Of a DNA stretch of 64,000 nucleotides, positions 1 through 64,000 are shown piece by piece; position 1 is the stretch's first letter; every line of letters begins with the position of its first letter. The notes under the pieces were generated by a model that did no database searches, had not been told where the DNA came from, and saw only the letters and a list, made by a program, of their open reading frames with translations. This stretch comes from Asterias rubens (Eukaryota), in contig NC_047072.1 in NCBI RefSeq assembly GCF_902459465.1, positions 3,410,001-3,474,000 on the forward strand. The letters run 5' to 3'. The translations under genes were made by a program, and so were the position numbers.

Positions 1-986
1 CTTTAGACGATGTGACCTCTGACGTCACACGAAAACCATAACATGATTCGCGCGCATACCGCCGGGCAAAACCTTTGTGTTTTGGCAGCCAGCTAGAAAG
101 TGTACGCAATCTTACAGTGACTACGCAACTCTTTGCCCGGCGAAGCATGACGTATATAGTGTTTGGTCAACAGAGGGCGGTTTTGAATGTAAACATAGGT
201 CACATCGTCTACAGGTTTTAACAAATAGATTTTTTCCTGCAAGTATGTTGAAGTATAAGATTTACTCCTTTTACAAAGCACATATGCTGCCAATCGAGTT
301 AATGTATAGATTTGGTTCCAGGCCTGTGATCGTGGTTTTTAGTTAGTCTACCCGATAGCCTACACGTTATTGCCTGAAATAGCGCCCTCTTGCAGTTAAC
401 CTCCGTCATTAGCCTACGATCACAGATTGGGACACTAATCAATGGTTTGTACACACCCTTTGGCGAATTAGCTCATAGGTGGACGGAACACTCTGATTGG
501 TCAGAATCTCCGATGCCTTCATTAAAATGCACATTTAAACTTAAAAGTTTATTCCCTGGGAAATAACACAGAATTACAACATTGCTGCACGTGTAACATC
601 TGCTTGAAAACACACACAAACCAGGTGATTCTATAGCTTTTTTCATTCTAAAATACGTAAAAAATGTTGGGAAACTCTTTACACGGTTCGATTCAAATCA
701 AAGTTATCACTTTCGTCAAGTTACGATCAGGTTGTTTGTCATGTTTATTTTTCAACATTTTGGTATTAGATCATGTGTTATATTATGCATTAATTGGTAT
801 TCCGTATAACCAAAGAGGGTCAAGTCTGAGCAAAGTTGGGGCGTGTGATTAGCAAATCTGCATGGCTGATGCATAAAAATGACCTCAGTCTCAGATTCGA
901 AATCAAGTCTAGTTATAGAACTGAAGCATGCGTTTCTGCATTTTGCAAACTATTTACTTGAGCGGTTTTAAATGGTTTTTTTTTTT

Positions 987-1017
<31 letters not shown>

Positions 1018-1738
1018 GTTGTTGTTGTTTTTTGGTGTTTTTTTTTTTGGGGGGGGGGGCACTTGTTAAGCCACTGCAGACCCTACCCATTATCAGTAAA
1101 ATGAACGAGAGAATAAGTCAGCAGGAAAAACAATGTTTATTGGATGCATTATTTACAAATAAGGGTGCACTAGAGAAGTCCTAGTTTTGGCGAGAACTGT
1201 TTTTATGAAACCCAAAGTGTGGCGCTGATTAGATATACGTCAGTTCAGCCATAAGTAGGTGTAATTTTCCGATAAAGCAACTTTTGACCTCAACTATCAA
1301 ATAAAATTTACAGATTAAATAAAAACATGTTGTAGATATATGACAAGCCACTTGACCTCTTGCTTGAAGTACCACTCAGTGAGGGTCCATTTACTGTATA
1401 CATTTAGTTGGTAAGTGCAACTATAGCTTGGGAAAAAGACTTCGTTTTTGTCTAAGCCAAGCTGGTTTAAATGAATCCGAAAAAATGTTTTATTTAGATT
1501 TGAATGCACGGGGAAACTCTATATACATAAGTTTAGTGTGACAGTAGGATGTTTCACTTTGTCAACATTTAATGAATTGAAAAAAGGTATTTGTTTAGAG
1601 CACTGTTTTGATTATTATCTGTGAGAAATTTAGGGGGGTCTAGAACAGGTTTGTTTCAAATGGAAGTTTCGATCTGGTGGTCCCCATGAGAAACGTTTTG
1701 AATACTGAAGTTTGCGTTAAGTTGCCTTTGTTACTCAC

Positions 1739-2182
1739 CTCGCTTATGATAGTAGTCTTATACTGCGTAGTGTCAAACACCCAACCATTGGAGCAGTCTA
1801 TAATTTTGTTGGTATAGTCAGTTGCATTCATTCCATGTTTGAATTCTAGCTTCCGTACATCGTACATGTGACACCTATCGTAGTCTTTCTCCCCTGTCTC
1901 CTTGTTGGTCACAATGAGCGGGATAGACGCGTTCCTCTTTGCTTTAAGACACTCCCAGTCATCGAACTGACCGGTCGTGCAATTGGCCTTATCCCAGTGG
2001 GCCACCCGACACCAGTGGTCAGTATCTGCGGCCATAAAGACCTGTGCCAGGGTGTTCATTGCTGTCATTACGCCTATTAGAGACCCAAAGAAGAAAAGCA
2101 TCTTCTGCCATGTTCCAAACTCACCTATAGCCGAAAGGATATCATCGAATTTCTTTGGTGGCTTAACTTCGTTATCCGTCAT
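1739..2182 (-). CDS. SLC22/Orct-like organic cation transporter, copy 1, coding exon 1 (rest of gene lies off the left edge or was not detected)
   Basis: MTDNEVKPPKKFDDILSAIGEFGTWQK...QVFMAADTDHWC...FDTTQYKTTIISE has the SLC22 N-terminal FDDIL..GEFG.WQ motif, TM1 and Cys-rich loop; 444 bp ending at a GAG|GTGAGT donor. Confidence 0.9.
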
Positions 2183-2646
2183 TTCGAAGCTGGTTTCCCC
2201 CTTTTCCTCCCACAAGAATATTGAACTGTAAACTAGAAACTGGGTGAGCGCATGAGTTCGTCAAAAATAAACGTTGGACCTTGTATCTTCACCACATGGA
2301 CCTGTACAGGACTCTGATCAGGTTGGATTGTTTTTGCATTCGAAGCTGCTAAATTATATCCAAGAAAACTTTAGTTGGTTACTATCTATGTTCATAAACC
2401 AATCGCTCGGAGGTGTGTTTCAGAGCGTATCTTTGAAGGACTGATCAAATCAAACAAATTATAGAACTGCAATCGGCGATAGCTGAACCGACCAAGAAGC
2501 AGTAGGTCAAATCAGACCACTTTGCCGAGCTGTAATGCTGATTCAAATCATAATATTTGTAATGTGTATGTATTGGGTCAAACGTGTTTGAAGTGGCTAT
2601 ATTTGGTGGAACTATCTTCGCAAAATATTACAAACAAATTAATTAA

Positions 2647-2997
2647 AGGCAGTGAACACTATTGGCAATAACTCAAAATAATTATTAGCATAAAGCCTTA
2701 TTTGCACGAGTTTAAAACATTGTGTGAAACGGCACTCTCTGAAGTAACGTAGTTTTCGAAAAAGAAATACTTCTCCACGAATATGATTTCGAGACCTCTG
2801 AATTATAGATTTTGAGTTGCCGAAATCAAGCATCTGAAAGCACGCAACTAATAGTGTGACAGGGCTGTTTATTATCTCGCAACTCATCGACGACCAATTG
2901 AGCTCAAATTTTCACAGGTTTGTTATTTTATGCATTTGTTGAGATACACCAACTGTGCAGACTAGTCTTTGACAATTACCAATAGTGTCAATTGTCT
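2647..2997. mobile_element. Kolobok-type MITE (AGGCAGTGAACACTATTGG...CCAATAGTGTCAATTGTCT)
   Basis: Terminal inverted repeats, TTAA on the left; same family as 32703-33086. Confidence 0.7.
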
Positions 2998-3519
2998 TTG
3001 ATCGATCGGTTTAATCTATAAAGCGTTCATAATGAATAAGGTTGTTTGCAAAATGATGCCCCTATATTCTTCCCGTTGTCGTTGAAACAAACTCGTCATG
3101 TAAACAAGTGGCAACACATTTGTCCTGTTTTTCTGCCTGGTCTTTAATCGTTTTATTGTTGCTAGAATCAGCGAGATTTTTGTGACAGAAATCCCAATGC
3201 AAATAAGATTGCCACCAACATTCCATATCCATTTTAAGAACTCAGTCAAGATTCATTAAAACTCCTTGTTTGAAAATGCTATTTGCCATTGGTGAGGGTG
3301 TGTAGCTACATGGCCATTGATGAAATTGGATCATTTTGTACACTGTTATTCTGCTGTGTGAAAAAACATTGTGTAAAATCTTTTTTAAACAACTTGTGTA
3401 ATTTGTACACAACGTTGTGAACCCATTTCCAAGTTGTGTACAATGCTAGTTGTGTAATGTAAGTTAAATAAATTATTATAAATCGATAAATCCTCCAAAA
3501 CTGAATTTACACAACTATA

Positions 3520-3785
3520 GACCTTTCTTTTGACACGTCACGAGTCACGTGACAAAACAACTCCGCCATCTTGGTTGGCAAAAGTGTGTTTACTTGTGTG
3601 TAAATGTATACAGATACGAACTTTACAGTCAAATAATCATGGTTCTTAGCCGCTGTTGCTGCAAAAATTGGTTCGGATCAAAAGAAGGGTTAAAGTTCTT
3701 TTGCTTCCCTGAAGTTGACAAGTTTCAGGATCAAAATAAAGCGTGGATAGATGCCGAAACACGTCCGCCAGCGCAACAGGCATAG
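3520..3785 (+). pseudogene. DNA-transposon left end with THAP-domain-like remnant
   Basis: ATG at 3639: MVLSRCCCKNWFGSKEGLKFFCFPE...AWIDA resembles the THAP N-terminus (C..C, FF.FP, W); preceded by TAGACCT...GTCACGTGAC...GCCATCTTGG; stops after ~48 codons. Confidence 0.45.
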
Positions 3786-5124
3786 AATAGATTGGCAACC
3801 TTCTTCACGACATGATCATGATGATGACCGGATATGCATGCATCCATGCATGGTGTGACCACTTTGTGTCTGGAAAATCATTCATTATTTCCGTGTTATT
3901 GTTAGCAAGTACAGACTCTAATCTTTATGTTGTTAGTTAGCGTTTTCCTCGATGGTTGGATTATTCATATTGGAAACAATGTCACATAGAACTGCCAGTT
4001 TTCTCAAAATAGTAAATTTGAGACATCACATATTTTCTTCCTGTTCCATCTACCTCCCAAAAACGGTTTAGAGAATTATATAGAGAATAGTGCATTTTTT
4101 CTTTCATTTTCACACACAGTCCCACAACACGAGTATCACACATTTTCATGTATCCACATTTTGCTCGCAAAGTATAAAGAAGGGTTACCGTCACTTGCCA
4201 ATGAACTGATCGTTTTAAAAGTCAGAATGGAAGGGGCCTACTTTATTTAACGTTTAGTTTTTACATGTTCAAAATTTTGTTCAGGTAATTAATTACGGAA
4301 GGAATTAGGCTAGTTTAGTTATCGGTTGGTTCTACACCTGGTGGAAACAATGAACAAAGGGTCTAAATTCCTTAGGTTATTATTCCTACACTTCCATTAT
4401 AATAATTAATTTATAGGTATGTATGGAATAAGACTTTTTTTCTGTATACTACTTTGAGGCTTTACTACAGAGGTTATCACAACCTTTTATTTTGTTTTCT
4501 TCTTTAATTTGTTATATACAGCAATGGAGTAATACCAGGAACAATAACACAAGAGCCCTCTAAGGAGAAACTAGACAGGAAAGCTTCATCACCACCATTA
4601 TTTAGTCAGCCTGTTAAAGATACATTGTAATAACCCGAACCCATGTCCGCCTTGTGACCAGGAGAACGGAGACCAGACAACTCGTCCGCCGGACAACTCG
4701 TCCGTTCGGACAACTCGATGGTTCAGACAACTCCACGGTTCGGACAACTCGACGGATGATTTATTCAACCATCGGCCAACTCGACTTGGGGTCAAGACAA
4801 GTCGATGGATGGCCTAGTCGGGAGAAGGAGGCTTACGATGAGATCGAGTGCTTCTAAAATATGTAGTTTGTGGATAAAAAACATGTCGTCTTGCTTGAAT
4901 CCATTGATCACATGGCCTAACAGACACACAGCAAGAAGATATCTTCCAAAAGCTTTCAAGAAATAAATTAAATTGAGGAAAGCTACAGTAATAATCAACT
5001 GTTTTGAATTGTTTACACAACACACATCAGATCTCAAACTTCGAGCACAAACAGACAGCTACTCTACATCACAACACTTGTTAAATAGAATTATGTGGGT
5101 AAAGAGGAAACAAGGTTTAAATAG

Positions 5125-5453
5125 ACTAGCTCTGGTGCTTCTGTTCAGCAGTGTGGGTTCGAATCCTTGTCGTGACACTTGTTTCCCTGAGCAAGACACT
5201 TAACTTTAATTGCTTCTCTCCACCTAGGGTAAATCGATACCTGTGATGGCAGAGATGGTTCTTGTGATTGATTTAGCCGAGTAGCACATACAATTATTTG
5301 TTATTGTTTCACATGCTGTATACTTCTCATGGAGCTGAGATGGTTTGAGAACTGAATTAATGCACAGTGATGACCAGGGGAATAATGTTGGAAGTGCTTT
5401 GAGACGCCCTATGGGTGTGAAAAGCACTCCATAAAAACTGGTTATTACTATTA
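5125..5453 (+). mobile_element. tRNA-derived SINE
   Basis: B-box-like GGTTCGAATCC, followed by a CCCTGAGCAAGACACTTAAC core, ending in a TTA/CTA-rich tail. Confidence 0.6.
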
Positions 5454-5836
5454 TGGGTTGATGCAGGTTTGATTTTGATATTCAGCTGCAGCTACAACAC
5501 AATAAATCAAATATTTGTGGATTTCAATTTGTTTCTATGATGTCTAAAAAGGCCCTACAGTAATTGATAATGCATGCACATTCACAAACCAAATCAAATC
5601 AGGATACAAACACGGTTGTATTCGTTTTAAATTATTTATTCATATTATCCAAATATATTTATTATAAATTACTTATATGTAAAATATAATTTGTTAAAAT
5701 TATACATATTTAGACTTCAAGATTAAAGGTGGAATAAATTATCTTTGTTAAAAAATATGTGCAAGTAATACACTAATAAATTTGTTTTTAAAGATGCATT
5801 GCCATAGTTTGGTCAAAATTTAAGGTCACAAATTAA

Positions 5837-6036
5837 AGGGGCTATCTCATCTGTCCTGCGGCTGTGCATGGAAATATTAACTGATGAACCCACCACATGA
5901 CAACCTACATCCCAGGCATGGACATGCCCTTCCAGGATGTAGATGCGAGGGTGCCCAGGGTGTAGGTCACCGAGTGGTGGGTTCATCATTAGTTTATAGT
6001 TCCATGCACAACTGCAGGACAGGCGAGATAGCCCCT
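5837..6036. mobile_element. MITE with ~60-bp imperfect TIRs (AGGGGCTATCTC...GAGATAGCCCCT)
   Basis: Inverted ends visible; TTAA on the left side only. Confidence 0.55.
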
Positions 6037-7003
6037 CTCAATGTGGTACATTGCTATTTGGTATGGGTAGGAAAAGTTATCAACTTTCATATGATACATT
6101 GATCATTGAATGGTTCTTCGCCATCAAAATTTAATACGAAATTGCTTGTTACCAAGTTAGTTTTATGCTAACAATTAGTTTGAGTAACTACCAATAGTGT
6201 CCAGTGCCTTTAACCTCTCTGAGGAACAAATGTATTTAAAACACAATGTCCACAAATTTACATTACACTTCCACAGTTTGAAGATAATGATAGTAGAAAG
6301 CCTCCCTTCAAATATTACTTACTGAGGTGCTGTAGTTTTTGAGAAATGAGTAGAACAATGTCACAAAAATAATTTTGAAAAATAATTTTGAAAAATAATT
6401 TTGAAAAAGTACTCGAATCCTAACAAAATTAAGATCTTTGACAGTACATGGTTCGAGCCCTGTTCCTTTGAGAAAATCTTGGTTCCATATGGATGCTTTC
6501 TCAGTGCAGGCCTGGGTCGTATACTCCAGCCGATTTGCTGCCTCCAACTTGAACAGTATTGCTGCAATATAGACTACACGCTTCTCCAAGGCTGATTAAA
6601 AAGCAAAAAGAAAAAGCAGGACTTGTTATTAATTTGGTAGCATATAGGTTACGTGCCCAAATCTACATCTATTGACAACTCTCAACCTAGGAAACAAGAC
6701 CGCCCCGAAAAATGTACCTTCAACAAAGGCGCCCCCTGGCAAGCTCGCCCCTAGCATTGTCGACCCCCGGCAAAGTCGCCCCCTGCCTTGGATTAACTGT
6801 AAATTATTTCTCAAGTCGCCATGGTCACTGAAGCAAACTTAAAGCGTTTGTTTTTTTACAATGAAAACTCGGAAAGATCATGACTGGGAAGTGGTGTGAG
6901 TCAAATGGCTTAATACTAAAGGGTTCATGGATGAAAAGCGTTATTTTGATTACACACATTATTTTCATTCATAGATGAAATTGAAAATAAATAATTGTGA
7001 ATA

Positions 7004-7532
7004 CGGATTACTCCTAGAACTATTTCGGTTTCATCTGCTATCGTCTCTAGTAACGGGAGATGATAGCAGACGAAACCGCAATATGGGAGACGATTGCAGA
7101 CGAAACCGCAATATGGGAGACGATTGCAGACGAAACCGCAATAGTTCTAGGATATGGAACGCCAAAGAGGCATTTAATAATCGGTGATGGTCTTTCGGAA
7201 CCGGTGATCAAATTTGTCGTCGGTGGTGGTCCGAGATGGTCGTTGGGAGATGATCTGTTTATATATTATTTATTGGGGTGACCTTGCCCGAGGATGACAT
7301 TTTCGTGGGCAAGTAAGCTAGATTACCATCATCCGGATTACTCCTAGAACTATTTCGGTTTTATCTGCTATCGTCTCTAGTAACGGGAGATGATAGCAGA
7401 CGAAACCGCAATATGGGAGACGATTGCAGACGAAACCGCAATAGTTCTAGGATATGGAACGCCAAAGAGGCATTTAATAATCGGTGATGGTCTTTCGGAA
7501 CCGGTGATCAAATTTGTCGTCGGTGGTGGTCC
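7004..7532. repeat. Tandem duplication of a small MITE plus the left end of the foldback element
   Basis: 7004-7232 is repeated at 7334-7532; the first copy has one extra 30-bp GGAGACGATTGCAGACGAAACCGCAATATG unit. Confidence 0.85.
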
Positions 7533-10500
7533 TATGCGATCGGTGATCAACTTTAGCAATCGGTGATAAAACGATCGGTGGTCCATTTTAGCGATCGGTC
7601 ATGCATATTCATGATCGGTGATGGTATTAGCGATCGGTCATGCATATTCACGACCGGTGATGGCTTTTTGCAATCGGTGGTCAACTTTAGTGATCGGTGA
7701 TGGCTTTTTGCAATCGGTCAACTTTAGGGATCGGTGATGGCTTTTTGCAATCGGTCAACTTTAGGGATCGGTGATGGCTTTTTGCAATCGGTCAACTTTA
7801 GGGATTGGTGCTGGCTTTTTGCAATCGGTGAACTTTAGGGATCGGTGCTTGCTTTTTGCAATCGGTCAACTTTAGGGATCGGTGCTGGCTTTTTGCAATC
7901 GGTCAACTTTAGTGATCGGTGGTGGCTTTTTACAATCGGTCAACTTTTGCAACCGGTGATGAAATTTTGGATATTCGAATTTTGCGTCCGGTCGGTGCAG
8001 GCTTCTTCAAAATCAATGATTGTGTAGATTGTTGTTATTTTGTAGTTCACACCACCATGGATGAATAAATTACACTCACCAGCGGGTTGAGTGACTTGCC
8101 AAACATTTTTAGAAGAGTACCATTTTATAACTATAAGGGGGAACGCAACAAACATCAAATTAATTAGCTCTTTCTAAAGAAAACAATAATAATAACAAAG
8201 GGGTAGGAGAGGGTGTGCAAGCGGATATATGTTCCACAATTGGGTGTCGTCTTCCGGAAATGGTGTATGCCGGGGAAATACAAATATTTATATTCAGTGA
8301 AAGGAAATGTTTTTGAACAAGAGTCTTTACCGATAGTTTTGTGTGTAAGGGGAAATCTGAAATCATACAAGTAGCCCCGTGTAAACAGACCCGGAGGAGA
8401 GAACATTATGACCACACAAAAACCGTTTTTGATGGAAAAAAGCATAATGTTTATGTGCATCATATGAATGTTTTGGGGGACAACTTGAGTGACTGGTCTC
8501 ACTTCATTGATCATCTTCTAGAATTTGGAAATCTCCAGTTCAAATATTCATACAAAAACTAGTGATTTTCTTTTCCAAACTCAATCTGTAAATCTACCGT
8601 ATCTAAAGTTTCAACTTCTCCTCTGAACAAAGCTAACTTTTCCTTTGAACAAAGGGGCAAAATTTCATTCCCTGAACTATATGCACACAAAGACACACCA
8701 ACCAAGAAGTATGGCAAAACAAAAGCGAATATGTGAGAAATCTGAGTAGGGTCACTTGTCAAACAAAATGAGAGTATTTTGTCATAATTTCATAGAGCAA
8801 TCATGAAATTCAGAAAAGTTATCGGTACAGACTCGTATTAGTTGTTCAAAAAACGTTTTAAAATATTTGTATTCCCACACCATTTCTGGAAGACGGCAAC
8901 CAATTGGGACATGGATCCCCTTCCGCACCCTCTCCTACCCCGTTGTTATTTTACTTTTTAGAAAGAGCTAGCTAATTTGATGTTTGTTGCGTCCCCCTGA
9001 CATAGTTATACAATGGGACTCTTCTATGAATGTATGGCAAGTCAGTCAAACAGACTGGTGAGTGGCGTAATCTGCAAGCATAGGTTTTGAAATAGGCTTG
9101 CACCGGACGCAAAATATCATCACCGATTATTATTTGCCTCTTTGGCGTGGCGCCAACGCCAAAGAGGCAAATAATCATCGGTGATACTTGGCGTAAAATG
9201 TGTCACTGACCTCATTACTATAATAAGGGAAGAGTTCCCACGGTCAACTCATGATCATATTGCCCGCGAAAGACGAGACATGTTTACATCACACCACCAC
9301 CACGGACGCTCAGTGAGCATGATAGGGTCCAAAGGTTGTGATAAGAGAAGTGCGTGATTGGACGTCAAAATGAATTATTCATTTGCTTCACATCCTGTGT
9401 TGTCTGATAGGTCTGACGAAAGATATACATATTCATGAGCTGCACACTAGCATATCAGAGAGCCCCCCCCCATTTTGTTTCCAATGTTAGAATTTTTTTA
9501 TGAAACACATTAAACCCGGATGTTACAGACCCGACAAGGCTGTCGGCCAGACGGCCTCCGCATGCGGTTAGTGGTACGAGTGCGTAAAGGACCAACTAAT
9601 TCCAGCTAAATTGCAAGCTTCAACCGAAGAAAACACAATCAACAAAATGGAAGCACAGAACTTGCAAATCCTGCTTGACCTATCAACAGAAACTAGAGTT
9701 GGGTACACACAACTAAAACTAAACCAGTGCTTGGACCTAGATGAGACTACGAATACCAATAACAAACGAAAAATACCTGTCTTGCTGGATCCTCTTTGTC
9801 CAAATAAACCAGTCTCTCCTTGTTGCAAAACTTTCATTAGCAAAAAAAATGGTGACTGATGAAGTGCAGCTTATATAAAGCACTGAAAATTATGTTCTTG
9901 AGCCATCCATTAAAGGTATTTAATGGCTCGACATTATTATCGCCGGATAAAAGTTTTTTTTTAGTGATTTTTTCAACCTCTTCCAGACTCCAATTCTCCT
10001 ATTCCAGGCCCCCACTCTTTTTTCAGTGTAGATGCATTTAAAATCAAGGTCTGTTCTAATTTTCTAACCATTGCTTTGTCTATTTGGAAAACCACAAATC
10101 AATATACAGTCAGATACCACACCGATTATAACATGTGTTTTCCTTTTCAAAACCCCTCCACCCGCCTGACAACGGATTTGGTTTAGAATTTCTCGCTCCT
10201 GTATTATTTCCGCTTAAGTACTTTATAACACCTGTTCCGCTTGCGCCCCCCCCCCCCCCCCCTAAATTAAGAACTTTATACAGTACGTTTTTCGCTTTGG
10301 CTTAAATTAATACATGCCTCGATCTCCGTTTATTAAAAGGAAATATTTGTATAATACTTTACCTTGCCTTTTATGAAACGTGTTGAGTGCGTCCCGGTTT
10401 TACTATTATCTGTACGTGCTTGTTCTAAAAAAAAAAACAATTCATGATGCACATAATGTTTTTGCCATCAAAAACGGTTTTTGTGCGGTCATAATGTTCT

Positions 10501-11389
10501 CACATCCGGGTCTGTTTACACAGGGCTACTTGTATGATTTCAGATTTTCCCTTACACACAAAACTATCGGTAAAGACTCTTGTTCAAAAACATTTCCCTT
10601 CACTGAATATAAATATTTGTATTTCCCCGGCATACACCATTTCCGGAAGACGACAACATTTTGGGACATAGATACCCTTCCACAACCTCTCCTACCCATT
10701 TGTTATTATTGTTATTTTTTTAGAAAGAGCTAATTATTTTGATGTTTGTTGCGTTCCCCCTTACATAGTTATAAAATGGTACTCTTCTAAAAATGTTTGG
10801 CACGTCAGTCAACCCGCTGGTGAGTGTAATTTATTCCTCCACGGTGGTGTGAACTAGAAAATAACAACAATTAATATCCACAATCTACACAATCATAGGT
10901 TTTGAAGTAGGCCTGCACCGACCGGAAGCAAAATTCGGATATCCCAAAATTCCATCACCGGTTGCTAAAGTTGACCGATTGCAAAAAGCCACCACCTATC
11001 CCTAAAATTGACCGATTGCAAAAAGCCATCACCGATCCCTAAAGTTGACCGATTGCAAAAAGCCATCACCGATCCCTAAAGTTGACCGATTGCAAAAAGC
11101 CACCACCGATCACTAAAGTTGACCGATTGCCAAAAGCCATCACCGATCACTAAAGTTGACCACCGATTGCAAAAAGCCATCACCGGTCGAGAATATGCAT
11201 GACCGATCGCTAATACCATCACCGATCATGAATATGCATGACCGATCGCTAAAATGGACCACCGATCGTGTTTTATCACCGATTGCTAAAGTTGATCACC
11301 GATCGCATAGGACCACCACCGATGACAAATTTGATCACCGTTTGCAAACGGCAATCACCGATGATTAAATGCCTCTTTGGCGTTCCATA
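7453..11389. mobile_element. Non-autonomous IS3EU-type foldback element with ~1-kb inverted arms
   Basis: Ends TATGGAACGCCAAAGAGGC...GCCTCTTTGGCGTTCCATA; 6-bp TSD CTAGGA at 7447-7452 and 11390-11395; arms ~7453-8510 and ~10400-11389 carry 37-bp tandem units. Confidence 0.8.
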
Positions 11390-13150
11390 CTAGGAGTACA
11401 TCCGGATATGGAGTGATTGTCCACAGTATGTATAGTTTGGCCGGTGGGGCGAGTTTGCTTGAGGAAACTTTTTTATTGTTCTTTTTATGAATGACAGCAT
11501 TGAAATAAATGTTACTGAATTGAATTACCAAAATATGTGATTGTGAACTGAACAAATTACCATTCCCCTGATCTATCAATTTGCAATTCAACTGCAATTA
11601 TGATTCATAATGAAAACCGCAATGGCTCTCGAATTTAACAAAAATAACAACGTACTAAGTAACAGTGGTCCGGTATAAATATGTGTAGATCCCTACGTAT
11701 TTTTCACGCTGTTCCCCAAAATAACAGAGATAGGCCCTATGCCTAGTTTGAAATTAAAAACAATTTAAATGAAAATACAAATTTCAAATGCCCGCTTGCC
11801 TCAGTTAAAAGTTTAATAAAGAACGTCAACAAGGTCAACGTGACAGAGAGGCTTACCCTGCCATGCATACACAAAGTTGCGCAGAACCACATATCCAGTT
11901 GTTTTAATCACAACCCAAGCACTCACAACTGTCATCGGCGCTGACTACTGAATCTGAAATTCTTCACGAAATGAACGATTCTATAGCGACTTGTTTGTAC
12001 TGTAGTATAAGTTGTAAGCCCAAAGTCTCCATGTACTGTCAGGCGACATTTTATAAAGTAACTTGCCAACCAGAAACTGCGCATGCGCTGGTTTCGCCCC
12101 AATGTTTGTAAACAAAAGAAAGGTCTATTGTGTAAACTTTGAAGCACGTGATCAGAAAGCAACCAATCACGAAGTACCTTTGCTTGGCAAACAATTTAAT
12201 GGACAAAACAAAATGGCTAACGTACTTTGCCGCTACTGTCGACAAAAGCAGTGAGGATTCGAAGATTTTGTTCATTGTGGCGGTAAGTAAATAACAATTC
12301 ACTGGTTTTAATGAAGAGTACCGTAATAAGGACCATTTTGTGTCAGTTGGCTTTCGGTAAATTAGCATAAAATTATAAGTTTTTACCTTGTCGTTGACAA
12401 CGCGAATACGCGGGTCGTAAAGGCCATTGTTACAACACTGCACACTGTTCACCGAAAATTTAGAGTTTGCATAAGATTTTTAACCCTCCGTAGTCAGATC
12501 ACTATTGGGCCCAAGAGAGACGTCAATGCATGAGAAGTTTGGTCATTCAATGCAGACACTTTTAGAAATAAGTTTGACAGTTTTAACGTTAGTTATTCAA
12601 GTCAGTTTTGCTGTATTTTCCGACTAGTTCTATCAATCATGTCTATTCCGTCAACTTGACCTATCTCCAACTAGCTCAGAGTACATGTACAACAAATATT
12701 GATTTGTATTCCCCCCGTGCACCACACACACAGACAACCCGCGTGTGTTTCGGAGTGCTCCATGGTCTCACATTCACAGCATTGTGTGAAGGCTTGAACA
12801 TTTTTCATGGACATTTTTTTGTATATATTTTCTGACGATTTGACATAGATTTTTCTTGCAAACTCTTTTTAGCTGAAAATAGTTTTTATTTGGGCTTTTA
12901 TTAGGGCTTGAAAATTGTTACTCGGTATGGAATTATTTGGTATGATGCAAGGAAATTTTAACTGCAAAACATTGCAGGGAATTTTGGACTCGTTCATTGT
13001 GAAAAAATGCAAACCAACTGGAAAAACAATATGCATTTTGGCTCAGCAAGTGGTGCTGGTGGGACTGAGCTAGTGGCCCCTCATGGGTTTTTTTGTAGTA
13101 GTAGGCCTACTCTCAGCTACTTGATTGTGTGTTAAGTTCATCCAGACTAT

Positions 13151-13552
13151 TGTAACGAACTGAAACTGTGCGCCCCGCCGGTGCGTTGGAGTGGCCCCGC
13201 CGGATCTTGGAGGACAACGCTCCCACGGCAGCTGGCTTGAACTTTTGGTGAACTGTTCTGTGATTGGACGAACTATCGATGATGTATAACATTGTATAAC
13301 ATAATTATAAGAGATTATCCAGGTGCGCGGACCGGATGCGTTGTTTTGGCGCCTTTTCTATACAATGTATTGTGTATGATTAAGATGTGTGGACAGACCA
13401 AATGTTGAGTTCAGTGAGTGAGCATGGAATCAGTTGTTCTTCTCGAAGTATTAAATAAATCAGTGCGTTTCATATTGAACGGAATTTGAGTTCGTTTGTT
13501 TTCTGTCTGCGTTTGGCTACAGAGCAAACAAGGACCCTGGCAGTACGTTACA
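13151..13552 (+). mobile_element. Solo LTR (Gypsy-like)
   Basis: TGTAACG...CGTTACA termini, 4-bp TSD CTAT on both sides, internal AATAAA; 402 bp. Confidence 0.85.
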
Positions 13553-15375
13553 CTATTTCAAAACTGTCTTTCTTTTTAAAGACCTGCTTGAACGAAAATG
13601 TCAAGTCGTGAACTTTGCTGAATTCCATTTAAAATGTTTTCAATGAATTAGGAAATCGAGTCATATGATTATAAATAGGTTTGATTGTGTAAAAAAACAA
13701 TCATTTTGAATACCCTTATCCAGTGCTTTTCTGAGAGATTTTCGAAAAGCCCCGTTACGTAATCACTCTTAAAACGTCATAGTTGGGAGCTCCAATTTGT
13801 AAAGCCGCTTTGTTGCAGCGTGGAGGTATAACAAAGCAAACTCCCACAAATGACGTCAGCGGCATTGTCCTTTGGCGCGCGCTCTCAACGGCAGAAGTGT
13901 TTTTAGTTATTCAAAACCTTTAGGTTGGGGTCTGATTTTTTAATCGATAATTACGAAAAACTCAGAAGTGTAAACATATCAATTACATTAAAATGGTCAA
14001 CAAGTGCATTATAAACAAGTCTAAATACCATTTCCGTTAAAAACCTTCCGCTCAGGTAGCTGTTTAAACGTTTACGTACCAACGTAACAGATATCCAACA
14101 CTACATGATCAGCATTCCTGCATTGAAGCACCAGCCACTGCCATTCGTCCTTCTCACTTGGTGGAACTTGCTACAGCCCAAACTAATTCAGGATGAGCAC
14201 TAGTTGAATTCTGAACGTCAAGCTATGGAGATCATTATGTGCTGGATGTAGAACAATCATGAACTATAAGCCACATTGTTTAGTACACGCTTGTACTGTT
14301 AGGAAATGCAAGAAGAATAGCAAAAACCAGCTCCCTTGAACTACCAATATGACTATCTGGATGGACCGAGTAGATGAACAATACTTGTTTCGTTGGAGAG
14401 TTGAAAATGAACAATTGACTGAAAGGGGATGTTTGAAAAGTGGACAGTTTGTTTGTCATGTTGTATTCCTTTTTGCGTCATTTTGTAACTAAATTACAGT
14501 TTGTCTAAGTGACAAGACACAGCGTGTTGCTCTTGAAATTCGCAGTTGTTCTATAAAAAAACCCAGAATAAACAAGCAATATTAAAAACCTGCTTATTGC
14601 GCAAAGCATTTTGGCCAATTTGTCAACATGAGGTCGATATTGGCTGGTGACCAGCACATTTTTATTGTCATTTGTGGTGAATGAATGTATGATTGGTGTT
14701 GTTTTGGCCAATAAAATTCATTTGAATATCATTAAAGGGACACACCGGCCGAATTGGGCTATTTGGGCTACAAAATAGACTAAGATATGACTTCAACGGT
14801 CTTGCAGGAATGAAGAAGAACAGTCCTTAAAATAAAATCATCAAATTTAGCCGTTTTGAGCATTTTTCAAAAAAGTACGGTCACGTGATTTTTCCGAACC
14901 GATTTTTTGGTTCGGATAAATCACGTGATCTTTGGAGGTGGTCTTACTTCCAGCCGTATAAAAGTTAATTACTGCATCAAATTCAACTGTGATTTTAAAA
15001 AAATTGTTCATGAGTATTTGACAAAAGAGAGCATGTATTCATATTATGGATACAAATTATACATAATTATGAAAAATCGTGCTTAAAAACTTAATCCATA
15101 GAGTCCGGTCAATGGAAGCGTGATCCGGCGTGCAAGAGCGTCGGGGCTCACGAGACTCATAGTACACCGACGCATTATTCCACGGTCAGTGCCGTGGCTC
15201 GCGAGGCTGGAAGACTTTTTAGACGGCCTAGCTTACGAGCATGCATGATAGAAGGGAACCTGACTATCGATTACGTTTCATTATCATTAGTTTTAGTCTG
15301 TACACCTAGCTGTTTGTTCCACGTTACGTAGCTCGGCAGTCTCGGTGAACGACACGGTCTTGCTTGAATACCACG

Positions 15376-18300
15376 ATGTCAACTACTCCCCCAAAACAAC
15401 AAAACCCCGTCGGTGGCCTAGGCCGTCCTAAAAAGTCTTCTACTGAAAAACGCTCAACATCCATCGCAAAGGCTGCTAGAAGAAGGGTCACTTCTTCTCG
15501 ACGACAACGGGATGCTCGCTTGACATAAGTCATTGGTCAAGCCAACGTAAAACGATGGACGATGATGAGGGATAGACTCACCGGTGACCGTGATGACACC
15601 ATGAATGATGCATTCTTTGCCAGAATTTTAATGGACAGGTTTGTCTCATATAATTTTGGATAGGCCTAGGTTTATTTCAATCAACGAGGTAGTCAATAAA
15701 CATAGTAAAGACGTCAATATACTCTTTGTACAAGTCCGATGTTCACGACGACTAGCTGGCGCTGTGTTAGTGTTAGACTAACGTTCATGTAATTATTTAT
15801 AGATGTCGATCTTTCCAATAATTAATTAATTCTCGCCTTTTCTAATCTACATTTAAACACAGCCTAAAACAGGTCTCCCATGGCCCAAACATGCTAACCG
15901 TCAAAGTAATTGTTTACAACATACTTGCAAAATGAAAATTTTCTTGTTCAGTGTGTGCTAATAATATGACAATTTTACAAATTGGAAATGACAGTCGCTG
16001 GCTGTTGCTGTTGACACTCCATCATGTCTACGCACGTTTTCAAACATAAGTGTTGACATAGGCCTAAAAAAATATCGACCTTCAATTTTATATTCAGTTT
16101 GATTGTTAAAAAAAAAAACATTGAAAACAAACATAACGACACATGAATGTGAAGAAATTAATGTTATAAATGCTGTTTTTCTTGCCAAAACCAGGTATGA
16201 ACAATAGCAACAATTGTCATTTTGGGATTATGTCTATATAGGTATGAGACGACATCACTGCCTACTACAGGCCGACATGCATCCACTCCAGCAACTCTAG
16301 GCCATCATCAGCGCTTTCCCTCCATTTCTAGTGTCCACAGCAACAGAAGGTAACAAATGTTAGTCCATGATCAGAGACAGTTGTCTAGTCTTCATATTCA
16401 CAAGCCCATCCTTTCAATTGAAACGAGTCAGTTTTAAAACTTTGAACATTCAAAAAATAAGGTCAGCCCAAACAAACGGCAAGGATCTTTTTTAATATTT
16501 TGCATTTCATATTGTAAAATAGAATGTGTTTGTGCTTGATGTTTGATTACAATGGTGCTGTTGTTTTTTTCAGTCTCTCGTCTCCGAGTCAACTATCAGG
16601 CATTCAAGAGATTCCTCAGTCATCTCCAAAGCATCCAGTTGATGCACTCCAGACAGCTCATTCTAAAGTTATCACATCACATGAGCAAGGCTGTTATGAG
16701 TAAGTTCACCTTATTGAAATACAAGTTGGTTAGTCAGGAAAGGTGAGGGCAGGCTGTGCAATAATAAATAGTTATTTTGTTCTTGGATAATGATGCACCT
16801 GTTTCAGTTATATTTACTTATCATACTTCCTTTAAAATAAAAATTCTCAGGTTGATTTGTTTTTGGCTATTTCTTCAGTGAGTATCGCCAGAGCCTACTT
16901 GGTCCTTACGTAAGTCCAATTTGTACACTCTCTGCACCGATTAATTGCATCACACTATCTGTTCTGTTTATTACAGCATAAGTGTTAACTACTTGCAGAA
17001 AGGCAGCTATGTGTGTCCTATTGAGGAAATAACCGAACAAGAAGAAGGCGACGACAGTGTAGATGAAACATATGAGCCACTATCAACATTGACAATGAGG
17101 TAGGACATCAATGTCCTTAACATGGTACATGTACATGTATTTTCACACCTACCAATGGTCTTACTAAGACAGGTTTGTGAACACTGAAATGTGGCTGTGA
17201 TTGTCTCCCTACAGATTGCCTTGCTTTGTGCATGGAGCCTTGTGTAGCACTTGGCCATACTTGGTACTACAATTTATATCATGCCAACCATGTATTTTTC
17301 TAATAATTTCAGCTTCGATGATTTTGAGGGACAAATGCAAGATTTACCAGAGGTTTCTGTTGCTGACATTGTTTTTGACATGGAGAGTGACTGTGATGAG
17401 CATGAGGACGGTGGAATTAGTCTTGAGCAAGAACAACGGGTATCTTCAAGTACTGAAGAGTTGGCCATTGTGTACCATGACAACTTGCTGGCTTTGTGTA
17501 ATATGATAAAACCAAAATGCAGGATGAAAGGCTGTGGAGAAGTTGCTGTCCCTCAACTGAAGAAACATGGTTCTTCAGCCTCCATTTATTGGGCGAGTTA
17601 GAGGTTCGCAAGGCCTAAATTCCTTACACATATACATGTTTAGGGGGCACTATTTAAAAAAATAAAATAAATAAAAATTATTGAACAAGTCGCCTAACAC
17701 AAGGCCAGATTGCCATTAGATTCAAGATGTCAAACAATTTATACATAATGACAATATACATGTATTCATTATCATTTGGCTGTTATTGCACCAGCTTCGG
17801 GGTGTGTGGGTTTAAAACAAATGTAATGTAGTGTATTTAATTTTGTGACCCAACAAATGTTCTGCAGATTATGGGCCTTATGGGGTACACATAAGGAAGT
17901 TTTGTCCTTTTGTACCACATAACATAATTTAATAGAAAAAAAATTATCATAGGAAGATCAATGCTGTAAGTGTAACCCATGTCCATGTGAGGGATCGGGT
18001 TGTTGATGGGTCCAATGCTACATACATTCCTAATGTAACACAGATAAACTATACTGTTGATTTGATCGATATCCTTACAGAATTGCACAAAGACTCATGA
18101 ATGCAAGAGTTGGAGAACACAACCACAGTTGAATGGTGTCAACATGGGGGACATTGCCATGGATGCTGCCATTCTTTTTTCTGGGAGCCAGCATGCTAAA
18201 GTTCACATGATGTGTACTTTCATGAATCTAGGATGCCCAGGTTCTACACAGTTCTTCCAGGTCCAGCGGCTTTACGTTGTACCAGCAGTTGATGAGTTGT

Positions 18301-21300
18301 GGACCAGCATAGAACAAAAGACCATTGAAAGCAGACAAGACAAGGATTTAGTCATTTGTGGTAAGTCTGCATTTTAAAACATTAAATGCCCAACAGCCGT
18401 TGAGGTGTTTTTCTTTTAATCCAATTCCTCCAAAAGTGAGCTTTAATAAAAAGAGCTTTTTTATTTAGTGCGACCTGCCAAAATGAACCAGTACAAAATG
18501 AAACACATGCCTAATTACTGTAATGTGATGTTACTTACCGTACCAAAACCTATTAATAAGGCCTTATGTAGTTCTAAACACCGGGCCTTTCACACCCTGA
18601 TGTTGGAGGGATATCAAAGATGATCCCTTGAGCACAGAGAGTTCCATGTCAATAGAAGGATTAAATCCAAGTTATTTTTCTCCTACTGTTGTATTTCAGG
18701 TGACACGCGTAATGATAGTCCAGGTTTCAGTGCCAAGTATTGCACATATACAATGCTAGATGAGGCAGATGACAGCATCCTCAGAATGGGCTTCAAGGAC
18801 AAGCGAGAGTGCGGTGGGAAATCTCCAAACATGGAGACCGACGCGTTTGTTGAAGCCCTTGATGATCTTCAGCGCAAGTTGAAAGTTGTTGAAGTTTGCA
18901 CTGATTCAAGTTCATCCATAACCAAGAAAATGAGTAAGTAGTTTAATTACAATGTCTGTTTTTTCACAAGCAACACATAAACAATCTGGAAGGTATGTCC
19001 AAAATCAGTATGTTGCTAAATGCATTTTTTTTTAAATGACTTTTTAATTATTGATTTGGATGTTACTCGTGTGGACTGTTCCAATATGGTAATGATTAAG
19101 GTGTACTTTTTCAAATTAATTTATAGGAGAGAAATACAATGGTCTGAAACACTCCTATGATGTGTGGCATGCCGCCAAAAATCTGTCAAAGAAACTAACC
19201 AAAGTAAGTGTTAATTTATTTTTTGAAAATTAAGTAAACTTTTACAGTTTTGTTTAAACGTTCTATTTATCTTCAAGTACTGTTATTGCTAAGAATGTTT
19301 ATTAAGTTCTTAAACAGTTTAAATGTTCAATTTAAATGTTCAATTTGCTCAGTAAAATTAATCTTGAAACAGTGGATGTGAGTTTTGTTTTCTCCGTTTT
19401 CTAATTGGTTAGGAACTACGCCAATGTTGTTGACCTGAGGTTTTCACCCATTTGAAAGCTATCAGTGTGTGTGCATATTATCCAGCAAAAAGAGTCTATG
19501 TGGGATTGGAATGGAAGTTACTGAAAAAGGACCAATCGATTAGATTTTGGGGAAAATCCTAGTTTAGAAAGGCATACTTTAGAGCAAACTCTATTTCATT
19601 CTCGGTATTGGATAATTTGTATAACCCCTCTAACCTCTCAATTTACAGGCTGCGCAGAAAGCAGGCAATCGTGAGCTTTTGCGATGGACTTCAGACATCG
19701 TAACCCACTTTTGGCGATGTGCTGAGCTGTCGCATGGCAATGCCAAGACTTTTCTGGTAAGTGTTTACAAATTCAGTTAAATTTTTTTCATCGGTTGATG
19801 GTGTTTGCTTCGATCATTTTGGTTGTTACGACATGAAAAAGAACCCTACCTGCATGCAGCCATCTTGTTTTTTTTTTTACATTCAAAACAATGTAGCGAA
19901 ACTGAGGCTCGAAAGAGAGAATAGTCACCAACCTTTTCAAGAAAACATTAGCATAATAGCAGGTTTAGTCATGAATGTGCTACCATTTTGTTAAAAATCA
20001 TGCATTCACCAGATACACCTTCTGAGAACTTATCACCAAAACGATTAAAATATTTGTTAAAAAACACACAAGAACACAACTTTTGAATGTCTTGCTCTGG
20101 CTTGGATGAGTAATCTGGGTGATTAATTCATAGTTTATTGTCTTGTAGATGCGGTGGAGAGGCATTCTTCATCATGTGACGGGTGTCCACCAGTGGGTGT
20201 CTACACTTGGGGAAGGCTATGGCCCTGTCACATGTGAACATGGCAGTCTAAGATCCTGAAAGCTGATAGTCCACCACATAAGGCACTGCAGGAAATAGTC
20301 CTCAACCAAACCTTCCTCAAGAAGATTCCCTACTATGTAAATTTTCGGTGAGTAATATTTGTTGTCACACTTCATCCACAAAGTAATTTACTTTTTAAGA
20401 CAAGTCAAAAAAGCTAACGCTTCCAATGTAATTTAAGATTGTTCTTTGTTGGTTTGTTCTTTTTTTCTGATGTCTTACACACCACAAGCATCTGGCACAC
20501 TCTGTCGTTTGATCACAATGTCTTTGTTCATGCCCATGAAAATATTACATGTGAACATAAATGTTAACAGCAGTGTTAAGGAGAAGTTTTGGAAAATTCC
20601 AAAGAATTGATGCTCTGTGTAATTATGAGGACTCACAAATGTATTTGTTGGATTGTCACAGCAAACTGGCAAGCTTGAATCCTTCCACAATAATATTCTG
20701 ATGTACTGTTCTAAGCGGTTTGCCTACAGGTATGTAAAAGTGTTCAATGGTTTACTTCCAAGGGGGCTGGGGTGCGAGTGAAAGAGGGATTCAAGTTAAA
20801 AAACGTTTATAACTTTGGCCCCTAACAACCCCTTTGTAAACTGCACTGTAAATAACATTTATTTATTTACTTTGCAGTGGTCCAGTGTACAAGGCACGAA
20901 ATCAGTTGGCAGCAATTGATTACACAAAGCATCTTCACAGGAAACAGCGGAAAAATGCTCAGGGAAAGCTCCAGTAAGTGTTGTTTGTGATTGTTTCTCT
21001 TTTTTATTAAATCAAATACATACATTCTGCTATAACAAAAAGTGCAACTATAAGATCCTTGAGTATTATTTTCATAACTTATCAAACTGTAACAATGGTT
21101 AAATTTCAGGTACCACCGAGTCTACTCCAAGCACAGCAAGACTTGGGTAGTGAAGCCTGTTCTGGAAACCAAAAAGTACATGTACATCAAAAACCTGATG
21201 ACAAGAGTATTCCAAGGCAGACTCAATGACAGCGAGCCACTAAGCCGGAAATCTGTTATCCCAGAGGGCGATGCTAGACTGATTTCTACTACAATTGCTC

Positions 21301-21365
21301 CCATGCCTCCACCCCCAACAGAACAATTGGTCAAACAGCGTCAGACAAGATTTCCCAAAAAGTGA
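15376..21365 (+). pseudogene. Kolobok DDE transposase, 14 exons, disabled
   Basis: Exons 15376-15638, 16242-16349, 16574-16699, 16879-16909, 16999-17099, 17313-17592, 18081-18360, 18700-18933, 19127-19203, 19649-19756, 20149-20347, 20662-20729, 20878-20973, 21110-21365. Motifs GDTRNDSPGFSAKYCTYT, VCTDSS, YDVWH, KLESFHNNILMYCSKR. In-frame TAA at 15526-15528, frameshift in exon 11, phase mismatch at exon 12. Confidence 0.85.
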
Positions 21366-21661
21366 ATAACAACATGAGTTGCTGTGCCAGAAAGATTTAT
21401 ATTCATATTTGGGGAACAATACTACACCCAACAAAGCAATTCAAGTTATTTAAAGGGGGGGGGGGGTTCATCCTCATAGATGGGTTTTTGTTTGGTCGGG
21501 GGGGGGGGGTGTTCAAGTCTGCATTTGTTTTTAATAGGGGATCAGGATCAATCTTGGTCACTATCTGGTACTGCTATCTTCTGGTTGAATTGGTTACATA
21601 TAGTTTGATATTATACAAATATTGAGTGGCTCATAGTGGAATGGGAGGAATATTACTACAA

Positions 21662-21728
21662 GGTAAAATTTGGACTGTTCCATTTCATGAGGCAAAGCCG
21701 AGTGAAATGGAACAGTCCAAATTTTACC
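21662..21728. repeat. Short hairpin between the convergent 3' ends of the two Kolobok genes
   Basis: GGTAAAATTTGGACTGTTCCATTTCA-loop-TGAAATGGAACAGTCCAAATTTTACC, perfect 26-bp stem. Confidence 0.85.
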
Positions 21729-21843
21729 GAGTCCCAACTTCATGAAATGACCTATATGCTACATCAAATAAAATACGGTGAATATAATCACATGTAAAAA
21801 TGTGAATAAATGACAGACAAGCACACCCAAGGGTTATAGGGGC

Positions 21844-23427
21844 TTAGTTATACCTGTTAGGAATGAATCCGGTATATTGTCCAAATCTATCCGGAAAAGT
21901 ATCTCTAATTTTCCAAACACAACAGCTTGGTATGGTAACTCTGTTACCTGCTCCTAGTCGGCCATGTTGCCAAAGCACAAATTGTCTGTATGCAGAGTGT
22001 CTCATTCTTCTGTTGTACTCATCATTTTCAACCGGTGGGTTGTCGTTCTGCCCTAGCATATCATTTCGGTGCAATCTTGCAAGTTCCAACACATGATGGT
22101 CCAATACCAGATGCTGCATAATCTATTTTAAAAAAAGGATAATATTTTTTAATAAAATGATTAAAATATTAATCAAAACTTAAAAATATAAAGTCACTGT
22201 CTCACTTTTATATTTCCTTGCGTCCTGGCCCCATTCAATCCTTCGATTAACTTTTTTTAAAGCTAGTTCATTTTTTATTGTTTACTTCAGTGAACCACTT
22301 TTACAGCTACATGTACACACTACATTAGATGGCAGGGATTTATACTTCAACATTTATTGTAAACCAAAATATTTGGGAAGTTTATGTTACAACTGCACTT
22401 ACAGCTAGAGTTGAAATGCATCTTTGAGGGACCTGTCTGCAGCATAGACGCTCAGCATCAGTGGGCATCTCTCGGCAGTGTCCACAGACACACCAGCCTG
22501 GATCAGTTGTGGATGCATGAGGATGGGTTGCTGGTGGTGGCCCTGATGACTGCTGTTCAATTAAATTCAGAACAACACCAGGCATTCTCTCCGCAACATC
22601 ACTGAGTAGTTTCTTTCTACCATCCTCATCCATGTTCTCAACCAGATCCTGAAATTTTCGTATAAAAAGGAGTGCACATAGGCTTATCTTCATTTGTACT
22701 TGGGTGTAGAATGACACTTGGGTTCAGGCTTGAAATTATTCAAACTCAAAATGATAAGAGACCTACCTTAATCTCCTGCACTTTCTCATCCCTGGTTTTT
22801 GATAAAGCGCTTGACCCGACCTTCAGTCCTCGCCTGCTCTTTTTTAATACAGGACTGTAAATAATGAAAGTAATTGTTTTGTCAATAATTATCCATTTAA
22901 ATAAAATAATATACAAGTGCAAAAATGTGAACAAGTCATATTATGCACATGATATAACAAGTCTTTGTAAAATGTAAGAGTAGACAATATGAACAAGGGT
23001 AGGATAGATGATATATTTTCATTCAAATTATTTTCTAATAAATTTTCATCCCCTCAACATGCACAACCCTCAACCATTCTTATTTTCAGTCATGTAATAA
23101 AACACAGCATTTCTGCAGACTCTCCATACTCGTTTGTAAAATATAGTCTTAACCCAAATTCCTCAAACTCCTTCTTTTTGTCCTACCTAAATGAACCAAT
23201 ACATTTTGTACAAAATTTGGTTTCATTATTCTCAACTTGAGTACTTACCCATCGTCAGCAGTGGTTTGCCCAACGGTGCGACGTTGTCTGTTAGTGTTGG
23301 TGGTTTCTTTGCTCCTAACGGGTTTATCGTGTTTTTTAGACTTCTTACTTGATGATTTGTCAGCTTTGGAAGCTTTGGCTTTATGTTTTTTACCACGATC
23401 TTTGGATTTCGAAGGAACGTTTTCCAT
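21844..23427 (-). CDS. KolX-like protein with P2X7 C-terminal (ballast)-like Zn-binding domain, 4 exons, 263 aa
   Basis: Exons 23427-23249, 22854-22767, 22648-22403, 22122-21844 join in frame with GT-AG sites; motifs [17 protein letters not shown]...C and [34 protein letters not shown]...GQYTGF. Confidence 0.85.
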
Positions 23428-23938
23428 TGTTTATGAAGAAAATACATTTACAGCTGTGTGTGTGCGTGTGACCGTGTTTATGTTTACACACGTGCTGGAG
23501 ATATGCAGACTGGATCCTCGTGTCTTGACATAGTGATAATATTGACAATCAAAGCACCAGTCTACTTGCAACGTCGCGCGATATTGCAGCGTAAATTTCA
23601 CACTCGAAACGGCTGGTACAGCGTATACACTGACCCTTGACCTCTTTTGTTTTTTTTGGCTATTTTTCATTAATTAAGGGCCACTTTGATTTTTTTTTTT
23701 ACAACAACCATCTTAACATTGATTGTCTTTCTTTATATATCATTATTTAGCGTAAACAGTAAGCCGGTGTGTACCTTTAATACTTGTTTTAATTAACTGA
23801 CACACGCACGTGCCTTTCCAATGCCATTCTGCTGCGCGTGCCAATTAAGCATAATAAATACGCGCAAGTCCGACTTTAGGACGCTCAATCGTGACTGCGA
23901 TGGGTCAAGAACCTAAATGCCGGTTGCATATTTTTGTT

Positions 23939-24178
23939 ACACCGCAGCGAGGGGTTTTGTACTGTAATACTGCCAATTTTTGTCTTGAGATGAGACTACA
24001 AACATTTATGCCTATGAAGGGTTAGGTTTAGGGTTAGGGTTAGCCCTACTCGGAATCTTCCTCTGTGCTGTACACAGATACATGGTTAGGGTTTGGGTTA
24101 GGGTTTAGAGTTAGACGTAGTCTCCTATCTCAAGACGGAATTGACAGTGTTACAGTACAAAACCCCTCGCTGCGATGT
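23939..24178. mobile_element. MITE with internal degenerate (TTAGGG)-like tracts
   Basis: Inverted ends CGCAGCGAGGGGTTTTGTACTGTAA / TTACAGTACAAAACCCCTCGCTGCG. Confidence 0.6.
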
Positions 24179-24411
24179 AAAAAAAAATACGCAGCCCGGT
24201 TCATACTTCCTGCGAATGCCAAGCGAATATTGACGTCACAAATTCGCAACGAATATATCGCAGCAGTTGAGCGGTCAACTCTTGCGAATTATTCGCAGCG
24301 AAAACAGAGTTGTGACGTTAATATTCAATCGCCTTCGCATTCGCAGGAAGTTTGAACCGGACTTAACTGTTGAATAGAAAATGTCAACTGACATACAGAT
24401 CCATGTAATAC

Positions 24412-24622
24412 TAGACCCTTCCACTGATATGCTAAATACGTATAGACACCACTGGTTGGCAAACGCGATAGAGTTGTGCACAAAAAAGACGCACTGTGCG
24501 CGTGTGCGTCACGTCGCCATTACCCCCATACAAATAGATGCGATGTTCCCTCATTTTTGCCAACCAAACACATAATGCGCACGCGCGAAGGTCAATTTAA
24601 ATATTTTAGTGGAAGGGTCTAT
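24412..24622. mobile_element. Small MITE
   Basis: TAGACCCTTCCACT ... AGTGGAAGGGTCTA inverted ends. Confidence 0.5.
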
Positions 24623-24992
24623 TCGATTGGTGGAACTTACATCATGTGAAATTCATTATTACTCCCATCACCCTCACCGGCGATCAAAAAGTCCCAACAA
24701 ATGCACTCGGAAGCAGCCATGCGTTTCCTTGCACACTGAGCGTGCGCTTGGTTGATTTGTTTACATTTATCCCAATTACGAGTCAAGTGACTCCCGTCGC
24801 CGATTGTGTTAATTATTTTAATATTCAAATGCACATTTTGTTTTCTTTTTACTTCCTATACCATTACATTTAGTCAAGTCTTTGGCTGTATAGGACCTGA
24901 GATGTGGGTTGGATAAACAAAATCTACAAGATACAGATATATCAGCGTGCAGATAAAAGGACTGGGCAATGGATCTAGTATTTTTTCATTCT

Positions 24993-26706
24993 TTACGCTA
25001 GCCAGTTGTTGAGTTCGCTGTGAATGTGGTTGCGTAAATTGAGGTATAACTCAAGGGCAGACTCGGGTGTTTCGGGATACACGGTTTCATTCTCTGTCAT
25101 AAACTGCAGGCAAATATTGAAAACATCCTGATCACAGGGAAAATCCCTTGAAACACAGTGCTGTAAACACGCATGTATCTGTCTTTGGTTCACTTCAACT
25201 CGGAAACTTGTTCGGCCAGACAGCTCTGGAATTGTATACAGGACTAAAGGCCGACCATTGGGAACGTTTGCATTTCGAGTTCTGGCGATGTGATGGGTGT
25301 TCCAAATGTGGACAACCTCATCAAGACCGTTCTGAAAAAGAAAAAAAACACAATGTTCAGTTCAAAAGTTTTACGCAGACATGTTACGAGAATAGATATT
25401 TAGGTAATTCCGACATGGAGTTCTCATTTCACAAATAATATACACCTTACGACAATTCGTGACAAAAATGGTGGGGGGGCATGAAAGTGATCCAATACAA
25501 CCTCAAACTCAATATAAGTACACGAAAGCGATACGTACATTGTGCATATACATCAAATTTAAAATGAAGACTATCTTTAATATTAAACCCCCCAAAATGG
25601 GCATTTGTAAGGGTTTAACAAGTTTCATTTAAGCTCGTTTAACAAACAATCTGCTACTGGCTTGCGGCAACTGCCTTATTTCAAAAGGATCCCCACGATA
25701 CATAATAGTGATCTATTGTGTGAAATATACAGATTTAACAAGAAATGTTGTTCTTGGCCTTAAAAATAGCAAGTTAAAGCGGCCAATACTAATCCTATTC
25801 GTTCAAACGTAAATTGTATTTCTGTGTTTTTACTTTTAGTTCCAAATATGTGCTACGTAACTTAAAGATTTCCAGTTAATTACCTGAATCAACTTCATGA
25901 AGCAGAATTGAAGCAAATTCTTATCGATGAAGTCTCCTGTGAAATACCCTTCGTCTTTGAGAAGACCAAAAAAGTCCATCCAGTACTGTGCAAATTCTCT
26001 TCGTAGAGTGCCCCACCATCGTTCTATTATCTGATCGTGTGGACTCGTTCCGTACAGAAACGCTTTTCTATTACCATTCAGAAAAATCTGCATGTCTCGT
26101 ACAGTGCCATTCTCTGTTCCTAGATCAGCCCGGACAAGTTTTGGGCATCCCATGCGATTCCTTACTGCCTCCATGTAGTAACCTGCTACCACCTGTGGGT
26201 TGTTGTTAGTGGTGTAAGCTTTCAGCCAAATTACAGCCCGGGAAAAAGCCATCAATGCATCCGTGAATACAGAAGCCGTAGTGCTTTAATTTATCATACT
26301 CGTCCATATGCCAAAGGAAATCTGGGCCTCTCGCAAAGTATGCACGCCGTTTTAGTCTCTTTCTGAGCCTACTTTCAACTCCCTCGGGATCTACAATTTT
26401 CAGCAGCAAACGTACAGTTTCCCTGTCCACGGTCAGCCCAGCTTGGACACATTTTGAATGCAGCCATCTGTATCCTTGGTGATTTCCTTGGTTTGTCTGG
26501 GTGTTAACAATGAACATGGCCACATCTAACAAGTCAGATTTGTGTTTTCTCCTGAAAAGTCCAAGCTTGCACAATTCACGCTTCAGGGTCCGCATACTGA
26601 TTATGATTCTATGATTCGCTGCTAAAGAGCACAGGATTTCCCTATAATTTAATCCAAGCTGGAAATAAACTTGTATCAATAAATCCCGTTCCATGTTGTC
26701 AAACAT
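24993..26706 (-). pseudogene. IS3EU-type integrase-core (DDE) transposase, 2 exons, one frameshift
   Basis: Exon 1 ~26706-25884 (RRAYFARGPDFLWHMDEYDKLK..GFCIHGCIDGFSR, VRADLGTEN, IERWW), +1 frameshift in the A5 run 26243-26247; phase-0 intron 25883-25332; exon 2 25331-24993 (LDEVVHIWNTHHI...GRP..LY..PEL...PCD...ALELY..LR). Confidence 0.85.
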
Positions 26707-26789
26707 TGCAAAATGCCGACAACAATTGCACGACTTTACGTCCTTATGAATGACAACCTGCCCCAATATCTGTTTTCAATTACAAGATT

Positions 26790-27500
26790 TGAAGTTGCGG
26801 CCGCAAGATAATAAGTGGCGGTCGCAAGATAGTAAGTGGCGGTCGCAACTTACTAAGTGGCGGCCGCAAGATAATAAGTGGCGGCCGCGAGATAATAAGT
26901 GGCGGCCGCAACTTACTAAGTGGCGGTCGCAAGATAATAAGTGGTGGCCGCGAGATAATAAGTGGCGGCCGCAAGATAATAAGTGGCGGCCGCGAGATAA
27001 TAAGTGGCGGCCGCGAGATAATAAGTGGCGGCCGCAACTTACTAAGTGGCGGCCGCAAGATAATAAGAAGCGGCCGCAACTTACTAAGTGGCGGCCGCAA
27101 GATAATAAGTGGCGGCCGCGAGATAATAAGTGGCGGCCGCGAGATAATAAGTGGCGGCCGCGAGATAATAAGTGGTGGCCGCGAGATAATAAGTGGCGGC
27201 CGCGAGATAATAAGTGGCGGCCGCAAGATAATAAGTGGTGGCCGCGAGATAATAAGTGGCGGCCGCGAGATAATAAGTGGCGGCCGCGAGATAATAAGTG
27301 GCGGCCGCAAGATAATAAGTGGCGGCCGCGAGATAATAAGTGGCGGCCGCGAGATAATAAGTGGCGGCCACAACTTACTAAGTGGCGGCCGCAAGATAAT
27401 AAGTGGCGGCCGCGAGATAATAAGTGGCGGCCGCAACTTACTAAGTGGCGGCCGCAAGATAATAAGTGGCGGCCGCAACTTACTAAGTGGCGGCCGCCAG
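26790..27500. repeat. 21-bp subterminal minisatellite (AAGTGGCGGCCGCGAGATAAT, ~34 units)
   Basis: Direct tandem units with recurring variants (CAACTTACT / CGAGATAAT); NotI site in most units; followed by the element end GGGGCTTCATA at 27571-27581. Confidence 0.95.
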
Positions 27501-29439
27501 ATATAAGTGGCGGTGCTGTGAAATACATCTCATTCAGTGAAACATAATGCACTTGTCAAGTGGCACCAATGGGGCTTCATACCGTTGGGAGGAGTGTTAC
27601 GTTATTGCAACTATAGTAATCCTGCATTTTTAGTATAAAACATATTTAAAAATTATATCTACAGAGGAAAGTACAGTATTGGCTTACTTTACATTCCACA
27701 CTTGTATTATGTATGTTTTTACAATGAATATAATCTTTCACTGCAAAAAAAAACTCAGTTTGAGCCAAACATGTCTGCTCCTCTGTTCACAATAATGGCT
27801 AAAAACTTTTGACAAAAAGACATTGAGCCACTGGCCCAGTTTTGACTGGGAGCCATTCCTGGCTCACTGTGTGTGAGTTAAACAATAGTCATGGCTCATT
27901 TTGGTTTTTGTTGTTGTTGACAATTTTTTGTTATATTAGCCATTGCATTTGTGAACAGTAGATACACGGACCATTCCTCCATGCACGGACAGAGTCGGCG
28001 TTGAACAAATGTTTGGCTCCAAACCAGGAAGAAAATCTTTCCTTCATGCTCAATCACTCAGTACCACCATGAACAAACTGAGGCATTCTTCTTCCCAGTG
28101 TTTTGTCCTGTACATTCTTATGTAAACAGTTATTAAATATTCAAGAGTTAAGAATTTCAGAAATGACATGGTCCACATTTGTCACTGTATTGTATTGTAT
28201 AATTGTTTAAACTTGTTTACACAGTCGCCGACTGACTCAGCATGAGTTCAGTCAGTATCATAACAAACTTTTCACATGCATACAACTTTAACGTACAAGA
28301 TCCTGGGTGGAAGGTTAAACGATTTTTTATCACTACCTGAATGGCAGAACATTGTTTCCCTGCTGATCTGCTCAAAACTAAAGAAAAATCTCTGTTTTTA
28401 CTCGATACAAAACGATGGATTTTGTTCGTGCGCGCGAGGTAACCGGGTCATCGTGGGACGTCGCATCCTATGTTTAATTCGCGGTGTAGTCCACGTTAGT
28501 CTGGTCCCGCGCGTTTGTTTTGGACACAAAATGGCTTCTAATCGCAAGTTGTCGCAACTCTCCCAATATACGGCTCTGGTAGGGATCCGCCAAGTGCGCC
28601 CTCATTGTTTGACTTGAATAAAGTTTACTTTTGGGGATGTCACATGACATTCACTCTCTTTTTCTATAGCTTCGACTTGGAAGAGCAACTAATTTATTTG
28701 GTCTGTGATTCTCTCTATTTTTATAGGGAGCATGGCTCTGGCCATGCTCCAAAAACCTATTTATATGGGATCAATAGAGTTGTAGAGATATTTGTGAGTA
28801 TTATTTTGTGTTTTTACCCTCATTAATGCCCAATTAATTATTGTCATTTTGTAGCTCTCTATTTGGATCGTTTTATTTGTAAAACCATGTGTAGTATGTA
28901 TGCCAGGCAGCACTGTCACACACGTGCGTCCGTTAGCCTGTGTGTGCTGACCTTTTTGTGAACTTACACTGTGCACTGTGTAATGTTATGTAATGTATAT
29001 ACTGTAGTGTTATAACCTTTTGTGTTGTTTGCTATGGGTTACCATTAAAACCTACAGGAGAAGTTTATTTGATATATTTTACTTAACTGTCATTGTTCAT
29101 TTATTGTTAATATTGATTGTATTTTGGCGAATGCGCGTCCTTTATTAGTTAGAGGACCGGCTCTCCTTAACGTGTCTCTACATCTATATAAACGAAAATA
29201 GGCCCAAAATACCATTCTGGGCTTGGTCCATCAGGGGGGAAATTAAATCGAAAAAACAAATCACTGTTTTATCACTATATCCTTTTTTTTATTTACACAA
29301 AAACTGTAATACAAAATATTGCGTCAAGAAAATGGTATTCAACTTTAATTCTCTGTTGCTTATTTCTAATGAACAATATCACAAAGTGAGGGGGACATCT
29401 AATGTGCTGTCCCCTCCAGTCTAATGATTGTTAACTTAC

Positions 29440-29543
29440 CAGTCTGCGATTGATCCAAAAACAATGGAGCCAAAAAGAAGCCCACCAAAGTAGACAGATT
29501 GGAGGAAGCTTGCACCAGCCTGATTCGCACAAACCAGCTCGAA
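29440..29543 (-). CDS. SLC22/Orct-like copy 2, coding exon 2
   Basis: AG|FELVCANQAGASFLQSVYFGGLLFGSIVFGSIAD-TG|GTAAGT; 104 bp, the same length as exon 2 of the complete copy. Confidence 0.9.
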
Positions 29544-29989
29544 CTGCAAGTCAGTCAAAGAAAATACAAGTAATTGGACAACTAATTGTTTTAACACACT
29601 TGCATCAAAATTGCCCAACATAATTCAGCAACTGCATTTTACAAACATTAATTTGAAGACGAAGTAAAGATTGCCGATCCGATCAACGTTTAAATGTTTT
29701 GAACTTTTCAAACGACAAATGTATGGCACGACAACAAGCGCGCATTGGCCAACATTGGTTCTGGTCAGTTTTAAAATGACTTCACAGTTTGGCTTTTGCT
29801 TTTTTGATGCTTTCGAAACCTCTGTATTTAGTTCATACCTAGCGGGAAACCCGCGCTACGCGCGTGTCCCGCTAGCGTTGCGCACTGTGTCGATTTCACA
29901 AAGCACTAAGATTGATCTTAACTTTGTGTCAATCTCAATTGCTAAACAAAGAGTGACGTCTCAATACAATTACCCTGTCCTTGTTTGTT

Positions 29990-32499
29990 TGCGCTAGGCG
30001 TCTTAAATCTAAGTGTGGTCCGAGCTGACTTAAGCGGGGCACTAGGGTGTCATGGCCGCTTTTTTGCTTGTTTTTGCTTGTCGCGCACCGCCGAAATTTT
30101 AACGATAAAATTCATCGTAGAGAGAGAGTATTTCGTTTAAGGAGTAATCCAATAGCAGAATTCACCGACGGTGAACTTTACTCACGATATAGGCTGGATA
30201 GAAACGGTGTTTTATTTATTACTAAGCTAATATTATAAGAGAGAAAATTGACTCACCGACTGAACGATCCTGCGCTATTCATGTGTAAAGCAATGCATGT
30301 GGAACATTCCAACGTGGAGAGATACGATAAAGATTTCTCAATCATCCGTGGCAAGAATCATCAAGAATATTGTTTCAGCAAGCTCATGTCGAATGGGTTG
30401 CTGATTTTACAAGATATACAGCACACAGGTGAGTGTTTTACTTTTTCAAAAAGTCAATTTTGGCTGTAAAAAAACGATCAATGTTCAGTTTATATTATTT
30501 TTTATTCGGCAAGCAAATAATGTCACAAGAACTTAAAATCTGAATTTCCATTAAACATCACAGAACAACTCAAAGCATTGTCGAGAGAAGCATCGGTCAG
30601 TGGAAACGACGGTTCCATTGCTTATTTATACAAGGTGAAACCAGGCTTTCTCCAGAACGGATCTGCCGGTTATCGTAGCGTGTGCAGTCAGTACTTCCTT
30701 TTTACCAAAACTTGGCAAAACAACAAGGGTCCTTCGTGATGTAGAATTTGAGGATGACCTTGCGATGGAACGGCAACTTCCCCAACCGGAACATCCACCA
30801 CAACAAAACTGCAACATCGTCAGGAACTATGTGGTTCACCCTAATATTTCCAGTAAGTTCAAGTCCAAGTGTTCAAGAAAAATGAGAAGTGCACTTTACA
30901 ATTTTGATTACAGACATGACTTGTTTATGATTACACGTCCTCCATTGATTTATGACACAACAGAATACTACTCTGAGTTGTTTGTACACACACGCACTCA
31001 GATCGATACATTAATTGTATTACATTTCATAAAACTATTTTCATTATGAAACAATCTTCATAAATCAAATATTAACTAGGTCAGTTCGTGAAGAAGAGAG
31101 TCGCGGGACAGCATTGCATGTCAAATATCGTAGTAAAATAATGGTGTTCACACGACGCATTATTTCATTTTTGTAAAACAAAAAAAACACAAAATCTAAA
31201 CACATAGCGCATCAGCATGCTCAATGATTTATAACAATAAATAACAAACTAGTTAGCAACTTCCCGTATTCTTCATCATTGGCCTGTTCTGTTATTGCTC
31301 TCTTTCTAGACCCTGTCATTGAATGCTCTGTTGTTGGCTCTCACAGTCTCAGATGAAGGGGTTGCCGGTGTTGAACTGCTTTCCACAACATAATTGTTTT
31401 TAATTAAGCAGTTATCGCTATTTAAGTATAGTATTAAGCTAATTTATTTTAAATTAATGTTATTATAAATGCACAAATACAACTAACTAATTTTGACTCG
31501 AATCATCGCTTTTTCTCGACATAGTCCCACTGTTTCAATGGAGCAGGAAGTATCCTGCGTACACCGATGATAAAATTCAACACATTGTAAGATTAAAATA
31601 TCCTGTGGAATTATGACTTCTGATGAATATTATAAACCCAGTACTCATTAGGTCCTGCGGCATTGGCTGTAGCCACTGATGGTCTTTTAATACTGTCCAA
31701 ACAAGGCAAGCTGTTTTATTTTGTTATTATGATGCAGACAAATATTGAATTTTTCATACCAGTTTTCACCGATTTCTTTCGCTTTCTTGAGAATTTTCCC
31801 TTTAATGATTAGGCTATAATTTATATCAAATATACCTATTTATTATCTTACCTAATTGCTTGCTTACTTCCCATAAGTTCAATATTTTTTTTATCAAATG
31901 ATTGATTGATTGGTGGACGGATTTGATTGGTTGATTGATGTTTGCTGTATACAGTACAACCCTTTAGAACAATAAAACGATGTAGTATTTCATACACATT
32001 TTTACCTGAATCCTTTCGATGTTTTGTGGCTTCCTCCCGTTTTTTGCCAAACCCATTGCCAATATTTATTTTGTTAAATCGCGCGCGTGTAACATTTTTG
32101 TCAAGTGTTAAACATATTTCTTTTCTATCATTTAATGCACGTGTAATTTCATATTAAGAGTGGGACGCGCGCGTTGATAAGTGAGGCCAACGCACACAAA
32201 AAAGGAGAGGAATTTATTTAATAACATCCACTCCCGTCATTCTCTGGCACCGACGGTTGCGAAAAAGTATTCAACTATTCTCGTCTCGGGGTAATGATAA
32301 TTGATTGCCTCTGAATCACCATAGTAACCATTGATGACGTATGTTTTCTGCGCATGTGCACTAACTTGATCTCAACAACTTAACTTTTTTAGATTTAAGT
32401 GGGGCACTAAGATAAGTGGGGTACTTAGATGTTTTGTGAATAGCTACTTAAGTGAAAACTTAAGTACTCCACTAAGTTAAGCTTCGTGAATACCGCCCC
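29990..32499 (+). mobile_element. Degenerate, internally deleted PIF/Harbinger element
   Basis: Fragments RRERVFRLRSNPIAEFTDGELYSRYRLDR, SQSSVARII and HRTTQSIVERSIGQWKRRFHCL match Harbinger transposase N- and C-terminal parts with the core missing; right end CTTCGTGAATACCGCCCC; possible Myb/SANT partner remnant on - near 31990-32130. Confidence 0.7.
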
Positions 32500-32702
32500 A
32501 GGTCCCACTAGGCAGGTAAACTGGGCAGTTAGCACACCTGAATACCTGCTACGCATAAACAATGTGCACTGTTGATTGTATGATCGTAGTGCGAGGGGGT
32601 GATGCGTTACACAATGACCACGTGACGACAGTAGCAATGACATCATCAGATCACATCAAGAAATCAGTGTTAGTGTAAGTTTTACTGTCAACTGTCTCTT
32701 TA

Positions 32703-33086
32703 AAGGCAGTGGACACTATTGGTAATTACTCAAAATAATTATCAGCATAAAACCTCAATTGCTAAAGAGTAATGGGGGAGAGGTTGATAGTATGAAATAT
32801 TGTGAGGAACGGCTCCCTCTGAAGTGACGTAATTTTTCAAGAAAGAAGTCGTTTTCCACGAATTTGATTTCGAGACCTCAAGTTTAGAATTTGAGGTCTC
32901 GAAATCAAGTATCTAAAAGCACACAACTAGGTGTGACAGGGGTGGTTTTTTTCTTTCATAGTTATCTCGCAAATCCGACGACCAATCAAGCTCAAATTTT
33001 CACAGATTTGTTATTTTATCTATTATGTTGAGATACACAAAGTGAGAAGACTGGTCTTTGACAATTACCAATGGTGTGAATTGTCT
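32703..33086. mobile_element. Kolobok-type MITE with TTAA TSD
   Basis: TTAA|AGGCAGTGGACACTATTGGTAATT ... AATTACCAATGGTGTGAATTGTCT|TTAA. Confidence 0.8.
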
Positions 33087-33134
33087 TTAATAAGAACAAC
33101 AATATTCAGGAAACACCCATCAAATTGCGTTTTC

Positions 33135-33516
33135 AAGGGTATATGTACCTTTTCCTAACAAAAAACACAATGTCAACAGATTTACATTAAACTTACACAG
33201 TTTGAAGATTGTGATAGTAGAAAGCTTCCCTTGAAATTTTACTTCCTGGGGTGCTGTAGTTTTTTAGAAATGAGTAAAAGTAATAATTTTCGTTTCAGTT
33301 TTAGCATGTAAAAACGTATTAACCAGTTATGCTATGATTTTGGTATAATTTTGGTCTCATGAGACCAAAACTAGTTTGTGACTTGTTTTACTCATTTCTC
33401 AAAAACTACACAACCTTAGTTAGTAATATTTGATGGGAAGCTTTCCACTATCATTATCTTCAAATCCTGTAAGTTTAATGTAAATCTGTGGACATTTTGA
33501 AAAAGTATCCGCATCC
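33135..33516. mobile_element. MITE with long inverted arms (partial copy also at ~6220-6360)
   Basis: ACAGATTTACATTAAACTTAC..TTTGAAGAT..TGATAGTAGAAAGC inverted against the right arm, ending CATCCT|TTAA. Confidence 0.6.
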
Positions 33517-34290
33517 TTTAAAGATATTGTAAAGCACATGTGTGACACATGCAAGCTGCCATTTGTTACACTAAACCAATCAAATGACTTCATATGATTA
33601 AAGAATAACTGAAATTAAGTGGTTAAACTTCGGCTATTTGTTATTGTAACGGTAACCAAAGCTTGATTTTTTTATTCAGTTTGTCATAATTTGCTTGAGG
33701 ACGGATGCATGTCTCATGAAAAAATGGAGCTGCGTGATAAGTGCCGTTCCCCGTCCCCTGCCCCTTCCTCTCCCCGTCCCACGTGCTATAATACCTGCCC
33801 CTGTTTTGCTCATAGATCTGTCAATTCTCAACGGATTTTTGTTTAAAAATAGATGAGTGTCAAGACGAAGTCAGCGTCTTTCTTCCGTGTAAATTTGGTG
33901 AGGTTTGATGCGGTATCCAGGGAGGAGATCCAATAACATCCCCCCCCCCCCGACACACACATACAGAGAGACAGACACGATTCGGCTATTTATAAAGAGA
34001 TAGCACACAAAAAATAAGCACGTATATAAAAGAATATCAAATAAAACAACAAAACAAAAGTTGTTTTATTTAGATTTGAATGAGCAGGGGTAGGGCAATT
34101 CTAGATACATTGTGACATTAGGATGATTCACTTGGTCGAAATTGATTGATACCAGCAACGATTTGAACATTATCTGTGGGAAATTTAAGGGACCAGAACA
34201 GGTTTGTTTTAAATCGACGTTTCGATTTGGTGTCCCCATGAGAAACGTTTTGAATACTGAAGTTTGCGTTAAGTTGCCTTTGTTACTCAC

Positions 34291-34734
34291 CTCGCTTATG
34301 ATAGTAGTCTTATACTGCGTAGTGTCAAACACCCAACCATTGGAGCAGTCTATAATTTTGTTGGTATAGTCAGTTGCATTCATTCCAGGTTTGAATTCTA
34401 GCTTCCGTACATCGTACATGTGACACCTATCGTAGTCTTTCTCCCCCGTCTCCTTGTTGGTCACAATGAGCGGGATAGACGCGTTCCTCTTTGCTTTAAG
34501 ACACTCCCAGTCATCGAACTGACCGGTCGTGCAATTGGCCTTATCCCAGTGGGCCACCCGACACCAGTGGTCAGTATCTGCGGCCATAAAGACTTGTCCG
34601 AGGGCATTCATCGCTGTCATTACGCCGATCATTAAAGAAAAGAAAAATAACTTCTTCTGCCATGTTCCAAACTCGCCAATGGCGGTGAGGATGTCGTCAA
34701 ATTTCGTAGGTGAGACGATTCCCTTGGGTTTCAT
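34291..34734 (-). CDS. SLC22/Orct-like copy 2, coding exon 1
   Basis: MKPKGIVSPTKFDDILTAIGEFGTWQK...TTIISE|GTGAGT; 444 bp; splices in phase to 29543. Confidence 0.9.
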
Positions 34735-35712
34735 GCTTCAAGCTGTTTGTGTTTTTAAATTTAGCCAAGAAAACACTCTTTGCCGTTTGCCGCTGTTCAA
34801 CTCGCAAGTAAAGTTGACGTGTTTGTACATGGGCCTACACGACTGTGAAGCATCTAGGATTGGTTGCAGTCCAATGGAATACATGTATGCATCATGCGTT
34901 TCTCTGCCTAGAAGCGTTTGCTCAGTCCAAACGCCATAAAGCATACAGAGGCTGACGTACGCAAATGCACATTGAACCATTCCCCCTGACCTTAGAACCC
35001 TCCGGGTCACTGCTTCCTGTTTACATTTGACTACCAATAATAATGTAGCTCTATTTTGCAAATCCAATGCAGTTATTGTCATTCTATACGCTTGTAAATA
35101 ATCAAGTTCGAATGTAACGCATGGAGCCTTATGCATGTTTTATCATGCGGATAGACTTAAATGTAATTGTGCGCATTGTGCGACTGTAGTACAATCCTTC
35201 GTATCATGCCCAGAACAATATTGTTGTAAACAGCCCCTCCCAGCGTTAGTGGGTGTGGCATTTAGAGCCGGTGGCGCATACAATTATGTCCTCCATGCAG
35301 TACTATCCGGCGAACATTATTCCATTATGCAATACCGTCCGCCGGACGTTAGTGCATAAGGCAATCGTGTCCTCCACCGTGCAAAACGGTCCTTATTAGT
35401 AAATTTAACGCCCTCTATAGTACTCGAAGGGACAAGTAGTACATTCAGACCACTGGACCACACCAGAGCCGTATTGGGAGAGTAACAACAATTTGCGATT
35501 AGAAACCATTTTGATCCCAAGAAACTCATGGGCGAACACGGCGTGCCAGACTAGTCTGCCCATTGGGTTGTGCTGCATTTGGAGAAAACAGGGCCACCCA
35601 CGTGACCAAAGAAAACTGGTCCCTCCATGTGCGCAACTCTCTCAATACACAGCTGGACCACACCGAAAATAGCGCCCTCACTTGAGATACACAAATTAAA
35701 ACATGTCAGGTA

Positions 35713-36183
35713 CCTGCTATTGAGATCTAGTGATTCCATAAAATTGCTTGCAAAGATATCATTGGATAAATGCAGTGACTAAAAGCCACATAGCTGGGTA
35801 GGTTTTGAATGGTCTGAGGTCACCTCGGGTGACCAAACGAAACACAGATATGGAAAGCTTTAATTACTTTCGGTCGTCTGTTTGTGTCCACTTCATGAGC
35901 CTCGAAGTGTGACGTCAGATGTTCAGGCTAGTTAATGACATAGCCTGAGACTGACCTCCAGCCGTCGTGTATCTTCACCTTTGACCTACATTCATTTCAC
36001 ATGCACGTATATAGACACAGCATGCAGACGACCGAAAGTAAGCTTTCCATATCTGTGTTTTGATTGGTCGTCTTAGGTGACCTCAGACCAATCAAACAAA
36101 CACAGGTATACCGGTAGCTTTTAGTCACTGCATTTATCCAATGATATAATTGTAACCAATGAAATCACTGGATCTGAATAGCA
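35713..36183. mobile_element. Palindromic MITE
   Basis: CATTGGATAAATGCAGTGACTAAAAGC and AAACACAGATATGGAAAGCTT both recur as reverse complements on the other side. Confidence 0.7.
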
Positions 36184-38415
36184 AACACCTTTATATGTTT
36201 CACATAATCTGTTTTCCCATGCCCCCCCCCCCCCCCCCGCGTCGAAGTCTAGGGTTAAATAGTCGGCACAACAAGCCCAGAGCATCAGCGTGTGTGGCTG
36301 GAGATCGGTCCCCCGGAGAATCCCCTTGCCCCCCCCCCCCCCCCATTTGGCAAATTTGTTGATAATGCCCTCTTGTTAATCATCACCCAACAGCCCATTT
36401 TAATAGGGAACTTTCGATTCGGGACGGGAGAAGGAAGGGAACGGAGAGGGAGCGGAAAATCGATCTGCGCATGCACAAACTGTCTCCGTCCTGCAGCGTA
36501 CGGTTTTGGGGTGAAATAACTTCCAGTCTGTAAGCACGACCGAGTAGTTTCATTTTGTACACGTTGTTTACGGTTGTTATAAACTGCACTGAATCGTGAT
36601 CAGGTGGCCGTGTCACCGTCCGGTCCAAAGCTAGAACTCGAAGCAGCTTACAAATTAATCAGGACGGAAGCGTGATATGCACCCGGGCCGGACCGCCGTG
36701 TTCGGTTACTTTCCGTCCTGTACGCCCTACCATCCCGAATCGAATTCAACCTAATTCTATGACGGGGACAGAATCATAGGCGGACAGATTTACCTGGGAC
36801 ACCGGCCCCTGGAAAGTTTGCTTGTCCATGACTTATGTTTATGTTTATAAATAATGTATATGAATATTACATAAAAGACAAAGTAGGGTGCTTATACCGT
36901 TGCAGTAAGCTGCAATCATATTGCATTAACTTATTTACAAGTAACGTAGGTTATGTAACGTGTGTCAACGATCGAATAACTTATGAGAGTCAAATGTTTG
37001 ACTCCCATAACCTAGGTCTGTTGTTTCTAATGTTTTAAATTTGTATCTACTTTTGGTTGCATTGTTGAATCTTTTTTTTATGTCAGTTATTTTTCGGGAT
37101 AATAGTAGTTAGCCCATATTTTCGATGGTCTTTTTTTTTGCCTTTTAGTTTCTCATTGTTAGGCGCATTGAGGAATCTGTGAATCATAATGCGCCTTATA
37201 AAATGTTGTTTATTGTTATTATTATTATTCATGTTTGCTGTGCTGTTATAAGCTGTCGAGAAAGACTCATTGGGTCGTAAAGTCAGGCCATTCACTTTGT
37301 TTTAGCATTATACCATAGATTCATTTTGTTGGTTATATCAATTTGCAACACGTAATTGTATTTCTCATGTTGAGTGCAACTAGCATCCAGGGACTCAGAG
37401 CATTTCAGTCTAATAGACTTTGACATTCTGGAACTTGATAATAGGTTTGATACTAAAGTATGTTGGATTAATCGTGTGGGTTTGTTTGATTTATTCGTGT
37501 GGTTTTTTTTTATGAAGATGTAGTTTACATTTTTGGGGTGTGTTTTTAAGATAAAGTTTAATATTACAAAGTACCAAAGTACCTGTAGATAATACTTTAT
37601 CGCTATGTACAGACGATAACAGTTCAAGCTTTTGTGTTCCAAATTTGAATAATGGATTATGAGTGTAGGCGGTACTTCGAGAGGCCACAGAGCAATCATT
37701 ATTCCATTTCAACTATGCGATACCTTGTAATTAACTGTTATAATCGTTGTACACGGGGCACTCCCCGTTTTTAAAGGGAAGGCAAATTGCGTGACTTTGA
37801 ACGACTTAATCCTATTCATGGGTAATAATGAGACACAATTTGAAAAGTCCAAAATTTTACCATGACGACCTAGACATGCCTTACATTATAATTGACATTT
37901 TTACCAAAATCATCATTTGATCATCTACATTACTATTGAAGGGAAAACAACCTACGTGGTCACCACACTGCTTGTAGATTAAATAATTACCGCAAAAAAA
38001 GTATATATATATACATATAGATTAATTACATGTCCAATAAAGACCATCACCTGTTTATGTATCTATAGATATATTAATAAGTGCCACGTTAAAGTTCAAG
38101 CAACGGCTGAAAACTCAAAGTGAAACAATTTTGAGAAATCGTTTTGTCTCTGGTAAAACGTAATTTTTTGCGATAAGTGAACGAATTCACAATATTGACG
38201 ACTGGAAAGTAAAAACGGTGTTTTAATGTCATTCAAATTGTGCGTCTTTCAGAGACAAATTTGCTGCACGTACTTCTTTTCTTAATGCATAAGTGAATGA
38301 TTGGATTAAAGGCCAACCAGAACTAACATTTCATTGACTTTTCATAAAGGTATGTTGTTTTTCACAATAGCTTCATCGTGGCCTAAACGTCAGAATATGA
38401 TCTGCATAATGTCTT

Positions 38416-38940
38416 TTATATAACACCCAAGCAGATCCTTGCCATTTGATTGGAGGATTGTCCGTCACGTGATAGCAAATAAAAGTACCAATACACGCTG
38501 AGTCACTCACCGTGCTTTTTCGTTCCATCCGAAAAGTACCATTGCACGCTGCCAGCGTGCAATGGTACTTTTCGGATGGAACGAAAAAGCTGAGTAAAAA
38601 CATCACTGCGTGCGCGTGTCTTTGGAAACGCAGCAGTGTTACTGCAAGGCATATTAGTAAAATTACTAGCATTCGGCTTCTACAATTAAAAATTGTAGGC
38701 CTACGCTTTGTTTGTTTTGAAAGTTGTATCTTTCAATCAAAATGACAAAGATCTACTTGGATGTTATATAAAACAAATAATGAATGTTTTTCATTCGTGC
38801 AATGGTGCGAAAATGTTCATTCGTTGAAAGCTGGAATGTTCCATTCAACTCGGCTCCGCCTCGTTGAATAGAACATTCCATCTTTCAACTCATGAACATA
38901 TTCGCACCATTGCACTCATAAACATTCATTATGTGTATAA
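38416..38940. mobile_element. Non-autonomous element with two internal palindromes and TTATA/TATAA ends
   Basis: Reverse-complement copy at ~59878-60395 and an internally deleted copy at 59589-59878. Confidence 0.75.
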
Positions 38941-39297
38941 CATTCTATAACGCACAATATACTCATTCTGCGTAACAACAAAATTCATTCTTATTATTTA
39001 AACAATCAAACCTGTTTATAAATCGAACAAATAATGCGTGTTTGTATAACGAACACAATTACTCTCATTTATTGGAAGATGGAATGTTTTATAAAATTCC
39101 GCTTCAAAAGGAAATATTCTCAAATTGCACTCATACAAATTCATTATATTGCAGAATGTTTTAAACTCGCTGATTACAAAGTTATATTTGCGGTTGCTTC
39201 CGGTATACGATGCATTTAAAACAATTAAGTTACCATGATACAATTAAGGGAACCTATAAAGTTCACGAATTATTTTTGATTACAAATATTCTGTCCT

Positions 39298-39444
39298 GGG
39301 GTGGATTTCACAAAGAGTTAGGACTAGTCTTATCTCGAGTTAGGACCAGTTACTCGTCCTAACTTAGGACTATCCATGCAATTTGTATCTCCTAGGACTA
39401 GTCCTAAGTTAGGACTAGTCCTAACTCTTTGTGAAATCCACCCC
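39298..39444. mobile_element. Harbinger-like MITE (GGGGTGGATTTCACAAAG TIR, TAGGACTAGTCCTA repeats)
   Basis: Clear inverted ends; related copies at ~57660-57832 and ~58898-59017. Confidence 0.75.
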
Positions 39445-39592
39445 AGGATTACCACCATAACAACAACAACTTTATATTTAAATATTATCACAAAACGTTT
39501 TAGAGTACACGAACAAACTGTCTTGCAATCATTGTAACCTTTTCTGAAATACACGAAGCTGAATTGTAACAGGGGAGAGCTTCTTATACCAT

Positions 39593-39728
39593 CTAGATCT
39601 TCTTGTCTATCTCCAATGTCGTTTCATACGCATGGTTATCCAATTCCTGCTGCATGTCAGCATCCTTCATGGTCATGGTTACCATGGCAATGTTGTCCTC
39701 GTTGTCTCCTCCTCCAAAACATCTTGGT
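39593..39728 (-). CDS. SLC22 copy 3 exon 10 (last)
   Basis: CAG|A-PRCFGGGDNEDN...LEIDKKI-TAG. Confidence 0.75.
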
Positions 39729-42700
39729 CTGGACAGAACAAAACAACATTATTTGAAATAATTGAAGACAAAGTAAGTCTTATCTTAATAAAAGCACTTC
39801 AATTTCAATCTAAAGTCTTTCTCGTTAAACTTGTATAATTTGTGGTTAGATGATCCCCTCACCTCTTTCGAGGTTGTATCCTAAACTTTTGTGTGACCTC
39901 TGACAGTATGCATAATCATTGAAAGGTTGAATGATTCTAACCCCTCGGCTTCACCTCGTTGAATTGGTTATCTTTGTTTGACAAGGGTAATGCCGATTAT
40001 TAGGTAGACCGTCCACATAGGGTCTGTGTCTGCCCGCAGCTCGCTGGAAAGCCGGCGTGTTGATCAGGAAGTCATTGGTTCCAATCCCGCTCTTAGTAAA
40101 TTAGTCTTTGTTCAATGCAACATTATTTAAAATGTAACCAGTCAGTTCCCTTAGTATTTTCTACTTGATCATTTGCACTTCCTATTAGTACCAATCCTTC
40201 AACTTAAAACGATTTCAAAAGTTGAGCAAATTGCAAATAGCAAACCAGTGTTGTTTATTTGGATAGCTACGGCTACAGGCATAAACTACCCCGGAATGGG
40301 GTAGTTCTATGATCTCCCTCGCTTTGTGGCCATTGGATCGTTTCTCGTAATTACACTAAAACAAACAGATCGACTTGTCGCAAACTTACAATGTCCTGTC
40401 TTTTCTTTAACGACATTTACGAGAAATGCTTTAGAGCAAACCCGGACGGGTTAAGGTGGTGCAACAAACGCCTTAACAAATGTTGGGAGAAAACGCGATG
40501 AGAAATCTTTTGCTGAAACAACCCAATACAAGCTGAGAAATCACAAACGTGTATTACAATAACAACACAAACATGAACAGGGTATCGATTAAGTTGTTCC
40601 CTCCCTCTAGCTTAAAAGTCTGTTTTAAATACATTTGATCTGAATAGTAAATAGATGCATCATGACATTGAGCAGAACTTCGCCTATCACATCCTTTAAA
40701 GATCAAGCATCGATCATTATTGCAAAGAGCATCGTGGGGCATTAAATGAAGACCCTATTACAACACATCATCTGAACTTACTTTCCGAATGCTTCCCCTT
40801 CTTCCAGAGTCTCAGGGAGTTTCTTGTGGTTAGTCTCTGGGAGAAGCAATGCAAGCAGACCCGCCAGAATGGACAAAGAACCAAACAAGATAAATGGCAG
40901 AGGTTCCCATACAGTCTTCAACTGTAGAATATAGGGAGAGAGGATACCCGCAACACGGGCAGCAGTGGATGACAAACCCATCCCGGCACTCCTGTATCAC
41001 AAAGGGGTTTAGGCAGTCATTCATTTATTGATTAATAATCAAAATATTATAAAACGTGAAACTCAAGATCATGTGTGTTAACATAATGAAACAATTATAA
41101 GTGCATGCCAAAGAAACAAGAAATATGCTTAAACAGAAAAAGAAGAATTCGGCCATAAAACATAAACCAGCCTTGCTTTGAATTAAGCGTTGGGACCTAG
41201 GCTCTAGAAATGAATTAATTTACCAACCTCTTTTAATCGACTAACTATTTTAATTGTGGACAAAGACAATTTTCAAATAAAAAAAGGTACCATTTCTTCA
41301 TAATCATAATGCAGTCTAAGAAACGATTGACTTTTTCAAGACATAATTTTATTCTTTCTTTTGGTACACACTTATTGCAGTACGTGCTATATTGTTTACT
41401 TGTCATTAATATTCTGTATGAGTTTAATATTATTTTATGTTTTACTTTTTTTTTATCTGGACGCATTGATTCGGTGCAAAACAAAGGTAAACAAATATCC
41501 TGGATAAAAACGGTTGGTTCCCTCAAAATAATAGCTCGTTTTCATTGCATAATAATCCTAGAATAAACGATTCTAATTCATAAGGCGAAGTTTGCCTTGG
41601 GACTTTACCGACCATCCTGACAAACGAGAGAGATTTACGTGAGATAGCGCTTAAAACCAGCCAGCAATCTAATCCTCATATTTTACAAGTCAAGTTTCCG
41701 TTAACCTAAGGGTCACTGGTTTCTAATGGTGGGCACGTAATCTCTTTCGTCATGATGGTCGGTAGCATCCCAATAAATTTTCGCCTAATAAATTCAATAA
41801 ACTTGTTTAATGTTAGGATCTAATGGGAGACTTTCTGGGACGATAGAGGGCAGCAGACTTACCGGGTAAATCCATTGTTCTCAGAATTATGCGCATGTTC
41901 AGAACTACGTAAACAATGGAAATTTACCCGGTATGTCTGCTGCCACCTAGCGTTGGAAAGTCTCCTATTGTTTACCACCATGACGTCACTACAGAGACCA
42001 CGTGAGATGTCTAGAGTAACGGAAACTTGACTTATCGAATTAGAGAACCACTAAAGAGTTGAAAAACATAATAATTATGTTAATAACATATGTAACACAG
42101 TTTCATCAACATGATTCAGACAACTTTATTGGATCAATTTGTGTTCAGATTTATTTGTGGTTAATTATATTAATTTTGGTTTTTACCCATACACCGATGT
42201 GTGTTAGCACTGTATACTCAGTACTTTCCCGAGTCCTGTGAAAAAATATCACAGGCATGTTACTCGGGTAACATGCCTGTGATATTTTTTTTATTTATTT
42301 TTTAACAGGACTCGGGAAAGTACTGAGTATACAGTGCTAACACACATCGGTGTATGGGTAAAAACCAAAATTAATATTCTTTATCCCCGATGGTTAATTA
42401 TAACTACACACAAAATTAAGAACCTTGTTTTATTACAATACGTTTCTTAAAGGGACACACCGGCTCACCGTTTACGCAATTTAGGGGTGTATAATCATAA
42501 ATAATGTTTTTATAGATGGTTGCTGTAAAATAAATCATCATAATGTCACGAATTTAGCGAAAAATGATTTTAAAAACCCAAAGCGGTAAAAGGCCAGCGT
42601 ATACGTGTTTCCAGCCGTTGCAACTGTCAGATTTTATATTATGGGAATAAAAGGGCAGTGACGAGTTAAAGCCGGCAGTGTCGTGGCCGTGTGATAAAGG

Positions 42701-45700
42701 CCCGAGCCGAGGTTAAAAGGCGTATATAGAAACTCGGTGAAAACTTATCCGTTTTCTGACGTCCCTGGCATGTTCATTTTTAAGAGATCAGTCAACCGGG
42801 GGATCGAGGTTGTTGGCTAACCCACACAAATGGTAACCGAAAGCCATCGTAGTAGAAGCGGCGTCTATTAATCAACTACGATTACCGACGATTACACCTG
42901 GACCAATGGCCGACCAGCGGGTTTCTACTTCGAAGTGGTTGCCGACAGTGCTGCGTTTTTATTGATCACAGAGATATATCTTACCACGATGTCACCACAA
43001 CGCTGCTTTTACGAATGGCGTTCACACTACGTGATTTTGCCCCGCTTATTGTAGGCTACGACCCGGCTATACGATTATTTTAAACATGTTCAAAATAAAC
43101 GTGGGGAGACAATGCGGCTTCCCGACATAGGAGATCCCACCCCGACAAAACCACGCCCATGGAGATCCTCCCACGTCTGGCCCATGATAGGCCCGCGATT
43201 GACCACGCTCTCGGCCACTTTTCCATCGTAGCAGAAGCGGTGTCTATGTATGACAGGTGTATAAACGACGGAGCAGGACAGATACACCCCCTCCGCAGCT
43301 GGTTGCATCGCACAATGACGGCTGCTGGCTGGTAATCGCTATCAAACGTGGAATCTGGGGGTGACGTCAGGATGTGAGGTAGAATTCGGGGTATAGAAAT
43401 AATTGTTTCTTGGAACACTGTTTCAAAAGAACGAAACGCCAATGTTTGTAACTGCTTTACCTGTTGATACGTGATTCTTTTACCTGTACCTTTAGGGGCT
43501 CGATCATCTTCCAATATTCCATCTAACTTCACTTTCCAGCTTTACATACCTTACAGGTGTAGGGAATATCTCTCCTGACACGACGTAGATAGTCGCAAAC
43601 GATGCTGTAATGCAAAACTTCCCAATCATGGCAATAACTGTCCTCACAATGCCCATTTCTGCATTTTAATCAAAGTAAATAAATCCAATACAGTTAGAAG
43701 CAACAAACAGCTGTTAATGAACAAAATACAAAAAAGTTACACGACTCTCAACCGTCACGGTCGTAGTTGTCTACGTGGTTGTTGTCTTTGTCGTCGTGGT
43801 AATCGTTGTCATAGTGGTTATGGTCATGTTCGTGGTCGAGGTTTTTTTCCTCATCACCATTGTCTTCGTGGTCATCGTGGTCGTCCTCAGCGTTGTTGTG
43901 TTGGTGTCGTTGTCGCTGTCCTTGTCGTTGAAGATTTTGTCACAGGATGGTTACTTGATGATATACAGGATAAGATTGACCATAGACAGTTTGGCAATGT
44001 TAAAGGTGTTTCCACCTCACACTACCTAACCCATTTAATGCATTATCTCTTTCAGGGAGCTGAGGAAAGTGGTAACCTGGGAACGGTGGTTCTTACCGAT
44101 TTCTCCAAGGCTTTTGACCTTATCGACCATACCCTCCTTATTGAAAAGATCATTGGCCTTGGAGTTCGTGGATCCATCGTTCCCTGGATTTGCGACTTTC
44201 TCCATCTCAGACAACAATGTGTTAAGTACAACAATATTCTTTCTGACTATGTGTTTTTAAAGGGTGGTGTGCCTCAAGGTACAACATTGGGTCCAGTTGG
44301 GTTTCAGATTGTAATTAACGATGCTGTTCAGGGCTCAAAATCTCAGTACTGGAAATACGTTGATGACCTGACATTTGCTGAGAATCGTAATATTTCTGAC
44401 CTGGCCATCTTCAGAATGACCTGTATTGCTTTCAAAAATGGTCTGATGAAAAATTACTCAGGCATAATCCCAGCAAGTGTCGGGCCCTCCAAGTAAGTTT
44501 CAGTAAAGCTCCTCCCCCAAAAACTTATCTTAAAATCGGTTCTGAATCTATTCAGACACTGAGGAGGCTAAAGTTCTTGGCATTGTACTTCAAAGCAATC
44601 TTAAATGGGATGCCCAAGTTAATGACATGATACGCAACAAAGCGAACAGACGTTTGTTTATGCTTAGAACATTGAAACGTTTTGGTTTTGACTGCAACGA
44701 ATTCAAAATAGTTTATGAAGGGTATGTGCGATCTACACTTGAATACGCTGATGTAGTTTGGCATTCTGGTTTGACAAAAAAACAAAGTGACGACATTGAA
44801 CAAATTCAAAAAAGAGCCTGTAGAACCATGGAGGAAGGAAGAGAAGGAGCTCGAACGAAGGGACTTCAAAAGTCGAACCTGCGGTACCGCGGTCGTTTAA
44901 CAACACCTTGTAATCACCCACATACCTTTATACAGACAATGGGCGACCTGGCATAATGTGAGTTTGCGCGTGTGCACTTGGTTCTTCACTCAACTATGGT
45001 GTCGTATGTCGTATGGATATAATACAGAAAAACAACTTTTTTGAGACCTGATAAAAATTGTGTACACTTGTGCCCACCAAATCGAAAAACACAATTGAAT
45101 ACCTACCACCCTCGTGTGGTAAAACCCAAATTTTGAACCACCGCTTGTGACCGGAAAGTCACAAAAAATGTAAAAATGTGCCATGATGTTTCCGTGAAAC
45201 ACTACAAACGGTAAATGAAAACATGTATATTCACAATTCTTGTCTCCAATGATTCAACTTTACAAGCAGGCAAGAGCGCAGACTGGCGATACCACACGTT
45301 CTGTACAAAGAGATCAAATCCTGCTTGTTAATCGGCCGTCCAGCTGGAGGTCTCCTATCTTTTTCCACTGGCCAGACAGGGGCATTGTCAGAGTATTCTT
45401 TTGTTACTCTGCGGTTTTGCGGGTCGTTCGAGCTCCTTCTTTTCCTTCCTCCATGGTAGACCCATCTTAGGTCATTCATATCTGTCTTATACTGATGCCT
45501 TAGAATTGTGTAATCTTGTCTCTTTATCTAACCGAAGGGTGGACCACTGCCGTGGATTTGCGGAGGGTTTGCCTAAATCAGACCGAACCAGTGGTCTCCT
45601 TCCTCCATCCAGGTTGGAAAGTCATGGCAGATGCCTCCGAAGTGCCACCAACATATCCCAGCTCCGTGTCAAAACCAATCGTTTTCAAAATAGCCCAATT

Positions 45701-48700
45701 GCTGATTTCATTAATTTGATTAACACCCAATGATTATGTTTTTTCTCTTTCTCTGGTTGCATTTTGAATTGTTGTTAGTCTTATTGATTGTTTTCCTCAG
45801 CCAGTCCTATTTCCGTGTGTTTTTGATAGCGTGTTTTTATCCTGCCTTCTATTTGTTTTACGTATTTTTTGTGCTTTTTTGTATTATTGCAGTTCATCAT
45901 TGTTTGTATTCAACCAGTCCTGTTCTTGTAATAATAATTATATCAATAATAATAATATGTGTTTTTTAATATCTTTTTATATTTATAATATTAATTATAT
46001 CAATAATAATAATGTTTTTACTTTTTAATTATTGTAAATCATGTGCAATTTGGCCTGTGGGCCACGAAATGTGATTCCAATAAAATGAAATGAAATGAAA
46101 AAAAATGAAAACTAATAATTGTTTTCTTCTTATGTGCCAATGGAAACTAAATTTCTGTTTATTTATGATGCAGACAATAAAACATTCTAATTGTAATTGT
46201 TATTTTGGTTTCGAAATAGTATTTTTTTACCTAGGAAAGCAGTAATGACGCAAGCAATGCCTCCAATCAACATACTGCCGCTCAGGTTATATCTACGGCC
46301 GTACTGCAAGGCGAAGAGGCAGAAGATGAGAGACGGGAATTCCACTAAACCTGAGATTGCTGCTGCCACGTAGTCATCAACCCCGAGATCTGAGGTGCTC
46401 AAACCCAATCCATAGTACACCATGCTGTTCACTGCCCTGTTGTATAGGAGCGAATGTATACAGGGTCAAACTGACGAGAAACGTTTGTAAACGATGTCTG
46501 TTCAAAATCACAAGTGAAAGAAAGATTTCTTTGTGAAACACACAAGGTTTTATACGCATTTGTTGGCATCTTCTGATCTTACTAGAAGCTATACTTACCA
46601 GTTAAACATCATATTCAACGTCTTAATGCACATGTTTGGAGAAGCAAACAGACCAAATGCAGTTTGCTTGGCTGCCGAGTGCGTTTCAGCCTGGTAAAAA
46701 TGAGACAGTTTGTACACTTCGATTAAGTTAAGACGGAAGCAAAATACACAATAAGTAAAGGCATATAGGATTTGAGGCATTGCATGGTGAGGTATCAAAG
46801 TATATTTGGTTTGCGGTAACACTATGTGTGTATCTAAATTGTTCTTAGGGAACTGTCTTGCTTTATTCTACTGCCGCGGAGTAGATAATCGGAGGTTTGG
46901 GAGACTTATCAGTTCTGAAAAGAACTGTCCTGTGCCCAATTTCATAGAGCTGCTTAACGGTAAGCAAATTTTTTCGCTTAACGTAGCAAAAATAATTGCT
47001 TAAAACCATTCGGATTCCATGCTAAACGTACACGAGCTTAAGCACGTAAACAATCTCCGCGCGGAGATTTTAGATCGTTTGCTTAAGCAAAACAGAAGAA
47101 GGCAGTGTATTTTGCACTGTGTGCATGGCCTAGGGCTGCTTAACGGTAAGCAAATATGTTGGCTTAACGTAGCAACAAAAATTGCTCAACCGTAAACCTA
47201 TTTCACCAGCGGTTGCTAGCTTAAGCACGTAAACAAACTGCGCGCGCAACATTTTAGATCGTTTGCTTAAGCGAAAAAGAAGAAAAAATGGCGAAAATGA
47301 CAAAATGGCGGGCGAAATAAATGCGGAGTGCACTCGAGTGGCGATAAAAAAAATTCATCACCTTCTGTGTCTGATATGTATTATTTGTAATGGTTCAAAG
47401 TACCCCTCGAAAGGTTTACACGCTTACTTGAAAGTAAACAAGAAGATAATACATTGTACAGCATGATTCTGAAGATTTTAGACACTCGTTTATTCGCTAC
47501 ACCTACCATACAAACGCACGTACAATCACCGCTGTGCCGGCACAATAACATCGTTTGCAATGAGTGTTGTACTATGCGCTGTGTGAATAGGGTGCTTAAG
47601 CAAAATAGAGGCTTTAAGGACCCTTTTTGTTTGCTTACCTATGTAAGCAAAAAACCTTGCTTAAGCAAGGGTATGAAATGAAAAATTTGCTAGTTGCGCC
47701 CGTTAAGCACAAAATCGACCGTTACGGGATGCAGCTCTTTGAAACTGGGCCCGGCGCTTAAACAGGGTGCTTAAGCAAAGGGGCTTTAAGGACCCTTTTT
47801 GCTTGCTTGCCTCGCCGTTTTAAGCAAAAAACCTTGCTTAAGCAAGGCTATGAAATGAAAAACTTGCTAGGTGCACCCGTTAAGCACAAAATCGACCGTT
47901 AAGCAGCTCTATGAAATTGGGCCCTGATTTTAACTATTGCGCCTTGTCTCTCAAGTGCTATGATTCGAGCCTGATCCCAATCTATGACATGGTCTAAATC
48001 GGTGGAGTGTTTGACAATGGTTGATTTGTCATATTCCCCTCTGCGGCCGTGTGCTTTATGTTCTTTTAGCCTGGTAGTTAGGTCTCTACCGGTCTTGCCA
48101 ATGTACACTTTACCACAAGTACAAGGAATTCGATAGACCCCTGCCTGACTGCTAGAGTCATGCTTGTCTTTATGAGTGTGTAGATTCGTTTCCAACTTGT
48201 TGCGAGTTCGGTAGTAGACCTTGATTTCTGCCTCAAGGAGGATCCGTTGAATTTTGTGTGAGGTATGGAAGGACCGCAATGGGCATGATTGTGCAGACTG
48301 AGAGTTGTGTTTTGAAAGGGACTCTCGTTTGTTTGGTCTTTACCCATTCTCTTTTAGCACTGTGTTAAGGTGCTCCAGTTCAGTAGGTAAATGTTCCTTG
48401 TCACAAATAATGTGTGCCCTTTGAAGTAGGGTTCGGTTCACTGAGGCTTTCACAGAAGGAAGATGGAATGACCGAGCGTTGAGGTAGCGGTCTGTATGGG
48501 TGGGTTTTCTGTACACGGAGTGTGCTAGAGAACGATCAGTCCTCTTGGAAATGAGTACATCAAGGAAAGGTAATGAATCGGATGTCTCAGTTTCCATGGT
48601 GAACTGAATGTTCGGATGCTGGCGGTTAATATGACTAAGGAAGTCATCAAGGTTTTCCAATCCATGTGACCAAATGATGAACGTGTCATCCACATATCGG

Positions 48701-51700
48701 AGCCAAAGCTTGGGTTTGAGTCGAGCGGTATACCCAGGGCTTTCTGTTCAAAATCTTCCACGAAAATGTTCGCTAACCTGAGGAAATAGGAGACCCCATG
48801 GGAGTTCCCTTTTGTTGGTTTTTTCTTGCATGCAGTTTAATAAGTGGGTTTGTTCCTTTACATGCAGTTATGAGGGTTAGTTCTTATAACTGCAGTTATA
48901 CTGGTTGGTTCTCACATGGAATTTGTGTTGTTGGTTCTAACCTGCAGTTTTGTAGTTTGTCATTTCCTACAGATTTGGTGGTTAGTTATTATTACCTACG
49001 GTTTTAATGTTTGTTAGTTCTTTCTTCCAGTTTTGTTGGTTGGTTGTAACATGCAGTTTCATTGGTTCATTCTTACCTGTGCAGCTCTGATATTTGCATT
49101 GGTAAACACATCTTCTGGAAAATCCCTTTTATTCGATTTTGCCAGTTTTCTGAGCGTAGTTTCAGCTTGTCGATACCGTCCTTTAGATATCTGCCAACGA
49201 GCTGATTCCGGGAAGTAACTATTTGAGAAAGATTTAAAGAACGATGAATCAATGCAGGGACAGCACGGAGGTATAGGTGGGTATTTTTAATTAGTCAACA
49301 GAAAGTGATTAAGCTCTTTCTTAATGAAGGCTGCCACCAGACGATCTTTCACGGATGTATTCAAATACAAATATAGTGTGTTGTTAATGCTGTTTCGGTT
49401 GAAGTTTAGAAAACGTGACAGGTACAATATAAGTGGTACAATGTTGCTTTCTTGGTGGTTATAATGATCACTGACTGTCCTCGAGCCTCTTAGAGGGTAG
49501 TACAAGGCCTGGGTTATACTCACAAGTATAGAAGCAGATACAGAATTGTTGGAACAGCTATCAGAAGCTGCAAAGGTCTCCAAGTCGGAACAAAGTAGGC
49601 AATCAACGGAAGGATTGACAAACCAATGGAGGGAAATATCTGAACAGAGATACCGACCAAGACACGTTTGTTCGGACCAATGAATTCACATGCTGTGGGT
49701 GGAAAGGGTGTCAAGCATAATTTATACATGTATCACAAATTGTTATGAAGAAAAGAGACGGAAGCCGACCAAGGGCCAGGTGAAATATTTTGTACATGAG
49801 CGCGAATATTTTTTTCGTACCATTTATCTGGCGGCCACCACTTATTATCTAGAGCATGAAGCAGGATCAAAGTGAAGCAAGTCAATGTATTACAAAGAGA
49901 GCACGCACTTAAAATCCGCTAAATAAAGAAAGTGAGTTTCCTTCCTCCATTGTGGTACAGACAATTATATTGCGGATATTCATGGAACATTACAGAATTC
50001 TAAGAAAAAAAATCGTTTGTCAGTTTGTGTATATGGTGGACTACAAAGTGTTTACACTGCTAGCAACTGTTTCGTTAGAAAACAGAACATTCTGTAATGT
50101 TCCTTTAAAGTCACCTTGAAGTGGTATTTTGGCAAAATTTGTGTTTTGATGAGTGGAATGTAACAAAAAACGTACAAACTCATGACTTGGACTTGCATGT
50201 ATATTTGCACGTGTGTTTACTCTACGTATCAAGGCAAAGTCTGCCTCGATTGACGTCACAAAAGGGGTAGGCGGAGTCAACCCCCAAACAACTTTAACTG
50301 TTTTTTAAACGTATAAATCGTGACAAACAATTACTTTAAAAAAATATGTTGTTGTTACTAAACATTATACTCTTATGTTTGCAAAAATAAAAATTATATT
50401 TCCAGGTGACTTTAAGTGGCAGCCGCCAAATATATGGTACAAAAACATTCTGGCGCTCATAGACAAATTATCTTTACCAATTAATAAATGAATTCATTAA
50501 TACATGGTTAAATATATGAACATGCTCCTTGCAATACTGTAATTGTGTAACACCGTTTAAAAACAAATTGCATATTTTTCAGCTTAACAGCTTTATGAAG
50601 ATTAGCAAAGAAAAAGAACTGATCTTCAGTGCCGACAGCCGACAAACTGGTTTCTGTTTACACTTTTGCACTTGCCAAGGCACTGACCTGTCAACTTCCT
50701 TTTTCTGTTTTTCTGTTCATTTTTGGGTTGCAAGGGGGTTAATTTTATAGGCTAATGTTTAACGTAACCATGACATGTGCTGCAGAGTATAAACCATAAA
50801 TATCGGATTGACTGATACAAATTATAAAGGCCCTGTCACACCATGGCGTATCGCCTGAACGTATGCCAACGTATGCACAAAATAGTTCGAAAATTGTCAA
50901 AGTCCAAGACCGTCCAACTTCCAAACGAATTGCATCGAAAAAGTCGACATCGGTGTTGGAAAGGCTGTATACATAGCGTATTGATAGCGTTTTACTAACT
51001 AATAACAAAGTTATGACAGCGTATCACAGCATATGCAAGCATATGAGTAACGTAACGTATGCCTAAAGCCAAAGCAGTGAGATATAAACGAAATATTGTT
51101 CGTGGATTTTTAAAGTGGTAATACCTTACAGTAGAAATAGTCACCGACGTATATCAACGTATACCAACCTACGAGTAACGTTCCTCTAACGTATGCCAGC
51201 GTATGTCAACGTATGTCAACGTATGTCTAACGTACCATGAACTTACGGGGAACTTATGCAGAACGTATGAAGCACACGTTCAGTTCGCCGAGAAATTTTG
51301 AACATGCTCAAAATAATTCGCAGGCTCGACGTGTTCAAAATTTTAACAGCGTATCACAGCGTGCTCTTAACGTAAACGACATATCCCCAACTTACCCCAA
51401 ACTTATATCAGCGTACACCAACGTATTTTCAATATTTCGCATACGTTGGCTTACGTTTAGCCGATACGCCATGGTGTGACAGGGCCTTAACTCTTGCGTT
51501 GAGGGAAACGAACAAGGGACGGTAGTATTGTGGGTATTTGCTTTCCTAAATCCAGCGCGTTATAATAGTGAACGTACCTAGGACGTATGCCACAAGATAC
51601 GATCCAATCCCGCCAGCAGCTACAAAGAATCTCAGCAGCATGTAAGCAAAGAAATTGGGTGAAAACGTGTTGCCAATAGACGCTAACATGAACAAAATAG

Positions 51701-54700
51701 TTGATATGAAGACGGTAGGTTTACGTCCAAGCCTGTTATGGAGAAACAAAAACAAAACAAAAGCAATATTCAATATTCAGAACTATTTATCGGATTCTGA
51801 AAATCGATTAATTTTGCACCAGTCATTAATCGTCGTTTAGTCAGTTATTTATTTTATGCACATGTTATTGGAATAGATTTACTCTTTTGTTGGTCAAAAT
51901 AATGGTGCTCTTTTGTGGGTCAAATTATTTTTTTTTCTCGCTTGTTGGTCAATATATTTGTGTTCATTTCTTTGTCAAAATATTTGTGCTCATCTGTTGT
52001 TCAAATTATCGTTGCTCTTTAATTATCGTTTTTTTTTTTTTTTAATCAGTGTAGGCTCAGATATTGACTGTCCAAACTGCCCAGTTTTACACAGATAGGG
52101 CCACCCACATTAGTGGTATGTAGCCTATATCAACCACCAGTTTATGGTCATATAAAATAACCACTGCTTGTTTCAAATATAGCTGTTACCCATGTAGGTC
52201 CGAGAATTCAAGGCATGGGTAGAGTTAATCATTTGGATTCTGTTTTTCGGTTTACTTTTATATGGACTAAACCAATAATAGGTTAAGCTTGCTCTAAAAG
52301 GGGTTTAACAAGCTTCAGTGTTGGTTGAACACGTTTAAACCAATGGGGTAGATCAGGAGACCATTAATTGGTCTAAATGTACAATGTGTTAACAAACGGG
52401 TTCAAAATCCACCCAATATTGGTCGAGCTTATCCCCAAAACAAAGGTTAACAACCAATCTCAATGTTGGGCAATGGAGAACAAGATACCATCTGTTGAAC
52501 TTAAGGTAAAAAACAAGTATATTTTACCACGTATTGGTTAAGAGTTTTTTAAATGACCAATTTACTAGGGAAGTTTTGCTAGTTACAATATAGATTAACA
52601 AACAACTGGTACTTCGAAACTGACCACTCAACTCAACATATATTTCTCACATCGACCAGAGTGTGCATGTTTATTATTTTCTGATTAAGTAAAAGGGCCT
52701 CACTAAAATATTGTTTTTAAGTGTTAATTTCTTTTTTCTTTTTTTATTGAATTGTTGCCTTTTTTTTACTTGAAAAAAACCCATTATCTTTTATATAGGG
52801 TGCGTTCGTTTAGCTCCCCTGGGTCGACCACGCGGTGCTCACTCGGGTGAGCCCCTGACAAGAGCTAATCGAACGATCACACTCGCCCTCTCGTGGTAAT
52901 AGGGACTTTTCGTTTTCGGCGACGGATGGTTCTGCGACGGTTGTTCAGCTAAACGTTGTCGTTTTCAGCACAACGAAGATTCATCCCAAGTACTGTCGTA
53001 GAAATTGAGGGACGACCGTCCTCAAAGCCGACGCATGCGCACATGACGCCAAATGTCATCTTCACCGTCGCAGAACCATCCGTCGTTGAAAACGAAAAGT
53101 CCCTACTGGCATGCACCTCAGGGAACCCCAAGTGACCCACTCCACAAGCAGGGCACTGGGGCTGACCCGGGTGAGCCCCGCCAAAGCTGTTCGAACGTAC
53201 CGGGGCAGACCAGGGTCGACCCAGTGAAGCTTAACGAACGCACCCATAGATACTAATGTTACTGTGTTTGAACTTTGACCGTTTCTGCTCGCTGACTTAC
53301 CAATCCGCAACTGAGCCAAAGAAAAAAGAGCCGAAGAGAAGACCAGCGAAGTAGACGGATTGCAGGAAGCTGGATGCAGTCTGAGCGTCACATACAAGCT
53401 CGAACTATCGATAAAAAAATTGTGAAAATGCTTTTAAAACAATTCATTGGTTGAAATATGCTTTGGTTATGCTTATGGTCCCATTAATGTTAAGGACAGG
53501 AGAGACTGTAGTGTTATATACCGTATTGAATGTGACGTCACACGGCTTAAATATCTGACCTACAAGATGGCGACTTTTCATTGCAAAAAGGGGTTATTCA
53601 ATACGGTCTATAGTCAGCCTCGTTACCATGGGCAGCGCGCCGTATCGATACAAGGCATGCTGGGAAAAATGGCGCGGTGAGATCGATCACCCCTGAGAAC
53701 GAGGTTGGTCTATAGTGGCCTCATCATTGCACCCTAGGTTCTTATTGGGTGCGTTCGTTCAGCTTCCCTGGGTCATCCCCGGTCTGCCCCGGTGCGTTCG
53801 AATAGCTTTTGAGGTCATTCCAGGGGCTCACCCAGGTTAGCCCCCCCCCCCCCCCCCGCTCTGCTGGTGGAGTGGGTCACTGCACTTGGGGGCTTGCCCC
53901 AGGTAAACGACGTCACTACGAGAGCGGTGAGTGGTCGTTCGTTTAGCTCTTGTCAGGGGCTTACCCGAGTGAGCACCGCGGGGTAGACACAGGGAAGCTA
54001 AACAAACGCACCCATTGAGTCATCAATCAGGCCTCATCAGTGCCCCATGGGTCCTTTTGAGTCATCAATCAGTCATAATCAATGCACACTGGGTCCTTAA
54101 TGAGTGATCAATCAGGCCTCATCAGTGCACACTGGGTCCTTATTGAGTCATCAGTCAGGCCTCAGCAGTGCTTCCTGGGTCCTTATTGGGTCATCAGTCA
54201 GGCCTCATCCGTGCTTCCTGGGTCCTTATTATTGGGTCATCAATCAGACCTCATCAATGCACCCTGGGTCCTTATTGAGTCATCAATCAGGCCTCATCAG
54301 TGCATCCTGGGTCCTTATTGAATCATCAATCAGGCCTCATCAGTGCACCCTGTGTCCTTATTGAGCCATCAATCAGTCCTATGCAATGCACCTTGGGTCC
54401 TTAATGAGGCCTCATCAGTGCATCCTGGGTCCTTATTGAGTCATCAATCAGACCTCATCATTGCGCCCTGGGTCCTTATTTAGTCATCAATCAGACCACC
54501 TCATCAGTGCTTCCTGGGTCCTTATTGGGTCATCAATCAGGCCTCATCAATGCACCCTGGGTCCTTATTGAGTCATCAATCAGACCTCATCATTGTGCCC
54601 TGGGTCCGGCCCTATTGAGTCATCAATCAGGCATCATCATTGCGCCCTGGGTCCTTATTGAGTCATCAATCAGGCATCATCATTGTGCCCTGGGTCCTTA

Positions 54701-56055
54701 TTGGGTCATCAATCAGGCATCATCATCGCGCCCTGGGTCCTTAATTAGGCCTCATCAGTGCATCCTGGGTCCTTATTGAGTCATCAATCAGACCTCTTCA
54801 TTGCGCCCTGGGTCCTTATTGAGTCATCAATCAGACCACCTCATCAGTGCTTCCTGGGTCCTTATTGGGTCATCAATCAGGCCTCATCAGTGCACCCTGG
54901 GTCCTTATTGAGTCATCAATCAGGCATCATCATTGTGCCCTGGGTCCTTATTGGGTCATCAATCAGGCATCATCATTGTGCCCTGGGTCCTTTTTGAGCC
55001 ATCAATCAGACCTCATCATTGCGCCCTTGGTCCTTATTGAGTCATCAATCAGACCTCATCTGGGTCCTTTTGAGTCATCAATCAGACCTCATCATTGTGC
55101 CCTGGGTCCTTATTGAGTCATCAATCAGACCTCATCATTGCGCCCTTGGTCCTTATTGAGTCATCAATCAGACCTCATCATTGTTCCCTGGGTCCTTTTG
55201 AGTCATCAATCAGACCTCATCATTGTGCCCTGGGTCCTTATTGAGTCATCAATCAGACCTCATCATTGCGCCATTGGTCCTTATTGAGTCATCAGACAGA
55301 CCTCATCATTATTCCCTGGGTCCTTTTGAGTCATCAATCTGACCTCATCATTGCGCCCTGGGTCCTTATCGAGTTATCAATCAGGCCTCATCATTATGCC
55401 ATAGGTCCCCCATATTGAGCTATCAAGCAGACCTTATTATTGCCCTCATGATCCTTAGGAGTCCGGTCTGGACAGCAGTGGGTCTGTCAGAAGAACTGTC
55501 AGAATAACTAAATTTGTATGATCAATACTTACATCAAATTGTTGTCAACAATTTAAACAAAGGTATATTTTGTTGATAAATCAAATGACTCACCTCGCTT
55601 ATGATAGTAGTCTTATACTGCGTAGTGTCAAACACCCAACCATTGGAGCAGTCTATAATTTTGTTGGTATAGTCAGTTGCATTCATTCCAGGTTTGAATT
55701 CTAGCTTCCGTACATCGTACATGTGACACCTATCGTAGTCTTTCTCCCCCGTCTCCTTGTTGGTCACAATGAGCGGGATAGACGCGTTCCTCTTTGCTTT
55801 AAGACACTCCCAGTCATCGAACTGACCGGTCGTGCAATTGGCCTTATCCCAGTGGGCCACCCGACACCAGTGGTCAGTATCTGCGGCCATAAAGACTTGT
55901 CCGAGAGTATTCATGGCTGTCATGATGCCGATCAGCGAAACCAAAAAACACAAAATTTTCTGCCATTTTCCAAACTCGCCAACAGTGAACAGTATGTCAT
56001 CAAACTTGAGGGCTGATGACTTTTGAGCATTGGTGTCCGTCTGCTCCTTCGACAT
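39593..56055 (-). CDS. SLC22/Orct-like organic cation transporter, copy 3, complete gene, 10 coding exons, 594 aa
   Basis: Exons 56055-55594, 53404-53301, 51732-51578, 49692-49524, 49218-49077, 46690-46599, 46436-46231, 43658-43550, 40991-40782, 39728-39593 total 1785 nt, all GT-AG and phase-compatible; MFS/SLC22 motifs D.LGRK, EFIGP..R, PESARW, EIFPTPVR, LLPET. Confidence 0.93.
40782..40991 (-). CDS. SLC22 copy 3 exon 9
   Basis: SAGMGLSSTAARVAGILSPY...LLPETNHKKLPETLEEGEAFG. Confidence 0.9.
41822..41969. mobile_element. Palindromic MITE
   Basis: AATGGGAGACTTTC...GGCAGCAGACTTACCGGGTAAAT inverted against ATTTACCCGGTATGTCTGCTGCC...GAAAGTCTCCTATT. Confidence 0.65.
42167..42377. repeat. ~100-bp-arm near-perfect hairpin derived from an inverted SINE-like segment
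   Basis: ATATTAATTTTGGTTTTTACCCATACACCG...CATGTTAC-TCGG-GTAACATG...CGGTGTATGGGTAAAAACCAAAATTAATAT. Confidence 0.85.
42451..42520. mobile_element. Isolated Kolobok terminus related to the 9-kb element
   Basis: TTAA|AGGGACACACCGGCTCACCGTTTACGC has the same 14-bp TIR and a subterminal sequence resembling the right end of 14736-23776. Confidence 0.7.
43550..43658 (-). CDS. SLC22 copy 3 exon 8
   Basis: MGIVRTVIAMIGKFCITASFATIYVVSGEIFPTPVR; 109 bp. Confidence 0.9.
43930..46110 (+). mobile_element. 5'-truncated CR1/L2-group non-LTR retrotransposon (RT fragment), antisense in intron 7
   Basis: VLTDFSKAFDLIDH, GVPQGTTLGP, KYVDDLT, LEYADVVWHSGLT..IEQIQKRACR; frameshifted; 3' AATAAAATGAAATGAAATGAAA tail. 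Confidence 0.85.
44825..45457. mobile_element. 633-bp MITE inserted in the LINE
   Basis: TIR ACCATGGAGGAAGGAA.AGAAGGAGCTCGAACGA; TSD AGA (or TAGA); removing it restores ACR-PILGHSY. Confidence 0.8.
46231..46436 (-). CDS. SLC22 copy 3 exon 7
   Basis: AVNSMVYYGLGL...VEFPS...YGRR...GGIACVITAFL. Confidence 0.9.
46599..46690 (-). CDS. SLC22 copy 3 exon 6
   Basis: AETHSAAKQTAFGLFASPNMCIKTLNMMFNW. Confidence 0.85.
46932..47924. mobile_element. Harbinger-like MITE with TTAAGC repeats and an internal duplication
   Basis: GCCCAATTTCATAGAGCTGCTTAAC ... GTTAAGCAGCTCTATGAAATTGGGC. Confidence 0.75.
47930..48800 (-). mobile_element. Penelope-like retroelement fragment (RT C-terminus + GIY-YIG endonuclease)
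   Basis: LWLRYVDDTF..W.HG, LPFLDVLI, VYRKPTHTDRYL; GVYRIPCTCGKVYIGKTGRDLTTRLKEH; frameshifted and partly deleted. Confidence 0.9.
49077..49218 (-). CDS. SLC22 copy 3 exon 5
   Basis: YFPESARWQISKGRYRQAETTLRKLAKSN. Confidence 0.9.
49524..49692 (-). CDS. SLC22 copy 3 exon 4
   Basis: CEFIGPNKRVLVG...YFVPTWRPLQL; 169 bp. Confidence 0.9.
49795..50461. mobile_element. Degenerate mini IS3EU-like element with a nested TTAA MITE
   Basis: Imperfect ~50-bp inverted ends (ATGAGCGC..GTACCAT.TAT.TGGCGGC..CCACTT) containing a unit like the 21-bp array; nested TTAA|AGTCACCT...AGGTGACT|TTAA at 50109-50411. Confidence 0.55.
50828..51487. mobile_element. Harbinger-type MITE
   Basis: AGGCCCTGTCACACCATGGCGTATCG TIRs with TAA TSD on both sides. 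Confidence 0.85.
51578..51732 (-). CDS. SLC22 copy 3 exon 3
   Basis: LGRKPTVF...LRFFVAAGGIGSYLVAYVL; 155 bp. Confidence 0.9.
52798..53245. mobile_element. GGGTGCGTTCG-family MITE with nested AGGGACTTTTCG MITE (52901-53104)
   Basis: TIR GGGTGCGTTCGTT, TSD ATA; internal second TIR pair. Confidence 0.8.
53301..53404 (-). CDS. SLC22 copy 3 exon 2
   Basis: FELVCDAQTASSFLQSVYFAGLLFGSFFFGSVADW; 104 bp. Confidence 0.9.
53747..54013. mobile_element. GGGTGCGTTCG-family MITE
   Basis: TIRs and 3-bp TSD ATT; inserted in the first unit of the adjacent minisatellite; partial copy near 59043-59110. Confidence 0.8.
54014..55440. repeat. ~37-bp minisatellite in intron 1 of SLC22 copy 3
   Basis: Unit CTGGGTCCTTATTGAGTCATCAATCAGGCCTCATCAGTGC-like repeated ~35-40 times without spacers. 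Confidence 0.95.
55594..56055 (-). CDS. SLC22 copy 3 exon 1
   Basis: MSKEQ...KFDDILFTVGEFGKWQ...TTIISE|GTGAGT. Confidence 0.92.
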
Positions 56056-57465
56056 GATGAATGCCTACTGTTATACTTTACACATCAATGGCGGATAATG
56101 CTAACACAAATCAAAGTTTCTAACAACTGAATCTATTCCGTGATACCCAAATTTCCTCCTAAACATTTGGTGCTATGCTAATTATGTGGACATTGGCCCG
56201 AGATAACGTGTTTTAAAGAGTCTACCCGTTCCAATTTGATAATTTGAAATTTCTATTAGATAAGTACTAATGTATTTCTAAGTTATCTTAACATGACTGT
56301 AAAGGGGTGTGTTCTGACAGCAACTCGCCAAAATGACGACTGTTTTAATCCAGACTGGGGCTACTTGGCAGAGGATCTTGGCTACGAACGTGCCGTACCA
56401 ATTGAAGATAGCGAAGAGAGATCGCTTTATTACCCTCAGTTGTTTTAACTTTTATGTAACAGCATCACTCTCGTGCTGGAAGGGACATACATAATTATAA
56501 CTGTTCCTTCAACCATTTGAGCTTTGGCTTTGTAGTAGAACCAACGGAAAACATGGAAAAATAAATGAACTATATTTGTAATTGCAAAACTATAATAAAA
56601 AAAATTATGCAAATGAATGGATCGGTCAGTGAATTAAAACGGTAATTACTATTATTATGAACTGTTTTTAATTGTTTTTTTTTGTTTTCTCTCTCTTTTT
56701 TTTTCTAAGCGCCACCCTGTGTGATGGTCAGACTGCGAACTAAAAACACAACTGCCCTAATTAAATTGCAATACAGCCATTATCAAACAACTTGTAAAAG
56801 TTCAATAGTTGAATCCAATGTGATTCTCTATGCCTGCGGTGTGTGTTATCACATTACGAGTGTCGTTGGTTCGAATACCACTCTAGTCAATATTTCTTTG
56901 TTCAACCCCAAAATCATATCTCATCTGGATCGAAGTTTGCCAACCTGACCGTTGTGGGTGGTTACAATAGTGCATCGTTCAAGTATAGTCAGATCAGATT
57001 AAATACTAATTACAAAAGTACTCGATCTTTGCTTTTACCTTTTGTAGTTTATTAAAGGGACTTGTTCATTTATCAAGATCAGCCATGAAATAAAGGTCAA
57101 TTTTCAACGCATAATATGGTTGTAAATGTTTACATTGACATTTTTGAAACCTTAGTTAAATTTTTTAACTAAGGTTTGAAAAATATTGTTTTCGTTTTAA
57201 TTACAAATTGAAGAGTAGGACCTGACCCGAGAGGGCGCTGTTCGTGACGTCAATCGAGGCGTGATATTTGAAGAGAAAATTGGTAGTCTGGTCCCTAGTC
57301 TAGTCTGGGTACCTGATCGGCATTATGCATATGCTGTGTGGTGTGTAGGACCTGCGTTTTCAGCAGGGTCTCGATGAACATGGCACATCACAACAAATTT
57401 AGACAAGAGTTTACTTAAGTAATTATATACAAATAATACGTACGTTGAAACTTGAATACTAGTGG

Positions 57466-59022
57466 CTTTTACAAAAGCAAGCCACTATTAATCAAATAGT
57501 AATCTCTACAAATCGCGTTTTGACGGAGCAAATCGACCAAGGAGAATGAAACTCAATCTAGCAGATGATAATTTTGTTGTGAAAATTAGAGGTTGGATGA
57601 TGTTTCTTTGACTCATTTGACTCACTCCCTCTTGAGTCGTCTGATTGGCTTATGAGACATGGGATTTCACAAAGGCAGTCCTATTAAACTTAGGACTAGT
57701 CCTAGGCAATGCTAAGAGATAGGACCAGTCCTAAGTTAGGACCAGTAACTCATCCTAACTTAGGACTGGGCCTATCTCTTGGCATTGCCTAGGACTAGTC
57801 CTAAGTTAGGACTGCCTTTGTGAAATCCACCCCGGGTTCAAACAGTTTTAACAAAAGCAAGCCACTATTAATCAAAATAGTAATCTCTACAAATCGCGTT
57901 TTGACGGTACGGTGCAAATCGACCAAGTTGAGCATCCTGAACAACTTTCCTGTGTGGAGACATGAAATTTGCAAAAGTTTGGGAATTGCATTTTTTTTTT
58001 TCAAAAGTCAAAACTTAACAAAAGATGGTCGACTACAGCCAAACTAAAATAGTGGCGGAGTTCAAAGTTGCACCAGCACACTCAGGTGGGGTAACCGCAC
58101 GAAGTAACTGCGCTAATTCGGCTTTTTGCGGTGTGTAAAAGTTTATTCCCTGGGCAGGGAAAAATTAAAAGCGGTCAGTTTGGATTCAATAACTCGACTC
58201 CGGATATCGCTTTTTGACGGTGCGAATCGACCAAATTGTGCATCCTGAACAACTTTCCTGTGTGGAGACATGCGAAATTCGCAAAACTTTGAGAATTACA
58301 ACTTTTTTTGGTGCAAAAGTGACGTCATAATTTGACGAAAATATCGTCGATTACAGCCAAAATATAATAGTGGCAGAGTTCAAATTTGCACAAGCACACT
58401 CAGGTGGGGTAACCGCTCGAAGTAATCGCGCTAATTCGGTTTTTCGCGGTGGCTCGAAAATTAACAAGTTTGTTCGCAGGGCGGGCAGGGAAAAAGGAAA
58501 AGCGGCCATTTTGAATTCATACTCAGCTTTGGAAAATCGCGTTTTTACGGTGCAAATCGACCAAGTTGGGCATCCTGAACAAATTTCCTGCGTCGAGACA
58601 TACAAAATTCGCAAAACTTTGGGGTTCGGAATACACAACTTTTTGGTGCAAAAGTGACGTCATAATGCAAATCGACCAAGTTGAGCATCCTGAACAACTT
58701 TCCTGTGTGAAGACATGCAAATACAACTTTACGCACGGATACATAGCAACCACATCACATGATCTATCTAGTGACTAAGGAGAATGAAACTCAATCTAGC
58801 AGATGATAATTTTGTTGTGAAAATTAGAGGTTGGATGATGTTTCTTTGACCCATTTGACTCACTCCCTCTTGAGTCGTCCGATTGGCTTATGAGACCAGG
58901 GATTTCACAAAGGCAGTCCTATTAAACTTAGGACTAGTCCTAGGCAATGCTAAGAGATAGGACCAGCATTGCCTAGGACTAGTCCTAAGTTAGGACTACC
59001 TTTGTGAAATCCACCCCGGGTT
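57466..59022. repeat. Complex tandem duplication with ~300-bp internal units
   Basis: 57466-57840 recurs split as 57846-57925 plus 58777-59022; GCATCCTGAACAACTTTCCTGTGTG units in between. Confidence 0.75.
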
Positions 59023-59308
59023 CGATAAGGGGAGTCGGGTATGGGTGCGTTCGTTTAGCTTCCCTGGGTCGACCCCGGTCTGCCCCGGTCGGTACGTTCG
59101 AATAGCTTTGAGCAAGTTCGAGTGTGCACAATGCAATGGTTAACTAAAGGTTGACCATTAATTTTTGACTCGAACCCAGGCTGGTCGCCCATTGTTTGAC
59201 TACTGTGGTCGACCATTTGGAACCAGCCTCGAGCCCATGGTTTCTTCACTGGTCCCAACAGCACGTTCTACGGTGGCTGATCTCCGCCAACAAATCAACA
59301 CTTTTTCA

Positions 59309-60680
59309 GTAGGGCGTTATAACGCCCTATACAGCGTTATAACGCCCTATTATACGGCGTTATTTACGCCCTAAATTACAGCGTTATAACGCCCTAATTG
59401 AGAAATAGAGCGTTATAACGCCCTAATTTTACGGCGTTATAACGCCCTATTAGGACGTAATACCGCCCTATACGGCGTTATAACGCCCTAAATTATTCCC
59501 TAATTGAGAAATAGGGCGTTATAACGCCCTAATTTATGGCGTTATAACGCCCTAATTTAACGGCGTTATAACACCCTATACGACATTATTATACACATAA
59601 TGAATGTTTATGAGTGCAATGGTGCGAATATGTTCATGAGTTGAAAGATGGAATGTTCTATTCAACGAGGCGGAGTTGAATGATGTTTTTACTCAGCTTT
59701 TTCGTTCCATCCGAAAAGTACCATTGCACGCTGGCAGCGTGCCAGCGTGCAATGGTACTTTTCGGATGGAACGAAAAAGCACGGCGAGTGACTCGGCGTG
59801 CAATGGTACTTTTATTTGCTATCACGTGACGGACAATCCTCCAATCAAATGGCAAGGATCTGCTTGGGTGTTATATAATATACACATAATGAATGTTTAT
59901 GAGTGCAATGGTGCGAATATGTTCATGAGTTGAAAGATGGAATGTTCTATTCAACGAGGCGGAGCCGAGTTGAATGGAACATTCCAGCTTTCAACGAATG
60001 AACATATTCGCACCATTGCACGAATGAAAAACATTCATTATTTGTTTTATATAACATCCAAGTAGAACTTTGTCATTTTGATTGAAAGAAACAACTTTCA
60101 AAACAAACAATTTCAACTGTAGAAGCCGAATGCTAGTAATTTTACTATGCCTTCTTGCAGTAACACCTGCTGCGTTACCAAAGACACGCGCACGCAGTGA
60201 TGTTTTTACTCAGCTTTTTCGTTCCATCCGAAAAGTACCATTGCACGCTGGCAGCGTGCCAGCGTGCAATGGTACTTTTCGGATGGAACGAAAAAGCACG
60301 GCGAGTGACTCAGCGTGCAATGGTACTTTTATTTGCTATCACGTGACGGACAATCCTCCAATCAAATGGCAAGGATCTGCTTGGGTGTTATATAAAACGC
60401 CCTATACAGCGTTATAACGCCCTATTTTATAGGGTGAATAACGCCCTATTTTACGGCGTTATAACGCCCTAAATTACAGCGTTATAACGCCCTAATTGAG
60501 AAATAGAGCATTATAACGCCCTAATTTTACGGCGTTATAACGCCCTATTAGGACGTAATAACGCCCTATACGGCGTTATAACACCCTAAATTATGCCCTA
60601 ATTGAGAAATAGGGTGTTATAACGCCCTAATTTTACGGCGTTATCGCCCTATTAGGGCGTAATAACGCCCTTTATGCCCT
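59309..60680. repeat. GGCGTTATAACGCC(CT) palindromic-motif array, interrupted by two copies of the 38416-38940 element
   Basis: Many GTTATAACGCCCT units at 59309-59580 and 60396-60680. Confidence 0.85.
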
Positions 60681-61159
60681 ATAAAAATAAATAAAAATAG
60701 CTAGCCTCCCTTGATGAAGTGATTTTTTCCCCAAAATTTTGTTTTTTAAACAATGTTTACACATTTTCATGATTGTCATCCGCTGCCCCCCCCCCCTCCC
60801 CCCAATGAGGACAGACGAAAAGAAGTTGTTCATTGGTGTGCAAACAGTGCCACAGCTTTTATCGGTGGGGGGGGGGGGGGTTGGAGTAGAATCCTGGAGA
60901 AAATACTACAAGTTTCAAAACTCACATTAAAACGATATCAAATGCCGTATTGCCATTGTATTTAGTACATTTCCGATTGGAATTTTGTCGAAATCTCAAA
61001 TCTTCTAATTTTATTACATGATTATATGGGTCTGTAGATTTTTGGGGACAGAAATTAGGTTTCGGTTAATTCCTGATTTTCGGTGACATTCAATCAATCC
61101 CAAAAGTAAGTTACCCTTCTGAGTGAGCAGCACATTTCTATTTGGAATGTACAGACCAT

Positions 61160-64000
61160 TAATCCCATCACGGTTCAAATTTGCTCTGAAAGAATTCCAT
61201 AACGCAGTAAAAATTTGCACCAGAGGTTTCCTTTCATAAGGACTCTATCTAGTAAATTATTTGCACCGCTGTGTTCGTCCTGGGCTCCGGTCTCTACATG
61301 GATTGAGGACTGGGTAGAAAAGGTTCTAAACGTAGAAACCAGAACCGGGAGCGAAAAGGGGTAGGGTGGGTGGGGTAAAAAGAATTCCCCAAAACCCAAA
61401 ACCCAAATACAAAAAGGGGGTCCGCCGGACAGTCCCACCGCTATTGACGCCCTCACCTTAGCCCAGCCAGAATCGCGACTGACAAAGAGTCAGTCGCCCT
61501 CAACGCCCACAGCGGTGCAAATAGTAAATTATTTGCACCGCTGTGTTCGTCCTGGGCTCCGGTCTCTACATGGATTGAGGACTGGGTAGAAAAGGTTCCT
61601 CACCCGCACCCAGGATCCGCACGCCACTGTCCCCCACTTTCCCCCCATCTCTCATCCAACTCTCACACCGTCGCTGCCTGCCCTGCTGGAGATTTAAAAG
61701 CCTTCTCAGCCTTGAAGCCGGAGTTTAGGGCCGATAGAACCCCCCCCCCCCCAGCCTGGTCTGCTGGCGATGGCCGCTCCTTTCCTTCATCCTCAATGGC
61801 CTTCCTTATTAAAAGAACCGTGGTGCGGCGCCTGGTTACTCTGTCCATCTATCCAAGTGTGGTGTCTGTACGCTCACTGTGTCACCCATCCGCAGTGATC
61901 CATCACTTCCTGGTCCGTGGCTCCCTGCAACCGCAGAGTGGCTGCTACTCCCGCCCTTCCACCGTAGGGTCTTAAGACGCGGTCACCCGGATCTGACGAA
62001 GCTGAGAAGTATAGTTTGAGGCGATTCGTGGGGCCGTTTCCAGTGAACGGCTTGTTAGTCAACGACCTGTGATCCGGTGTAGATGTCCGTATCCCGTGCA
62101 AACCTGACCACGCCTTCCAAAGCCCCTGCCGGGTCCATTTCACTATCTAATTGGGGATTACAACGAGATATGAGCCACCTTGACGCACAGTTTGGCCAAT
62201 AGTGTGGCTGAGAAGAAGATCTCTGCCATAAATCTTAGTGATTTCACTGGTCTTCGTTCACCCTAGGTCTTCCGACCTACCTCCTGCCCACCATAGGCAC
62301 AAGAAGAAAGCCAAGTCCTTGTACAAAATGAACTGCCCCACGAAGTGTACATGGTCGGTCTCCTGAAGCTTTGTTATTCACTTCCTGATTTCGTTTGCGA
62401 GCCACCTGATCCTGTCCGAGAAAATGGGGACTGCTTGTATGGGCGTCACCCGGGCTTGCTCAAGCCTCGTTGCCTTTAAATATTTCCGCACTCGAAAGGA
62501 AATACAAGGGTTGCCCCATTGTGAGTTCTGCCGCAAAGGAAGTGTCTTTCCACCTGTGTTGAAATAGGCCCTGAGCTGACCAATGTATGAATCGACTGTT
62601 CGGGCTGAAAGATGTCGCTCACACCCACAGCCAAAAGGTCCACTTTTTCCAAAATTTCCGCAACCCAAGGCATGAACCTGTGTTCGACCCTTTGAGTCTC
62701 GATCCGCTCAAAACTTAGCCACACCCTCTAGGGTCGCTGAATCAAGCCCTCGCCGTCAGTGAAATAGCCTGATCTATGATTGCTCAAAAGAAAGGTCGAC
62801 AAACTGCTTATCAAACTCCTTTTCTGCGTATTGAATGTCAAACTTGTCAAAACGATCGTCCAACTCTTTAAGACTCTCCTTGACCCGGTCGAGCTTGAGA
62901 GACAAGGAAAGGAAAGAAAACAGTACGGTTACCAAAACCTGTTTGGGGTAAAAGGAACCTGAGCGAAATATCTAAATCCACGTGCACTCCGGCACGCAAG
63001 ACCAAAACTGACCTGAGTCATATTTGCAGTCGTCTCTGTGATTTCATACTCCCCCAAACCGTTAAATGAACCTGACCTACTAGGTCTGACTGAGATATAC
63101 AATCATTGGAGAGAAAATACAAACTTTATCCCCTGACACTTGGTTTACAAACGTTTACCCGCTGAGGCAAGAACTCTCAGCAACTCCTCTACTCCTGCAC
63201 CGCCAGCCTTGCTGATGTCGTTTACACCTCTGTCTAGAACCGCCAACTCCGGCTTCTTTGCTCGACAGGGCTCTGCCAAAACGCTGCACAAGACTCCCAA
63301 TCTTGCTCCGCCATTTACCCTCAACCTGGCAACCGCTGGCCAACCAAATCCCCTCATACCCTTGAACATCAAATCAGATACTAGAAGCACTGGGTGTTGA
63401 GCGGCAAACGAACCTCCCTCGAAATCCAACCATCCGCAGGAAAACGACACTCGCATGCCCAAAGCTCGAATCGAAGGCCCTCTGAGTTTTTTCCATATCC
63501 TCGCCTTGACGGAAATACCAGGACGCCCGTCTGACCGAGTTCCGCTCTAGGCGCAAAGACCTTGTCGCACAATACACTAAACGCGGCCAACAGGACCTTG
63601 GATGGTGGTGCTTCGGCACTACTATTGTCACCGACACACTCCCCATTCGATGAAAAGCTTGATCAGAGCTGGAATGAGCACAAAGGGAGGGAAAAGATAC
63701 AGCTGCTCACCCTGAGGGCATGACTGTGCAAACACGTTTACCCCTGACGAGCCTGGAACGTGGAATCTGCCTTTCGGAACATTGGAGAGGAGTGTCGTGA
63801 GACCCCAAGAAAACCCCGAATTTCCACCGAGCTCCCTTTGCAGGAAGTGCCACATCGACGCTGTAAGACGATCGCCCGCTCTAGAAAGCTCCCTGTATGG
63901 AAAATCTGCCTGGTTCTCCCCACTTGGGACCCACTCCAACTTTAGGCCGAAATTAGCTTCTAGGAGAGACTTTGTGAATCTACCTGCACATCGACTCTTC
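61160..64000 (-). mobile_element. Degenerate DIRS-type tyrosine-recombinase retroelement (RNase H/pol C-terminus + ALOG-domain YR), truncated by the window edge
   Basis: WVPSGENQAD..R and PGSSGVNVFAQ....YLFPPFVLI (pol); GRTQVHALGCGNFG..GPFGCGCERHLSARTVDSYIGQLRAYF..GNP...VRKYL..EQ (ALOG-like); KDLAFF..GGRSEDLG, HTIGQTVRQG, YGGRAG.A.TL...G..DHCGW (YR); several stops. Confidence 0.85.
61250..61598. repeat. 77-bp direct repeat pair at the DIRS 3' end (61250-61326, 61522-61598)
   Basis: TAGTAAATTATTTGCACCGCTGTG...GGTAGAAAAGGTTC identical in both copies. Confidence 0.9.

Follow-up and report, generated by a model that had tools for sequence, protein, structure and literature searches.

Repeated interlocus gene conversion as the best explanation for a near-identical extracellular loop in neighbouring SLC22 genes of the starfish Asterias rubens

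The window analyzed here, a stretch of 64,000 nucleotides from Asterias rubens to whose first letter all positions refer, contains three SLC22 first exons within 54 kb and raises the question of how one part of these exons can be nearly identical among copies whose adjoining sequences have diverged so deeply. All three genes, with the features of the window mapped below, lie on the minus strand. Copy 3 is a full SLC22 gene of 594 aa, running from 56055 to 39596, onto which the A. rubens protein XP_033635587.1 (P0265) maps at 100%. Its exon 1 coding sequence (55594-56055; 154 codons), read from the open reading frame and its start codon, encodes the N-terminus, TM1 and the large extracellular loop. 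Exons 2-10 were located at 39596-53404 by tblastn of P0265 and P0158, with exon 2 at 53404-53301, where the splice sites were read, and later exons at the approximate positions 51731-51579, 49693-49526, 49217-49077, 46693-46232, 43659-43549, 41005-40781 and 39730-39596. Copy 1 (exon 1 coding sequence at 1739-2182; 148 codons) is likewise a full gene, the remainder of which lies beyond the left edge, from -319 to -30290 in window coordinates; its ortholog in Asterias amurensis, XP_071801379.1 (P0266), is a full model of 582 aa. The current A. rubens annotation lacks the 5' half of the copy-1 gene. Copy 2 has an exon 1 coding sequence of 148 codons at 34291-34734, which ends at a GT donor in phase 0, and an exon 2 encoding TM2 at 29440-29543, the last recognizable exon of this copy, whose AG acceptor, GT donor and reading frame are all intact. 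Copy 2 is absent from all annotated proteins that could be found.

The assignment of these genes to the SLC22 family is supported at the levels of fold and structure. Among NCBIfam profiles, TIGR00898 (2A0119) outscores all others by a wide margin for P0265 and P0266, covering profile positions 1-506 of 506 with E ~1e-128, at 429-431 bits and thus below the curated cut-off of 550.75; the MFS fold domains PF00083 Sugar_tr (113-122 bits, cut-off 22.3) and PF07690 MFS_1 are also present. The closest solved structures over residues 17-550 are OCTN2, OCT3, OCT2, OCT1, OAT1 and URAT1 (E = 1e-86 to 1e-55), led by OCTN2 (9pdq, E = 4e-86) and OCT3 (7zh0, 6e-85). The starfish genes share with these vertebrate SLC22 transporters (OCT1-3, OCTN2, OAT1, URAT1) end-to-end homology, an exon 1 that encodes the N-terminus, TM1 and loop, and a large TM1-TM2 loop bearing cysteines and N-x-S/T sites; according to the translations, the starfish loop of ~100 residues carries 5 Cys and the sequons NCT, NAS and NAT. 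Unlike the vertebrate proteins, however, they fall into a clade of their own with other echinoderm 'organic cation transporter protein-like' genes. The functional link to oligomerization in OCT and OAT transporters, to which the initial annotation of this window had pointed, is a published one, the loop being required for oligomerization in rat Oct1/Oat1 and in OCT2 (PMC11119549).

Direct reading and alignment find no base difference between the 303-bp blocks of copy 2 (34291-34593) and copy 3 (55594-55896), and the unbroken identity of this pair extends to 318 bp (34285-34602 and 55588-55905, the latter being the converted tract of copy 3). The copy 1 block (1739-2041) carries two private substitutions, one at 1836 (a His versus a Pro codon) and one at 1895 (a synonymous Thr). 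Copies 1 and 2 remain identical through 59 bp of intron 1 (1680-1738 and 34232-34290), while copy 3 diverges 6 bp past the donor. The tract of copy 1 accordingly spans 1680-2041 and those of copy 2 span 34232-34602, within which 34285-34602 matches copy 3 and 34232-34593 matches copy 1 save for 2 bases. Beyond the 59 bp, intron 1 of copies 1 and 2 is ~88-90% alike for another ~70-130 bp, an older homology that occupies 34162-34231 in copy 2 and is absent from copy 3; blastn aligns 1607-2160 with 34162-34712 at 92%. The tracts are nested, and their boundaries differ between pairs, as the initial annotation had noted of the boundaries; its count of differences in the block and its shared intron segment hold on inspection. 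Their 5' border coincides with the TM1/loop junction, between Q and VFMAAD, and their 3' border falls at the exon-1 donor or just beyond it. Only three copies of the block occur in the 418-Mb genome, each with unique flanks. GC content is 47-48% in the block and 43-45% upstream, a gap too small to argue for biased conversion.

The sequences surrounding the block tell of a far older separation. Across the 47 aligned codons of the N-terminus and TM1 immediately upstream, ~30% of bases differ between copies, and exon 2 of copies 2 and 3 differs at 27 of 102 bases, with 26 of 35 residues identical in the protein. Along the exon dS is far from uniform, lying at 0-0.017 in the block as opposed to at least 1.0, and mostly saturated, in the 47 upstream codons and in exon 2; the heavy divergence originally noted on both sides is thus borne out. 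In a Sawyer-type permutation, none of 200,000 shuffles matched the observed identical run for any pair. Identity between copies 1 and 3 over successive segments runs 60%, 100%, 80%, 58%, 69% and 79%. A tree of TM2-TM12 separates copy 1 from copy 3 by ~0.5 substitutions per site, as deep as the split from Patiria genes, while the loop tree places copies 1, 2 and 3 at zero distance. Two hallmarks of interlocus conversion are found here, namely a significant identity run flanked by far higher divergence, synonymous and non-coding sites included, and tree incongruence in which paralogs of one species are closer within the tract than the age of their duplication allows.

Given that the surrounding coding sequence shows the copies to be very old, the near-identity of the block must stem from recent copying. 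Repeated interlocus (non-allelic) gene conversion of the loop-coding part of exon 1 is the best explanation, and we give it a probability of roughly 0.85. That the conversion is confined to the loop, as first proposed from the sequence, is well supported by the dS contrast, the permutation and the incongruent trees. More than one event is indicated by tract borders that differ between pairs and by the older ~88-90% tract beside the newest one, and recurrence in other clusters (below) likewise supports repetition. Loss of homology between the introns explains why the tracts end 3' at the exon-1 donor or shortly after it; only copies 1 and 2 still have intron sequence in common. As for the 5' border, the loop may form a domain of its own within the longest stretch of unbroken coding sequence in the gene, where conversion would be both mechanically possible and functionally tolerated; TM1 would have to pack with the other helices of its own paralog, so that divergence would block tracts entering it or selection would eliminate them. 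Beside this suggested reason for the TM1/loop border we record one cluster homogenized through TM1 as well, and two others that lack the pattern, all described below.

The genome of A. amurensis bears on the age of the last homogenization. Its copy-1 block matches A. rubens copies 2 and 3 base for base, and its copy-3 block differs by 2 bases, both non-synonymous. Block distances thus amount to 0-2 bases between paralogs within a species and 2 bases between orthologs, an equality that suggests conversion may have stopped. To judge from these distances, the last homogenization probably took place about or before the A. rubens/A. amurensis split. These data demonstrate no conversion after that split, and polarization of an Arg/Ser site, sought as proof of such an event, failed because outgroups carry both states. 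The near-identity of the block recurs in the related species, between A. amurensis copies 1 and 3. Three of the 4 changes in the window cluster since conversion are non-synonymous. Exon 1 protein searches for orthologs in other asteriids returned three fragments only; L011 and L012 are single short contigs.

The same pattern recurs in other starfish SLC22 clusters. In the A. rubens pair L021/L023 on contig C3, 45 of 114 bases differ before the same TM1/loop border versus 13 of 303 in the loop, and the loop has evolved since its last conversion at a dN/dS of ~0.02. In Acanthaster, dS between P0151 and P0152 falls from 1.58 to 0.30 across this border; their loops are 91% alike, against 73-74% when either is compared with the nearest Patiria protein of the TM2-TM12 tree. 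Counting the window cluster, the 5' border at TM1/loop thus recurs in three independent cases. In the A. rubens cluster L027-L029 the whole of exon 1, TM1 included, is 97-100% identical between unalignable flanks. Neither L024/L026 nor the Patiria cluster shows a loop-limited pattern, and Patiria paralog loops are 58-64% identical, which indicates that loops normally diverge as fast as the remaining protein.

The description of the locus as three SLC22 paralogs stands for copies 1 and 3, which are full genes, and falls for copy 2, which consists of exon 1 (34734-34291) and exon 2 (29543-29440) only. Four full-length SLC22 proteins, searched at E values up to 100, gave only noise for exons 3-10 of copy 2 in 2300-29400, the ~27 kb down to copy 1. 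The two exons are nevertheless intact and bear the mark of historical purifying selection: the non-converted parts have a dN/dS below ~0.1 at saturated dS, and private amino-acid changes number 8 in copy 2 versus 4 in copy 1 and 10 in copy 3, with no excess in copy 2. This two-exon 5' module acts at least as a conversion partner, and it could in addition serve the copy-1 gene as an alternative 5' end, with its own promoter, exon 1 and exon 2 and with splicing from 29440 to copy 1 exon 3, ~32 kb downstream. If so, two genes would occupy the locus, and one would possess a pair of interchangeable N-terminus/TM1/TM2 cassettes sharing one loop. We regard this arrangement as plausible, at somewhat less than even odds. 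It agrees with the lack of exons 3-10, the open frame and intact splice sites, the constraint just described, the compatible phase of the donor, and the location of copy 2 on the copy-1 strand, upstream of that gene. Against it, copy 2 could instead be the relic of a recently truncated gene, and no annotated isoform in either Asterias species starts in copy 2. No copy 2 was found in the A. amurensis flanks examined, which comprise the 10 kb upstream of copy 1 and, on the copy 3 side, a locus where synteny stops at window 34911, 177 bp before the copy 2 ATG, and a satellite array fills the rest of the region examined. RNA run X22 gave zero reads on any of these exons, and run X23 gave ~10x on the block only, with depth ~0 on 34619-34815 and on exon 2 of copy 2; the bases in its reads are those of the A. 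amurensis copy-3 ortholog, with copy-3-type bases at 34603, 34605 and 34612. Both runs probably derive from the sister species and were matched at a likeness of at least 97%, so that the missing reads on the copy 2-specific N-terminus and exon 2 are a weak negative and no evidence of silence.

A further question, raised by the functional interpretation in the initial annotation, is whether selection favors identical loops, such that co-expressed paralogs share an extracellular partner or hetero-oligomerize through the loop and converted haplotypes become fixed while the TM regions diversify. The recurrent 5' border, the ordinary divergence of loops between Patiria paralogs, the low dN/dS of the L021/L023 loop and the need for the loop in rat Oct1/Oat1 and OCT2 oligomerization (PMC11119549) speak for it. 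However, the X23 reads on the block are mostly of copy-3 type, the preponderance of non-synonymous changes in the window cluster gives no sign of strong protection of loop identity, L027-L029 convert TM1 too, and a neutral model limited by homology covers the same data. Selection for shared loops is doubtful; the neutral model is simpler than the hetero-oligomer idea and explains the pattern equally well. The more elaborate proposal that selection in sea stars repeatedly keeps the loops of neighboring SLC22 genes identical while TM1 and the helix bundle diversify, with copy 2 as a second N-terminus/TM1/TM2 cassette of the copy-1 gene, appears a shade more doubtful still. If true, these carriers would form an analog of paired receptors among transporters, their substrate pockets differing behind a single shared outer face that would serve a common partner, hetero-oligomerization or quality control.

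Two explanations dispense with conversion altogether. In the first, true differences between the paralogs would have been erased from a multi-copy segment when the long-read assembly was polished with short reads. The block does exceed short-read length, and contigs cannot phase it. Yet the three loci have unique flanks, and in two DNA samples, the source sample and an independent one, the block is covered at ~2.8x flank depth: one 362-bp contig over 34232-34593 spans it, at depth 491 versus 158-180 in the flanks for DNA run X1 and at 70.7 versus 24.5-25.8 for X2, with unique flanks as assembled, which implies about three copies of the block. Logan contigs pop bubbles, which places base-perfect identity of copies 2 and 3 beyond their proof, and copy 1's two differences are absent among the X1/X2 contig matches listed. 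Those two differences nonetheless outlasted polishing in the assembly. In the independent A. amurensis assembly copies 1 and 3 are just as nearly identical (2/303), and one block matches A. rubens copies 2 and 3 at every base. Nor can polishing account for the less complete identity (95.7%, 91%) with which the pattern turns up elsewhere, in other clusters and in the Acanthaster assembly. An artefact is therefore very unlikely. The second, which would have the block held without any copying by extreme DNA- or RNA-level constraint such as an overlapping element, accords with the very high conservation, synonymous sites included, but is contradicted by differences between species within the block (the two non-synonymous changes in the A. 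amurensis copy-3 ortholog, an identity of only ~90% in another asteriid contig, L011, and far less in Acanthaster), by the two private changes of A. rubens copy 1, by the continuation of copy 1/copy 2 identity into the intron and by the synonymous saturation of neighboring codons, and is scarcely credible.

This locus is a very clean natural experiment, in which dS within one exon drops from saturation to zero right at the edge of a domain, an edge that recurs in independent clusters and in two starfish orders. It renders testable whether the SLC22 loop is a freely exchangeable module and whether paralogs are under pressure to share it, at a time when opinion is still divided on the part that this loop plays in oligomerization, trafficking or partner binding of OCT and OAT transporters, which are of medical importance. 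It also means that loop-based trees of echinoderm SLC22 genes will mislead.

Exon-limited concerted evolution in tandem duplicates is familiar from the globins, RHD/RHCE and the red/green opsins. The starfish loop resembles these systems in its short non-reciprocal tracts, bounded by diverged introns or selected sites, and in its mosaic of near-zero and saturated dS within one gene, and differs from them in the family, SLC22, and in the host, an echinoderm. A full-text literature search yielded no paper on gene conversion in SLC22; the starfish SLC22 loop is a new instance of a known process. Another parallel is offered by the paired receptors Siglec-11/16 and Siglec-5/14 and the CEACAM activating/inhibitory pairs, in which interlocus conversion is reported to keep an extracellular domain identical between neighbors (PMC5701461, PMC2832619). 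There too, only the part encoding the extracellular domain is homogenized, in several lineages, and the remainder has diverged. The paired receptors, however, are immune receptors that cross the membrane once, with ligand binding in the shared domain and signaling in the divergent part, whereas the starfish proteins are 12-helix MFS transporters in which the shared part is an internal loop.

In A. rubens contig coordinates the window spans C12:3410001-3474000. The first exons of the three SLC22 copies, on the minus strand like every SLC22 feature in the window, each encode the N-terminus, the first transmembrane segment (TM1) and the large extracellular loop, in 148 codons for copy 1 (2182-1739), 148 for copy 2 (34734-34291) and 154 for copy 3 (56055-55594). 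The loop-coding blocks of copy 2 (34291-34593) and copy 3 (55594-55896) are identical, within a 318-bp stretch of identity (34285-34602 and 55588-55905); in copy 1 (1739-2041) two bases depart from this shared sequence, 1836, which gives His instead of Pro, and the synonymous 1895. Immediately 5' of the block roughly 30% of bases differ between copies. Synonymous divergence (Nei-Gojobori dS) rises from 0-0.017 within the block to between 1.0 and saturation over the 47 codons that precede it. Copies 1 and 2 share the first 59 bp of intron 1 and remain ~88-90% identical over ~70-130 bp more; copy 3 intron 1 is unrelated to either starting 6 bp past the donor. Exon 2 differs at 27-31 of 102 bases among copies (dS saturated, dN 0.11-0.15). 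When variable sites were permuted, the observed identical run was reached in none of 200,000 shuffles for any pair, and the whole A. rubens genome holds the block in these three copies only. The near-identical ~303-bp block, the diverged N-terminus and TM1 and the differing tract borders described in the initial annotation are thus borne out, and dS is non-uniform along exon 1.

The same annotation spoke of three SLC22 paralogs, which holds for copies 1 and 3 as complete genes; copy 2 consists of exons 1 and 2 only. Copy 3 has ten exons from 56055 to 39596, and its protein (XP_033635587.1) maps to the window at 100%. Exons 2-10 of copy 1 lie left of the window (-319 to -30290, negative values counting leftward). 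The full-length proteins have TIGR00898 (TC 2.A.1.19) as their best-matching family, along its full length but at a score below the curated cut-off; they also match Pfam Sugar_tr and MFS_1 and align over their whole length to the solved structures of OCTN2, OCT1-3, OAT1 and URAT1. The A. rubens NCBI model of the copy-1 gene (P0174; XP_033635412.1 / XP_033635413.1; 358 aa) comprises exons 4-10 only (-14932 to -30290; loci L004, L007, L008); the genome also carries intact exons 1-3, which this model leaves out, and the annotation of the A. amurensis ortholog gives the whole protein (582 aa). Intron 3 of this gene is longer in A. rubens (12.3 kb) than in A. amurensis (3.1 kb); ~7.4 kb of additional A. 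rubens sequence lies between about -5500 and -12900.

An assembly artefact as the source of the identity is opposed by a second species and by read depth. The independently assembled A. amurensis genome contains full-length orthologs of copy 3 (P0158, locus L010) and copy 1 (XP_071801379.1, locus L013); in the copy-1 block every base agrees with A. rubens copies 2 and 3, and the copy-3 block carries two base differences (Arg to Ser, Ala to Pro). Among DNA contigs from the source sample (X1) and an independent sample (X2), which cannot phase the block, one 362-bp contig spans 34232-34593 in both, at a depth of 491 versus 158-180 in the flanks (X1) and 70.7 versus 24.5-25.8 (X2), ratios that indicate about three copies; without phasing, the base-perfect match of copies 2 and 3 in the assembly is provisional. 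The unique flanks of copy 2 were recovered without differences. Exon 1 of A. amurensis copy 3 (L010:10001-10462) has a block change that turns the sequon N-A-T into N-P-T, so that the loop would be expected to lose one of its predicted N-glycosylation sites.

In a tree of TM2-TM12, copies 1 and 3 are separated by ~0.5 substitutions per site and are unresolved against Patiria and Acanthaster genes, indicating an ancient duplication; the loop tree places zero distance among all Asterias copies. Orthologs differ in the block by as many bases as there are private changes (two in A. rubens copy 1, two in A. amurensis copy 3), and A. amurensis copy 1 matches A. rubens copies 2 and 3, which places the last homogenisation around the time of the species split or earlier; conversion after it is possible. 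Borders that differ from pair to pair and an older tract adjoining the youngest indicate several conversion events, in line with the repeated conversion first proposed.

Copy 2 exon 2 (29543-29440, minus strand) is the last SLC22 exon detected for this copy, with none further detectable at E up to 100 in the repeat-containing 27 kb down to copy 1. Even so, copy 2 outside the converted tract resembles functional coding sequence. Its reading frame is uninterrupted, its AG and GT splice sites are preserved, and it retains the N-terminal FDDIL...GEFG motif; dN/dS lies below ~0.1 against saturated dS, and eight private amino-acid changes, versus four in copy 1 and ten in copy 3, are no excess. This leaves two readings for copy 2, namely a gene that was truncated recently or an alternative 5' module belonging to the copy-1 gene. 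No annotated isoform starts at copy 2, and neither RNA run (X22, X23) contains reads on copy 2-specific parts; the X23 reads that fall on the block match the A. amurensis copy-3 ortholog at its two distinguishing bases, and their TM1 bases are of the copy-3 type.

A genome scan for SLC22 first exons recovered 14. In a head-to-head A. rubens pair (L021, C3:20824425-20824853, plus strand; L023, C3:20819203-20819622, minus strand), 45 of 114 bases differ in the N-terminus and TM1 (dS saturated) versus 13 of 303 in the loop (95.7% identity over the 303-bp tract; dS 0.21, dN 0.004); the intron is unalignable and the border, Q|VFLAAK, lies at the homologous position. The tandem Acanthaster planci genes P0151/P0152 show dS of 1.58 in the N-terminus and TM1 versus 0.30 in the loop, loops 91% identical to each other versus 73-74% to the closest Patiria protein, an unalignable intron and the same border, here AQ|VFMAG. 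In the three-copy A. rubens cluster L027-L029 (C12:1363944-1393154; 1.36-1.39 Mb) the entire exon 1, N-terminus and TM1 included, is homogenised (97-100% identical) between unalignable flanks. Neither the Patiria cluster nor the A. rubens L024/L026 pair shows a pattern of this kind.

Several repeats lie in and around the locus. A 1.4-kb minisatellite (54014-55463; period ~43 bp, copies 80-88% alike) begins in copy 3 intron 1 ~130 bp past the converted exon and occurs in A. amurensis too (L010:10596-11313, 12685-13268). An inverted repeat pair (38414-38939 / 59879-60397, 92.6% identical), with more copies or fragments at 59314-60671, flanks the entire copy-3 gene and is probably a transposable-element family. 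Copy 2 intron 1 holds a very high-copy repeat (32650-33630; contig depth 10^5-10^6, abundant in both RNA runs), which is a transposable element or another kind of dispersed repeat. Between copy 2 exon 2 and copy 1, the exon-free interval contains a large inverted repeat of ~37-bp tandem units (7453-8450 versus 10451-11389) and, separately, a tandem array of 21-bp period (26783-27513). Copies 3 and 1 lie ~447 kb apart in A. amurensis (CP134965.1; 6,518,060 versus 6,070,883) versus 37 kb in A. rubens; synteny there (L010:33214-38628) breaks 177 bp upstream of the expected copy 2 ATG, inside a satellite array of >5 kb related to, and inverted relative to, the window repeat at 57872-58666.

Taken together, these comparisons demonstrate non-reciprocal copying confined to exon 1, and in three of the four cases to its loop-coding part. 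As the sole long uninterrupted homology between paralogs, exon 1 would be where heteroduplex forms, halting at the diverged intron. The loop, as a self-contained extracellular domain, may tolerate being swapped, while tracts including TM1, which must match its own paralog's helix bundle and pocket, would be rejected by mismatch or selection. That identical loops are themselves favoured, for hetero-oligomers or a common partner, seems unlikely to us; it fits the recurrent tract border and the published role of the large loop in OCT and OAT oligomerisation (PMC11119549).

Our full-text literature search yielded no paper dealing with gene conversion in SLC22. Another near parallel to the starfish case is the classical, exon-limited conversion seen in tandem duplicates. 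Among the closest systems are paired receptors, Siglec-11/16 (PMC5701461) and the CEACAMs (PMC2832619), whose extracellular domains are reported to stay alike through gene conversion. The starfish SLC22 copies exemplify a known process, and their value lies in its sharpness and recurrence at a domain border.

Follow-up and report, generated by a model that had tools for sequence, protein, structure and literature searches.

The closest described relatives of the element reported here are the Kolobok DNA transposons of the Kol0 (Kolobok0) lineage, of which Kolobok-1_XT is the archetype and Kolobok-1_SKow and Kolobok-1_NV are also members (Kapitonov and Jurka; Kojima and Bao, 2022, PMC9587614). 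The KolX protein of this lineage adopts the fold of the ballast domain of P2X7, and it has been argued that P2X7 originated when KolX became fused to a P2X4-like gene (Kojima and Bao, 2022, PMC9587614); the joining of receptor and ballast was placed in jawed vertebrates by Rump et al. (2020, PMC7016195). The central idea that the ballast is at home in Kolobok is therefore not new, since it was already put forward by Kojima and Bao (2022). The initial annotation of our locus, which called KolX a protein of unknown function and presented its native context as novel, had been overtaken by that work on both points.

The element comprises 9,049 bp at positions 14732-23780 of the window, by which we mean the whole 64-kb stretch of Asterias rubens (A. 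rubens) DNA that was analysed, and corresponds to about 3,424,732-3,433,780 of LR699102.1. It is very probably a single copy of a Kolobok DNA transposon from the Kol0 lineage, inserted at TTAA and carrying, in convergent orientation, genes for a DDE transposase and for KolX. Its ends, and the repeats that they enclose, are located as follows:

14732-14735, no strand: left TTAA target-site duplication, read directly (a member of inverted pair I10)
14736-14749, forward strand: left terminal inverted repeat (TIR) with a 5'-AG (RR) start, AGGGACACACCGGC, 13/14 complementary to the right end
14881-14928, no strand: subterminal 20-nt palindrome pair with CACGTG, located 5' of the transposase start (pair I6, 95% complementary, 8 nt apart)
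21599-21731, no strand: part of a palindromic short repeat of very high copy number, lying in the spacer that separates the 3' ends of both genes (pair I1)
23763-23776, reverse strand: right TIR with a CT-3' (YY) end, pairing with the left TIR at 13/14
23777-23780, no strand: right TTAA target-site duplication, read directly

The TTAA duplications and the 14-bp TIR that had been noted earlier were thus both recovered, and the termini (5'-AGGG... ...ACCT-3') are of the RR/YY type found in the Kolobok superfamily. TTAA is also present in a second A. rubens copy (L001), at the end that is preserved, and at both ends of an element from A. amurensis (L003). The 18-mer made up of TTAA and TIR occurs three times in the 64-kb window, where 0.06 occurrences are expected; the third terminus lies at 42447, with 188 bp at 70% similarity, and no further full copies were found in the window. 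The high-copy repeat fragment contains a perfect 26-nt hairpin (21662-21687 / 21703-21728) and has a summed contig depth of about 1e5, compared with about 270 in the vicinity; loose ends are numerous at 21606-21608 and 21731. It is also found in L001.

The locus is assigned to Kolobok on the basis of its ends, its architecture and the signature strings it has in common with published families, and the identity first proposed for it is upheld by the TTAA, the RR/YY termini, these strings and the gene pair. The transposase strings SAKYCTYTM, DVWH, and LHHV, and the motifs DSPG and LESFH, recur in Kolobok rows of Data S5 of PMC9587614, including those of Kolobok-1_XT, Kolobok-1_NV, and Kolobok-1_PiPr, with an exact SAKYCTYTM in Kolobok-1_XT. 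The motifs follow one another in the order DSPG block (exon 8), CTDSS (exon 8), YDVWH (exon 9), and KLESFH (exon 12), each lining up with the Kolobok rows in comparisons that consisted of short-string searches and by-eye, not computed, alignment. Exon 11 reads LHHVTGVH...CEH, a zinc finger that comes after DxxH and ahead of the catalytic E, with the same pattern in Kolobok-1_NV, Kolobok-1_PiPr, and Kolobok-14_CGi; a zinc finger in this place, after C/DxxH, is present in all Kolobok lineages except Kolobok1 (PMC9587614). A Pfam scan of ten transposase exons assigned no family and gave a weak Mutator match only (E 0.024), Pfam being without a Kolobok model.

The exon model of the transposase gene is backed by exon-by-exon tblastn against the intact 750-aa gene of A. 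amurensis (40-95% similarity, exon by exon) and by the signature strings. The gene and its lesions are:

15376-21365, forward strand: Kolobok DDE transposase gene, 14 exons, broken in the window copy
15376-15638, 16242-16349, 16574-16699, 16879-16909, 16999-17099, 17313-17592, and 18081-18360, forward strand: transposase exons 1-7
18700-18933, 19127-19203, 19649-19756, 20149-20347, 20662-20729, 20878-20973, and 21110-21365, forward strand: transposase exons 8-14
15526-15528, forward strand: in-frame TAA nonsense codon inside exon 1 (the homologous A. amurensis exon reads through)
17593-17594, forward strand: weakened splice donor of exon 6, with GC in place of GT (17594 is T in contigs of runs X1, X4, and X5)
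20240-20241, forward strand: point in exon 11 where 19 nt have been deleted (19 extra letters in the X4 and X5 contigs; the A. amurensis exon is continuous)
20661-20662, forward strand: point at the exon 12 acceptor where 1 nt has been deleted (the X4 and X5 contigs have an additional G)

The exons add up to 2,227 nt, which is no multiple of 3, and restoring both deleted stretches gives 2,227+19+1 = 2,247 nt, or 749 codons. The frameshift caused by the exon 11 deletion leads to a TGA at 20257-20259, and the frame is open with the 19 letters of the X4 and X5 contigs; the phase of the exon 12 acceptor is mismatched with the exon 11 donor at 20347/20348. The public annotation runs past the exon 6 donor to a TAG at 17599-17601 and breaks the gene into three products of 190, 248, and 126 aa. 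Hence the 14-exon DDE gene of the initial annotation is sound as an exon model, but it is no open frame in the window copy, given the TAA, the 19-nt and 1-nt deletions and the GC donor. For the same reason, the description of the element as "complete" is true of its ends and gene content, but not of its coding capacity. The uninterrupted transposase frame that marks an autonomous copy is absent here, and the window copy is unable to make its own full-length transposase. It is presumably non-autonomous, and would be mobile only if an intact relative supplied transposase in trans, as a relative of the kind encoding 750 aa in A. amurensis might. Members of the family would move by DDE cut-and-paste at TTAA.

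The second gene, on the opposite strand, is intact:

21844-23427, reverse strand: KolX gene, 4 exons, 263 aa, intact, convergent to the transposase gene and inside the TIRs
23427-23249, 22854-22767, 22648-22403, and 22122-21844 (with stop), reverse strand: KolX exons, all introns GT-AG

The protein is exactly RefSeq XP_033635705.1 (A. rubens), with the exon translations at residues 1, 61, 90, and 172, so that both the convergent 4-exon, 263-aa gene reported earlier and its designation as KolX, the ballast-domain gene inside the element, are confirmed. RefSeq annotates it as a gene product that is still labelled "uncharacterized". Evidence for its expression is one contig without KolX intron 3 in public run X5, the kind of which is not on record, such that a processed DNA copy is possible and not only RNA; contigs of run X23 (guessed to be RNA) extend over no more of the element than the high-copy repeat and a short piece of 3' sequence, and none of the listed runs is recorded as RNA.

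KolX has a basic, disordered N-terminus followed by residues 81-257, which, by sequence and predicted fold, are a ballast domain with zinc cysteines, the same as makes up the C-terminus of vertebrate P2X7. We carried out the two comparisons that had been proposed for this resemblance. The Pfam P2RX7_C profile matches residues 81-257 of the whole protein at E 1.3e-36 (126.8 bits, against a gathering cut-off of 23.5), and the single exons 4 and 3 at E 3.7e-20 and 7.4e-10, respectively; among PDB sequences, KolX matches the human P2X7 chain 9e3m at E 3.6e-22. The AlphaFold model has a pLDDT of 84-97 at residues 81-120 and 90-96 over most of residues 141-250, with a dip to 59-72 at 121-140, and when searched with Foldseek it returned P2X7 chains only (14 matches, probability 1.00, E 4e-7 to 1e-5), most superposing with an rmsd of 2.5-3.1 Å over about 125 columns. 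Sequence, profile and predicted fold thus agree over the C-terminal two thirds of KolX. Using the residues given by Rump et al. (2020, PMC7016195), we found that C142, C144, C147, C158, C159, C166, C238, and C239 align with the zinc cysteines of P2X7, all of which are kept; among 46 relatives in our alignment (A1), C144, C147, and C159 are invariant and C142, C158, C166, and C238 nearly so.

An intact KolX beside a defective transposase might also mean that KolX at this locus has ceased to be a transposon gene and, as the linked transposase decays, is retained either by the host or by the family of transposons, for which it would act in trans. The locus would then be at an early stage of domestication, of the kind put forward for the P2X7 C-terminus and zebrafish nanor. 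In each of the two A. rubens copies that we examined, an intact 263-aa KolX adjoins a transposase that is broken (window) or truncated (L001, which is at another locus and starts exactly at TTAA and TIR). Between the two copies, the ballast core (residues 141-257) has accumulated 2 synonymous and 0 non-synonymous changes, and KolX outside the core 2 synonymous and 8 non-synonymous changed codons, the last two codons being among the 8 and possibly a single event; the X5 contig without intron 3 is likewise consistent with a retained gene. However, these are very few substitutions (P of about 0.06 for the core), and an intact 792-nt KolX frame is expected from youth alone, because the copies are just 1.9% apart. 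Selection on the active master lineage, prior to insertion, is also recorded in how copies differ. Retention apart from the transposase appears unlikely to us, and we are similarly doubtful that KolX would be kept both intact and expressed at copies with a dead transposase, with selection acting on it independently of that transposase. Were this so, KolX might regulate the whole family in trans, or might be at the outset of capture by the host, as in the case of nanor and the P2X7 ballast, and sea stars would offer a live intermediate of that capture.

An assignment to the piggyBac superfamily can draw on the fact that piggyBac is likewise TTAA-specific and a TTAA duplication is present, and on the few piggyBac families with a KolX-like protein noted by Kojima and Bao (2022, PMC9587614). 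We rejected it as extremely improbable, since the element ends in AG...CT, as opposed to CCC...GGG in piggyBac, none of the ten exons scanned matches the Pfam piggyBac transposase model, the exons carry the Kolobok strings and the DxxH motif, and KolX in the window has all of its cysteines, most of which are reported to be missing from the piggyBac-borne versions. We dismissed with the same near-certainty the idea that, in the small gene, we are dealing with a piece or a relative of a P2X7-type receptor gene of the host, as the NCBI name of the small gene's A. amurensis relative ("P2X purinoceptor 7-like") might imply, for KolX has no P2X channel part (Pfam finds P2RX7_C only), it is enclosed together with the transposase by the TIR/TTAA boundaries, the pair recurs in four other animals, and the receptor-ballast fusion itself is dated to jawed vertebrates (Rump et al., 2020, PMC7016195).

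We return to KolX as the second gene of a Kolobok transposon. Its basic, NLS-like N-terminus, followed by a zinc-stabilized and possibly guanine-nucleotide-binding module, would suit a nuclear accessory factor that modulates or assists the transposase. A putative role as a nucleotide-dependent regulator of transposition, as initially suggested, is conceivable, but we hold it only tentatively, and the replacement of two of the five GDP contacts of the rat protein counts against it. XP_033635705.1 and the intact 750-aa transposase of A. amurensis are a concrete pair for a worthwhile first biochemical test of KolX, although such a test is not made newly possible by the window locus, which is a cleanly bounded sea-star example and a modest addition to the published link between Kolobok and the ballast. 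Convergent KolX/transposase pairs are also found in Antedon (crinoid), Ptychodera (acorn worm), and Crassostrea (oyster), and the adjacency of "P2X purinoceptor 7-like" annotations to Kolobok transposases at six loci in five animals is an independent confirmation of that link.

The A. amurensis element (CP134959.1, L003 9607-21844), which is bounded by TTAA and AGGAACACGTTG, resembles that of the window in its TTAA + AGGAACAC... inverted ends, its matching exon structure, and a KolX gene that is convergent with the transposase and encodes 224 aa, 65% identical to KolX of A. rubens. It differs in being a separate family, alignable at the DNA level in exons only (68-82%), in having its transposase annotated as one intact 750-aa product, and in its location within an intron of a PARP14-like gene. 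With the Kol0 lineage in general, the window element has in common the TTAA duplication, RR/YY termini, a DDE transposase in which DxxH is followed by a His/Cys zinc finger and then the catalytic E, and a second gene, KolX, with a ballast domain. On visual comparison, the KolX sequence fits the Kolobok-1_SKow row in Figure S6 of PMC9587614 well. The window element is set apart by its sea-star origin (PMC9587614 names no Asterias family), the disabled transposase of this copy, and the high-copy palindromic repeat fragment between both genes.

Compared with the vertebrate P2X7 ballast (PF20478; rat 6u9v/6u9w, human 9e3m), KolX is alike in predicted fold and in the cysteine pattern WCxCGxC...CC...C...CC, and is 34-37% identical over about 125 residues. 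Three of the five GDP contacts of the rat protein are kept (R546, H547, and R578, as R212, H213, and R244), as is the equivalent of Y550 (Y216), whereas R574 and K583 are replaced by V240 and D249. The same three GDP residues are retained by the ZCD proteins of sea urchin and acorn worm (PMC7016195). Unlike the P2X7 ballast, KolX is a free-standing, transposon-encoded protein of 263 aa with a basic, disordered N-terminus and without a channel part. The stand-alone ZCD/nanor-like proteins are likewise short, vary at the N-terminus and have their ballast/ZCD domain at the C-terminus. However, while those proteins are treated as host genes with conserved synteny (PMC7016195), KolX adjoins a Kolobok transposase in the window and at the 5 other loci examined.

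The element at 14732-23780 is a structurally complete but coding-defective Kolobok copy of the KolX-bearing Kol0 lineage. Its transposase gene lies on the plus strand and its second, accessory gene, KolX, on the minus strand, as follows:

14732-23780: whole element, with TTAA at each border, read from the sequence
15376-21365, plus strand: 14 transposase exons, modeled from stop-to-stop segments and splice-site motifs
23427-23249, 22854-22767, 22648-22403, and 22122-21844, minus strand: four KolX exons, joined in frame through GT-AG introns, 263 codons

The TTAA target-site duplications and 14-bp terminal inverted repeat (TIR) described in the initial annotation were borne out. The 14-nt repeats lie directly inside the TTAAs (left, AGGGACACACCGGC; right, the reverse complement of AGGTACACACCGGC) and pair at 13 of 14 positions; TTAA plus the repeat occurs three times in the 64-kb window, against 0.06 expected by chance. 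The termini, 5'-AG...CT-3', conform to the RR/YY rule, which sets Kolobok apart from piggyBac (PMC9587614). The third occurrence of TTAA and AGGGACACACCGGC, the same as the left TIR, is a separate Kolobok terminus at 42447 (42447-42634), which over its first 188 bp shares 70% similarity with the end of the element on the KolX side, to which it runs inverted. The window yielded no second terminus to pair with it, and an RVT_1 reverse-transcriptase ORF (43717-44496, plus strand, E 7.5e-15) lies shortly past it; this terminus is therefore possibly a truncated or interrupted Kolobok relative, or a MITE. Other mobile-element ORFs in the window encode an integrase-core fragment (26206-26766, minus strand, E 1.4e-6) and a GIY-YIG nuclease domain (47899-48279, minus strand, E 2.5e-6).

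The four KolX exon translations are all contained in XP_033635705.1 (LOC117296768, "uncharacterized", Asterias rubens), at residues 1, 61, 90, and 172, and the convergent 263-aa gene first proposed from the sequence is therefore exactly the RefSeq model. Its record locates the window on LR699102.1 at 3,410,001-3,474,000 (assembly GCA_902459465.3). We reached this protein through a HMMER search of the whole protein library with exon 4, which returned 1,593 cluster representatives; the best was an A. amurensis protein labeled "P2X purinoceptor 7-like", which led to a 90% cluster that includes XP_033635705.1. Searched singly, exons 4 and 3 matched Pfam P2RX7_C, the profile of the zinc- and GDP-binding cytoplasmic ballast of vertebrate P2X7, with E values of 3.7e-20 and 7.4e-10, respectively; exon 4 also matched human P2X7 chain 9e3m (E 6.5e-13). 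Whole-protein searches, for which we used XP_033635705.1 as identical to the spliced model, confirmed the suggested likeness to the ballast, with E 1.3e-36 against P2RX7_C over residues 81-257 and E 3.6e-22 against PDB P2X7 chains. The first 80 residues are basic, of low complexity, and predicted to be disordered.

An AlphaFold model built with 46 relatives is confident across most of the domain: pLDDT is 84-97 for residues 81-120, drops to 59-72 at 121-140, and recovers to 90-96 through most of 141-250. Structural comparison agreed with the profile: Foldseek matched the model to P2X7 structures alone (14 chains, probability 1.00, mostly rmsd 2.5-3.1 Å over ~125 columns at 34-37% identity), and the next match had an E of 2. 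In the alignment, KolX has every cysteine of the dinuclear zinc site, and these residues are invariant or nearly so across relatives. Among the rat GDP contacts R546, H547, R574, R578, and K583, three of five are retained (R212, H213, R244), the remaining two being V240 and D249; proteins of sea urchin and acorn worm show the same pattern, according to Rump et al. (PMC7016195).

Pfam holds no model for this transposase, its sole match being a weak one to Mutator (E 0.024). The motifs run in the order DSPG block, SAKYCTYTM, CTDSS, YDVWH (the DxxH signature), LHHVTGVH...CEH (a zinc finger ahead of the last catalytic residue), and KLESFH, and the same strings, or near variants of them, can be read in Kolobok sequences that Kojima and Bao aligned in Data S5 (PMC9587614), among them Kolobok-1_XT, -1_NV, -1_PiPr, and -14_CGi. 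Exon by exon, the protein is 40-95% similar to an A. amurensis gene annotated with a single 750-aa product, and the colinear, convergent KolX/transposase pair recurs in Antedon (a crinoid), Ptychodera (an acorn worm), and Crassostrea (an oyster). On these three grounds, the large gene is identified as a Kolobok transposase. The 14-exon DDE gene of the initial annotation stands in its exon model, but its reading frame is broken in this copy.

The 14 exons total 2,227 nt, a length not divisible by three. We aligned contigs of four public sequencing runs to 17500-23490. Contigs of runs X4 and X5 have 19 additional letters after 20240, with which exon 11 is open throughout, as is the A. amurensis exon, and without which a TGA arises at 20257. 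Both also have one additional G at the exon 12 acceptor, restoring phase with a strong donor at 20347/20348. With both deleted stretches the exons sum to 2,247 nt, or 749 codons, which validates the exon model and establishes two frameshifts in the window copy; a further run, X1, has the same two deletions. In addition, an in-frame nonsense TAA (15526-15528) interrupts exon 1 in the middle of a block aligned to an open A. amurensis exon, and the weakened exon 6 donor is GC, versus GT in three runs. In the assembly's annotation, the region is divided among three gene products (190, 248, and 126 aa), which end at lesion-made stops. The copy, initially described as complete, is therefore not coding-competent, given four transposase lesions (the nonsense codon, the 19-nt and 1-nt deletions, and the GC donor). 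The X4 and X5 contigs (organisms B and C) have an additional T after 20693 that would shift their own exon 12 frame, and on this sequence evidence those copies may also be defective, in a different way.

Two non-coding features lie within the element. At 14881-14928, 145 bp inside the left end and upstream of the transposase start, a 20-nt palindrome pair with two CACGTG boxes could be a putative promoter or binding element. Between the convergent genes, 21599-21731 holds part of a short palindromic repeat (a perfect 26-nt hairpin) that is extremely abundant, with a summed contig depth of ~1e5 versus ~270 over the remaining element; other genomic copies run past 21731 with a mirror image of 21625-21655. 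The second A. rubens copy carries this repeat too; the repeat is therefore older than the split of the two copies.

That second copy, on another chromosome (LR699109.1), encodes a KolX 97% identical to that of the window (XP_033642419.1). It matches window 23780-20429 over 3.7 kb at 95-98%, begins exactly at TTAA and the TIR, and has a flank unrelated to the window's; the family has therefore transposed. Similarity ends in transposase intron 11, so that KolX is retained and the transposase is reduced to its last three exons. The two KolX frames differ by four synonymous and eight non-synonymous codons, two of the latter, at the very end, perhaps being a single event. No non-synonymous change falls in residues 141-257, a suggestive conservation of the ballast core, in counts too few to carry weight. 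In A. amurensis, an intron of a PARP14-like gene contains a related 12.2-kb element (CP134959.1, locus L003, 9607-21844) with perfect TTAA and AGGAACACGTTG ends. Its KolX, convergent with the transposase, has 224 aa, and the transposase, at 750 aa, appears intact, which makes this element a candidate for an autonomous relative.

A 709-nt contig of X5 joins 22122 to 22403 exactly, removing KolX intron 3, and depth in the KolX introns is 1.1 at 22100-22299 and 0 at 22700-23099. This fits spliced KolX RNA. None of the public runs is catalogued as RNA, X5 being of unstated kind; one contig extends into intron 1, and X5 covers the transposase region with its introns included; the contig could instead be a processed DNA copy.

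KolX might act as an accessory partner of the transposase, probably nuclear, Zn-stabilized, and possibly guanine-nucleotide-binding, a role we propose tentatively and rate as less likely than not. In practice, these results can guide the relabeling of sea-star genes named "P2X purinoceptor 7-like" or "uncharacterized", and the selection of candidates for an initial assay of KolX. Database annotation presents some proteins with the ballast domain as fusions: one from Branchiostoma belcheri, of 1,083 aa, contains two stretches of ballast, and a killifish "Gypsy retrotransposon integrase-like" protein combines PF17921 with PF20478. Nested transposons joined into chimeric gene models may account for these.

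The central proposal, that a Kolobok copy gives the native context of the P2X7 ballast, is correct but not new, since it was published by Kojima and Bao (2022; PMC9587614), and the premise that the nature of KolX was unknown is out of date. In that study, Kol0, the first-described group, encodes a transposase and KolX; KolX has the ballast fold and clear similarity to human P2X7 residues 476-595; and the ballast-like proteins described by Rump et al. belong to Kolobok transposons. The same authors derive P2X7 from a P2X4-like gene that became fused to KolX, and regard Nanor as probably a domesticated KolX (PMC9587614).
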